Source of the DNA: a virus
Lineage: Duplodnaviria > Caudoviricetes
Length of the DNA stretch: 39,400 bases
Reading direction: 5' to 3' (one strand)
Virus record (IMG/VR): IMGVR_UViG_3300007764_000002
Location: 1 to 39,400 of that record
Numbering within the stretch: position 1 is the first letter of the stretch; each line of letters begins with the position of its first letter. Under the pieces are notes generated by a model. It was not told the DNA's origin and did no database searches. It saw nothing but the letters and a program-made list of their open reading frames with translations. Positions 1-39,400 of this stretch are shown in pieces. The position numbers and the translations under genes were made by a program.

Positions 1-285
1 CACAAGGTATTTGCGTCAGTTTCCCCCACAGTGGTTCCAGTGGGTACTCAGTGGAGCGGCGGCAGTAAGAGTTATTATAAAGTTATAGACTTGAAACAGG
101 GGACTGTGGAGCAAATTGTAGACAGCAGATCGTTCCCGTTTAATACGCCTGCCATCCCTGTTGATATCCCGTCAGGCGGTGCAGCGGTAAGTTACGGGAC
201 TTTCAATGGAAAGACAGCAACGGCCCACGTTTTCCTCCACCCTGACCACCCGCTGGTTGATTCACTCAATAAATTACCCGACTGA
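1..285 (+). CDS. Early hypothetical protein (5' truncated by window edge)
   Basis: Frame open from base 1 (HKVFASVSPTVVPVGTQWSGGSKSYY...); ends just before a terminator/promoter cassette. Confidence 0.7.
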   Translation, partial: HKVFASVSPTVVPVGTQWSGGSKSYYKVIDLKQGTVEQIVDSRSFPFNTPAIPVDIPSGGAAVSYGTFNGKTATAHVFLHPDHPLVDSLNKLPD

Positions 286-301
286 TCGTGTTGACGTGCT
301 C

Positions 302-335
302 CCTTGCTCTGACCTGACAGTTGGAGCAAGGTTTT
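302..335 (+). terminator. Intrinsic terminator-like hairpin, copy 1
   Basis: CCTTGCTC(302-309)/GAGCAAGG(324-331) stem, extendable with GU pairs, followed by TTTT. Confidence 0.65.
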
Positions 336-355
336 CGATTTTTTTAACAGTAGAC

Positions 356-383
356 TTGACTTTTTGATTCCATACTGTATACT
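356..383 (+). promoter_or_regulatory. sigma70-type early promoter P1
   Basis: TTGACT(356-361)-16 bp-TATACT(378-383), T-rich upstream, followed by GTTTAAAC and an RBS. Confidence 0.8.
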
Positions 384-409
384 ATGTTTAAACATGGGAG
401 AACAGGACA

Positions 410-613
410 ATGATTATTAAAGAAATCAATCAAGCTAGATTAGCCGCAAAAGGCGGCTGGTGGACGTATGTTAGCCGGGATAACCGTATCCGCATTAAGG
501 GGTATGGTACTTGGATACAACGATTGGAGCATGATAACTCAGTTTACAGTGGGCCGATGGATTGTACTGTAAAAGAGTTTAAGGATTTTTTGTTGGGTTG
601 GTTTGGCGAATAA
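410..613 (+). CDS. Early hypothetical protein
   Basis: First ORF after P1, GGGAG RBS, 67 aa. Confidence 0.75.
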   Translation: MIIKEINQARLAAKGGWWTYVSRDNRIRIKGYGTWIQRLEHDNSVYSGPMDCTVKEFKDFLLGWFGE

Positions 614-637
614 ACCTTTTTATAGGAGAACAAGACA

Positions 638-835
638 ATGGAAATTGACCAAACTGTAAAAGCGGAATTGTATGACGGAGAGCTTTATGAAACGTGTTGG
701 GTATATGTTCAATCCGAGCCAAACCTGTGGACTGTTGGGCATTATGGTCCGGGCGGCAAGTGGAATAGTGAATCAGACCATAGCTCGAAAGAAGACGCTG
801 CAACCCGCTGTCATTGGCTGAACGGTGGCGACTAA
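638..835 (+). CDS. Early hypothetical protein
   Basis: AGGAG RBS; ends ...WTVGHYGPGGKWNSESDH...AATRCHWLNGG, a pattern I recognise from small phage proteins. Confidence 0.75.
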   Translation: MEIDQTVKAELYDGELYETCWVYVQSEPNLWTVGHYGPGGKWNSESDHSSKEDAATRCHWLNGGD

Positions 836-856
836 CCTCAACTACCGGAGAATAAA

Positions 857-1051
857 ATGAGCACGAAACAGACTGATATCTACAATGTTTTAATTGAGGA
901 TAACAGCTTATTTAAATTTCTCACGGACCATATGCAATATCGTCCTGACAATAGGACCTATGTAATTGACGCCCGAACATTAAGGCTTGCTCCCCCAGCA
1001 GCACGCCGAGCGTTCGAGAGAATAAGAGAAGCCCAAACTACAGGAGAATAA
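857..1051 (+). CDS. Early hypothetical protein
   Basis: GGAGAATAAAATG initiation region, tight packing. Confidence 0.7.
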   Translation: MSTKQTDIYNVLIEDNSLFKFLTDHMQYRPDNRTYVIDARTLRLAPPAARRAFERIREAQTTGE

Positions 1052-1052
1052 A

Positions 1053-1367
1053 ATGAAAAAGACAGAACATACCCCGCTGCCTTGGACGATGCACAGTGGA
1101 AGTGTGTATCAGGATGGTCCGAATGTGTGGCCGAAAGGCGAAGATACCGGCGTCCGTATAGCTAGGATGGATAGAGACAACCCCCACACATCACCTTGTG
1201 AACGAGATGCAAATGCCGCCTTCATCGTCAAGGCTTGCAATACCCACAATCGACTTGTTGAAGCGTTGACGGTTGTGTTAAACCAGTGGGATTGTACCAC
1301 CGAGCAAACACCAGAAGATCGGCTGATCTATAATAAGGCCCGTGCCCTGCTTGACGAGTTGAAATAG
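1053..1367 (+). CDS. Phage protein of the HTPxPW...ANAxxI family
   Basis: N-terminal HTPLPW and later ANAAFIVKACN..LVEAL motifs; strong RBS. Confidence 0.8.
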   Translation: MKKTEHTPLPWTMHSGSVYQDGPNVWPKGEDTGVRIARMDRDNPHTSPCERDANAAFIVKACNTHNRLVEALTVVLNQWDCTTEQTPEDRLIYNKARALLDELK

Positions 1368-1380
1368 TTTACCCGATCCC

Positions 1381-1414
1381 CTTTGCCCTGACTTAACGGT
1401 TTGGGCAAGGTTTT
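1381..1414 (+). terminator. Intrinsic terminator-like hairpin, copy 2
   Basis: CTTTGCCC(1381-1388)/GGGCAAGG(1403-1410) followed by TTTT; homologous to the 302-335 hairpin. Confidence 0.65.
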
Positions 1415-1436
1415 AAAGTTTTTTTGACTGACTGAC

Positions 1437-1464
1437 TTGACTTTTCAATTTTATAGTGTATACT
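1437..1464 (+). promoter_or_regulatory. sigma70-type early promoter P2
   Basis: TTGACT(1437-1442)-16 bp-TATACT(1459-1464), then GTTTAAAC and AAGGAG. Confidence 0.8.
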
Positions 1465-1487
1465 ATGTTTAAACAAAGGAGAATAAA

Positions 1488-1940
1488 ATGAGTAGATCAG
1501 TACATGTTCCAAATGACGCCTCTCAAGTCGCATACATTCAGACGACTTTTGAAACAGAAGACGACTGGATGGAGTTTAAAGAAGATGTCCGTAGTATCCT
1601 ACAACAAAAATTCCCGAGCTTTGATTTTTCCGATACCTTTATGTGGAATGAAGAGTTACGGATATTGGAAAACGGCCACAGTCACGTGATCGTTTCGACG
1701 TACGGCGGGCTAACTGCGATAAGCCTAGTACCAAAGCATGAAAATACCTTGAATAAAGCATGGTGTGGGCAAGTCAGTGGCTCGTTCTTACGCACGTTAA
1801 ACCAAGCGTTCGGGGAGAATGCACTCCGACCGATAGGAAGGGCGAGCAATGGTGAGGTGTTTTTTGAGAGAGTTTCACTTTTAAACAATGATCTAGTCCC
1901 GAAAAGCTGGGACGAAGGACACGGGAACCCACATTCATAA
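1488..1940 (+). CDS. Early hypothetical protein
   Basis: First ORF after P2, strong RBS, 150 aa. Confidence 0.8.
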   Translation: MSRSVHVPNDASQVAYIQTTFETEDDWMEFKEDVRSILQQKFPSFDFSDTFMWNEELRILENGHSHVIVSTYGGLTAISLVPKHENTLNKAWCGQVSGSFLRTLNQAFGENALRPIGRASNGEVFFERVSLLNNDLVPKSWDEGHGNPHS

Positions 1941-1950
1941 GGAGCATATC

Positions 1951-2550
1951 GTGGCACTACAAGTTAAAACGAAGTTTAAAGAACAGTGGTTGAACACCGC
2001 CCTAACAAAATTCATTCGCAAGCATTTTACAGACGCCGGGTACACAGTCCCCGATAATGTGCGACTGAGCACGGGCTGGCCCAGCCGGGGAGCGTTAGCG
2101 AAAAAGCGAGTTTTAGGGCAAGCATGGTCAGCCGAAAACTCAGCGGATGAGACGCATGAAATTATTATCAGCGTATATCTTGACGACCCTTGTGAGGTTC
2201 TGGCTACCCTTATTCACGAAGTTGTGCACGTGGTTGTCGGGCATGAGGTGGGCCACCGCAAGCCTTTTGTTGACTGTATGAAACTGGTAGGCTTGGAAGG
2301 TAAGGCGACTGCTACCGTAGCCAGTGATGACTTAAAAGAGAAAATCGCAAAGTGGCTTCCGGTACTGGGGTGGTATCCTCATGCTAAGCTTGACGGATCG
2401 GAACAGAAAAAGCAGTCTACTCGCATGATTAAAATGGAGTGTAAAGAATGCGGATGTGTTGTGAGAACGTCCCGAAAATGGCTTGAAACCTTCGGGGATG
2501 AATGGCCTTGTCCCTGCGAAGGGGTATTACAGGAGGTACAACCAGAATGA
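1951..2550 (+). CDS. SprT-like zinc metallopeptidase with C-terminal zinc ribbon
   Basis: HExxH (TLIHEVVH) plus downstream H (GHRKPF); CKECG...CPC at the C-terminus; AAGGAG before GTG. Confidence 0.75.
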   Translation: MALQVKTKFKEQWLNTALTKFIRKHFTDAGYTVPDNVRLSTGWPSRGALAKKRVLGQAWSAENSADETHEIIISVYLDDPCEVLATLIHEVVHVVVGHEVGHRKPFVDCMKLVGLEGKATATVASDDLKEKIAKWLPVLGWYPHAKLDGSEQKKQSTRMIKMECKECGCVVRTSRKWLETFGDEWPCPCEGVLQEVQPE

Positions 2551-2822
2551 ACGGACGTGAAACTATATATCCCCGAAGTGCCCTGCTGTCTGAGGCTGTA
2601 CGTCAGGCAGTAAGGCTAGCACAGAGAACACAGAAGTCTACCGGCGTGTACCTGTTGGTTGGCGGAACGAAACTGGCAGTGCGAGTTTGTGATGATGCTG
2701 ACAACTATATCCTGAAACCTGCTCACGCTGAGGTGATCGTTGAAAGCTGGGACGAAAACACCCTTCAAATACGTTACACGGGTGGGGAAAGTCAATTTAT
2801 ATCAAAGAAGGAGAGCATATGA
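2547..2822 (+). CDS. Hypothetical protein
   Basis: AGGAGG RBS, ATGA overlap with upstream stop (start moved from 2502). Confidence 0.7.
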   Translation: MNGRETIYPRSALLSEAVRQAVRLAQRTQKSTGVYLLVGGTKLAVRVCDDADNYILKPAHAEVIVESWDENTLQIRYTGGESQFISKKESI

Positions 2823-2976
2823 AGTTACCACTAGCCATACAGGAAATGCGTGCGATCTACCGGGGCGTTCCCCCCCAATGATCCGCAAAAGTCTCGCATG
2901 CGAAAAAATCTAAGGAACATCATTCAACTGTGGCTCGTTATGAAACGAACCATCGAACAACAAAGGAGCGATTTAA

Positions 2977-3210
2977 ATGGGGAAATCAACCAAGGGATTC
3001 AACAGCAGGTGTACAGTTCGAGGCCCGATTTCATCGGCAGAAATTCAGCAAGCCTTGGATGTGGTACAACGCCCGGAGTGTTTCAATCGACACCAGCGGA
3101 GGGCGATAAAGTCGAGAGTGAGGCATCATCTTCGATGGACGATTAAACATGATAAATCAGCAACAGATACGCAGGTACGTGCCTTCCGTCAACTGTTGCG
3201 AGCATTTTAA
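2977..3210 (+). CDS. Small basic hypothetical protein
   Basis: AAGGAG RBS, Arg-rich 77 aa. Confidence 0.6.
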   Translation: MGKSTKGFNSRCTVRGPISSAEIQQALDVVQRPECFNRHQRRAIKSRVRHHLRWTIKHDKSATDTQVRAFRQLLRAF

Positions 3211-3223
3211 GGAGAGCGTCTCT

Positions 3224-3445
3224 ATGTATGCAATTTCTCAAATCGATGTTGTAGTTGAGACAGATGAAGGATTCCGGTGTGTAGTCAGTCAGAATATGCT
3301 GGGCAAAAAGCAGGTGTATATCTCACCTAACGAGTTCACAAGTCGAGATTCAAATGTCCCTGCAACCGTTGCCGTCGATGGAGTTGTTTGTCCCTTCCTT
3401 AAAAAGGATGCAACAACACAGAATTTGATTTTCTGTGAAAATTAA
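3224..3445 (+). CDS. Hypothetical protein
   Basis: AAGGAG RBS before ATG 3224 (start moved from 3149). Confidence 0.65.
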   Translation: MYAISQIDVVVETDEGFRCVVSQNMLGKKQVYISPNEFTSRDSNVPATVAVDGVVCPFLKKDATTQNLIFCEN

Positions 3446-3459
3446 TTTTACCCAGTGAC

Positions 3460-3487
3460 TTGACTTTTCGATTTCATGTGGTATACT
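3460..3487 (+). promoter_or_regulatory. sigma70-type promoter P3 (extended -10)
   Basis: TTGACT(3460-3465)-16 bp-TATACT(3482-3487) with TGn; 29 bp identical to P4. Confidence 0.8.
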
Positions 3488-3490
3488 TAT

Positions 3491-3520
3491 GGTACTGGTC
3501 GGATGAAACTGTCCAGTACC
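3491..3520 (+). promoter_or_regulatory. 5' leader hairpin just downstream of P3
   Basis: GGTACTGG/CCAGTACC perfect 8-bp inverted repeat followed by TTT. Confidence 0.5.
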
Positions 3521-3551
3521 TTTAAAAGAAATCCTTGACCCGGAGATTACA

Positions 3552-4148
3552 ATGGCTGATACACCACACTATAAAGTACGAGCGACATCTCATCCTGATA
3601 CTGAAAACGCATGGCTGCTTAGCTATGGCAAGGGAAAGAAAAAGCTAACCGCCAAAGTTACGCCGACAAGTTTAGGGTGGATAGTGAGTGAAACCGAAGC
3701 TGCTTTAAGTCTTGATGCCTTTCCCCGACTGAGAGACGCAAAAATAAAATGGGGAGCTTGGGCCGCGAGTCATTATGATGGCAACAGTTCACCGTCACCG
3801 AAAAAAGAAGGGACGACACGATCTGGACCGCCCAAGCCCCCATCTTTAATGAAGAAGAAATCTGGACCTCCGGCGTTTAAACGCTCTGGTCCTCCAACTC
3901 ACAAGGCGAAGACACCAGAAAATCTTGATCGGCAGTTCGAGTCTGACCCTTTCAGTCCTATGATGCGATACGCCTGCAACTGTGAGGACAAGGCGAAACG
4001 TCAGCAATTGACGCCCCTTGGGGTACTGGTAGAATTGCAGAAGTTCTGGCTCACGCATCAGGAAAAGGGCGACATGACTATCGACAAATTTCACCCGATC
4101 TTTAACACTGTTCAAGCTTGCTTGGCACGGGAGCTTAAAGAAGATTGA
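3552..4148 (+). CDS. Hypothetical protein with Pro/Lys-rich linker (3x SGPP)
   Basis: First ORF after P3, GGAG RBS, 198 aa. Confidence 0.75.
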   Translation: MADTPHYKVRATSHPDTENAWLLSYGKGKKKLTAKVTPTSLGWIVSETEAALSLDAFPRLRDAKIKWGAWAASHYDGNSSPSPKKEGTTRSGPPKPPSLMKKKSGPPAFKRSGPPTHKAKTPENLDRQFESDPFSPMMRYACNCEDKAKRQQLTPLGVLVELQKFWLTHQEKGDMTIDKFHPIFNTVQACLARELKED

Positions 4149-4549
4149 CCTACGAACTGCGACGAAATGCGAAGTCTGAGGACCATATGGCACCTGAGGA
4201 CAAAGAAGTTTTGTGGGCCATCACCGAAGCGGGATACCAGTATAAACAGGACGATTTTAATCTCATTAATTCCTTCGTCCCTACCTATATTCTCTATGCT
4301 GCCTACAATGCGTATATCCACCGAACTACATATCGAGAAGTGGATGATACGGTCCCTGCTAACCTCAATCCGCGACAGTTCGGGGTGTCTCTCTGCTGGG
4401 TGTTCTCAATTGCTCCTGAGCACCACGTCCGCCGGAAGTTTCACGGCAAACGGAAATGGGGGTATCTATGCTGGACTGGCCCCGAGGCTTTGATTACTCG
4501 TGAGGTTCGCGGACGTAGACCTGTAAGGATTCCACCCGATGAAGAGTAA
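4145..4549 (+). CDS. Putative stand-alone winged-helix protein resembling the D5/P4 primase C-terminal domain
   Basis: LYAAYNAY...NPRQFGVSL...RRKFHGKRKWGY pattern; coupled to neighbours on both sides. Confidence 0.55.
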   Translation: MTYELRRNAKSEDHMAPEDKEVLWAITEAGYQYKQDDFNLINSFVPTYILYAAYNAYIHRTTYREVDDTVPANLNPRQFGVSLCWVFSIAPEHHVRRKFHGKRKWGYLCWTGPEALITREVRGRRPVRIPPDEE

Positions 4550-6680
4550 GCCAGCACCAGCCGCTCCGAGAGTGCGAGGGTCTCACACTAGGCCGCCAAT
4601 CGTTAATCCTGCTAGACGCTCTCTCTGGCGTGTACTGGAGGAATGTGACTACCCGCAGAAGGTTGTTGTCTTAGATTTTGAGACGTACTTTGATTCTAAG
4701 TTCAGCATGAAAACGCTCAGTACCATTGAGTACATCATGGACCCCCGCTTTGAAGTCCTAGGATTGGCCAGTCTGCGGATGATGCCGGGGACCATCGGGC
4801 CGGGTTACGAAAGTAGAACATCGTGGCAGGATGGTGAAGATGGCGTCCAAGAGATGCTCTCCCGTATGAAAGTTCAGTATGGTGAACACTTCCAGAATTG
4901 TACAATCGTAGCCCACAATGCTAAGTTTGACGTATCAGTCCTAGCATTTAAATATCACATCTACCCCGCCTACGTCATCGATACACTGGGACTGGCCCGA
5001 CACTGGAACGCACGCCGGAACAACGATCTGGCGTCACTCGCTAAACACTTTGGACTACCGGATAAAGGGGATACGAAACTCTTTACAGGGTTTACGAACA
5101 GAGTCCGGGCTGCTAACAAGGGCAAACGAAAAGGCCCCCCGGTGAAGATGCCACGGATGACTGAGCAAGACAAGCGTGATCTAGGAGTCTATGCTCAGAA
5201 TGATGTCGCTCGTGAATGGGAACTGCTTAAAATCTTGCTGCCCAAATTAAGTAACCCAAAGACAGAACTGCGGATCATGCACCATACCTTGGAGTTGTTC
5301 TACAAGCCGACCTTAAAGGTTGATTACAACAGGGCTGAGGATATCAAGGCCAGAATGAATGCGGAGATCGACCGGGAGATAGACAAAGCCAACGAGATCG
5401 GATCGTTTAAACATCCCGTTATATCTCGATCCGCACTCAGCGGAGAGACCAGCTTTGAACGCCTGCTATTAGACGCCCTGAACGGGGCGGGGGATGACTA
5501 CCAAAAGTACACAAAAAGAACTAAGAAAAAGAATAAGGCTTGGATGTTTGCCCTTGCGAAGGATGACCCTGCGAGAGACCAACTATTAACTCATCCTGAT
5601 CCGTGGGTGCGTAGCTTAATGGAAGCAAGGGTTGCATTGAAATCATGGCCATTGCATATTAAACGAGTTGATCGGATTGTAAATCAAAGCAAAGCAACCG
5701 GCGGATGGCTACCTGTTCCATTGAAATATTGTGGGGCACATACAGGCAGATGGTCAGGCGGAGAGAAGATCAACCTACAAAACCTTGGCAGTCGCGGGCA
5801 TGAGCTTGTGAATGCCATCCGGGGAATGCTGATCGCAGATGATGGAGACGAACTAATCATCGCTGATTCCGCACAGATTGAGGCAAGAGTTTTGCCGTGG
5901 CTGGCCAATCAGAACGATCTCGTTGAAAAGTTCGCTAATAATGAAAAGATTTATTGTGAATTTGCATCGAAGATTCTAGGGTTTAAAGTTAGAAAGCCCC
6001 GGAAAGATGGACCGATTAAAGCTATCGAGGATAAAATGAAGTGGGCACGTAACAGCGTGGGCAAAGTTGGCGTGCTGGCTTGTGGCTATGGCATGGGACC
6101 AGAGCGAGCAGTGGACTATGCCAATGGTACGATTGATCTTGAGACTGCCACTAAAGTTGTCAAGACTTATCGGGCTGATAATAAGAGGGTCGTGAAATTC
6201 TGGAGCGACATTGAAAGAGCTTTTATATACACGGCTCGCTACGGTAAGCCTTGCTCACTAGATCATGGCCTTACACTATATCAATTGCCCGACTGTGATG
6301 TTGTAATTCGGTTGCCAAACGGCAGGGAGTTAAAGTACCACCAAGTGAAAGTACGGTCTAGCGAGAATGGGAAAGCTACGGTGGAAGTGTACAACGCCTT
6401 GGAAAAATGCTGGAAGTATACATGGGGCGGCTCTCTTACAGAGAATATAGTACAGGCGATCAGCCGTGACATACTTTGGGGGGCCATTGAGTTGTTGGAA
6501 GACGACGGGGTGCATGTTGCCCACCATGTGCATGATGAGCTAATCGCGGTTGTCCCGCACGGGGATGGTGAGTTAGCCCTGCACAAGGCCATCACTGCTT
6601 TAAGCATCACTCCTAAGTGGGCAAGGGGACTACCCCTATCCGCCGAAGGAGTTGTCACGAGAAGGTACGGAGATCATTAA
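4539..6680 (+). CDS. polA: DNA polymerase family A with 3'-5' exonuclease
   Basis: ExoI LDFETY, ExoII AHNAKFD, ExoIII YAQND; HTGRWSG; motif A DSAQIEARVL; motif B R..GK...LACGYG; motif C HVHDE. Confidence 0.95.
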   Translation: MKSKPAPAAPRVRGSHTRPPIVNPARRSLWRVLEECDYPQKVVVLDFETYFDSKFSMKTLSTIEYIMDPRFEVLGLASLRMMPGTIGPGYESRTSWQDGEDGVQEMLSRMKVQYGEHFQNCTIVAHNAKFDVSVLAFKYHIYPAYVIDTLGLARHWNARRNNDLASLAKHFGLPDKGDTKLFTGFTNRVRAANKGKRKGPPVKMPRMTEQDKRDLGVYAQNDVAREWELLKILLPKLSNPKTELRIMHHTLELFYKPTLKVDYNRAEDIKARMNAEIDREIDKANEIGSFKHPVISRSALSGETSFERLLLDALNGAGDDYQKYTKRTKKKNKAWMFALAKDDPARDQLLTHPDPWVRSLMEARVALKSWPLHIKRVDRIVNQSKATGGWLPVPLKYCGAHTGRWSGGEKINLQNLGSRGHELVNAIRGMLIADDGDELIIADSAQIEARVLPWLANQNDLVEKFANNEKIYCEFASKILGFKVRKPRKDGPIKAIEDKMKWARNSVGKVGVLACGYGMGPERAVDYANGTIDLETATKVVKTYRADNKRVVKFWSDIERAFIYTARYGKPCSLDHGLTLYQLPDCDVVIRLPNGRELKYHQVKVRSSENGKATVEVYNALEKCWKYTWGGSLTENIVQAISRDILWGAIELLEDDGVHVAHHVHDELIAVVPHGDGELALHKAITALSITPKWARGLPLSAEGVVTRRYGDH

Positions 6681-7060
6681 TGAAGTATTTGGAGCAATTA
6701 TCTTCCAGACAGTGGGTTCAGATTCGGGCTGCCCTGCAACTGTGGATCGCGACAGTTCAGAGCGGACACTTTCACCCGTCCAGAATCAGAGGGATGGAGG
6801 AAGTCTTTAAGAACTACAGTCCCATGAATGTAGAAGAGATCGAGCAGATGATGGCTCAGACCCCCGACCGGATTTATTATACACTGGCTGATCTAAGCAA
6901 GATTTTAGGAGTAACACGGCAATCATTATTTAATGCTGTTCGATCAGCAGGGATACAGCCCGACGAGATCGCTGGTAAGTGCCACGTTTATCGGGCTGAT
7001 CGAATCGCGAGTATTATCGAAAGGTATAAGAAGCATGGACCTTCCAATAGGACCACATGA
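6680..7060 (+). CDS. HTH DNA-binding protein
   Basis: TAATG coupling to polA; YTLADLSKILGVTRQSLFNAVR helix-turn-helix. Confidence 0.75.
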   Translation: MKYLEQLSSRQWVQIRAALQLWIATVQSGHFHPSRIRGMEEVFKNYSPMNVEEIEQMMAQTPDRIYYTLADLSKILGVTRQSLFNAVRSAGIQPDEIAGKCHVYRADRIASIIERYKKHGPSNRTT

Positions 7061-7667
7061 ACATTACTGTGGAATTGACCCCGGCTTTAAGGGGGCGATA
7101 TCAGTAATGAACGCTGCAGGCACCGTGGTAAGCATTGTAGACTTACCTGTTACGAGTAAAGGGACTGGCAAGTCAAGAGAGTTTGATCTGCCTGCATTAA
7201 GGAACGTGTTTAAACGCATAAAGTTTACTCACGATCTGGTAGTCGGTCTCGAATGGCCTACTACTCGTCCCGGTGAGGGGGCGGAACGAAGTGAGCGGTT
7301 CGGTCGTGGCAAGGGGATTTTGCAGGCTATGCTGTTTTGTATGGGGTTTGACTATTATTTAATCTCCCCGAATTTATGGAAGGGACGACTAGGTGTACCC
7401 GGAAAGACACAGGGAGATTCAAATATCATAGCGGAGCAAGTATTTACTACCTATTACCCCCAATTTGCGGACTTAATCAAAGGCCCACGCGGTGGTTTCA
7501 AGGACGGCAGGTGTGATGCAGCCCTGATCGCTCACTTTTTGCGGACCCGGAGTGTGGCGGGGTTGAAGTCGATTGTGGAAAAGCATGGAAGGGACAGTGC
7601 GGAAGCAATGGCTTTTGTGTTAGGAGGGGGGCGAAGTAAGACAAAAAAGTTTTTCCGAAGACCTTGA
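7035..7667 (+). CDS. RuvC-like Holliday junction resolvase
   Basis: GIDPG, central LE, FG.G.G, P..WK, DGRCDAALIA catalytic pattern; start moved to ATG 7035. Confidence 0.85.
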   Translation: MDLPIGPHEHYCGIDPGFKGAISVMNAAGTVVSIVDLPVTSKGTGKSREFDLPALRNVFKRIKFTHDLVVGLEWPTTRPGEGAERSERFGRGKGILQAMLFCMGFDYYLISPNLWKGRLGVPGKTQGDSNIIAEQVFTTYYPQFADLIKGPRGGFKDGRCDAALIAHFLRTRSVAGLKSIVEKHGRDSAEAMAFVLGGGRSKTKKFFRRP

Positions 7668-7691
7668 CTTTTCGATTTCATGTGGTATACT
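7664..7691 (+). promoter_or_regulatory. sigma70-type promoter P4
   Basis: TTGACT(7664-7669)-16 bp-TATACT(7686-7691); identical to P3. Confidence 0.8.
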
Positions 7692-7715
7692 GTAATTAGA
7701 CCCGGAGATTAAGCC

Positions 7716-8936
7716 ATGACCATTCGACAATTTGCACTATCAGCGTCTAGCATTTCATCATTCAAAGCTTGCCCTACCCGGTATAGACTGGCGTATCGTG
7801 AGGGTATTCGTCCAATTGAGGACACTGACTCGCAACGTCGGGGCACTAACTGGCACGCTCTCCATGAAGTCTACGAGAACGAGCTTGGCAAAGCCAGAAA
7901 CGACGAAGCATTGGACTATGAGCAAGCGAGTGCGAAGGCTCTCCAAGCGGCTATCGACTTCCTGAATGATCGATATGCTGATGCTCCGATGCCGTCTTAT
8001 AAAACGATTGAAGAGTGGCAAGTTGAACAGATGACGCTGGTTGCCTCCTTCATGGCATACCTCAATTATTGGGGAAGTACAGAAGATCGGGTCTATCCCC
8101 TGAAGAGTGAGGTACAATTTCAATTGCCCCTGTACACTCCGAAGGTTGGGCTACCGTTACCCATGTCTCAGGTAGTACGACAGGGAAAAATCGACAACAT
8201 CGGGATATGGCAGAATAAGCTCGTCAATGTGGAGCGTAAATCTACCACCAGAAGTATTGATTCGTCTAGCGACTACTGGAATAAGGCACAAAAAGATACG
8301 CAGGTCAGCATGTATGACCTATCCTTCCATGATATTATGAAATCGGAAGGGCCGCAGTTCTTCGGGTTGTCAAGTGATTGCGAGCTAGAATGCTCCGGCA
8401 GCACGCTATACGATGTATGGCACGTTCCTACGATCAAACCGTCTAAGCTTACGCAGGCAGGTACGGCAGAGCTTTTGAAAACTCAGACCTATTGTGGTCA
8501 AACTTTCGATGTTAAGGTGGTGGTACACTCTGGCTTTGAGGTGCATACCGAGGTATTTGTAGACGGCAAAGGGGCAGAAGTAATCCCCGGCAAACGTGGG
8601 TTCGCAGTCCGTGAAACACCTGATATGTACGCGGCTCGTCTACTTCAAGATATCCAAGAGCGTCCTGAGTTCTACTTCCAGCGACGAGAAATCAGCCGTA
8701 CCGACAATGACCGTAAGCGATTTCGTAACGAACTTTTCAACATCTATCAAGCACAGAAAATGTTTGACATGAACAATTGCTGGTATGAGAATGAGCAGCA
8801 ATGCCGGGCAACATTCCCCTGCCCCTACATCCCGATCTGCTACGGAGAAGGTGCGGATGCACTCTGTAAAAGCAAGGATGTACCTAACGGGTTCAAGCGT
8901 CGGCATGAAGATACTCCGGTGGAAGAAGATGTATAA
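7716..8936 (+). CDS. PD-(D/E)XK exonuclease (RecB/Cas4-like)
   Basis: LSASSI..FKACP, GT.WH, GKID, VERKST, Q.SMY and C-terminal C....PCPY..IC (possible Fe-S ligands). Confidence 0.85.
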   Translation: MTIRQFALSASSISSFKACPTRYRLAYREGIRPIEDTDSQRRGTNWHALHEVYENELGKARNDEALDYEQASAKALQAAIDFLNDRYADAPMPSYKTIEEWQVEQMTLVASFMAYLNYWGSTEDRVYPLKSEVQFQLPLYTPKVGLPLPMSQVVRQGKIDNIGIWQNKLVNVERKSTTRSIDSSSDYWNKAQKDTQVSMYDLSFHDIMKSEGPQFFGLSSDCELECSGSTLYDVWHVPTIKPSKLTQAGTAELLKTQTYCGQTFDVKVVVHSGFEVHTEVFVDGKGAEVIPGKRGFAVRETPDMYAARLLQDIQERPEFYFQRREISRTDNDRKRFRNELFNIYQAQKMFDMNNCWYENEQQCRATFPCPYIPICYGEGADALCKSKDVPNGFKRRHEDTPVEEDV

Positions 8937-8949
8937 GGAGCGTTTAAAC

Positions 8950-9138
8950 GTGGCAGGTAAGGGTGACAAAATTCGACCGTTTGACAGAGAAAAGTATGCA
9001 ACGAATTATGACCGGATATTCGGCAAGTGCCCGGACCATCCAGCATATAAAGCGAAAAGAAAACCTACGGTTGACTGTATAGTGTGCCGGAGACTTTGGA
9101 GAGAAGCTCAATTTAAGGAGACCCAGCATGGCAACTAA
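8950..9138 (+). CDS. Small hypothetical protein (MAGKGDKIRP...NYDRIF) with C/H zinc-finger-like tail
   Basis: AAGGAG at 8935-8940, GTG start at 8950; CPDH...CIVC. Confidence 0.65.
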   Translation: MAGKGDKIRPFDREKYATNYDRIFGKCPDHPAYKAKRKPTVDCIVCRRLWREAQFKETQHGN

Positions 9139-10027
9139 GCCCCCTTCAGTAAGCAAAAAAACCAAACCCTTGACCTTACCTAAACCGGGCGGAAGCAAAA
9201 AGACCCATGTGGCCAAGCAGTTTAAAGTGGCGGCATGGACCGGAACAGGTCAGGGTGAGAAAATTGTGGCCTACGGTAGCAGCGGAATAGGTAAGACCAC
9301 CCTTGCCTCGATGGCTCCTAACCCTATTTTCATTGGGCTGGATGACGGCGGACGTAAGATCGTAAATCCGCTTACAGGGGAGCCGATACAAGTAGTTGAG
9401 GGAATTGAATCATTCCAAGATGTACGGGATGCTCTGGCTCAGGACAATCTCTGGCCTGACGGATGCACTATTGTGATCGACACTGCCACAAAGCTTGATG
9501 AGCCTATCCAGACCTACATCATGGACAACATCACAGTGAACGGCCAGAGAGTCAAGAGTTTTCGTAAGTACGGTTGGGACGGGGATCGGCACCTGTTGGA
9601 TACATGGCGTACCTTATTGACAGACCTTGATCGCCACATTCGGAAGGGTCGAAACGTACTCCTGTTGTGTCAGCAGGGACAAATACGAATTGCAAACGCG
9701 GAGGGTGCAGACTACCTTGAAGATGGTCCGTTCCTTCCCCACCGCAATGATTGCTCAGTACGTGAAGAAGTAAAGCAATGGGCGGATCATGTTTTGCGGG
9801 TCGGCTACCTCGATCTTGAAGTTCAACCGAGTGCCGACGGAAAAAAGGCGGGCAAGGTTGTCAGCACTGATGCTACCCGTGCCATCTTTTGCGGCGGTGC
9901 TAAGCATTATACAGCGAAGAGTCGGCCTATCGGTGGAAATCGTATACCCGAGGTTATCAGCTTTGAAAGTGAGGCTGATAATTCGGTGTGGCAATACATC
10001 TTTGAGAATGCAGGACAGGAGAGTTAA
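9128..10027 (+). CDS. AAA_24 / Sak4-like ATPase (recombination mediator)
   Basis: Walker A YGSSGIGKTT, Walker B IVIDT, EWAD-like QWADHV, AKSR; sits between an exonuclease and an SSB-like gene. Confidence 0.85.
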   Translation: MATKPPSVSKKTKPLTLPKPGGSKKTHVAKQFKVAAWTGTGQGEKIVAYGSSGIGKTTLASMAPNPIFIGLDDGGRKIVNPLTGEPIQVVEGIESFQDVRDALAQDNLWPDGCTIVIDTATKLDEPIQTYIMDNITVNGQRVKSFRKYGWDGDRHLLDTWRTLLTDLDRHIRKGRNVLLLCQQGQIRIANAEGADYLEDGPFLPHRNDCSVREEVKQWADHVLRVGYLDLEVQPSADGKKAGKVVSTDATRAIFCGGAKHYTAKSRPIGGNRIPEVISFESEADNSVWQYIFENAGQES

Positions 10028-10029
10028 GA

Positions 10030-10392
10030 ATGCTGAAACCCCGGAACACATTAGTTGTAGTAACTGAGATTAAAGACGCGGAACGAAAGACAGAGACCGG
10101 AATCGTTTTACCATCCGTCACAAGCCACGAGTATAAGGTGTGTGAAGTGATCGCGGTCGGTCCCGGCATGGTTACGGAACAAGGCGAAATGAGTAGTTGT
10201 CGCGACCTGAAAGAAGGCATGACAGTGCTGGTGAAGCTGGCTCAAAGTCGTCGTGTAAGTCAAGACATGGCCCAATTGCAACCGATTGGTGTGAAATTCA
10301 CTGCCCAAGATGGACGGGCACTTTCACTCGTCGAACAGTCCCAAGTTGTGGCCATCCTTCAGCCTGATCTTACGGCTGGGTTGATTAACTAA
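10030..10392 (+). CDS. groES: Co-chaperonin GroES (Cpn10) homolog
   Basis: LKPRNTLVVV, mobile loop KTETGIVLP, EVIAVGPG, LKEGMTVL. Confidence 0.85.
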   Translation: MLKPRNTLVVVTEIKDAERKTETGIVLPSVTSHEYKVCEVIAVGPGMVTEQGEMSSCRDLKEGMTVLVKLAQSRRVSQDMAQLQPIGVKFTAQDGRALSLVEQSQVVAILQPDLTAGLIN

Positions 10393-10427
10393 AATTAGAT
10401 AGACCCTGTTTAAACAAGGAGAATAAA

Positions 10428-11285
10428 ATGAAGATCGATTTAGTTGGAACTTACCGTGGTACGGTAGAAGAGTCGGCCCTCGGTGTAACAAAGAACGGCT
10501 TTCCGCGATGGATTGGTCGGTTAAAAGCCACTGAAAAGTACATCGAGGCCAAGTCTGAATTGGAACACTATGGTCTTGAAGAGCCGGGCTGGGTTGATTG
10601 GGCGGAGTATGATGAATCAATCATTGCTTACATGGTGCTCTTCAACGATACCGAAACGTTCTCAGCCGAGACCAAGCTGCAGAATTACGATCAGCTTCAG
10701 GTAGCGTTAAACTGGGACGGTTCGGAATTTAACACGCTGCAGGATGATTCAGTCGTCGGTAAGAAGGTTTTATTCCGTGTGGAGGAACATGAGTGGGAAG
10801 GCAACACCCGTCTGGAAGTAAACTGGATCGATGATTTTGAAGCTAGCCCCACCCGTGAACTGAAGAAGATCGATTCCGACACCATTAAGGGCCTTAATGC
10901 TCGGCTGTCGTTTAAGAAAAAACCGACGGCTGCAAAACCGGGAAAACCTGCAAACGGTAAAACGAAAAAGTCAGATTCCCCGAAGGCGGCTGCTCCGCCG
11001 AAGGCCAAGCAGGAAGAAAAACCGGTAGAAGAACCTCCGGTCGAAGATCAGGTTGAGGACACTTCCGAAGATTCCAACACTGATCTGCCGAACAAGTGCA
11101 CTCAGATCGAGGCTTGGGAGTATATCCAGAGTCTCAAGGAGGGCGAGTCGGATGTTGATATCGAATCAGCATGGCTTGAAGCCTGTACTACCGTGAACGC
11201 AGACAAGGATGAGGACGAGTTCACTGATTCTGAATGGGCACAAGTTCGCGACACCGTGGTTAAGAACCTCGCTTTGGGTGCCTGA
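10428..11285 (+). CDS. Putative single-stranded DNA-binding protein (DUF669-like)
   Basis: GTY.G.V...G..KNG and VGKKVLFRVEEHEWEG..RLEV OB-fold pattern, K/P linker, acidic C-terminal domain; follows Sak4. Confidence 0.6.
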   Translation: MKIDLVGTYRGTVEESALGVTKNGFPRWIGRLKATEKYIEAKSELEHYGLEEPGWVDWAEYDESIIAYMVLFNDTETFSAETKLQNYDQLQVALNWDGSEFNTLQDDSVVGKKVLFRVEEHEWEGNTRLEVNWIDDFEASPTRELKKIDSDTIKGLNARLSFKKKPTAAKPGKPANGKTKKSDSPKAAAPPKAKQEEKPVEEPPVEDQVEDTSEDSNTDLPNKCTQIEAWEYIQSLKEGESDVDIESAWLEACTTVNADKDEDEFTDSEWAQVRDTVVKNLALGA

Positions 11286-11307
11286 GTTGGGCATCCTATT
11301 TATACCC

Positions 11308-11342
11308 ATCCTGCTTCTGGCGAAAGCTGGAAGTAGGATTTT
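11308..11342 (+). terminator. Intrinsic terminator
   Basis: ATCCTGCTTC-TGGC-GAAA-GCTG-GAAGTAGGAT, GNRA loop, T run. Confidence 0.65.
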
Positions 11343-11363
11343 AAAAACCCTAGCGAGGTTAAT

Positions 11364-13706
11364 ATGAGTGAGACAAAGTTTGATAATTTGATGAGGAAGT
11401 TTCAAGGGAATGTCTACCCGGCAATGCTTGATTCGCTCGGTGCCCATTTGGGAGTTGACGCGAAGACGCTTGGCTCGCTTGACTTAGGCTGGGCACCTAT
11501 TGTCAGTTTTAAAAAGGGTCCGAACTTTCAAGGTTGGTGGGTGATTCCTGAACGTGACGCCGACGGAAAGATCAGGGGGCTAAGTTTGCGATCTCAGTTT
11601 GATCGTAAGGTAATGTACCCGGGATCAAATCACGGTCTTATATATCCCCTTAATCCCAACCATGAACGGGGAACAGTTGAGTATAAAAACGGTGCACATA
11701 ACTGGGTTCGGCCAATGGATGCAGGGATTGAGTGCCCGGTGTGTGGAAAACCTGATGGTTGTTTAATCTCAGCAGACGATGTGGAGGACCCGAAGGCTGC
11801 CATATGTATCCGGGTCAAGGATAATGCCGTCAAGCCCATGAAATTCGGGTACCTCCACATTTTAAAACAGGAAGGGAGACTCGTTCCGGGCGTATCAGCA
11901 TTGCCGGCAAGTGAGCATCCTATAATAATTGTTGAGGGAATGACGGATGTAGCTACGGCCCTCGGTCTAGGATTTATGGCAGTAGGAAGACCGTCGAACC
12001 TTGCTGGCATGGATATGCTGAAAGACCTTGTTCGGGGCAGGAAGGTCATAATTATTGGCGAGAACGATGACGTTAACCCTACAACAGGGCAACGGCCCGG
12101 CCATGAAGGAATGTTGGCATCCTTCCAAGTTCTGAAACAAACCTGCCCTGATAGCTGTATGGTGCTACCGCCGGATCATATCAAGGATTTTCGACAGTGG
12201 GTAACTCGGTATAATCTTACCGCTGAGCAGTTTTTAGAATATGTTGATGAACATAAGCAGACCGGAGGGGAAAACGAGTGTATCCTTCCCAATCGAAAAG
12301 CCTTGACACTTGCCAGAGCGTGGTTGATGAACGAACATAGAATGGCTGGTCGATTTACTCTTCGATGGTATGCGGATCAGTGGTACAAGTATCGAGGAAC
12401 AAAGTACGAGCAAGTCGGACTGAAGGATACGATTCGGGGGCCGCTGTATGAATGGTGCGATGACAAGATGGTAATGACTGAAACAAAATCAGGCGAGACC
12501 AAAGTTGAACCGCTGATGTGCAACCGTCATCTGGTGAATGATATCGCGGATGCTATGCTGGATGACTGTCCCATTAAGGCGGATACAATACCAGTCTGGA
12601 TTAACGGGTGCACGGGTCCCGATCCATCTGATCTTATACCCTTCGCAAACGGCGTACTATGGGTGCCAAAGTATCTAGCTGGTGCCCCGGAAGATGAGTA
12701 TATGCTGAACTCAACGCCGGACCTGTTCAATACGTTTGCCCTACCGTTTGCGTTTGATCCGACGGCGAAGTGCCCCCGATGGAGACGATTCCTTGCTACG
12801 ACTTTCGACGATAATAGAGAGAAAAAGGACCTCCTTCGGGAGTGGTTTGGGTATTGCTTGACTTCTGATACCAGCCTGCACAAGCTGATGATGTTCCACG
12901 GCCCTCGTCGATCTGGCAAGTCCACCGCAATCGCTGTACTTGAGGGCATTGTAGGACGAGAACATTGTGCAGCGATTACATTCAGTCGGCTACTGGAAAG
13001 CTTTGGATTAGCAGGGTTAGTCGGTAAACATGTCGCCTTGATGTCTGATGCTAGACTTCCGGCAGGTTCCAGTTCTATGAAAGCGATGGAGATTCTCCTT
13101 AATATCGTCGGCGAAGACCCCGTGGATATCAACAGAAAGAATCGAGATGCCCTCGCGAACCACAGGCTAAACTGTCGATTTACCATTGCAACAAATGAAC
13201 TACCCCAGCTACCCGATCATTCGGGAGCAATGGAAGCACGTTTAAACGTCATACAATTTCCGAACTCTTTTTACGGAAAGGAAGATTTTAACCTACGTGA
13301 AAAGCTGATCGAGGAAGCTCCCGGTATAACGGTGTGGGCCTTGGAAGGACTACGTCGATTGCGAGTAAGCAGACGCTTTACCGTGCCTGAATCGAGCGAA
13401 GAGTCTCTGCGAGATTGGAAGCAATTGACATCTCCCGAAGCATCCTTCATTGAAGAGTGCTGCGATCAGGGAAGTAAGGATTTTGAAGTACAGCGAGCAG
13501 AGTTGTATGAAGCATGGCGAGGCTGGGCCACAGAGCGAGGGATGAGACCGGTATCTGTCAGCGTGTTTTACGAGCGAGTTAAACAGCACGTTTCATTCCT
13601 AAGTTCGGAATGTCACACCCAGTCCGGTCGAAAGAGACATATATTCAAGGGATTAAAGCTGCGTAATTGGGCTGTCAAACAATATCTTGGAAAACCCGAA
13701 GACTAA
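11364..13706 (+). CDS. Primase-helicase (TOPRIM primase + D5/P4-type SF3 helicase)
   Basis: CPVCGKPDGC Zn finger; TOPRIM IIVEGMTD and IIGEND; D5_N region; Walker A GPRRSGKST; TNELP; C-terminal wHTH. Confidence 0.9.
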   Translation: MSETKFDNLMRKFQGNVYPAMLDSLGAHLGVDAKTLGSLDLGWAPIVSFKKGPNFQGWWVIPERDADGKIRGLSLRSQFDRKVMYPGSNHGLIYPLNPNHERGTVEYKNGAHNWVRPMDAGIECPVCGKPDGCLISADDVEDPKAAICIRVKDNAVKPMKFGYLHILKQEGRLVPGVSALPASEHPIIIVEGMTDVATALGLGFMAVGRPSNLAGMDMLKDLVRGRKVIIIGENDDVNPTTGQRPGHEGMLASFQVLKQTCPDSCMVLPPDHIKDFRQWVTRYNLTAEQFLEYVDEHKQTGGENECILPNRKALTLARAWLMNEHRMAGRFTLRWYADQWYKYRGTKYEQVGLKDTIRGPLYEWCDDKMVMTETKSGETKVEPLMCNRHLVNDIADAMLDDCPIKADTIPVWINGCTGPDPSDLIPFANGVLWVPKYLAGAPEDEYMLNSTPDLFNTFALPFAFDPTAKCPRWRRFLATTFDDNREKKDLLREWFGYCLTSDTSLHKLMMFHGPRRSGKSTAIAVLEGIVGREHCAAITFSRLLESFGLAGLVGKHVALMSDARLPAGSSSMKAMEILLNIVGEDPVDINRKNRDALANHRLNCRFTIATNELPQLPDHSGAMEARLNVIQFPNSFYGKEDFNLREKLIEEAPGITVWALEGLRRLRVSRRFTVPESSEESLRDWKQLTSPEASFIEECCDQGSKDFEVQRAELYEAWRGWATERGMRPVSVSVFYERVKQHVSFLSSECHTQSGRKRHIFKGLKLRNWAVKQYLGKPED

Positions 13707-13716
13707 GGAGACGACT

Positions 13717-14640
13717 ATGACACTTCCGAACGATAAAAATGCACGTAAGGCCCTTCCAATGGCTCGGGGATTGCTGGATTACTTCCCTGACGCACTGGCA
13801 GAAGTTGCTCACGTGAGTCAAGTGGGAAACGATCAGCACAACCCCGGCGAGGAATTACACTGGGCCAAGGATAAGTCGCAAGATCACGCCGATGCTTTAA
13901 TACGGCACCTGACGGAGCGGGGGAAGGTAGACAGTGATGGTCTTCGACATAGCGGAAAGGTGGCGTGGCGAGCACTAGCAGCGTTGCAGATCGAGCTTGA
14001 CAAAGAAGCTAAGATGGAGATGCCAGTGGCTACTATCTCCCCGAAGCCAAAGCCCGACCGGATTTGGAGTGAACTCAAGCAAGATACGCTACGCACCCAC
14101 CGAAATACCCTGATAACTAGCGGGTGCACACCGGAGGTTGCTGCTCAGATTATCGATGGCATGACCTTTCCCGGACTCTATTCGCTAAAGGGGAGACAAC
14201 GCCAGTCAATAGTTTATATCGCGGGTCCAATGCGAGGGTATATTGACCATAACTTTACATCCTTCGATAACTGCCGGGATGACTGTCTGAACAAGGGGTA
14301 CATTGTGATAAGTCCGGCTGACATTGATCGAGCAGCCGGGGATGCAGAAGACGATAAGGACATATCACAGCCTCGTAACGCTGCGATTCAGAGACGCTAC
14401 GCTTATCGGGATTTTCACGCCATACATTCCTTGACAGCAGAACAGGGAGACGGTATCGTGATGTTGCCGGACTGGGAAACTTCTGTGGGTGCGACTGCTG
14501 AGTTATTTATGGCACGCTGGCTTCAACTTAATGTCTTCTATAAAGTTGCAGATCGCCCGCTTACCGAAAGGGATTTGCAGGGGGATCGCATCATTTCATC
14601 ACTTTCTTACTACCTAGGAGCAAGTAAAACATGGCAGTAA
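13717..14640 (+). CDS. Fusion of DUF5664 (dATP/dGTP diphosphohydrolase N-terminal-like) and DUF4406 (nucleoside deoxyribosyltransferase-like)
   Basis: FPDALAEVAHVS..G..QH...HW...DALIRH...H..KVAWRALA; then VYIAGPMRG...F...ISPAD...LPDWETSVGATAE; RBS AAGGAG before ATG 13717. Confidence 0.8.
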   Translation: MTLPNDKNARKALPMARGLLDYFPDALAEVAHVSQVGNDQHNPGEELHWAKDKSQDHADALIRHLTERGKVDSDGLRHSGKVAWRALAALQIELDKEAKMEMPVATISPKPKPDRIWSELKQDTLRTHRNTLITSGCTPEVAAQIIDGMTFPGLYSLKGRQRQSIVYIAGPMRGYIDHNFTSFDNCRDDCLNKGYIVISPADIDRAAGDAEDDKDISQPRNAAIQRRYAYRDFHAIHSLTAEQGDGIVMLPDWETSVGATAELFMARWLQLNVFYKVADRPLTERDLQGDRIISSLSYYLGASKTWQ

Positions 14641-16232
14641 ATAACAGAGAATTATACGAAGCAGTCCAACAGTTTGGGGGGATACGAGCAGCCTCACGAG
14701 AGCTTGGCATTCCCAAGTCTACCATCAGTGATCGACTGAAGAACTACAGCCCTGATCTTCCTGAGCATGCGGCGTTGCCCACAAGCGACATGTTTGCAGG
14801 GTCTCACGTCGAAGAAGAAGGGGTAGAGACTATTAACTACTGTAAGACGCAAACGGCTCCTGTGGCCCGTTACATCCTGACATCGGCTCAGAATAACTGC
14901 CAAGTACATGCTCAATTCTTGAAGAACCTTCAGGCCCTTGCGAAAAAAGTTGATGCTCAGATTCTCATAGGATTTACAATCTATGATAAGGCTGGGTATC
15001 GGGGCCTTGTTCGGAAAGGGGAGCATGTTCGGAATCGGGATATCTGGTGGGACAAGGCCGTTATGCCGTATGCTATGAACAAGTGTGCAAAGCTGGCGAA
15101 ACGGTTTTCTTTTTGCGGGGAACTTGACATTATCGCCACCGCTCAACAGCCGCTGAGTAGCTTGGAATCGTATTGCGGACGTTCATCAATTGCAGTTCCC
15201 CACAACAAATTTCAGTTTAAGTGTGTCGAGAGCCGTCACCACCAGATGCCGAAAGAGATGTACACAACCGGCAGTGTCACGAAGAAGAGATTTGTTCAGA
15301 GAAAAGCAGGACAGCTTGCCCAGTTCCATCATGTCCTTGGAGCGTTGCTGGTAGAAGTTACGGATGACGGTTACTTCTATGTGCACCATCTGAATGCCGA
15401 GAAGGACGGGTCATTTTACTGGCTGAACACCCGCGTTGAAAATGGGAAGACAAAAAAAGCCCAACCAATATCAGGATTAATTCTTGGCGACATTCACGCG
15501 GAGAAATTTAACTGGTATGACTTGCGTTACATAGGAAAGATTATACAGACACTTCGCCCGGCTGATATATTTGTGCACGACCTACTCGACTTTCGTAGTC
15601 GAAATCACCACAATATCCGCGATCCGTTTTTTCGAGTGTCTGAGAAGAGCTTTACTGTTCGGGATGATTTGCTGTCGGCGGGGACCTTTTTACATTCGCT
15701 TGCCAAAAAATCTCCAGACGCGAAAATTTGGGTGGTAGCATCGAACCATGATGCGGCCCTAGCTCGGTGGATCAAGGAAACTGATTGGAGAACAGACGCG
15801 ATTAATGCGTATACCTATCTATCCATTGCACGCCATGCGGTAAAACTAATCGACGACGGACTCATCCTAGACAGACTCCGCCTTCTCCGAATCGCGATAG
15901 AAGAATACTGTGACATCGATAAGTCGGTGACGTTTTTACATCAGGATGAAAGCATCGAAGTGGAAGGAATTGAGTGTGGAATACACGGACATATTGGCCC
16001 TAACGGAGCTAGAGGAAACCCACGAGCCTATAGTCGTCTTGGCTTCAAGACGTTCACGGCCCATACCCACACCCCCTCGATTAATGACGGTTGCTACACC
16101 GTCGGCGTATCGGGAAACCTTGACATGGGGTATAATAAGGGACCGTCAAAGTGGATGCACTGTCACGGAATAATATACCCGAACGGGAAACGTGCTTTCT
16201 TGTTCTACAAAAACGACAAGTGGAGAGCTTAA
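14631..16232 (+). CDS. T5 A1-like metallophosphoesterase/nuclease with N-terminal HTH
   Basis: ILTSAQNN, QRKAGQ, GDIHAEK, HDLLDFRSRNHHN, SNHD.AL.RW, GIECGIHGH.G.NG.RG, HTHT, G.LDMGYN.G recall T5 A1; GGIRAASRELGIPKSTISDRL HTH. Confidence 0.85.
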   Translation: MAVNNRELYEAVQQFGGIRAASRELGIPKSTISDRLKNYSPDLPEHAALPTSDMFAGSHVEEEGVETINYCKTQTAPVARYILTSAQNNCQVHAQFLKNLQALAKKVDAQILIGFTIYDKAGYRGLVRKGEHVRNRDIWWDKAVMPYAMNKCAKLAKRFSFCGELDIIATAQQPLSSLESYCGRSSIAVPHNKFQFKCVESRHHQMPKEMYTTGSVTKKRFVQRKAGQLAQFHHVLGALLVEVTDDGYFYVHHLNAEKDGSFYWLNTRVENGKTKKAQPISGLILGDIHAEKFNWYDLRYIGKIIQTLRPADIFVHDLLDFRSRNHHNIRDPFFRVSEKSFTVRDDLLSAGTFLHSLAKKSPDAKIWVVASNHDAALARWIKETDWRTDAINAYTYLSIARHAVKLIDDGLILDRLRLLRIAIEEYCDIDKSVTFLHQDESIEVEGIECGIHGHIGPNGARGNPRAYSRLGFKTFTAHTHTPSINDGCYTVGVSGNLDMGYNKGPSKWMHCHGIIYPNGKRAFLFYKNDKWRA

Positions 16233-16233
16233 G

Positions 16234-16323
16234 ATGCCACTTGATTACTTTTTGGGTATTGTCACTTTCGCAATCGTATACGTAACTGGTGAATGTATTT
16301 ATGGACTTTTTAGAAGGAGATGA
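16234..16323 (+). CDS. 29-aa single-TM peptide (not in ORF track)
   Basis: MPLDYFLGIVTFAIVYVTGECIYGLFRRR; GGAG RBS; fills the gap exactly. Confidence 0.55.
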   Translation: MPLDYFLGIVTFAIVYVTGECIYGLFRRR

Positions 16324-16326
16324 GTT

Positions 16327-16539
16327 ATGGATGAGCTTGTTATTGGATTGTTTACGAAGTACCCGGTTTTGTCGGTAGTCCTGAGTTGCTGCATTGCGGC
16401 TCATGCACTGGCAGTATTTGTTGTGAACTTGACACCTACGCCGAAAGACGATGCGTATCTCGCAAAATTTTATAAGTGGGTGGAATGGGTCGCCGGGATT
16501 GTGTCCCCCAAGTCAAAGGATAAAGGAGGCGAGAAATGA
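16327..16539 (+). CDS. Holin-like membrane protein
   Basis: Hydrophobic helix followed by TPTPKDD and an amphipathic helix, basic tail; AAGGAG RBS. Confidence 0.65.
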   Translation: MDELVIGLFTKYPVLSVVLSCCIAAHALAVFVVNLTPTPKDDAYLAKFYKWVEWVAGIVSPKSKDKGGEK

Positions 16540-16865
16540 GACGGACACTTTTTAGTGTCGTGCTGATCTTTGCACTGTTGTCGGTAGCGTGCACGTCATC
16601 ACCGAAAGTAATCTACGCACAGGCAAATGACGTGTACATCTCGGCAGTTCAGACGCTGCTGGTTGCTCAATCGACGGGAGAGTTCACGAACGATGAGTGG
16701 ACGAACGATATACTCCCGCTGATCGTCGAAGGGGACAAGCTGTTGACGGAATTTGACTCCGCCATCAAGACCGGCTCTCCTACTGATTCGATTGTAGTTA
16801 CCCTGCAGCGTGTTCTGATTCACCTACAACCTTATGTCGCACGAGCGAAGGAGTCATCACATTGA
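16536..16865 (+). CDS. Lipoprotein (possible spanin or exclusion protein)
   Basis: MRR + hydrophobic core + lipobox LSVAC; ATGA coupling. Confidence 0.7.
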   Translation: MRRTLFSVVLIFALLSVACTSSPKVIYAQANDVYISAVQTLLVAQSTGEFTNDEWTNDILPLIVEGDKLLTEFDSAIKTGSPTDSIVVTLQRVLIHLQPYVARAKESSH

Positions 16866-17044
16866 ATTACACCCTTCTTATTCAAGCAGCGTTAGCGGCA
16901 CTTGATCTGTCGCTCTCATTGGCGAGGACGGCGAATATGGACGAAGAAACGCTTCAGAAGTATATCGACCAACGGAATGCGTTACGCAAAGAACTTGTAG
17001 AACAGGCTAAAAATGCGACACAAACCGATCAACAGTCCTCGTGA
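16862..17044 (+). CDS. Small protein, hydrophobic N-terminus plus coiled coil
   Basis: AAGGAG RBS, TTG start overlapping the upstream TGA. Confidence 0.6.
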   Translation: MNYTLLIQAALAALDLSLSLARTANMDEETLQKYIDQRNALRKELVEQAKNATQTDQQSS

Positions 17045-17375
17045 TTTATTAACCCTTGTGCGGTTATACGCTCCAAGTCGAGCGTGTGAACGTGCAATCG
17101 ATGAAGATCGCGTTGAGTTTTTAGGGGGGTTTCTGCCGAAAGGCAATGACCCCCATTGGATAGTACGTATTAAATCAGTGCACGGTCGTACGTGGATTAT
17201 CAAGGTTTCAGTAGATCAAGAGACTATGACGTACGGCGTACATCAGATCGAGGAAAGTGATATCAAGTGGTCTGATTGGGACGGTGATAAGCACACTAGA
17301 AGCCCCCTTTATTGCGGGTCTCTTCCACACGTGTATCAAGAGAAAAAGAATAGGAGTTTAAACAGTGATGACTAA
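17013..17375 (+). CDS. Hypothetical protein
   Basis: 120-aa ORF continuing the operon. Confidence 0.6.
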   Translation: MRHKPINSPRDLLTLVRLYAPSRACERAIDEDRVEFLGGFLPKGNDPHWIVRIKSVHGRTWIIKVSVDQETMTYGVHQIEESDIKWSDWDGDKHTRSPLYCGSLPHVYQEKKNRSLNSDD

Positions 17376-17505
17376 AGTTCTATATCTGATCGGCAGCGGG
17401 ATTCTCGGAGGGCATGGTGTGATGGTGGGAAACGGCTGGGAAGTTGCCGTCGCCGTCTGCTTCATGCTGGGCACAATGCTGGCTTTTACGGAGTATGAGA
17501 GATGA
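17368..17505 (+). CDS. 45-aa two-TM membrane peptide (not in ORF track)
   Basis: MTKVLYLIGSGILGGHGVMVGNGWEVAVAVCFMLGTMLAFTEYER; AGGAG RBS; ATGA overlap with next gene. Confidence 0.6.
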   Translation: MTKVLYLIGSGILGGHGVMVGNGWEVAVAVCFMLGTMLAFTEYER

Positions 17506-17717
17506 AGAATATACCTACACCTACACAACTATTGACAGTTCCTGAAATCCTTGAGTACCTGAAGGAATACCGGGGTATGAGAGTATCACGAGCCACTGTC
17601 TACAACTGGATCACTAAAGGTCGAAAGGGCCAGACATTGAAGATCACAAAGAAGTATCGATCTACATTGATAAAAAGGGGAGACCTTGATGAGTTCATCA
17701 ACACCTATTGTTATTGA
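17502..17717 (+). CDS. Excisionase-like HTH (HTH_17/MerR-like) DNA-binding protein
   Basis: LLTVPEILEYL...VSRATVYNWITKG...IKRGDLDEFI. Confidence 0.8.
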   Translation: MKNIPTPTQLLTVPEILEYLKEYRGMRVSRATVYNWITKGRKGQTLKITKKYRSTLIKRGDLDEFINTYCY

Positions 17718-18045
17718 GTGCGATAGTCAATGGTTGGATGTGCAAAGATATTCTCTTGCCGCACTTCATCACATTGTTGAGAACAAGCTGTCACTTTACT
17801 GGGATTATAAGGGGATGGTTCGCCTTATCCCTGCTGCAATCTTGGCGAATGTCGTACAACGAGTAGAGGAAGAGCGAGCGTTTAAACAACGCAAGGGGTA
17901 TCCTTCATCCTCAAATGCTAATTTCTCAAGGATTAGCATATTCCAAACGGTCACGTCAAAATACTCAGGGCCAGCCGCACGAGTCCAACACCTGACGCCC
18001 CTGCCGCCAGTCCCACGCCAGCCGCAATCCACACAACCCGATTAA
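17689..18045 (+). CDS. Hypothetical protein, last of the + arm
   Basis: GGGGAG RBS; 3' end overlaps the convergent gene by 95 nt, so the extent is uncertain. Confidence 0.45.
   Translation: MSSSTPIVIECDSQWLDVQRYSLAALHHIVENKLSLYWDYKGMVRLIPAAILANVVQRVEEERAFKQRKGYPSSSNANFSRISIFQTVTSKYSGPAARVQHLTPLPPVPRQPQSTQPD
17915..17939. terminator. Hairpin at the convergence of the two arms
   Basis: ATGCTAAT/ATTAGCAT inverted repeat about 11 nt beyond the stop of the last - strand gene. Confidence 0.35.
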
Positions 18046-18241
18046 ATCGCTGCTCTATGCGACCATGAGCAGTGTCGGAGGCATCATGTTTTTCAATCAT
18101 AAGATGAGTATGCTCTCGAAGTGCTTTTTGTTGCTGGGGGAAAACCTCTTGAAGATAGTGGTCGAAATAACGGCGGGTCTGCAACTCCGCAAGTTGCTCC
18201 ACTTCTCGTCGCTGATTTGAATTTAATGGTTGGTCACTCAT
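17951..18241 (-). CDS. Coiled-coil protein with C-terminal TM helix (holin-like)
   Basis: AGGAG RBS; VVWIAAGVGLAAGASGVGLV hydrophobic tail; last gene of the late arm. Confidence 0.7.
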   Translation of the reverse strand: MSDQPLNSNQRREVEQLAELQTRRYFDHYLQEVFPQQQKALREHTHLMIEKHDASDTAHGRIEQRFNRVVWIAAGVGLAAGASGVGLVRLALSILT

Positions 18242-18244
18242 AAC

Positions 18245-21200
18245 TTACTCCTGTACAAATCCTACTTTCTTAGCGAGACGACTACCAAAGGTCGTCTCAT
18301 GTCCAGTTAAATCTAACTGCCTCTTCAGATCACCCCGAAGATTTTGAACAGTCAAGGGTTTTGTTCGGCCATCGCCCGGTCCTTGTTTGCGGCGGTCATT
18401 ATAAATCTTGAGCATCAGTTGAACATCATGGGTGTGACCGTTCCGTAGAGCTTTGGCTGCTTCAACACGTAGCTGCTTTAATTTTGCCCTATAATCTTTT
18501 TTGGCGAGTTCCTTTGTTATGTGGTATCCCCGCCCAAACGGTGCCCAGTAATACATAAGCTCCCCAACTACGGGCATATATCGAATGCTTCGTAGCCCGG
18601 CAGAATTAGTCGTTAAGTCTTGCCACGTCGCAGTTGCAATCCCAAATGGGGGAGTGATATAGTCCATAGCTGTCTGAACCGGGTCCTCGCTTGCCTTCCC
18701 AACCATATACCTGTTTAAACCCACTGTTCCAAGCATTGCCTCGACAGACCGGTCAGGAATATCAGACGCATTTACAGGTTTACCTCGCAGCCAGTCCTTG
18801 AGAATGTCAACCCCAAATCCTACTAGACCGAAGTATGCGATATACCGTGCTAAGTGAGCCAGCCCTTCTTGACGTTGGCCGGGAATAGCAATCTTACGAA
18901 CCATGTCCCGACGAACATGGTCTAGTTGCATCGCGGTAAAAGTCTTCAAAGCATATAAAATTCTACCGTTCGGCATGTCCAGATAGTTCCTCGGCATGCT
19001 ACTTAAAGTCAAGGGTTGAACCTTGGAGATATCAAGGAACAATAAATACTTAGCGTCCTCGGTTCGTTTTCCTTCTCTGATATCTTGCATGGTCTGACGA
19101 AATCGCTCTTGTCCTAACACTGGCTCGTAGTCTCGTTTTAGACGTCTGTAGATTTCTCCATTCGGTTTCGCTGCGGCATCAGAAAAAGCGTATTGAGCCG
19201 AGTTAATTCGAGACTCTTTTCCAAATCTGTCGAGAGCTTTAAAGCCTGTTTTTCTCATCACCCAATCGGTCGCCTTGGCAATTCTTCCCACGTCTCGAAA
19301 TTCCTCGCCGGTATCATGCAGGCCGATATCCTCCATCATATAGCGACGTTCAGCCCCTGAAATTTTAAGGGTAGTGGCAACGCCCTTAATCGTGGGCCTG
19401 ATTCCATGTTCTGCCGCTGTCATCCCAACGTCAGTTAGCTGGGTCAGACTACTGCGGAACTGGCCAAGTGTCATAAGGTAGACGAACTGTTTAAACGCTC
19501 TAGCCATTCTGCTCGGCGTGAGAATGTCTGCTGTAAATCTAGCAGTCAAAAGATCGTGCAGTTCAGCCTGCTGATCTTTATTGAGTCTCCCGGCATCAAT
19601 CTCTCGTTGAACAATCGATCCGATGGTCTCGTCCAGATTTTCAGGAGTGTGATTCCTGCCTAAAAATCTTGATCGTTCAGCCGCGTAGGTCGCCCCATCG
19701 ATATACCGGAAAGCTGCATCAAACGGATCAGCATAGTGACTTAGAGCATCCCGAGAGATTATATCAATAGATCGTGCACGAGCATTCGGGATACCCACAC
19801 TCCCCGGTTTTCGTGGTCCATAACCTTGAATGACACTATTTGCGATAGCTGCTTTCTGGTCCGCTGTGAGAGTGTGTCGGCCCTTCATCTTCCGAGCAAG
19901 GTTCCACGCATCTTCAAATTTCCCGGTGTCTTTCCCGAACTCCGCTTTAAAGGCTCTGTAATCCTTGATAAACCGAGGCCAATAATCTTCGACGTCACCG
20001 ATTGTAACCCCTGCGGCTCTCTGGTTGTCGAGAAGGTTTCGGAAGGTTGCAGAGAATGAATCAAGGTCATCCGCGAGCTTAGGATTAATATCACGTAGTA
20101 ACGACCGAGCAGAATCAAAGTCTTGATTCAACACGTGATACTTGAAATCATCCAGTTTACCGGCCTTCTTAAGAGCCGACTTGAGACGAAACGCAGGATC
20201 ACTGAGATCACGTTTTAGAGTTTCACGGGCACGATGGGTATCAAATTCCATACGGCTCAGGCGAGCAAATATCGGGGTGCTGATATCATGGATACGGCTG
20301 ATGATTGGAGTAACCCAATCTTCAATCGCTTGCGGTACTCGACGTTTATGAGCCGTACCTTCCATTGGCGGAGTTTTGAGTACCACTTCTCGGGCTGTCC
20401 GCAAGCGTTCGGCTTTTTGATCCCGAGCCGCCTGATACTCTTCCTGCCTTTGACGAAGTAATCTCATGGCTTCTCGTACACCCTCAACCGGCTTACCTGC
20501 TTCAGCGAGAGCAGCCTGAGCCTCGTTGCGAGTTGTCGCTTCACCTAACGAGGATTTTATCTCCAGTTTCCGGGCCTTCATCCCCGCCGAGGCTGTATCG
20601 AGAAGGTTACGCCATGATCGACGACTGGCAGGATCAACAGTAACGGGTTCGCCGACCACAAAGGCAGATACACCCGGTACTATAGACTCTTTCCCAAAGG
20701 CTTGTTCAATTCGATCTCTCACCGCAGCGGCTTCCTTCGCTCCAGTATCAGGGAGAAGCACGGCGAACTCGTCACCCCCGTAATGGAAAGCGTCGCCAAT
20801 ACGACCCTGTCCACCTCCCCGCAAAGTGGAGTCTAGGACCTGCTGAACTCGCTGTAGGTACTGATCGCCCGCTGATTCCCCCAGTTTATCATTGTACGCC
20901 TTGAGATTTGCTGCATCGAAAGCGATAAGAGAAATGGGTTTTCCAGATTTCTTACTTCGCTGACGAAGAACCCCAAATACCTTTTCAAAGGCGGTACGAT
21001 TCATGCCTCCAGTCAGGGCGTTACGCCGGGCTTCATCGACAAGCTGGCGAATTTTCGCTTCATCCTCGGGCTTAATATTCTTTCCACCCTTACGAAGGGA
21101 GCTTATCAACGCGTCAGCTTCCTCAGTGACAGCATCACTCGCCTGTCGTCCAGCCTCGGTCTTAGGCGTCGGCTCAGGACGAACAGGTTCAGTCGGCACC

Positions 21201-23152
21201 ATCTGGCCCTCAGACACAAACTCCGCTGTCTGGCCCGGCAGCAAGCGGTTAGTATCAGGACGAGGCGGCTGGTTGCGTGCTTCCTCAAGTGCTCGTCGCT
21301 GAGCCTCTGTAGTCGCTTCTCCTGACGGGTTGACCTCGATAACTCCTGTGCCCTCCCGGGGAGTTTCGAGCTTCTGACGAGCTTGCTCTAGTTCCCGCTG
21401 AGCGTCAGAAACTCGCTGTTCTGCTACCCCAACCTCATCAGGAAGTTGTCGAGACGTAGGAGCCGGTTCCCCTGTGATCTGGAGATCGTTTGCTTTCGCG
21501 TCTGTTTCAGGCACCCACATCCGCACCGTCTCTTCACCGCGTAATTCAGCAGCCTTCGCCCGGGTGTTTCCGTCGATGATTGAAAATCGACCAGTATTTT
21601 TATCAACCCCAGCGATTCCTCTTGGTGCGGTTTCTGAGGGCATGTCAGCATATGCCTTCTCAACGCCGGGTTGGTACTGGGGGTTAATGTCAACCTTATT
21701 AAGAGGAAGATCGACAGGCACGTAATTGTCGTTTGGATTGGCAAGAGTTTCTTTGGCTTGTGCCTCAAAAAAATCCTGCGTAGGTTTCTGTTCAGCGGGT
21801 TTGATTCTGACATCAGGGTCAGTTTCTGACGAAATCTTAGTCACGTCCTGTAAGGTTAGAGCTTGAGGGACGTTTCGTTCCGCTTCGATAGGATGCAGTT
21901 GTCCTATCATCTCCTGACGTGTACGTTCGGGAACATGGCCGCCTTGCTTTGCTCCCAACGCTCCGAGGGGGGCGAGTAAAATGCCGCTGGCAAAAGCCTC
22001 ACCCATCCCATCAGCGATAGCAACATGAGGATTGACTCCCTGCCGTATAGCATTAGAGATGCCAGTTATGGTACTCATAACCGCTCCCGTCTTAAGAGAA
22101 CCTCCTGTAAACTTTGCCGAAGATAGCAAGAGTTTTTTAATCGCTCCTTTATCTCCTGCTTCAATAAGGCTTTTTAATTTGGGGGCTTCTTTGAGAACCC
22201 TTCCCATTTTCCCGAAAATCCCTTCCAGCAGGACGGCTCCAGCACCCTGAACTAGGCCAACACCTGTAGCGGTGGTATACTCTGCGGTCTTTGAAATGTC
22301 GGCTCCTTGAGATCGTAGTGCTGCGACTTCTCTTCGAGTACCACCGAATCCTTCCGCTCCGAAGATCGTGGCCAGACCAACACCGCCTGTAGCGGCGAGA
22401 GCGGGAAGCTTAAAAGCTTCACCCAGTAACTGACCCCCTTTTCCAGAAACACTCTCGGTGTTCGGGTTCAGGAAGGCCGCGTATGACGACCTCATCTCGT
22501 TGGCTGTCTCGGGAGCAACAGTTCCAATCAGGTTAGCGGGAAGTTCACCGATGTCTTGCATAACATTTAAGCCAACATTATGCAAGCGTCCCAGCATAGT
22601 ATCCTCACGTTGCTGTTGCTCACGTTGCTTTTGCTCTTGGACAAAGTTTCGACTAGAAAGATCAGTACGACCAGCTTGATTTTTGTACCGGTCAAAGATT
22701 GCTTCCTGTTCGCCAGGAGTAACAGGTTTCCCTTCTCTCTTGTTCATCTGGATGTGAGCCACAGCCCACTCCGCCGCCGTTCCGGGCGTGACACCTGTAG
22801 CCATTAAGCGAGCTTGATCTGTGTCTGAAACGCCGCCTTGTTGTAAGACTCGTTGCATGTAGTCAGGTACGGCCTGCTTGGCTGCTTGCGGTCCTAAAAT
22901 TCCCCGTCGCTTCAACTCTTGAACAACTTGTGCCTGACGTTGAGTTAAGTTTCCTGCTTCAATACGCCTCTTTAATTCAGCAGCAATCTGCTCTCTACGC
23001 GACGTGGCATTAGGTACAGCCTGCGTAGATGCTTGTGGTCCTAAAACTCCCCGTCGCTTCAACTCTTGAACAGCTTGTGCCTGACGTTGAGTTAAGCTTC
23101 CTGCTTCAATTCGCCGGTTTAATTCCGCAATGATCTGATCTCTAGTCGGCAT
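18245..23152 (-). CDS. Large internal virion/ejection protein, polyvalent: N-terminal repeat, Gly/Ala-rich membrane region, ParB/Srx-like domain, GGDEF domain, helical C-terminal region
   Basis: 1635 aa, third and largest of three genes after the tail genes (ejection-protein position); IIDGNTRAKAA; ALTG..NR..F, FDAANLKAYND..G...GD, YGGDEFAVLLP. Confidence 0.85.
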   Translation of the reverse strand: MPTRDQIIAELNRRIEAGSLTQRQAQAVQELKRRGVLGPQASTQAVPNATSRREQIAAELKRRIEAGNLTQRQAQVVQELKRRGILGPQAAKQAVPDYMQRVLQQGGVSDTDQARLMATGVTPGTAAEWAVAHIQMNKREGKPVTPGEQEAIFDRYKNQAGRTDLSSRNFVQEQKQREQQQREDTMLGRLHNVGLNVMQDIGELPANLIGTVAPETANEMRSSYAAFLNPNTESVSGKGGQLLGEAFKLPALAATGGVGLATIFGAEGFGGTRREVAALRSQGADISKTAEYTTATGVGLVQGAGAVLLEGIFGKMGRVLKEAPKLKSLIEAGDKGAIKKLLLSSAKFTGGSLKTGAVMSTITGISNAIRQGVNPHVAIADGMGEAFASGILLAPLGALGAKQGGHVPERTRQEMIGQLHPIEAERNVPQALTLQDVTKISSETDPDVRIKPAEQKPTQDFFEAQAKETLANPNDNYVPVDLPLNKVDINPQYQPGVEKAYADMPSETAPRGIAGVDKNTGRFSIIDGNTRAKAAELRGEETVRMWVPETDAKANDLQITGEPAPTSRQLPDEVGVAEQRVSDAQRELEQARQKLETPREGTGVIEVNPSGEATTEAQRRALEEARNQPPRPDTNRLLPGQTAEFVSEGQMVPTEPVRPEPTPKTEAGRQASDAVTEEADALISSLRKGGKNIKPEDEAKIRQLVDEARRNALTGGMNRTAFEKVFGVLRQRSKKSGKPISLIAFDAANLKAYNDKLGESAGDQYLQRVQQVLDSTLRGGGQGRIGDAFHYGGDEFAVLLPDTGAKEAAAVRDRIEQAFGKESIVPGVSAFVVGEPVTVDPASRRSWRNLLDTASAGMKARKLEIKSSLGEATTRNEAQAALAEAGKPVEGVREAMRLLRQRQEEYQAARDQKAERLRTAREVVLKTPPMEGTAHKRRVPQAIEDWVTPIISRIHDISTPIFARLSRMEFDTHRARETLKRDLSDPAFRLKSALKKAGKLDDFKYHVLNQDFDSARSLLRDINPKLADDLDSFSATFRNLLDNQRAAGVTIGDVEDYWPRFIKDYRAFKAEFGKDTGKFEDAWNLARKMKGRHTLTADQKAAIANSVIQGYGPRKPGSVGIPNARARSIDIISRDALSHYADPFDAAFRYIDGATYAAERSRFLGRNHTPENLDETIGSIVQREIDAGRLNKDQQAELHDLLTARFTADILTPSRMARAFKQFVYLMTLGQFRSSLTQLTDVGMTAAEHGIRPTIKGVATTLKISGAERRYMMEDIGLHDTGEEFRDVGRIAKATDWVMRKTGFKALDRFGKESRINSAQYAFSDAAAKPNGEIYRRLKRDYEPVLGQERFRQTMQDIREGKRTEDAKYLLFLDISKVQPLTLSSMPRNYLDMPNGRILYALKTFTAMQLDHVRRDMVRKIAIPGQRQEGLAHLARYIAYFGLVGFGVDILKDWLRGKPVNASDIPDRSVEAMLGTVGLNRYMVGKASEDPVQTAMDYITPPFGIATATWQDLTTNSAGLRSIRYMPVVGELMYYWAPFGRGYHITKELAKKDYRAKLKQLRVEAAKALRNGHTHDVQLMLKIYNDRRKQGPGDGRTKPLTVQNLRGDLKRQLDLTGHETTFGSRLAKKVGFVQE
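22865..23143 (-). repeat. Tandem 147-nt (49-aa) duplication at the N-terminus of the ejection protein
   Basis: RDQIIAELNRRIEAGSLTQRQAQAVQELKRRGVLGPQA vs REQIAAELKRRIEAGNLTQRQAQVVQELKRRGILGPQA; DNA also highly similar. Confidence 0.9.
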
Positions 23153-23155
23153 CTA

Positions 23156-24145
23156 TTACCCTCCGAGTGCTGCACGTAAAAGGTCTGCGGTAGACATGCT
23201 GCTGACGTCTGTTTGTGAGGTAGTAGGCGGTGTGGCTTGGGAAGCTGTACCGCTAATAACCTGCTGATATTGGGCTTGCTTAGCCTTAATCTCCGCAAGG
23301 GTTTGCTGGTAGTCATTATATAGTTGAGCGGCGTCGGCGTTCCCACCAGTAGATACTGAACTATACGGTTGACCGGGTAAGAACACATCAGCAAGATTTC
23401 TCAGTCCTTCTGTAAAATTCCCACCAATCGGTCTAAACTCAGGACTGAACTGAGAAGCTGGCCCGTTCGGGTTAAATTTTTTATCCTGTACCTGTTTCGC
23501 TTGTGCCTCTGCCTTCCGTTGTAGGCTATTGATCTCGCTAGAAATTTGACGGGCGGTAAGAACAGTTTGATACTGGGGGGATAGTTGACCTGAAGACTCT
23601 TGACGTCGCTTCAAAGCTTTATCAGACGCTGTGCGTAGTTGAGCCATCGTAACATCAGGAGCAGAAGCAAGAATCTGTAATCCTTGAGCTTCTTCAGGGC
23701 TAAGGTCATTTGCTGCTACTACATTTTTAACATAGTCCACTTTTGACTGAGATGCGGGAGCTTCCTGCGGTTGGAGGATTTTACTAATCGTGGATCGATC
23801 TCCGTACTGACTTGCAAGAGTCAGACGAGCCTGATCCTCAGGGGTCAGCCCTAGAGTTTGGGCTGCCTCTTGTTGCTGTTGTTGCTGCATGGCAGGGGAG
23901 ACCGTGGACATTGGAGTAGATGAAGGACGCTGTACCGCATAACTACGCTGGCGGTCCATTGCAGCTTGCAGGGCTTGCTGATCGGCAGCTAACCGCTGTT
24001 GATCCTGCATAGCGTAATACTGACGAACATTGGCTATCGTCTGTTGATCGAGAGCCTGTTGCCGGGCAAATGCTTGACCTTGACCCACACCTTTAGCTGC
24101 CTCTAAAAGTTGAGCAGGGTTGTCATATCGGAGTGTGATTGCCAT
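23156..24145 (-). CDS. Middle internal virion/ejection protein
   Basis: Gln/Ala-rich helical 329 aa, position before the large ejection protein. Confidence 0.65.
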   Translation of the reverse strand: MAITLRYDNPAQLLEAAKGVGQGQAFARQQALDQQTIANVRQYYAMQDQQRLAADQQALQAAMDRQRSYAVQRPSSTPMSTVSPAMQQQQQQEAAQTLGLTPEDQARLTLASQYGDRSTISKILQPQEAPASQSKVDYVKNVVAANDLSPEEAQGLQILASAPDVTMAQLRTASDKALKRRQESSGQLSPQYQTVLTARQISSEINSLQRKAEAQAKQVQDKKFNPNGPASQFSPEFRPIGGNFTEGLRNLADVFLPGQPYSSVSTGGNADAAQLYNDYQQTLAEIKAKQAQYQQVISGTASQATPPTTSQTDVSSMSTADLLRAALGG

Positions 24146-24155
24146 ATCTTATTCC

Positions 24156-25052
24156 TTACGCAATTTTCCACCCGTACGGAATGCGTCCAGCTTCCATCGC
24201 TTGAACGCCGGTCATTCCAGCGGGTATTGTTACAGTTTTAGTTGTGCCGATTGGTACTCCAGCATGAACACTCGAAGCCACAATCTGCACAGAATTTCCG
24301 CCACTGGTAGCCTCAGAGTTCGTCCCAAACATTCCGGCGGCTTCAGGGGGAGTCGTGGAACTGGCCTGTGGAAGATTGTTCGGGAGGCCCGGATTAGTGT
24401 AGATGTTCCCGCCCATATTTGTAGGAGAAGAACCACCGGCTGGATTTGTGTATGTGCTTCCCCCGCCCGCTGTCGGGGCAGAACCAGCGGCTGCCTGAGC
24501 CGCAACTTGAGAGCTAAAGCCACTACCCGCAGGTAGGCCACGACCCACGGATGTCGTAGTCTTCTGACCGCTGGGAGCAGCCGCTAACTGTTGAATCAGG
24601 GACGCATAAGTAGACAGGTTAGGGCCGATGTCATTCCGACTCTGAATGGCGTTCGCTTTTAACTGCCCGATTCCCAACTCGGCACCTGCTCGATTCTGTA
24701 GTATCTGAGCCAATTGAGCCGCAACCTGCTCGTTGATTCCCTGCATTGCAAGGTTTTTATCAGAAGCAATACCTCGCCTCACTGAAGATCGGATAGTCGT
24801 ATTGCCAAGTCCCCGGCTTATGAGGTTCTGGTCGGCAGTTCCTAAATTTTTCAAGTAGTTCTGCTGGGTTTGGGTCTTAGCTGTCTGACCTATAGTGGAG
24901 GCATTCTTCATAGCTTCTCCATAGGTCGAGCCAACTTGTGTTCCGAGGTTGCCAATCATATCAAGCAATTGCGTATATCTCTGTTGATTCGCCGTGTTAG
25001 CCTGATCCTGAGCCTGTTGGTACTGTTTAATTAGATCATTTGCTGTAACCAC
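24156..25052 (-). CDS. Small internal virion/ejection (DNA transfer) protein
   Basis: Q/A/G/N-rich, L.SRGLG.TT pattern, low-complexity C-terminal half. Confidence 0.65.
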   Translation of the reverse strand: MVTANDLIKQYQQAQDQANTANQQRYTQLLDMIGNLGTQVGSTYGEAMKNASTIGQTAKTQTQQNYLKNLGTADQNLISRGLGNTTIRSSVRRGIASDKNLAMQGINEQVAAQLAQILQNRAGAELGIGQLKANAIQSRNDIGPNLSTYASLIQQLAAAPSGQKTTTSVGRGLPAGSGFSSQVAAQAAAGSAPTAGGGSTYTNPAGGSSPTNMGGNIYTNPGLPNNLPQASSTTPPEAAGMFGTNSEATSGGNSVQIVASSVHAGVPIGTTKTVTIPAGMTGVQAMEAGRIPYGWKIA

Positions 25053-25053
25053 T

Positions 25054-25818
25054 TTATTCCCCTATCCATATCATATTGATCGAACCCTGTTCTAGGTCAT
25101 AGTCCTGTGATGGAGTTTGAAGGTCCTGAATTTGTAACCATATTGCTTGAGAAGCTGTGAGAGATAAAATCGCAGTCCCTGAAACATGTGTCGGAGACCC
25201 CGATCCTATAAAATGAGCATGAGTTTTTCCAGCCGGAGCAGCCCCATCGACAGTCACTCCGACATGATACTCACTTAGATTACCACCAGAACCAGATACC
25301 TCCCAGTTTACTAAGTATTTACCTGCCGTAGCTGCTACTAGCTGGTATCCATACGTGGCATCTTGTGTCGCACCCTTTAAGTTACCAGCGGTATCAATGC
25401 CGGTAATCGAGTACCAAGTGTTTGTACTACTAATAGTGACTGTCGCAGACGTATGAGTCCACAGTTCCCCATAGTCGGGAGCAAGCACAAGATTGCTGCT
25501 GCTTGTAGTCAGCCCAGTCCCGACGTTTAAACCGATTCCACTAGAGTCTCGTTTTACAGGGGCAGCAACCTTGGCTCGGATTCCATTGTTACTATCAAAT
25601 TCCAGTCCCGGATCAGTAGCAAGATTTATCGCAATCCCAGCGGATAGCTGTTCTAGTCCCTTGCTTGGATCAATCAATAACTGAACATACCCATCACCGT
25701 CAAGATATATAACACCAGCGGGATCAATAAATTCAACACGAGAGGCCAGATTTTGAGCATTCCTTCGTGCTCGCACAGGCATTCCCGGAGTCCGATCTTG
25801 TCCGCGTAATCCACCCAT
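25054..25818 (-). CDS. Short tail fibre/needle: beta-spiral-like shaft with C1q/BclA-like head
   Basis: GL-x5-GI repeats (KGLEQLSAGIAINL, PGLEFDSNNGIRAKV, GTGLTTSSSNLVL); AGKYLVNWEVS...SGTAILSLTASQAIWLQI. Confidence 0.6.
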   Translation of the reverse strand: MGGLRGQDRTPGMPVRARRNAQNLASRVEFIDPAGVIYLDGDGYVQLLIDPSKGLEQLSAGIAINLATDPGLEFDSNNGIRAKVAAPVKRDSSGIGLNVGTGLTTSSSNLVLAPDYGELWTHTSATVTISSTNTWYSITGIDTAGNLKGATQDATYGYQLVAATAGKYLVNWEVSGSGGNLSEYHVGVTVDGAAPAGKTHAHFIGSGSPTHVSGTAILSLTASQAIWLQIQDLQTPSQDYDLEQGSINMIWIGE

Positions 25819-28409
25819 TATACCCCTCGGCCTCTCAGTCTATCCACAATGGATACCTTGGCACCGCCCTGCTCATAGGCCCATGTAGACCCTGAGTTTT
25901 GGTGAAGTCTCAAAGTGAAGGCGTTACCTGCAATTCGTTGTAATACCGGATTATTCCTAACCCCCGTAAGAACTTTACGGATACGTGGGTTCGTACCGGC
26001 ACTGGCCCTATCAATTGCAATCTCAGGTGTATCACCACTGAATACATCACACGTAACTGATCCTGAGTTCTTTGCAAGGTTTAGCTGTAAGTCTGATAAG
26101 TATGAAAAGGCATAGACATCGCCCGGTTGTATCGGCGTGAATACAACGTGGCTTGAAATATCTGTCCCGTCGTCGGTAGTCGCATCAGAATCAAACGCTC
26201 GAATGTAGCTGTCAAAGCCACCCAAAAGTATTGCATTGTTCTCCGGGTTATCGGCATTAAACTGGAGCACAGCAGTAGGACCATGAGCAATCGGATACTC
26301 GTCTGGCCAGAAGGCGTCATTTCGCTCATCCCAAAACCAGTGTTTCGGAGCAGTCGTTGGCTGTGATAGAGGGGTAATAAAAACATGTACCCCCTGCCAC
26401 TGCGGATCGTATATCAGGCGAACATAACTTGTCGAGATATCCACATCCGAGAAAGTTTTATCGAGCCGACCTTTTGAGATAAGTTCAGGGGCTGGATTTG
26501 CCGTATCCATCTTGTACAGCCCGTTTATGCCGAAAAAGTAAAACGTGCCAGACGTATTCCACGTCCATGCTTGACCGCCAACGATGCCGATATTCCGAGT
26601 TATATTATCTATATTACCACCCGCCGCTGGATCACCACGCATAATCCAGATCGAGTTTGATCCCCCCATCAGCATCACATCATCCTGATAAGGAGCTAAA
26701 GCGGTAAGAACGTCACCGAGCTTACCGGCGTCGCTATTGTTTCCTGCAACGGCCTGCGTTGCTGTAGTTGTTGCCGGGCTGTAGTCCCAGTCGAACGGAT
26801 CGCCAGATTTAGACATGAACCAGTTTTGCGGGTCTTCCCGTAGTCCAGCCATTACAACCCGACCTCGGTAGACTGTAAGGATAGAGCACCCGAGTGTAGT
26901 ATCGTCACTCCCTTGCGGAAGAGTTCCCGCCGAAACGTCTGTAGCCCAATCGTTCCAGCTATTGTCCGCGTACTTTAAATACCCATAATTCGCAGAGGTT
27001 CCGTCACAGAAAAACATATTCTGGAACGCTTCAGCCCCAAATATAACTGGGGGCGTACCTAGTACTCCCGATCCCGAACCAACAATAGAAAGGCTTGACA
27101 AGTCAGTATCTGATCGGTACACACTCCCACCCGAAACTACGATAAGTCTTGATTCCCTCGCGGTAGGATTCAACCCAGCATCTGTCCAATCCCACACCGT
27201 GGCAGTATATACTCCACCAGTTACTGTAGAAAAAGCTACCATGCCTCCATCAGAGTTAAAGGCTCCTACTTGACACTGATCGGTGATCGGAGAGGCCGGA
27301 TCAGAAAATGCTACAGGAGTACCGGTTGAGACGTCGTAAACGAGTGTGGTAGTAGCTCCCCCTCCACTCTCTCGTGCTGCAACTACATACTCTGCTGATG
27401 GATGAGAAGTTAACTGATTCGCATTCCCACCCAGTGATATCGACCCTCCCGCCGAAAACCCGGTCGATGCGTTATACGAAACAACATATAAAGTAGACGA
27501 GGAAACAGAAGTGTATGCAACGTGGGCGGAGTTATAGGTAGTCGTTAATACTTGAGCCTGTACCGTCGATGCAACCGAGTCCAGAACAGACCCAAAACCA
27601 GTTGTCTTACTAAAAGTTCGTGCGTATATATGCGACGTATCGGCATGAAAAATAGCGGTGTCATCGTCAGTCCATGCTAAGCCGTTCGTATATGGTACAC
27701 CGGTTAACGTATCGATGAGAGTTCCAATTCCCGTTGAGGAAGAAAAGTTATAAGCCCTTATCCCTCCCTGTGTAGCAACCAGAACCACATCACCTGCATG
27801 ATTAAACGCTACACGATACCCCTGTTCATTACCACTAGGGTCAAAATCAGTAGAAGCTCCGAATGTGCCATCCGTATTATAAACATACTGGCGGACCGGA
27901 GCATTATATTGACTGCCCAATGTGGTAACAATCCATCCACCGTCTGGACTTATTTCGGCTGCCGTGAATATCTGAGTTTCTGTATCAACGACAGATAACG
28001 CTCCTGCCGTTAGCTTAATACTGTTCATGGCCAGACTCGATGTTAAAGAGTTGCCCGTTGTAATGAACATATCTGCGGTAGGGTGCCATGATAAGGTGGA
28101 ATAGTTACTTGCGGTGATACTTCCAGTCACCACATCATCAATCTTTGTGCTAAAGCCAGCCGTCTGCACAAGTGAAACTGCTTCCGTCGATTGACCTAAG
28201 AACTGAATCAGATTAGAACTATTAACTGCATCAGCAAAAAACTTGCTTTGGCCTGTTCGCTGGCCGCCCCTGTTTCGGCGATCTAGGGAATCATATGCTC
28301 GGACGTTTAAACAGTCAGGGGTAGATCGGTCCGGCTGAGCCGACATTGCCATATTCTCTATGTATCCACGCAGGGGGAAATTCAGCGGTGTGAGACTTGG
28401 AACTGGCAT
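25818..28409 (-). CDS. Tail nozzle / tubular protein B-like with inserted beta-propeller
   Basis: 863 aa beta-rich; YRGRVV.AG...PQNWFMSK.GDP.DW, GIVG..AW, W..DE pattern; follows the adaptor gene. Confidence 0.7.
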   Translation of the reverse strand: MPVPSLTPLNFPLRGYIENMAMSAQPDRSTPDCLNVRAYDSLDRRNRGGQRTGQSKFFADAVNSSNLIQFLGQSTEAVSLVQTAGFSTKIDDVVTGSITASNYSTLSWHPTADMFITTGNSLTSSLAMNSIKLTAGALSVVDTETQIFTAAEISPDGGWIVTTLGSQYNAPVRQYVYNTDGTFGASTDFDPSGNEQGYRVAFNHAGDVVLVATQGGIRAYNFSSSTGIGTLIDTLTGVPYTNGLAWTDDDTAIFHADTSHIYARTFSKTTGFGSVLDSVASTVQAQVLTTTYNSAHVAYTSVSSSTLYVVSYNASTGFSAGGSISLGGNANQLTSHPSAEYVVAARESGGGATTTLVYDVSTGTPVAFSDPASPITDQCQVGAFNSDGGMVAFSTVTGGVYTATVWDWTDAGLNPTARESRLIVVSGGSVYRSDTDLSSLSIVGSGSGVLGTPPVIFGAEAFQNMFFCDGTSANYGYLKYADNSWNDWATDVSAGTLPQGSDDTTLGCSILTVYRGRVVMAGLREDPQNWFMSKSGDPFDWDYSPATTTATQAVAGNNSDAGKLGDVLTALAPYQDDVMLMGGSNSIWIMRGDPAAGGNIDNITRNIGIVGGQAWTWNTSGTFYFFGINGLYKMDTANPAPELISKGRLDKTFSDVDISTSYVRLIYDPQWQGVHVFITPLSQPTTAPKHWFWDERNDAFWPDEYPIAHGPTAVLQFNADNPENNAILLGGFDSYIRAFDSDATTDDGTDISSHVVFTPIQPGDVYAFSYLSDLQLNLAKNSGSVTCDVFSGDTPEIAIDRASAGTNPRIRKVLTGVRNNPVLQRIAGNAFTLRLHQNSGSTWAYEQGGAKVSIVDRLRGRGV

Positions 28410-28422
28410 AAGGTGTCCTTAA

Positions 28423-28454
28423 ATGTAAGTGTCCCGGTTAGGAGACACTTGCAT
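28423..28454 (-). terminator. Intergenic hairpin (terminator or processing site)
   Basis: 13-bp stem ATGTAAGTGTCCC/GAGACACTTGCAT (two GU/mismatch positions). Confidence 0.5.
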
Positions 28455-28457
28455 GGT

Positions 28458-29246
28458 TTATCGGAGATCGTTACCGTCGGAATCAGTCTCGTCATAGCTG
28501 ACAAGGCAAGAACGGTACACAAACTCAATATCGTGAATCAATACTTCCTCACCGTCCGTGTCATTGTGACCGTCTGTAATCAGAGTGAAGTAGACGATGT
28601 CGTCGCGATTCAACGAATTACTCGACAAGTCAACAGTAATCCACTGTTCCGTTGTACTCAGGACCGTGGTAGGCTTGGTGGGATCAAGGTCAGAACCCAA
28701 GGCTGAACCAGCAGTCTTGACATACACCTTGGAATCAAGTTGTACATCGTCGTCTGTGGACTGCGTAAGTTGACTCGCCAGTACGCGGACTTTAAGAACG
28801 TCAGTAGCCTCATCGTAGTCGCGGGGAACCTGCCAACGGATAGTACCGATGGTATCTTGAGTTTCCTCGACTTTCAAGACTTTGGCATTCGTCTCATCAG
28901 CAGTACCCTGCAAAGAAGACCGAAGAGCAGCCACATCAGTAACGACCTTATTAATAGCTGCGGCACATTCTCGCACGCCATCAATAAGGGACGCACCATT
29001 GTCGCCAGCAGGATCGACAAGGGTAGTAATGTCGCCGTCCTGCGTACCACCAATTGCCCCGGAACCCTCAGTCAAAGCAGCGGCTGTAGCCGTAAGATTG
29101 GCGGCCTGCATGATCTGGTTAAGGTTCACACCGCTTGCTCGTGTAAGATATCCGGAATCATTGTACGGGGAACCATCAGAGTGAAGACCGCCGCCCGTAA
29201 CGATCTGCTTCACTGCGTACAAGAAATTGTTTAAACTAAGTTTCAT
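28458..29246 (-). CDS. Virion structural protein of unknown function
   Basis: Acidic 262 aa in the structural operon, AAGGA RBS. Confidence 0.7.
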   Translation of the reverse strand: MKLSLNNFLYAVKQIVTGGGLHSDGSPYNDSGYLTRASGVNLNQIMQAANLTATAAALTEGSGAIGGTQDGDITTLVDPAGDNGASLIDGVRECAAAINKVVTDVAALRSSLQGTADETNAKVLKVEETQDTIGTIRWQVPRDYDEATDVLKVRVLASQLTQSTDDDVQLDSKVYVKTAGSALGSDLDPTKPTTVLSTTEQWITVDLSSNSLNRDDIVYFTLITDGHNDTDGEEVLIHDIEFVYRSCLVSYDETDSDGNDLR

Positions 29247-29278
29247 CTTTGTTCCTTTCGGCTTGGAGACCTAAAAGG

Positions 29279-30307
29279 TCAACCATTAAACGTAACTGTG
29301 GGACGCTGGTATAGCACATCCCTAAAGTATTGAATCGACCCACTCTGAGCCGATCTATTCTGCGATTCAAGTTTTTGCGGGGCACTTAGGGCATCCTGCA
29401 TATAGCTCTGCGGCAAGCAGACCTGCCTGTAGTATTCCCAATCCGCCCCAGTCTGAGACTCTCCATCTTTTTCAACAATCGCCAAGCACGCGGCTTTAAT
29501 CGTTTCATCATGGCAGAATGGGGCGGGCGAAACATCGTCCAGATTAACGAGGCTATCGAAGTGCACTTGGTACGGAAATTCAACAGTCAGAACTTCATCT
29601 GGAGTTGGATACACCATCAACTCCCATCGCCTACGCGGAGTACCAGATGACATAACTCGAACAGCAGCCCAATACGGATCACCTGAATCATCGGTAATAT
29701 TCGCACGCCACTGACGAATTAAAGCCTCACTTTTCCACTCGATTCCAATCCCTTGATCTGTACCCGAAGCATACGTTATCTGCCCCGTATACATTCCCTG
29801 AAAAGTTCGTGGAAGCGTGAAGTTTCCATCAGATGTAATACTCCACGTTGTACCAGCCGTTCCAATTGCGGTTGCATCCCCATATACCTTAATCTGCGTA
29901 GCCGATACATAGTCAGAGATCGTATAGGTATCCACATCAGTAACGGTAATTTCTTTCTCTTCCATCGATTCGTAGAATGAGTCAGTGTTAGCCGTTATCA
30001 AGGTTTTATCCGTGACAGTATCATAACCAGCGGACACAACAGTCTGCGTACTATCCGCAGCGATTGAGTTCCAGATCGAGACTGACGCAGTAGGGCGAGT
30101 CCACCGCCATCCATGAGGCTGAGGGGCATCATGGATAAACATGCGAATGGCATTGTTTACATGCCGTTTGCACTCGTCCAACTCATATGCCGTATTGGGA
30201 ATCTGAGCTTTCTCATCCCCGTTTTCACCATAGTACGCTACTCGTGCTTTTCTGGCGGTTTCAAGGATGAGGTCTTGAAAGGTCAATACGCTCGTAGGTT
30301 CTGACAT
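29279..30307 (-). CDS. Head-tail adaptor (tubular protein A-like)
   Basis: LTFQDLI...VNNAIR..I......W.W, FTLP, L.VYPTPD, HDETI pattern; follows capsid genes. Confidence 0.7.
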   Translation of the reverse strand: MSEPTSVLTFQDLILETARKARVAYYGENGDEKAQIPNTAYELDECKRHVNNAIRMFIHDAPQPHGWRWTRPTASVSIWNSIAADSTQTVVSAGYDTVTDKTLITANTDSFYESMEEKEITVTDVDTYTISDYVSATQIKVYGDATAIGTAGTTWSITSDGNFTLPRTFQGMYTGQITYASGTDQGIGIEWKSEALIRQWRANITDDSGDPYWAAVRVMSSGTPRRRWELMVYPTPDEVLTVEFPYQVHFDSLVNLDDVSPAPFCHDETIKAACLAIVEKDGESQTGADWEYYRQVCLPQSYMQDALSAPQKLESQNRSAQSGSIQYFRDVLYQRPTVTFNG

Positions 30308-30323
30308 CGTTTACTCCTTAAAG

Positions 30324-30362
30324 AAGCAGGAACCCCGCCCTCTTGACGGGGTTATCCTGCTT
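30324..30362 (-). terminator. Terminator-like hairpin after the capsid/decoration genes
   Basis: AAGCAGGA-ACCCCG / CGGGGT-TCCTGCTT long GC-rich stem. Confidence 0.6.
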
Positions 30363-30367
30363 TAGGT

Positions 30368-31213
30368 TCAAGACCTCTCTTGATAGGCGTAACGAATCCA
30401 GTCAACTGCAAATGACTGGGCAGCACCCGTACCAGTTTTCAGTGCCATCAGAGGACACAACGTGTGCGATTGATCGACCGTACTGTCAACAGTTTGAGTT
30501 GCAACTTTCACACCGTTGATGTAAAAGGCAATAGTCTGATGACCGTCAAAACGCATACCGAATTTAAATTCAGTGTCCGCAGCCACATTGAATCGATCAC
30601 TCGAATCAATCGCCGTAGCCTGAGTGGCAGTTGCCAGAACTTGGACTTTCGTTCCACCGTCTTTCTGGTAAACGATATCGAAGCCATCGGTATCATCCTT
30701 CAGAATCTGACCGCCGATGAACGAATTTGTGGCAATAAGACCCGCACAATCAGCCGCAACAACATCGACCGTCTGTTGAGCTTCCTCGCCAAGGCCAACG
30801 AAAAAGCCTTGATCTGCCAAGGCACCGATTTCAAATCGAGCTTCAAACCACAGTTTGTTACCCGAGTTCTTGACGATCTTGCCAAATGGCTCGGCCTGAA
30901 TCCCGATGGCGTCATTGTCCGTCGCACCAGTCTGCAAGTCCAGATAACCCTTGACCTCAGATGCTTTGTGAGTAATCACAGCGTCATCTAAGTCTGTGTC
31001 AAGAATCAGACTTGTAGGACCCCACGACATGCTCGCAACGATTGCCGCCGTCACAGTAGTGCCAGACGGGATGCCGGGGCCACCGACGAAATCTTCCTCG
31101 GCATAAACCCCAAGACCAAGATCGTTCAGAAGAGTTTTAGGACAATCTGCCCAAATACTCGGACTAGGACGATCTGCCGCACCAGCGTTTGAAAAGTTTA
31201 CTTCAGCAGGCAT
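30368..31213 (-). CDS. Putative capsid decoration/minor capsid protein
   Basis: Directly after the MCP; beta-sandwich-like pattern (FEARF, FYINGVKV, VDWIR). Confidence 0.6.
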   Translation of the reverse strand: MPAEVNFSNAGAADRPSPSIWADCPKTLLNDLGLGVYAEEDFVGGPGIPSGTTVTAAIVASMSWGPTSLILDTDLDDAVITHKASEVKGYLDLQTGATDNDAIGIQAEPFGKIVKNSGNKLWFEARFEIGALADQGFFVGLGEEAQQTVDVVAADCAGLIATNSFIGGQILKDDTDGFDIVYQKDGGTKVQVLATATQATAIDSSDRFNVAADTEFKFGMRFDGHQTIAFYINGVKVATQTVDSTVDQSHTLCPLMALKTGTGAAQSFAVDWIRYAYQERS

Positions 31214-31244
31214 AAATTAAATTCCTTATATTAGAGTTCTTCTT

Positions 31245-31295
31245 CGTGAGTTACCGCCTCACGCAAGAATCCCCCCGGAGTTACCGCCTCCGGGG
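31245..31295 (-). promoter_or_regulatory. Twin hairpins with an identical loop between MCP and decoration genes
   Basis: GAGTTACCGCCTC at 31248-31260 and 31278-31290, each closed by a different perfect stem. Confidence 0.7.
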
Positions 31296-31312
31296 AGAGT
31301 TAAAACTGAGAC

Positions 31313-32431
31313 TTAGGAACCGGGAATCGCTTTGTGAAGCACGAATCCAGCAGTTCGCCGGTTGATACACATGTTGTTGTGGGAGCCATCAAGGAAGACA
31401 GTAGCCGTGGTATGCTGACTACGATCAAACATCGGCTCGCCCTCTTCCATCCAATACCCATCCTGCACGAAGGGGATCAGCTTTGTCCAATCCACGCAAT
31501 AAATCGGGGCAGGCGACGCACTGTTGCCACCGCCATCAGTGACGGTAACGTCATCCAGCGGAGGAACGTACACAACCGGCATCCTGTTAAAGTATACCGT
31601 GCCATCTTCATTGTGCAGCATTTTGCCGGCAAGGTCTTTAGGACCGTTATTGTCGTCACGTTTGTCACCGAGGTCCTCTAACTCGGTGCACGTGGAGTCA
31701 TCAGCGTACAACTTGATGGGGTTGCCGACATTATCCATGCCGGGCTTATTCACGAACGGAGCAGGACGGAACCGCGTTCGACGGACTGCCTGACGAAGTT
31801 TACGAAGCAGGCTGTTGTCAACCTTCGTGTAAATGTCGGCATAGTTCCGCCACTTCGGTTCGGAGGAAGCATCGATGCCCGCACAGATCGTACCAGTTGT
31901 ACCTCCCTGATACCGGATCGTCTGAGCATTGAAGCCGCCCGTAGTGCTGCCGTTGTCGAGATAATTGACGTAGTACGGCACGCCATAGGGATACTTCTTG
32001 TCCGTTGCAGAAGTAGGCGTCAACCACCCACGTTCCTCAAGCAGATCGGCAAGGTCCCACATTGCTGTGGTCCGACGGGACTCAATCAGGTTGATGAAGC
32101 CCTTAGAACTGTTACGTTGACGCAAAAGCTCCAACACATCCCACGAATAATCCACACCAATCTGAGTCCACGGAACATCGATCTCGTGCTGGTTGCTGTC
32201 AACCGTAGGCTGATCGGTGTCATACAGACGACGGTAACGTGCCCGACCGTTATTGTCGAGAACTACGTTACGTTGAATGGAAGTACCGCCGTCGATCTGC
32301 CGACGATGCTTCTGGTAAATGTTACAAAACTCATAATTCTGATACGTCCACATGACCTCAAACTGCTTCTTCGGCAAGTCTTTTAAAGTCGTAGCAATCA
32401 GATCAGCAAGAGCACTATTATCAACACCCAT
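31313..32431 (-). CDS. Major capsid protein
   Basis: 372 aa, directly after an acidic scaffold, AAAGGAG RBS; LADLIATTL, GGTSI and C-terminal N..C.NRR..F pattern of podoviral HK97-fold capsids. Confidence 0.8.
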   Translation of the reverse strand: MGVDNSALADLIATTLKDLPKKQFEVMWTYQNYEFCNIYQKHRRQIDGGTSIQRNVVLDNNGRARYRRLYDTDQPTVDSNQHEIDVPWTQIGVDYSWDVLELLRQRNSSKGFINLIESRRTTAMWDLADLLEERGWLTPTSATDKKYPYGVPYYVNYLDNGSTTGGFNAQTIRYQGGTTGTICAGIDASSEPKWRNYADIYTKVDNSLLRKLRQAVRRTRFRPAPFVNKPGMDNVGNPIKLYADDSTCTELEDLGDKRDDNNGPKDLAGKMLHNEDGTVYFNRMPVVYVPPLDDVTVTDGGGNSASPAPIYCVDWTKLIPFVQDGYWMEEGEPMFDRSQHTTATVFLDGSHNNMCINRRTAGFVLHKAIPGS

Positions 32432-32452
32432 TAGGGTTTCTCCTTTCTTATG

Positions 32453-33571
32453 TTACCCGTTAAAAGCTCTTGCTAAGCCCTGAGCGACGCGGTTTTCCAG
32501 TTCTTTCCGACTGCGGGGGCGACCCGTTATATTGGGTTGTCCACCAGTACGTTTAGTCGGTCGAAGCGAAATTCCTTTCTCTCGTGGTTTAGCAGACTGC
32601 TTGATCTTTTCCCGGATAGCGTGTTCTGTAAAATCCCTCGACACAATATCGTGAGCATTCATCAGGGCATCCTGTAAAGGTACTTCCTGACGACGGAGAT
32701 TGCGAGCACCAGTTACGATATCGAAGGCTGTCTGCAACAAATTGTTACGAGCTTCGATCTGGTCGTTGTTCAAGCCATCAGCAGGATTGCCATACAATTC
32801 TTGGTAGCCCTTCAACTCATCGCTGCCAAAAAAGCTATCGACAAATCTGCTGACTTGCTCTGCTTGAGCACTTTCAATCTCCTTGTGACTGGCTTGAATC
32901 TGAGGAATCATTGCATTCACTGACTCGGCCATCTTGTTAAACGGCCCTACAATCTCGGCAATGATTTCATCATCCCCATATTTCTCTTGCAGTTTCTCAA
33001 CATCCAAGGTAGGAATTGCATTGACACTTCCTTCCGAAGTTGAGGGCTGAACCGGAGCCTGTCTTTCCTGTTCCTGCGACTGTTGACCATCACGAGCTTT
33101 TCGACCTTCTTCAGCCCATGCTGTCAATTCTTTATTACGGTTGTTGTGCATTCGTTCTGCAGTTTGGAGGAACTTCTCACCCAGCAAGTTAAGGTTCTCG
33201 GTGATATCCTGTTCTGTCCAACCGTAAGCCTCTAGTGATCTTCGATGAGCGTCAGGAAGGGTTAGAGCGTCAGGGTCGTCCCCATCGGCTGTAGCTTCCC
33301 CAGTTTCACTGTCTTGAACCTCATCTCCTTCACCATCTTCACCATCTTCACCATCTTCTGAGATATCCCCATCATTATCGGGGTCTTCTAGCTCATCGAT
33401 GGCAGCAAGATCATCCTCATCCACGTCTCGGTCGGAAAACACGACATCTAACTTCTTAGCAATGTCGTCTTCCAACGCTTTCCGATCAAAGTCTTCAACC
33501 TGATCTGCGTTAGTTTCCGGTACTACTTCTTCATCAGCATTTAGTTCCGTGTCTTCATTCGGGTCAGCCAT
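32453..33571 (-). CDS. Capsid scaffolding protein
   Basis: Very acidic N-terminus, helical middle, basic C-terminus; start moved to ATG 33571 (AAGGG RBS, downstream of P5). Confidence 0.75.
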   Translation of the reverse strand: MADPNEDTELNADEEVVPETNADQVEDFDRKALEDDIAKKLDVVFSDRDVDEDDLAAIDELEDPDNDGDISEDGEDGEDGEGDEVQDSETGEATADGDDPDALTLPDAHRRSLEAYGWTEQDITENLNLLGEKFLQTAERMHNNRNKELTAWAEEGRKARDGQQSQEQERQAPVQPSTSEGSVNAIPTLDVEKLQEKYGDDEIIAEIVGPFNKMAESVNAMIPQIQASHKEIESAQAEQVSRFVDSFFGSDELKGYQELYGNPADGLNNDQIEARNNLLQTAFDIVTGARNLRRQEVPLQDALMNAHDIVSRDFTEHAIREKIKQSAKPREKGISLRPTKRTGGQPNITGRPRSRKELENRVAQGLARAFNG

Positions 33572-33635
33572 AATTTCCCTTTCGTCCTGTTGTTTAAACG
33601 TCACAAGCCTCGCAGTTAAACTATGTCCAAGCTTA

Positions 33636-33663
33636 ATTATACCACATAGAATCAAAAAGTCAA
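33636..33663 (-). promoter_or_regulatory. sigma70-type promoter P5 for the scaffold/capsid operon
   Basis: On the - strand TTGACT-TTTTGATTCTATGTGG-TATAAT (16-bp spacer), same family as P1-P4. Confidence 0.8.
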
Positions 33664-33690
33664 GTCAAACTACCATAAATCTCGAAAAAT

Positions 33691-34032
33691 TTACGACTTT
33701 TCTTCAAACCCTACTGCTCGTAGGGCCTGTAACTTCTGTTGTCTGGTTCGAGCTACGGGGATGCCGTACATCTCGTCCGATGGGTCCATCGACACGTCCA
33801 CATCGGGGCATTGCCCTTTAAACGCTAGAATTTCCTCGTCATCTGTCAGGCCGATGCTGAACATCTCAATCGGTTTATGGTACTCTAGCTGAGTGTGCGG
33901 GGCAGTCGGCACCGTATGCAAGGACCCCCTAGCTCCGCACTTCTCGCAGTCCGTAAGAGCTTCATCAGTGATATGCTGGAACTCTTCCTGCACATTATCA
34001 CACTTTCGACAATGATATACGTAGAGTGGCAT
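33691..34032 (-). CDS. FmdB-like zinc-ribbon protein
   Basis: MPLYVYHCRKCD...CEKCG. Confidence 0.85.
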   Translation of the reverse strand: MPLYVYHCRKCDNVQEEFQHITDEALTDCEKCGARGSLHTVPTAPHTQLEYHKPIEMFSIGLTDDEEILAFKGQCPDVDVSMDPSDEMYGIPVARTRQQKLQALRAVGFEEKS

Positions 34033-34034
34033 AA

Positions 34035-34397
34035 TTATCCTTTCTCCTTTTTCCCAGCCGCAGCCATCTTCTGGAATCGTTTTTTCCCATACTTTTTCCT
34101 GCCGATTGCAGCAGCCACGGCTCCCGGATCACTGGGAGGGTTCTTCTCGCTTGCAAGTTTTTTCTTAAGGGCCTTAAACCGAGACCCACTGCCTACGGGA
34201 GCAACAGCATGCTTGTCGCCCGTATTGGATTTCTGTGCCTTAGAGACAGAGGCGGGTGTCCCGTGGTCAAGGTTTGGTTATCCCGCTTTCTTCGTTGCGT
34301 AATAAATCGTTGCAGCGTGCGTCTTAATCGTCGCCTCTGACGCATTTGGGTACTTCTTTCTCATCGCTCGTTTTATACCTTCGTATCGTGCTGGCAT
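34035..34397 (-). pseudogene. Basic 120-codon ORF interrupted by one in-frame TAA (34278-34280)
   Basis: AGGAGG RBS, MPARYEGIKR...TKKAG*PNLDHG...GSGSRFKALKKKL...PGAVAAAIGRKKYGKKRFQKMAAAGKK; fills the portal-FmdB gap exactly. Confidence 0.65.
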
Positions 34398-34398
34398 C

Positions 34399-36249
34399 TT
34401 ATCCTCCTGTAGCTTTGTTCATCCTCTGATCTTCATTTGCCCCAGTTTGTTGTTGCTGCCGTTCACGCTTGGCAGCACTGGGATTACCCATAACTTGACC
34501 GGGTTGTCCGTTTTGCATCATACTCATAGGAACGCCCTGCGAGCCTTGCGGTCCCGGTGCCCGCATCATCATCATTGCCATCTTCATCTGAAATTCTGGA
34601 TCGTCGAAAACCTCATCCATCCAATCAATACCACGATCTTTTGCCATCTTCAATATGAAGACTTTAACATTAAACGGTATGCCCATCAGCATCATGCTCT
34701 GAGCCGCTTGAACTGCGGCGGGTAGAATCTTAACAGCAAAATCCATTGCTTCTATGAATCGACTCTGGCCGTCTTTTCTCCCCATTGATTCAGGTTCAAT
34801 CTTAAAATTGTAGTCAAGAAATTCACCCTTGCGAGCTTCAGGAGTCAGGTACACTTGTCGTTTAACTATCTGCGGGGATTGTGTAACCATTGGACCCATC
34901 GGCGTCTGTTGATACTGAGCAGGGATAGATATACGCTGAATCAGGGGAAGATTGATAAATGGATCAGTGTGTAAGAACCATGCTCGCTTTCTTGCCTCCT
35001 TCGTCGCGGCATCATACACAGAATCCTTCATATCCTCAAGATACACAGAGGCATTTGAAGCAAGAATCCTCGCTTCAGTAGCTGAACTGGCATCGGTTCG
35101 TTGGCCCGCCAAAGCTTCCGGGTTTGCCGAGATCATATTAAACCAGTTATTCAATTGTTGAAGATGACTTTCATTAGACATCTGTTGCCCGCCTAGACTC
35201 AGCACTTTAGCACCGTCAACATCATCCACGGCTACCGTATCGCCATCTTCTGCATTCAGAATAGATTGAGCGTCGTCAACGGCGGCCCTGCGATACGTTA
35301 GAATGTCTTTTTGTCTTTCTGCCTGAGTAATAATTTTCTTCGCCATTCGGTTTGCTAACACATGGAGATCATTCCACACCCCAACCATTGGAACGGGTAG
35401 CGGATTACTCGACACCGGCGGAGTCAGTCCCAGTATGGTATACGGTCCAGTCTTCGGGCCATAATAATCATCGACTCGTAAATAATCGTCAAACATAACA
35501 TCCTTATCGCCGGGAACCGTGACGACAGCATTCGCATCAGGCACCCACAGTTCTACCACGCTTACCTGTTCTTGCAAATGGTCATCCGCACTGCTGGAAC
35601 GAATCCGATTACGAGACAGATCACGTACTTTTTTCTTCTGAGCCTGTTCGTCTACAGACGGAAGCCGCTCCACTAAGGCGTTATTGTACAAGCCACTTTC
35701 TAAAAGCTTGATGCGGGGAACTTCAATTCGATCTCCGATATACGCGGAGTCCTTAAACAACCACTCTTTGGAACCCGGATCAGCGACAAAGTTATCGAAA
35801 TCGACGGGCATCGTGTATATAGTACCGGGGTCAATCTGGTTGTAGTCGTCAATTGCATAAATGGTGTCGCTTGCTGCCAATCCCGTCTTCATAATCCCAA
35901 GAGTAAAAATCGCATCGACAATCACTTGACGATAAACATTCTTAATATCAATCTGTTTATCGTGGTGTTCAAGAGCCAACTCCAATAGCTCGGCATAATC
36001 ATCGTAGGCAATATAATTACTCTTGACACTGTGATGGGGAAAGCTCATCACAATGTTAGGGACAAGCACACGAATCGCATTAAAGATTAGATTAAGGGCT
36101 TCAGTACCAATCTCTCCCTGAGACTTGTCATAATATTGACCAACATAGTTCCGTATAAACATCATGCGAGCGTTACGGAAGTTGCTGAGTCTATCAAATC
36201 CACGCTGTACAGATAGTTGGAGTTTTCGTGGGCTAACTTCAGCAGGCAT
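34399..36249 (-). CDS. Portal protein
   Basis: About 616 aa directly after TerL; NLIFNAI, FVADP, SATEA motif, Q/M-rich tail; start moved to ATG 36249. Confidence 0.85.
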   Translation of the reverse strand: MPAEVSPRKLQLSVQRGFDRLSNFRNARMMFIRNYVGQYYDKSQGEIGTEALNLIFNAIRVLVPNIVMSFPHHSVKSNYIAYDDYAELLELALEHHDKQIDIKNVYRQVIVDAIFTLGIMKTGLAASDTIYAIDDYNQIDPGTIYTMPVDFDNFVADPGSKEWLFKDSAYIGDRIEVPRIKLLESGLYNNALVERLPSVDEQAQKKKVRDLSRNRIRSSSADDHLQEQVSVVELWVPDANAVVTVPGDKDVMFDDYLRVDDYYGPKTGPYTILGLTPPVSSNPLPVPMVGVWNDLHVLANRMAKKIITQAERQKDILTYRRAAVDDAQSILNAEDGDTVAVDDVDGAKVLSLGGQQMSNESHLQQLNNWFNMISANPEALAGQRTDASSATEARILASNASVYLEDMKDSVYDAATKEARKRAWFLHTDPFINLPLIQRISIPAQYQQTPMGPMVTQSPQIVKRQVYLTPEARKGEFLDYNFKIEPESMGRKDGQSRFIEAMDFAVKILPAAVQAAQSMMLMGIPFNVKVFILKMAKDRGIDWMDEVFDDPEFQMKMAMMMMRAPGPQGSQGVPMSMMQNGQPGQVMGNPSAAKRERQQQQTGANEDQRMNKATGG

Positions 36250-36260
36250 TATTATCCCTT

Positions 36261-38177
36261 TCATGCGTGTGTAAAATCGAAACGATCTTGTGACTGTCGT
36301 TGCTTCTGCTTCTTCTTCCATTGCTGCATTCGATACCCAACACTTCTCACAGGAGCTTTGACTTTTTCTTGCACGGGTCTTATACTTTCATTGTGAGGAA
36401 CAAGGCATAGCATATCAGCGATCACCCTATCGCCATGAGCCTTCCGTGTATTGGCTGATTCTTCTACCAGATCAGCGGGTCCGATCCCTCCGCCCGCGTA
36501 ACTTATGTATGTCAAGGCTTCATCCAGTGCAGCCTCATCGTGATTGATGAACCCGCCATGTGCATAAGCCCGGCGTAGTAACCCGAGAGCCGCAGCCTTC
36601 TTCTCCGGGGATGATCTCCAACCGTACCGCTTACCTTTTTTCTCTGCGATGGTTCCGGGCATTCGATCAAAGTAGATGTTCGGGTATTTGTAAACTTTAG
36701 TTACTTGTCTGCCGAAATCAAAACCCGGGTCGCCATTGTTTTCCCAAATGAGCAACGGACGAGAACGCCCGCCGACCCATAAGCACGCGGCACAGGCGAT
36801 TCTAGCCAGTTCATAGGGTGGCGTATTCGCATCGGCAAACGCGGCAACTTTCTCTCGCGTCTCATCGCACATAATATTTATTGTACTGTTAGACGCCCCC
36901 ATGCCCTTAGAAATATCTATGGCCACGGTATAGTGGTAGTGCTGATCCAGTCTGCCCCGAACAAGCTTCGTCCAGAACTTCCACGGACCGCGAGGGGAGC
37001 GTGCAACTTTTTTGAGGTCCCGCTTTGTAATGATATCAGGGATATCTGCGTCGGGCACCTTCTTTAAGAAATTTATGGCCATCGTAAACTTGGGAGGTCG
37101 TGCGAATAGCGTACGATGCTCTTCAATGATCGTCCCTTCAAAAAAAGTATCGCCCGATCCAACATGGTCCATGTCGATCTCTATCGCTACCTCTTTTGGA
37201 GATCGAGTATCCCACTCGTTGTCATACCACGGGGAACGAATCTTGAATCGGCCTAAATCATCCTCTTTAACATAGCGACCACGCCCTTTTTCCGGGTGCT
37301 CCCACCACGGAAGAATAAACACGGGAATCTGTCCCGAGAGCCTCCACTTAGAGTACGCAGTTCCCGGGCCGTTTGGTGTTGAGCACGGAAGTCTACAGGC
37401 GGTGACGTCACGGGTTGATCTCTTGATCGACTCACCCTCCGCCATTTTAGCCATCTCATCAAGGAATATTGAAGTACGCCGGTCAGAACTACCAGCAGAT
37501 GCGTTCGCTGATTCACCGTCGACCCTCGTTCTATTCTGAAGATTAACTAGGTGAAGCTTTTTTCGATTCATTGGAGGAAGCATCCACTCAGGGAGTCTGT
37601 TCAACATGAAGTCGATTTTACCGAATAAGGTGCCGGGGTCAGCGAGTGAACCAAACGGGTAATTTTTTGGCAGACCATCCAGCATGTCTACCGCGTCTTC
37701 TTTTCTTGAGATGATAAGGTGAGACTCAGACTCTTTAAATATGAAACGGTGGACAAAGACCGCCATGTGATTCCACGTCGCACCCATGTCACGGCTTTTA
37801 TCAGTCAATAAATCCTCACCCTTGTCGATAGCCCTTTCTATTCTAAGGACATGTCTCTCTCCGATTTCCCATGTAACAAATGGGACATCTGCAAACGTAG
37901 CTTGCTTGACTTTACCACTCTCTGCGTCGGGTTGAAAGACTCGTAGAGTGTAAAGAAACGCATTCATAAAAAACAACAAGGATTGTGACGCGGCAGTAAA
38001 GAGATCGACTTGGAGTTCCGTATCCTCTTCAGCATCCTTTAGTATAGCCGCCCGCCACTGTAGGTTCTCTACCGGCGTCTTCGGAACAATCAGCCCCGTT
38101 ACAGGGTCTTTCCAGAACTTACGTACTCGTGGAAAGTTGCTGGAAAGGGAAGGTTTTTTAGCAAACTCATTGGGCAC
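36261..38177 (-). CDS. terL: Terminase large subunit
   Basis: Walker A variant KSRDMGATW, Walker B IFLDE, STPNG coupling motif, nuclease IDISKG.G, WENN, HGDRVIA. Confidence 0.92.
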   Translation of the reverse strand: MPNEFAKKPSLSSNFPRVRKFWKDPVTGLIVPKTPVENLQWRAAILKDAEEDTELQVDLFTAASQSLLFFMNAFLYTLRVFQPDAESGKVKQATFADVPFVTWEIGERHVLRIERAIDKGEDLLTDKSRDMGATWNHMAVFVHRFIFKESESHLIISRKEDAVDMLDGLPKNYPFGSLADPGTLFGKIDFMLNRLPEWMLPPMNRKKLHLVNLQNRTRVDGESANASAGSSDRRTSIFLDEMAKMAEGESIKRSTRDVTACRLPCSTPNGPGTAYSKWRLSGQIPVFILPWWEHPEKGRGRYVKEDDLGRFKIRSPWYDNEWDTRSPKEVAIEIDMDHVGSGDTFFEGTIIEEHRTLFARPPKFTMAINFLKKVPDADIPDIITKRDLKKVARSPRGPWKFWTKLVRGRLDQHYHYTVAIDISKGMGASNSTINIMCDETREKVAAFADANTPPYELARIACAACLWVGGRSRPLLIWENNGDPGFDFGRQVTKVYKYPNIYFDRMPGTIAEKKGKRYGWRSSPEKKAAALGLLRRAYAHGGFINHDEAALDEALTYISYAGGGIGPADLVEESANTRKAHGDRVIADMLCLVPHNESIRPVQEKVKAPVRSVGYRMQQWKKKQKQRQSQDRFDFTHA

Positions 38178-38571
38178 TGTTCTTCCTCTTATATGTCGGC
38201 GGACCGCTCGAACTCTTACCTATGACACTGGTAGCTCTGTCGTTTAAACGTCGCTTCGACATCTCGCTCACTCTTTCCGCAGCCGTCATCCCTCCGGCTT
38301 CCTCAGTAATTGACTGCGGAACTCGACCCTCCATGCGGTCATAGACTAGCTGAATTGCCCACGACGCAGGCTCATGGGGAATTTCAGTCTCGTTGCCCTC
38401 GTCGTCCATCTTCTTTTCGACGTACCCGAGGGCTTTATCCCACAGAAGTCTTGCCAGTGCCTCGCCTTTAGTGATGACTGCACCATCCTCTACTGAGATG
38501 GTATGAGCTTCAGCCGCTAGTTCACGGAGAAACTTTGTTACTTCTTTCGTGTTGTAAGATTTCTTTGCCAT
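38167..38571 (-). CDS. terS: Terminase small subunit (putative)
   Basis: Directly upstream of TerL; KAL.G...AIQLVYDRMEGRVPQ (DUF5681-like pattern); TAATG coupling. Confidence 0.65.
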   Translation of the reverse strand: MAKKSYNTKEVTKFLRELAAEAHTISVEDGAVITKGEALARLLWDKALGYVEKKMDDEGNETEIPHEPASWAIQLVYDRMEGRVPQSITEEAGGMTAAERVSEMSKRRLNDRATSVIGKSSSGPPTYKRKNSAQ

Positions 38572-38981
38572 TATTGTCCGTAGTCTGTTGCCTTCCATGA
38601 TTCCTTGACATAGTCATTCGATTTACCAGTACGAATGAATCCGCGAATAACAGCATCCACCGCCCCGTTCGGAGCCTGTGCATACACCAAGTAGCCGAGA
38701 TCGCCAGAATGCGGAGGAATAAGCTCTTGTACAATACCACCATTAGCGGCCACTGTGCCACGCACAATGTACTCTCCAGCCCCTTCTGTACCATCTGCTC
38801 CGATAAAGAGAAACGTGTCACCGCCAGCCGCAGAAATAAGTTCCACTGAGTGAATGACCAGATACTCATTGTCCTTCAGTGTGTACGCAGTCAAAGAGCC
38901 GTCTTCATATAACGGAATGACTACGCCGCCCGACGCATCAGCAGAATGCAATTCCCCTCTAAAAGGTCGTCCTTCGTACAT
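38571..38981 (-). CDS. Small beta-rich protein, probably virion-associated
   Basis: 136 aa, TAATG coupling on both sides. Confidence 0.65.
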   Translation of the reverse strand: MYEGRPFRGELHSADASGGVVIPLYEDGSLTAYTLKDNEYLVIHSVELISAAGGDTFLFIGADGTEGAGEYIVRGTVAANGGIVQELIPPHSGDLGYLVYAQAPNGAVDAVIRGFIRTGKSNDYVKESWKATDYGQ

Positions 38982-39265
38982 TATTTACCCTTTCGTTTAA
39001 ACAATTTTGGAATCCCGAATTTTAGTTTGCTTAACAACGACTTCTTAACCCCGGTCTCCTGCTTCAGTTTTATAACTATAGGACTTGGTTGAATATCCGA
39101 CCATGCCCCGCTATCAAAGTAGATTTTCGTTGCTACAGGTTCTAGCTTTACTTTTAACGTAGCCGATGGCGGAGTAGTTGTAGATGAATATTTTGAATCG
39201 TTAATCGGATGCACACCCGATCCAGCAAACTCTCCTGTCGTCTTATTATACACATAGTAGATCAC
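38981..39265 (-). CDS. Tail-fibre-assembly-like protein (tentative)
   Basis: YVYNKTTGEFAGS...STTTPP...YFDSGAW resembles the N-terminus of Tfa-type chaperones; AAGGAG RBS. Confidence 0.5.
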   Translation of the reverse strand: MIYYVYNKTTGEFAGSGVHPINDSKYSSTTTPPSATLKVKLEPVATKIYFDSGAWSDIQPSPIVIKLKQETGVKKSLLSKLKFGIPKLFKRKGK

Positions 39266-39276
39266 ACATAATCTCC

Positions 39277-39400
39277 TTACATCACATTCCAGTGGGCCGA
39301 CTGAGTAACCTTGACATCAAAGTCCTTAACAAAGGTTCCATTATAATACATGATATGAACGGCGTCCATATTCCCCCCATGAGGGCAGCCGTACATCTTC
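39277..39400 (-). CDS. 3' end of a gene entering the window (possibly a tail fibre)
   Basis: Open frame ...KMYGCPHGGNMDAVHIMYYNGTFVKDFDVKVTQSAHWNVM*, stop overlaps the next RBS. Confidence 0.45.
   Translation of the reverse strand, partial: KMYGCPHGGNMDAVHIMYYNGTFVKDFDVKVTQSAHWNVM

What the first reader, a model, noticed from the sequence alone, without database searches (positions are those of the whole stretch)
386..39002. Genome-wide iterated palindrome YGTTTAAACR (18 copies, under 1 expected)
Seen: GTTTAAAC at 386, 1467, 3875, 5405, 7208, 8942, 10408, 13240, 17356, 17880, 18713, 19489, 25525, 28305, 29229, 33592, 38242 and 38995. Uniform expectation is 39400/4^8, about 0.6. 17/18 have a pyrimidine 5' and 15/18 a purine 3', extending the dyad to 10 bp. 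Inside genes it is read in both stop-free frames (xFK and xLN), which argues for DNA-level selection rather than peptide bias. Phages normally deplete palindromes. Inference: binding sites for a dimeric phage or host protein (stoperator-like repressor sites, nucleoid or partition loading sites, self-marks protecting phage DNA from the A1-like nuclease), or a HIP1-like host signature that could identify the host.
Basis: partly seen in the sequence, partly recalled or inferred. Interest (0 to 1): 0.85.

Follow-up and report, generated by a model that had tools for sequence, protein, structure and literature searches.

The report
Phage DNA address word, self-encoded reader
This phage keeps 18 copies of the eight-letter DNA word GTTTAAAC where chance gives about one, and unrelated phages keep the same word, or a one-letter variant, when they carry one small protein with an intact zinc-ribbon tail, so the copies are likely docking sites for that phage-made protein, which probably acts as a genome-wide brake on transcription.

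Summary
Confirmed: 18 copies against 0.7 expected, 14 in genes against 0.8 under codon shuffling, kept at the same synonymous positions in relatives. It is not a host signature. The word tracks window ORF 1951-2550, an SprT-like HExxH domain plus a ~45-residue zinc ribbon. Word-first, 24 of 80 loci carry the tail against 0 of 80 controls. Protein-first, 12 of 12 named phages with the canonical tail carry the word or GTGTAAAC, and 4 with a diverged tail have 0-1 copies. Twelve of 12 near-complete relatives lacking the gene have 0-1. In 11 of the 12 named phages a copy lies just upstream of the gene; in the window two sit at the start of early sigma-70 promoters. The protein is predicted to dimerise (0.62, best control 0.00). 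Copies are often spaced more evenly than random (10 newly tested genomes, combined P 3e-5; window alone not significant). Best reading: a self-encoded dimeric repressor with a genome-wide site array, working like stoperators but not one of them; a tethered-protease role is the main rival. Binding is untested. The scan noted this word on other DNA before (8 notes, 6 naming this protein); I found it in no paper.

The parts
386..393 (.). Word copy starting 3 bases after the -10 hexamer of promoter 356-383 and just before the RBS of ORF 410; likely operator
1467..1474 (.).
356..383 (+). Sigma-70-type promoter match TTGACT-16-TATACT
1437..1464 (+).
1951..2550 (+). Likely reader: 199-aa protein, SprT-like zinc metalloprotease domain (HEVVH at residues 89-93, H102) plus C-terminal zinc ribbon; PHROG 6361; predicted homodimer
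2398..2547 (+). Zinc-ribbon tail (residues 150-199; invariant R158, C164, R172, C187), the part that co-occurs with the word; predicted DNA-reading domain
3875..3882 (.). Word copy in ORF 3552-4148 (AFKR)
5405..5412 (.). Word copy in the DNA polymerase gene (SFKH)
7208..7215 (.). Word copy in the Holliday junction resolvase gene (VFKR)
8942..8949 (.). Word copy at the start of the small ORF 8929-9138
10408..10415 (.). Intergenic word copy just before the RBS of ORF 10428
13240..13247 (.). Word copy in the primase-helicase gene (RLNV)
17356..17363 (.). Word copy at the end of ORF 17013-17375
17880..17887 (.). Word copy in ORF 17686-18045 (AFKQ)
18713..18720 (.). Word copy in the 1635-aa gene (GLNR)
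19489..19496 (.). Word copy in the 1635-aa gene (AFKQ)
25525..25532 (.). Word copy in ORF 25054-25818 (GLNV)
28305..28312 (.). Word copy in ORF 25818-28409 (DCLNVR); same position kept in L002, L011, L012, L014 and switched to GTCTAAAC in G001
29229..29236 (.). Word copy in codons 4-6 of ORF 28458-29246
33592..33599 (.). Intergenic word copy between promoter 33663-33636 (minus strand) and the RBS of the gene upstream of the capsid gene
33636..33663 (-). Sigma-70-type promoter match TTGACT-16-TATAAT upstream of the capsid operon
38242..38249 (.). Word copy in ORF 38167-38571 (RLND); same offset in L007
38995..39002 (.). Word copy 13 bases before the start of ORF 38571-38981

Best explanation
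The 18 GTTTAAAC copies are kept by selection on the DNA and are likely binding sites for the phage's own protein at 1951-2550, predicted to be a dimer whose two zinc-ribbon tails would each read one half of the palindrome, probably repressing early promoters (its own among them) and braking transcription along the genome. Shown: enrichment, synonymous conservation, co-occurrence of word and tail in both directions, and sites at promoter starts. Predicted: fold and dimer. Inferred: binding (about 0.85), repression at the promoter sites (about 0.7), and a transcription-braking purpose for the in-gene sites (about 0.45). The SprT-like domain would supply the dimer surface; its protease activity may add a second job but is lost in some carriers.
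For: Selection; the DCLNVR site uses TGT TTA AAC in the window and L002, L011, L012, L014 (L012 and L014 near-identical) although TTA is 2-10% of their Leu codons, while L009 and L076 encode the same peptide without the word. Word-first: tail in 24 of 80 paired-word loci, 0 of 80 reversed-word loci, Fisher p 1.6e-8; 12 of 25 whole records. Protein-first: 12 of 12 named phages with the canonical tail hold 2-41 copies (control word 0-2 where counted); 4 with a diverged tail hold 0, 0, 0, 1. In 69 distinct unnamed loci: 204 GTTTAAAC (8.6 expected), 148 GTGTAAAC (13), control 12 (21); 39 of 69 individually enriched, control 0 of 69. Gene-less relatives: 12 of 12 at least 90% complete hold 0-1 copies. 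Own promoter: site within about 130 bp upstream of the gene in 11 of 12 named phages, within 170 bp in 23 of 69 unnamed loci. Array switch: G001 has GTCTAAAC at three positions where kin have GTTTAAAC. Dimer: score 0.62, best of 3 controls 0.00, mark reached by 20 of 30 solved homodimers and 1 of 23 single chains, runs share at least 92% of contacts, pLDDT at least 84. Tail alone may suffice: a 60-aa tail-only ORF in L135, 2.25 sites per kb. Genetics from print: cluster AZ phage Liebe (33-aa N-terminal truncation, three other changes) makes clear plaques, Maureen turbid (10.1101/2025.05.26.655371 section 14); AZ lysogens are immune yet have no identified repressor (PMC8758107 passages).
Against: No binding or expression data. 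The tail has no solved DNA-binding relative, so its DNA role rests on co-occurrence. Promoters 3460 and 7664 have no site. No tyrosine or serine integrase in the window (84% complete), complete G001, R26L or Crosby, and Bas97 has a separate CI-like repressor, so it is not a universal immunity repressor; a word nearly fixed across phyla is odd for an immunity system. Exceptions: G005 has the gene but 0 GTTTAAAC and 3 GTGTAAAC in 32 kb; G023 (46% complete) has 8 sites and no gene in the fragment; the G311 homolog has no clear array; 30 of 69 loci are not individually significant; 13 of 25 word-first records lack the gene (mostly sparse ones or fragments). Word-first loci were not dereplicated (about 20 are one phage group). 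HExxH is intact in 97 of 150 top homologs, which a pure repressor does not explain. Even spacing is not what promoter operators predict.
Confidence: 0.55

Rival explanations
1. Same reader, other purpose: the array tethers an active protease every few kb on the phage's own DNA, where it would cut host proteins that load on or travel along it (silencers, translocating restriction or SMC-type defence enzymes, cross-linked proteins). Promoter sites only set the protein's level.
For: Even spacing: 4 of 10 newly tested genomes P<0.05, combined P 3e-5, 8 of 10 below the median of other 8-mers of like count; 6 of 11 seen earlier, e.g. R26L CV 0.37, Percival 0.32. HExxH kept in 97 of 150. Best structural neighbour is human SPRTN, weakly (E 0.014). 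Present in phages with and without integrase. Word nearly invariant across hosts. No fixed orientation of the asymmetric variant.
Against: HExxH is lost in word-rich L140, L151, L363, L367, L368 and the whole domain is absent in L135/L107. No substrate is known. Spacing in the window itself is not significant (CV 0.70, P 0.10), nor in G466, G467, G040, G046.
Confidence: 0.28
2. The words are read by another protein (host factor or a phage repressor that the SprT-like protease cleaves, as in IrrE/DdrO or ImmA/ImmR, recalled), and the gene only travels with the regulon.
For: The gene's own promoter carries the word, as any regulon member's would. HExxH proteases are known anti-repressors (recalled).
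Against: The word follows the tail, not the protease. All-against-all clustering of word-first loci found this family in 21 loci at 33% median identity; the next clusters largely repeat one set of related loci. Hosts span several phyla.
Confidence: 0.1
3. HIP1-like host signature or a by-product of methylation or repair.
For: Octamer palindrome, inside and between genes, regular spacing, as described for HIP1 (PMC5861425 abstract). The window's host is unknown.
Against: E. coli K-12 87 against control 98 while Bas97 has 6 in 41 kb; close relatives differ by gene content; no methyltransferase among 47 ORFs in PHROGs or Pfam.
Confidence: 0.04
4. Chance, codon bias or assembly/PmeI artefact.
For: GTTTAAAC is the PmeI site (recalled).
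Against: present in cultured phage genomes.
Confidence: 0.01

Closest known systems
Operator/stoperator arrays of Cluster A mycobacteriophages (L5, TipsytheTRex repressor; PMC9283540, abstract and passages read)
   Same: A phage-encoded protein with more than a dozen sites across its own genome, in promoters and near gene starts.
   Different: There: 13-mer asymmetric sites, oriented with transcription, in short intergenic gaps, monomeric HTH plus Stoperator domain, tied to immunity. Here: 8-mer palindrome or unoriented variant, mostly inside genes, predicted dimer of SprT-like plus zinc ribbon, found in phages without integrase, word almost fixed across phyla.
HIP1 of cyanobacteria (PMC5861425, abstract read)
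   Same: Selected octamer palindrome in and between ORFs with regular spacing.
   Different: HIP1 is a chromosome trait of one phylum with no known reader in that abstract; this word is confined to phage genomes, absent as an excess from E. coli, and tracks one phage gene.
'SprT-like protease' of Cluster AZ/EH/EB actinophages (Lizalica gp46; 10.1101/2025.05.26.655371, passages and section 14 read) and human SPRTN
   Same: Same protein family (40-46% identity to AZ members); the preprint notes HEXXH, a small C-terminal predicted DNA-binding domain and a possible role in lysogeny.
   Different: The preprint's main text names no binding word (TAAAC 0 hits) and predicts SPRTN-like repair; the sequence-specific array, own-promoter site, dimer and spacing are not described there.

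Membership tests
Cluster A stoperator system | Many sites across the phage's own genome, some in promoters | tested here: met
Cluster A stoperator system | Asymmetric 13-mer oriented with transcription | tested here: not met
   8-mer palindrome; asymmetric variant on the sense strand 13:4, 25:16, 7:11, 6:13, 7:6 in five genomes (automatic ORF calls)
Cluster A stoperator system | Non-promoter sites in short intergenic gaps | tested here: not met
   14 of 18 in ORFs, though 7 of 18 are near start codons
Cluster A stoperator system | Monomeric repressor with HTH and Stoperator domain | tested here: not met
   the co-occurring protein is SprT-like plus zinc ribbon and is predicted to dimerise
Cluster A stoperator system | Bound protein halts elongation and confers immunity | not testable with these tools
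   needs experiment; only the Liebe/Maureen hint
HIP1 | Excess in the host chromosome | tested here: not met
   E. coli K-12 87 against control 98; the window's own host is unknown
HIP1 | Selected octamer palindrome in and between ORFs with regular spacing | tested here: met
   (spacing across genomes; not significant in the window alone)
SprT-like zinc metalloprotease (PF10263) | HExxH plus downstream His | tested here: met
   H89 E90 H93 H102 invariant in A1
SprT-like zinc metalloprotease (PF10263) | Profile or fold match | tested here: inconclusive
   window protein E 0.025, below the cut-off; 21 of 28 members match at E<=0.1; SPRTN best fold hit E 0.014
SprT-like zinc metalloprotease (PF10263) | DNA-dependent proteolysis | not testable with these tools
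   needs assay

The most novel reading that the evidence does not exclude
A portable self-addressing system of phages: a new sequence-specific zinc-ribbon domain parks a dimeric protease at evenly spaced words along the phage's own genome, where it clears host proteins from 'self' DNA, the same address being used across bacterial phyla.
Probability: 0.28. Interest if true: 0.92.

Novelty: new variant of a known kind. Interest (0 to 1): 0.78.

Why it matters
It assigns a likely target sequence to a widespread phage protein of unknown function (2,499 clusters at 50% identity carry the tail) and points to an undescribed small sequence-specific DNA-binding domain. It offers a concrete candidate and operator for the missing repressor of Cluster AZ/EH phages, an open question in print. 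It can be tested at once in cultured phages of E. coli K-12 and Arthrobacter. If even spacing reflects a tethered protease, it would be a new kind of genome self-marking.

Tried and rejected
Host identification: capsid search of named phages found nothing; of genomes, one spurious 20-residue match. Host unknown. Run search: no RNA holder listed. Single-protein locus search with ORF 1951 found nothing. Tail fold: no match in solved structures by sequence, Foldseek or VIA-align (best Z 3.8); this shows neither a new fold nor a different one. A one-residue specificity code (QGTR gives GTGTAAAC, QS/QT gives GTTTAAAC) was rejected: QGTR 13 T-words and 33 G-words, QSTR 121 and 43, QTTR 66 and 64. 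No clear replacement word in the four tail-diverged phages. Prophage-versus-chromosome test: 3 of 401 genomes had a homolog; two have a diverged tail and no array (one checked lies among metabolic genes), one was inconclusive. Stoperator-like orientation: not found. The G001 spacing result (CV 0.33) used a word set chosen after the fact and is not counted. One search dropped 15 unparsed and 19 duplicate loci of 103, and 2 of the 69 kept have a mis-parsed tail. Reads from two other studies cover a few sites without listed changes, too few to count. Literature: (listings) and text searches show no description of the word-protein pair; the library lacks most subscription papers, and the AZ preprint's supplements and its 'repeat sequences (data not shown)' near this gene were not seen and could overlap.
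Full report
Setting. The window is the whole held record, a linear phage contig estimated 84% complete. It encodes a family A DNA polymerase, primase-helicase, resolvase, exonuclease, annealing protein, GroES and an A1-like 'DNA transfer' protein on the + strand, and head and virion genes on the - strand. Its host is unknown.

Observation. GTTTAAAC occurs 18 times at the stated places; shuffles give 0.73, at most 4. Fourteen copies lie in ORFs, in both open frames, against 0.77 under synonymous-codon shuffling. One-mismatch neighbours are not enriched to any similar degree. Flanks are Y in 17 and R in 15 of 18. The same genome lacks GCGC entirely (77 expected) and many 6-base palindromes, so this palindrome runs against the trend.

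Anatomy. Five sigma-70-type matches share TTGACT-16-TATA(C/A)T: 356, 1437, 3460, 7664 and 33663 on the minus strand. The word starts 3 bases after the -10 hexamer of the first two, and lies in the leader of the fifth; 3460 and 7664 have none. Seven copies are near start codons (1.2 expected); this may partly reflect that such spacers are free to change (inference).

Relatives. Of 76 loci found with the capsid protein, 7 hold 2-5 copies, six of them at 54-63% G+C where 0.01-0.04 is expected. Sites recur at matching positions: the DCLNVR codons, an AFK in the zinc-ribbon gene, RLND in ORF 38167-38571, and spacers before gene starts. Carriers and non-carriers are interleaved on the capsid tree (33 rows). 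G001, sister to the carrier L007 (support 96/95), has GTCTAAAC at three positions where kin have GTTTAAAC, so the array changes as a unit.

The partner. A scan for paired words returned 123 viral stretches. Among the 80 with flanks, the only one of 31 window proteins with hits was ORF 1951-2550 (18 loci). Earlier notes of this scan, read in the same turn, name the same protein; I then tested it. Word-first: a tail profile built only from protein-search hits finds 24 of 80 loci, and 0 of 80 loci picked by the reversed word (not dereplicated). In whole records, 12 of 25 carry the gene. Protein-first: 164 named phages have a homolog; I examined 16. The 12 with the canonical tail hold 2-41 copies of GTTTAAAC or GTGTAAAC; Bachaco, Eden, Epa5 and FP1, whose protease motif is intact but whose tail has diverged, hold 0, 0, 0 and 1. 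In 69 distinct unnamed loci the two words total 204 and 148 against 8.6 and 13 expected, the control 12 against 21. Negative controls: 12 of 12 near-complete capsid relatives without the gene hold 0-1 copies. Exceptions are G005, G023 (fragment) and G311. E. coli K-12 shows no excess.

The protein. AlphaFold2 gives pLDDT 92: a zincin-like domain with HEVVH and H102, a linker, and a strand-strand-helix-strand zinc ribbon with invariant R158, C164, R172, C187. The best fold hit is human SPRTN, weak; the tail matches nothing clearly. The complex model supports a homodimer (0.62, best control 0.00; 20 of 30 solved homodimers and 1 of 23 single chains reach the mark; contacts agree at least 92%, pLDDT at least 84), through residues 8-15, 38-49, 59-78 and 144-149, ending where the tails begin. 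It supports binding, it does not show it. That fits a palindrome read by two tails (inference). HExxH is lost in five word-first loci and a 60-aa tail-only ORF occurs in L135, yet 97 of the 150 best tail hits keep SprT-like plus HExxH.

Function. A copy lies just upstream of the gene in 11 of 12 named carriers, often between -10 and RBS; in R26L and the window it is one gene upstream. This is the mark of autoregulation (established knowledge, inference here). In print, AZ phages form immune lysogens without an identified repressor (PMC8758107, passages), and Liebe, with a 33-residue truncation of this gene plus three other changes, makes clear plaques where Maureen makes turbid ones (10.1101/2025.05.26.655371, section 14). 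Such a truncation would remove part of the predicted dimer surface (inference). Against a plain immunity role: no integrase in the window, G001, R26L or Crosby, a separate CI-like gene in Bas97, and a word that barely varies across phyla. Spacing adds a further clue. With the word set fixed beforehand, 4 of 10 newly tested genomes are more evenly spaced than random at P<0.05, combined P 3e-5; 6 of 11 earlier ones are too; the window alone is not (CV 0.70, P 0.10). Selection thus seems to act on coverage, which fits transcription roadblocks and a tethered protease alike.

Verdict. Real, selected, and very likely read by the phage's own zinc-ribbon protein (about 0.85). I commit to a dimeric repressor with a genome-wide array (0.55 overall), with the tethered protease as main rival (0.28). 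It works like a stoperator array but fails three defining features, and it is not HIP1. My literature searches found no description; unseen supplements of the AZ preprint could bear on this.

Noticed in passing
window 1-39400: Strong restriction-site avoidance: GCGC 0 against 77 expected; AGATCT, CGATCG, TGATCA, GGATCC, GAATTC, CAGCTG, TTCGAA, TCATGA all 0 against 11-19. Suggests a host with many type II systems.
   Followed up: no
window 18245-23152: The 1635-aa protein of the virion gene block carries a GGDEF domain at residues 712-820 (E 4.5e-19); if ejected it could act on host c-di-GMP signalling.
   Followed up: no
window 13687-14640: Fusion of a dATP/dGTP diphosphohydrolase N-terminal domain and DUF4406, next to the A1-like gene.
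   Followed up: no
window 10030-10392: Phage-encoded GroES co-chaperonin.
   Followed up: no
window 356, 1437, 3460, 7664, 33663: Five promoter matches share a longer block (GACTTGACTTTT.....T) beyond the two hexamers; promoter 3460 is followed by an imperfect inverted repeat near 3490-3520.
   Followed up: partly
L204 (Arthrobacter phage Emotion): Seven exact copies of the 14-base palindrome GTTTCACGTGAAAC, which resembles the bacterial parS consensus (recalled); this phage lacks an integrase according to the AZ preprint, so it may use host partition.
   Followed up: partly
G002 (L209-L211): This relative lacks the SprT-like gene but has ACGTCACA 13 times against 1.45 expected; L049 and L050 have ACCCAGAC or ACCTAGAC 8-9 times. 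Possibly other word systems, or tandem repeats.
   Followed up: no
L393:1384-2058, L394: Chromosomal homologs with a diverged tail in two small bacterial genomes, in L393 between metabolic genes, with no word array: a possibly domesticated copy.
   Followed up: partly
P0042, P0154, P0155: The tail is also fused to non-SprT N-termini, one with a DnaJ domain.
   Followed up: no

Follow-up and report, generated by a model that had tools for sequence, protein, structure and literature searches.

Proteins in which a GGDEF diguanylate cyclase domain is fused to unrelated domains within a single large polypeptide, encoded among phage virion genes and predicted to be injected with the DNA, were described as polyvalent proteins by Iyer, Burroughs, Anand, de Souza, and Aravind (Iyer et al. 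2017; PMC5512222), with Acetonema longum WP_004096050.1 as one example. That work, a computational prediction, already offers both the arrangement and the same two functional guesses as are made for the protein considered here, and the concept of a GGDEF domain in an injected phage protein is therefore not new and will not surprise its readers. We found no experimental test or characterized example of an injected GGDEF in the literature, which agrees with the original prediction for this locus as far as characterization goes, but the arrangement itself had been described. The main text of Iyer et al. makes no mention of gp16 or internal virion proteins.

Phages also encode or stimulate c-di-GMP synthesis by other means, and the YIP peptides of PB1-like phages are a precedent for phages raising c-di-GMP (PMC8085984). 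According to the accessible parts of the respective accounts, both these peptides and the stand-alone GGDEF genes of YuA-like phages and Vojvodinavirus are expressed after infection rather than carried in the virion, and YIP acts on the host enzyme YfiN. Among studied cyclases, DgcR, PadC, and WspR have a helix that runs into the wide turn of the GGDEF domain, and the active a-e coiled-coil register corresponds to positions -3/-7/-10 from that turn (PMC8041772). The closest described carriers are the T7 gp16-like proteins (T7, E1004, PhiM1, phiKMV-like; PMC8954989), whose gene comes third in a trio behind the tail genes and is the longest of the trio; the C-terminal part of T7 gp16, gp16-C (411-1118), is cytoplasmic, and in T7 the protein is a virion component that is ejected and forms a hexameric ring (PMC8954989).

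Here, the window is the whole stretch of DNA analyzed, 39,400 nucleotides from a virus of the Caudoviricetes (IMG/VR record IMGVR_UViG_3300007764_000002). It contains a gene for a 1635-aa protein in which every motif quoted in the original prediction is present (Table 1). We assign a probability of roughly one half to the whole reading, namely, that this is a gp16-type ejection protein whose always-on GGDEF domain would make c-di-GMP on ejection, before any phage transcription.

Table 1. Features of the window discussed in the text
Feature	Position	Strand	Basis
gp16-like ejection / polyvalent protein (putative), 1635 aa	18245..23152	minus	gene order, predicted fold
Conserved all-helical region, gp16-C / internal-virion-protein-like fold, aa 930-1600	18353..20365	minus	predicted fold
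GGDEF domain, aa 709-870, phage clade with N711, E759, H790, S855, K859	20543..21028	minus	profile, structure, alignment, tree
GGDEF motif, G792-F796	20765..20779	minus	sequence
Helical hairpin into wide turn, predicted dimerization stalk, aa 673-708	21029..21136	minus	structure and dimer model, register alignment
Second exchangeable module, ParB/sulfiredoxin-like by motif, aa 467-562	21467..21754	minus	lead only
Three mildly hydrophobic Gly/Ala-rich segments, aa 246-401	21950..22417	minus	hydropathy 1.36-1.42 (weak)
Probable second ejection protein (gp15 slot), Q/A-rich, 329 aa	23156..24145	minus	position, composition
Probable first ejection protein (gp14 slot), Q/G/A-rich, 298 aa	24156..25052	minus	position; synteny with L002, L004, L006, L012
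Tail block: fibre-like 254 aa, nozzle-like 863 aa, 262 aa, adaptor-like 342 aa	25054..30307	minus	putative roles
Head block: major capsid protein, scaffold-like, zinc ribbon, portal, 638-aa terminase-like protein	31313..38177	minus	profiles, position

The presence of a GGDEF domain within the large protein, as predicted, is confirmed far beyond chance. The Pfam PF00990 profile matched at E 4.5e-19 with 69 bits (cut-off 23.8), the TIGR00254 profile scored 68 bits (cut-off 37.4), and all 44 PDB sequence matches at E<=0.001 were GGDEF-domain proteins by name or by matched region. The AlphaFold model of the domain (pLDDT 93.1) has the same fold as DgcR, PadC, and WspR (Z 18.9-21.0), the best structural match being WspR (Z 21.0, rmsd 4.8, 172 aligned). 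The location given in the original prediction stands, while its limits do not quite: the domain reaches slightly further than proposed, and a conserved helical hairpin ahead of it belongs to the unit as well.

With residue numbering checked against DgcR (PMC8041772), D746, K751, N754, and D763 correspond to D174, K179, N182, and D191; D794/E795 to E217/E218; K862/K866 to K289/R293; and R719 to R147. Thus the metal ligands (D746, D794, E795), the alpha-phosphate Lys K751, the gamma-phosphate residues K862 and K866, the guanine readers N754 and D763, and the cross-dimer Arg R719 are all kept, as had been anticipated for the metal Asp, the Lys, the N-x8-D pair, and the GGDEF motif. In an alignment of 34 sequences at 23-64% identity, only nine of 221 query columns are invariant (T714, D746, N754, G792, G793, D794, E795, K862, and K866), and judged from these residues the active site is intact and conserved. 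Asp at the position that distinguishes Hypr GGDEFs indicates GTP specificity, and Ser/Thr there is the mark of cGAMP-type enzymes (PMC6456294). Because D763 occupies this position, and is Asp in 32 of the 34 aligned sequences, the predicted product is c-di-GMP rather than cGAMP, in line with the earlier expectation, and a Hypr/cGAMP synthase of the GacA type is rejected for this copy. Not all versions need make c-di-GMP, however, since in P0004, P0007, P0011, and P0013 Gly replaces the conserved Lys and the cross-dimer Arg is missing, and four more relatives have Leu there.

The deviations from the canonical domain that the original prediction listed are all real, as read from the sequence: N711, E759, H790, and an RxxD (784-787) four residues before GG. 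Cellular domains have the wide-turn Asp in 232/237 cases, the pre-motif Arg in 234/237, and the His in 203/237. A clade of 14 phage GGDEF members holds the deviations as fixed traits, and on this alignment they are clade characters and not decay, a point that is new in this analysis; we reject a decayed domain because the catalytic columns are precisely the invariant ones and the deviations are fixed. Relative to DgcR, PadC, and WspR, the changes are D to N at the wide turn, H to E, R to H, D to S, and Y to K, with the RxxD shifted by one residue. E759 falls at the position of DgcR H187, and its cross-dimer partner in the DgcR model, D282, is non-acidic in 14/14 clade members, with Y286 replaced by Lys in all 14; together these changes look like a rewired dimer contact, rather than decay. 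We set aside Fisher co-variation tests as evidence because the 14 proteins make up one clade. An I-site RxxD lies five residues before the GG of the motif, a spacing present in 81 of 213 cellular-like domains. The shifted version, four residues before GG, is kept in 13 of the 14 clade members, and product inhibition may therefore persist; the predicted spacing was correct, and the description of the enzyme as feedback-free is unproven. A quick, midpoint-rooted tree that sampled 35 of the 237 cellular-type domains set these apart from the 36 long single-GGDEF relatives, without exception, by a branch with support of 100, a split by which recent capture from a host gene is rejected.

We propose, as a second point new in this analysis, that the hairpin is predicted to dimerize the GGDEF domain in the active coiled-coil register. 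The homodimer model scored 0.48, against 0.00 for the best of three controls, on a scale whose mark is reached by 20 of 30 solved homodimers and one of 23 single chains; this score may partly mirror likeness to solved cyclase stalks, and the job is unlike the tool's calibration. The runs agreed in at least 80% of contacts with a partner pLDDT of at least 87, the hairpin formed the modeled interface through I701, L704, V705, and A708 (relative to the wide turn, -10, -7, -6, and -3), and the confident contacts did not include the active-site faces. Among nine E759-type proteins, residues are hydrophobic at -3 in 9/9, at -7 in 8/9, and at -10 in 9/9, and at the inactive-register positions -4 and -11 in 0/9; one protein without upstream sequence and a mis-located wide turn in P0003 and P0053 leave this nine-row tally unaffected. 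Unlike DgcR, PadC, and WspR, the phage protein is without a sensor domain, and its stalk is predicted to be unable to take the inactive register. With a stalk in the active register and charged residues at the inactive-register positions, it is thus predicted to need no sensor input.

Gene order places the 1635-aa protein in the position of an ejection protein. Genes run from portal, scaffold, and capsid through the tail to three genes and a small membrane protein, and the 1635-aa gene is the last and largest of the three (298, 329, and 1635 aa), the podovirus order. The major capsid protein matched capsid_maj_Podo (E 3.8e-19, below that profile's cut-off) and the portal matched SU10_portal (E 1.8e-5); the terminase, with 783 relatives, probably has this role given its position and motifs, and the tail block is assigned from weak BclA_C and PHROG tail matches together with synteny. 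The 329-aa and 298-aa proteins have no family match, and homologues of the former occupy the same slot in L002 and L012. The order from tail to ejection genes is conserved in four related contigs (L002, L004, L006, L012). Among viral contigs, a single-protein scan found no relatives and closer alignment found seven loci; the single genome match was a relative without GGDEF, and no cultured relative occurred in 50,697 phage records. Because the GGDEF fusion recurs in independent contigs (L002, L004/L005/L014, L007, and L012), it is not an assembly artifact.

The predicted fold of the carrier agrees with its position. The scaffold model (pLDDT 84) gave 103 matches at E<=0.001 among BFVD viral models, one of them to the KPP25 structural protein (E 4e-9, TM 0.52) and others to proteins that bear the name internal virion or core protein and come from Aeromonas PS, RSB3, LKA1, VP2, and BB8. 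Among solved structures, long alignments were obtained only to ejection cores, PhiM1 8vb2_A (Z 6.6, rmsd 5.4, 225 aligned), T7 9jyy_I (Z 6.5, rmsd 4.9, 224 aligned), 7eyb_I (Z 6.0), and E1004 9vvp_L (Z 5.9), matches that fall below the tools' reliability marks (Foldseek E>=0.6; Z <8 for a helical protein). Residues 948-1212 align to T7 gp16 515-860, a stretch within gp16-C, and no sequence similarity of the scaffold was detected to any solved ejection protein or in the 50,697 GenBank phage records. Strong against predicted viral models and weak but concordant against the PDB, these matches suggest for the C-terminal half the fold of internal virion proteins of the T7 gp16 type, which would share with it a helical C-terminal body and mildly hydrophobic segments at approximately aa 245-400. 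The segments at aa 246-401 are likely the membrane-crossing part, by analogy with TMH I of T7 gp16 (243-410); membrane segments went undetected in seven of 25 homologues, and a second, near the C-terminus, exceeds the threshold only in some. In contrast to T7 gp16, no N-terminal transglycosylase was detected in the 1635-aa protein, and its membrane segments are separated from the core by exchangeable modules totaling approximately 460 residues. The predicted identity of the carrier as an ejection protein is thus borne out by gene order, with the modeled fold in support, and a T7 gp16-type protein is likely; its delivery in a few copies is supported by analogy to T7 gp16.

What the scaffold carries varies. 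GGDEF was found in 16 of 25 close homologues, and its absence from the other nine means that it is dispensable. Other modules vary as well, with an HDxxGH module in 6/25, HExxH in 2/25, and, among 18 distant scaffold relatives, ART-PolyVal over its cut-off in two and PBECR5 in one. By this distribution the GGDEF is an exchangeable cassette, and several GGDEF subtypes have entered the same slot. A second module at aa 467-562, flanked on its C-terminal side by a low-complexity linker (aa 563-672; another spans aa 871-929), had no Pfam or PDB sequence match, and is a ParB-like lead (Atlas ParB_N 0.89, with ParB_N on 49% of members). In the ParB/Srx fold, the conserved Arg lies in a DGxxR motif. 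The module is present in 12 of the 25 close homologues, and DG..R is kept in 12 of the 12 aligned. An ejection-type scaffold is fused to 27 of 36 long GGDEF relatives, 23 with this C-terminus and four with LPD38, the phage-type marker of Iyer et al. (2017). In the 1635-aa protein itself, Pfam shows neither LPD, ART, nor helicase domains, and an HExxH motif is absent; it combines GGDEF, a gp16-like body, and the ParB-like lead, and has the late virion-gene setting and variable architecture of polyvalent proteins. It differs from those of Iyer et al. in being smaller, in a scaffold tied to the gp16 fold, and in a GGDEF whose clade has a predicted stalk of its own and apparently rewired contacts.

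Under the preferred reading, the carrier would be packaged in approximately 4-6 copies and ejected, as in T7, and the GGDEF domain, situated between the first membrane segment and the gp16-C core, would reach the host cytoplasm. There, the hairpin (aa 682-708) would form a four-helix stalk that keeps a pair of GGDEF domains in the activating register of DgcR and PadC, and once a few packaged copies had been ejected the self-paired enzyme would convert host GTP to c-di-GMP. With the kcat of DgcR (0.33/s) borrowed for the estimate, two or three dimers would add 0.02-0.2 µM c-di-GMP per minute, and host c-di-GMP would likely be raised within minutes of infection. At a basal kcat of 0.01/s, the calculated output is <0.01 µM/min, so low that host phosphodiesterases could erase it. 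The cell would likely be pushed to a low-motility, surface-attached state before phage genes are transcribed, and the phage could benefit through the host's own c-di-GMP effectors, by motility or pilus shut-off and thus fewer competing phages, or by slowed division. Argued from precedent, this benefit is the weakest step of the proposal; PlzR, a c-di-GMP-induced pilus blocker, gives phage resistance (PMC11461919).

An unlikely competitor is a late effect, in which hundreds of copies in the producer cell raise c-di-GMP before packaging, the few injected copies mattering little, and the benefit lies in surface holding, nearness to other hosts, or superinfection exclusion. An always-on enzyme would act wherever it folds in cytoplasm, and late synthesis would yield far more of it than 4-6 copies; the stand-alone phage GGDEF genes already mentioned fit this picture, as do four short stand-alone proteins that sit among the phage-type domains in the tree. 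However, a late effect needs no fusion, yet most of the long relatives are fused to ejection-type scaffolds, and more than one GGDEF subtype has entered the slot.

Somewhat less probable again is an immunity target, in which the enzyme's product, whether c-di-GMP, the linear intermediate, or some other dinucleotide, would compete for an immune receptor or hold a nucleotide-guarded toxic effector in its locked state. Iyer et al. (2017; PMC5512222) put forward a general form of this idea, other conflict-type modules alternate with GGDEF in the slot, guard systems checked by cyclic dinucleotides exist (Panoptes, PMC12657218), and the cross-dimer Arg, a residue that tunes GacA product choice, varies in some relatives. 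Against it, the canonical guanine readers N754, D763, and R719 are kept here; the guard nucleotides named in the accessible part of that report are 2',3'-c-di-AMP and 3',2'-cGAMP, not 3',3'-c-di-GMP; and neither host nor defense system is linked to the phage. A broader and speculative proposal, which we also consider unlikely, is that the cytoplasmic ring of the podovirus ejection machine serves as a plug-in enzyme platform, its locked-on cyclase flooding the cell with a second messenger ahead of all phage gene expression to disarm nucleotide-based immunity or bar rival phages.

We regard as improbable a role as sensor or switch, whereby the GGDEF domain would bind GTP or c-di-GMP and couple DNA entry or ring assembly to nucleotide state with little synthesis. 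The wide-turn D, the pre-motif R, and the H, which cellular domains conserve, are altered here, RxxD is retained, and the adjacent ParB-like module may also bind NTP; but the cross-dimer chemistry residues K751, E795, and R719 and the predicted active-register stalk are kept, tight mechanical coupling fits poorly with the long low-complexity linkers, and relatives lose the module freely. It is very improbable that the domain is cleaved off before ejection or ends outside the cytoplasm: the topology is an analogy with weak structural matches, and certain polyvalent proteins, P1 DdrB for one, undergo processing ahead of packaging, but the protein has no HExxH motif, the order of membrane segments, insert, and gp16-C core agrees with T7, and selection on a GTP- and Mg-dependent site would be hard to understand elsewhere. 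Finally, the earlier suggestion that an injected cyclase drains GTP, at two GTP per turnover, has a negligible probability and is excluded by arithmetic for injected copies, since each minute 2-3 dimers at kcat 0.33/s would consume no more than 0.04% of a pool taken as 1 mM, unless kcat were about a thousandfold above that of activated DgcR.

If the preferred reading, early synthesis by an ejected cyclase, is true, a phage rewrites a central bacterial second messenger without any transcription, via an enzyme on the DNA-delivery channel. The case would also tie polyvalent proteins to the gp16 ejection scaffold, which would explain the route of polyvalent enzymes to the cytoplasm. The idea has been a computer prediction since 2017, and the present case makes testing cheap: aa 670-890 (221 residues) are predicted to fold, self-pair, and be active without an added dimerizing tag, and it can be compared with natural variants that have or lack the cross-dimer Arg and Lys.

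No PilZ, EAL, or HD-GYP domain was found among 36 window proteins scanned, and Rfam matched nothing in the window or three related loci other than a single tRNA in L006, and hence no c-di-GMP riboswitch. A tie between E759 and 2-aminoadenine nucleotides, suggested by a dATP/dGTP diphosphohydrolase-like gene, was dropped, the position being a dimer contact in the DgcR model and PurZ not being seen among the proteins scanned.

The motifs quoted in the original prediction are present in a 1635-aa open reading frame (hereafter the carrier) of the window, whose record is estimated to be 84% complete at 39.4 kb, and the GGDEF domain that they mark is real and well conserved. A profile search matched Pfam GGDEF to aa 712-820 (E 4.5e-19), 44 PDB sequences matched at E<=0.001, and the predicted structure of aa 670-890 (pLDDT 93.1) has the diguanylate cyclase WspR as its best structural match (Z 21.0, rmsd 4.8, 172 aligned). 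Mapping on the cyclase DgcR (PMC8041772) agrees with the claim that the metal-binding Asp, the Lys, the guanine-binding pair, and GGDEF are retained: D746, D794, and E795 correspond to the metal ligands, K751 to the conserved lysine, N754 and D763 to the residues that read guanine, K862 and K866 to those that bind phosphate, and R719 to the cross-dimer arginine. Because Asp at the D763-equivalent position confers GTP specificity (PMC6456294), c-di-GMP is the expected product, as originally proposed, and we predict with good confidence that the domain is an active c-di-GMP synthase.

A search of 1.84 billion representatives with the GGDEF domain gave 15 best matches at E<=1e-30, 14 of them single-GGDEF proteins (708-3694 aa) and one with seven GGDEF stretches. 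Among 36 long single-domain relatives, 23 have the carrier-type C-terminal scaffold, four have LPD38, and nine have neither marker; together with four short stand-alone proteins, all 36 are split from cellular-type domains by a branch with support of 100 in a quick tree whose comparison set was 35 sampled cellular-type domains and three short canonical ones. Nine columns are invariant across 34 aligned sequences of 23-64% identity (the Thr of the wide turn, D746, N754, GGDE, K862, and K866), which places selection on the active site. The deviations listed in the original prediction are real but not private to the carrier: N711 and H790 co-occur in 14 of the 36 long relatives, all 14 of which are acidic at 759, non-acidic at 855, and have Lys at 859. 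Outside this group, 20 of 22 long relatives are acidic at 855, and cellular-type domains usually have D (232/237), R (234/237), and H (203/237) at the three altered positions. Because the equivalents of 759/855 and 755/859 are cross-dimer pairs in a model of the competent DgcR dimer (PMC8041772), the swap at 759, 855, and 859 reads as a rewired dimer interface. The 14 proteins and one intermediate protein form a single branch (support 99) and therefore represent one event, not 14 independent ones. The RxxD motif from which a feedback-free enzyme had been proposed does lie four residues upstream of GG, but it is kept there in 13 of the 14 clade members, which counts against loss of feedback.

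Assignment of the carrier to an ejection-protein slot holds up: three genes follow the tail block (Table), the tail-to-ejection gene order is conserved in four related loci (L002, L004, L006, and L012; L004 has the same protein as L005 and L014), and the C-terminal region gives gp16-type fold matches. Compared with predicted viral structures, the model of aa 900-1635 (pLDDT 84.2) matches 103 at E<=0.001, many of them named internal virion/core protein or large polyvalent protein. Against solved structures, Foldseek places E1004 and T7 cores at ranks 1, 2, and 4, without significance; a wide structure search has the PhiM1 ejectosome as its top match (Z 6.6, rmsd 5.4, 225 aligned); and in a second structure comparison the sole rows with >200 aligned residues are T7 9jyy_I (Z 6.5, 224 aligned), 7eyb_I (Z 6.0), and E1004 (Z 5.9). 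All ejection-core matches among solved structures fall under Z 8, a weak but consistent signal that supports, and does not prove, a gp16-like fold. In T7, the membrane segments of gp16 occupy residues 243-410 and its cytoplasmic body residues 411-1118; the core shows four copies, and six are present once ejection has taken place (PMC8954989). Where T7 has membrane segments, the carrier has mildly hydrophobic stretches (aa 246-401), and its aa 948-1212 align with T7 515-860 by structure comparison; by analogy, the inserted modules (aa 467-870) would sit where the cytoplasmic part begins, and the GGDEF domain would quite probably be cytoplasmic after ejection. That the carrier is gp16-like and packaged we regard as highly probable.

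Features of the window, with minus-strand genes in gene order
Feature	Position (nt)	Strand	Remarks
Terminase-like gene	36261-38177	-	First in order; >=61% identity to at least 120 relatives, often on contigs of 46-48 kb
Portal		-	Follows terminase-like gene; SU10_portal E 1.8e-5
Scaffold-like gene		-	Follows portal
Major capsid		-	Follows scaffold-like gene; capsid_maj_Podo E 3.8e-19, under that profile's cut-off
Tail block		-	Follows major capsid
298-, 329-, and 1635-aa genes	18245-23152 (1635 aa)	-	In that order after tail block
Candidate ParB/sulfiredoxin-like module	21467-21754	-	Within carrier
Small membrane protein		-	Follows 1635-aa gene
GroES-like phage co-chaperonin	10030-10392	+	Retained in several relatives
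dATP/dGTP diphosphohydrolase N-terminal domain fused to DUF4406 (nucleoside deoxyribosyltransferase-like)	13687-14640	+	Conserved in relatives
PHROG 1745 (labelled DNA transfer protein), 533 aa	14631-16232	+	Weak metallo-phosphoesterase matches; in L002, not found in L003, L006, L007, L008, or L014

GGDEF catalysis needs two domains face to face. Upstream of the carrier's domain lies a two-helix hairpin (aa 673-708), found in eight proteins, all with Glu at 759 (the E759 type). Modelled as a dimer in the presence of GTP and Mg, aa 670-890 scored 0.48 (best of three controls, 0.00), passing a mark that 20 of 30 solved homodimers and one of 23 single chains reached; the pass may come partly from resemblance to cyclase stalks of solved structure, and this job was unlike those of the calibration. 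Runs showed at least 80% contact agreement and partner pLDDT of at least 87, with confident contacts in the hairpin (L682, L686, I701, L704, V705, and A708) and none between active sites in this model. In DgcR and PadC, the helix preceding the wide turn can pair in either of two registers, a-d (inactive) or a-e (active), the e residue lying at -3 as counted upstream from the turn (PMC8041772). Across nine E759-type proteins, residues at -3, -7, and -10 are hydrophobic in nine, eight, and nine cases, whereas -4 and -11 never are, a pattern from which the stalk appears restricted to the active register, making the predicted enzyme a locked-on cyclase. Tethering on an oligomeric scaffold would further aid pairing.

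A search with aa 930-1560, in which the best 7992 candidates of 899-2862 aa were scored, yielded 43 scaffold proteins, carrier included: 25 close homologues (at least 41% identity) and 18 distant ones. The original prediction had proposed surveying homologous ejection proteins for the domain, and GGDEF proves present in 16 of the 25 close homologues and absent from nine, with other modules in the same variable region: ParB-like in 12, HDxxGH in six (five without GGDEF), and HExxH in two. GGDEF occurs in none of the 18 distant relatives, among which two have ART-PolyVal over the cut-off, one PBECR5, and one sigma-70 domains. On a scaffold tree of the 25 close proteins (distant rows excluded), GGDEF subtypes are not monophyletic (AU p 0.0024, 0.018, and 2.7e-5), and thus modules pass between scaffolds, as is typical of polyvalent proteins.

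The HDxxGH module, for which a profile search found no Pfam match, fills the GGDEF slot in five of six proteins (P0006, P0009, P0010, P0012, P0016, and P0025), adjoins GGDEF in one, and is also tied to loci L003 and L012. Two further GGDEF subtypes on carrier-type scaffolds, one with Gly replacing the conserved Lys and without the cross-dimer Arg (P0004, P0007, P0011, and P0013) and one with Leu at the cross-dimer position (P0015, P0018, P0019, and P0020), may differ in product. P0037, a distant scaffold relative with internal sigma-70 regions 2 and 4, is a candidate virion-delivered sigma factor, and in the 2538-aa P0122, DnaJ and radical SAM domains share one chain with a phage-type GGDEF.

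GGDEF domains were reported in polyvalent proteins, with injection predicted, by Iyer et al. (2017; PMC5512222), who proposed that they interfere with the host's nucleotide responses or act against rival elements; the carrier's arrangement is of the kind predicted there, and the supplement of that paper may list closer examples. Stand-alone phage GGDEF genes are described for YuA and Vojvodinavirus (PMC10333796, PMC8471281), and Panoptes exemplifies dinucleotide-guarded immunity (PMC12657218); PMC7824862 and PMC10396304 contribute nothing decisive. In agreement with the statement that no characterised example was known, we found no experimental case of GGDEF in an injected phage protein in the literature, mostly non-subscription papers. 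Our analysis adds a gp16-type scaffold with likely cytoplasmic placement of the domain, free cassette exchange, and a phage GGDEF clade whose dimer interface seems rewired. It further adds a stalk predicted to pair with itself and to be held in the active register, and a calculation that rules out GTP drain by setting an upper bound on GTP use.

Output was estimated for two to three dimers in an assumed cell volume of 0.5-3 fL, with the kcat of 0.33/s borrowed from activated DgcR (PMC8041772). The calculation gives 0.02-0.2 uM c-di-GMP per minute (<0.01 uM/min at a kcat of 0.01/s) and consumption of at most 0.04% per minute of an assumed 1 mM GTP pool, which rules out the GTP drain once suggested. 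Resting c-di-GMP concentrations range from sub-micromolar to low micromolar, so with an output of 0.02-0.2 uM/min signalling by injected copies is feasible. The likeliest targets are the effectors through which the host itself responds to c-di-GMP. In PB1-like phages, YIP peptides increase c-di-GMP and lower motility, for which superinfection exclusion and division arrest have been offered as reasons (PMC8085984), and PlzR, induced by c-di-GMP, blocks pili and the phages that depend on them (PMC11461919). The main purpose of the injected cyclase would be to act early, by way of host c-di-GMP effectors, a reading to which we give an overall probability of about 0.5.

Among cellular genomes, a scaffold relative was found in G001 alone (one locus, L009). 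This genome contains an Omp85 gene, DUF1559 matches, and eight GGDEF matches, a set that suggests, for this relative only, a diderm host that uses c-di-GMP signalling; the record is labelled Bacillota, yet has the Omp85 and DUF1559 matches. L009 (1196-14145) is a small integrated element encoding a GGDEF-less gp16-like homologue of 1526 aa, whose variable slot holds short repeats with weak Lsr2 DNA-binding matches, along with a TIR/DUF1883 gene, a Toprim-type protein, an HTH gene, and a tyrosine integrase. Within L009's 21.6 kb, neither the head nor the tail genes of the window have a homologue, and the element is possibly a phage satellite with its own ejection protein. Elsewhere in the window, the diphosphohydrolase-DUF4406 fusion may edit nucleotide pools, and the relatives of the terminase-like protein constitute a large uncultured phage group.
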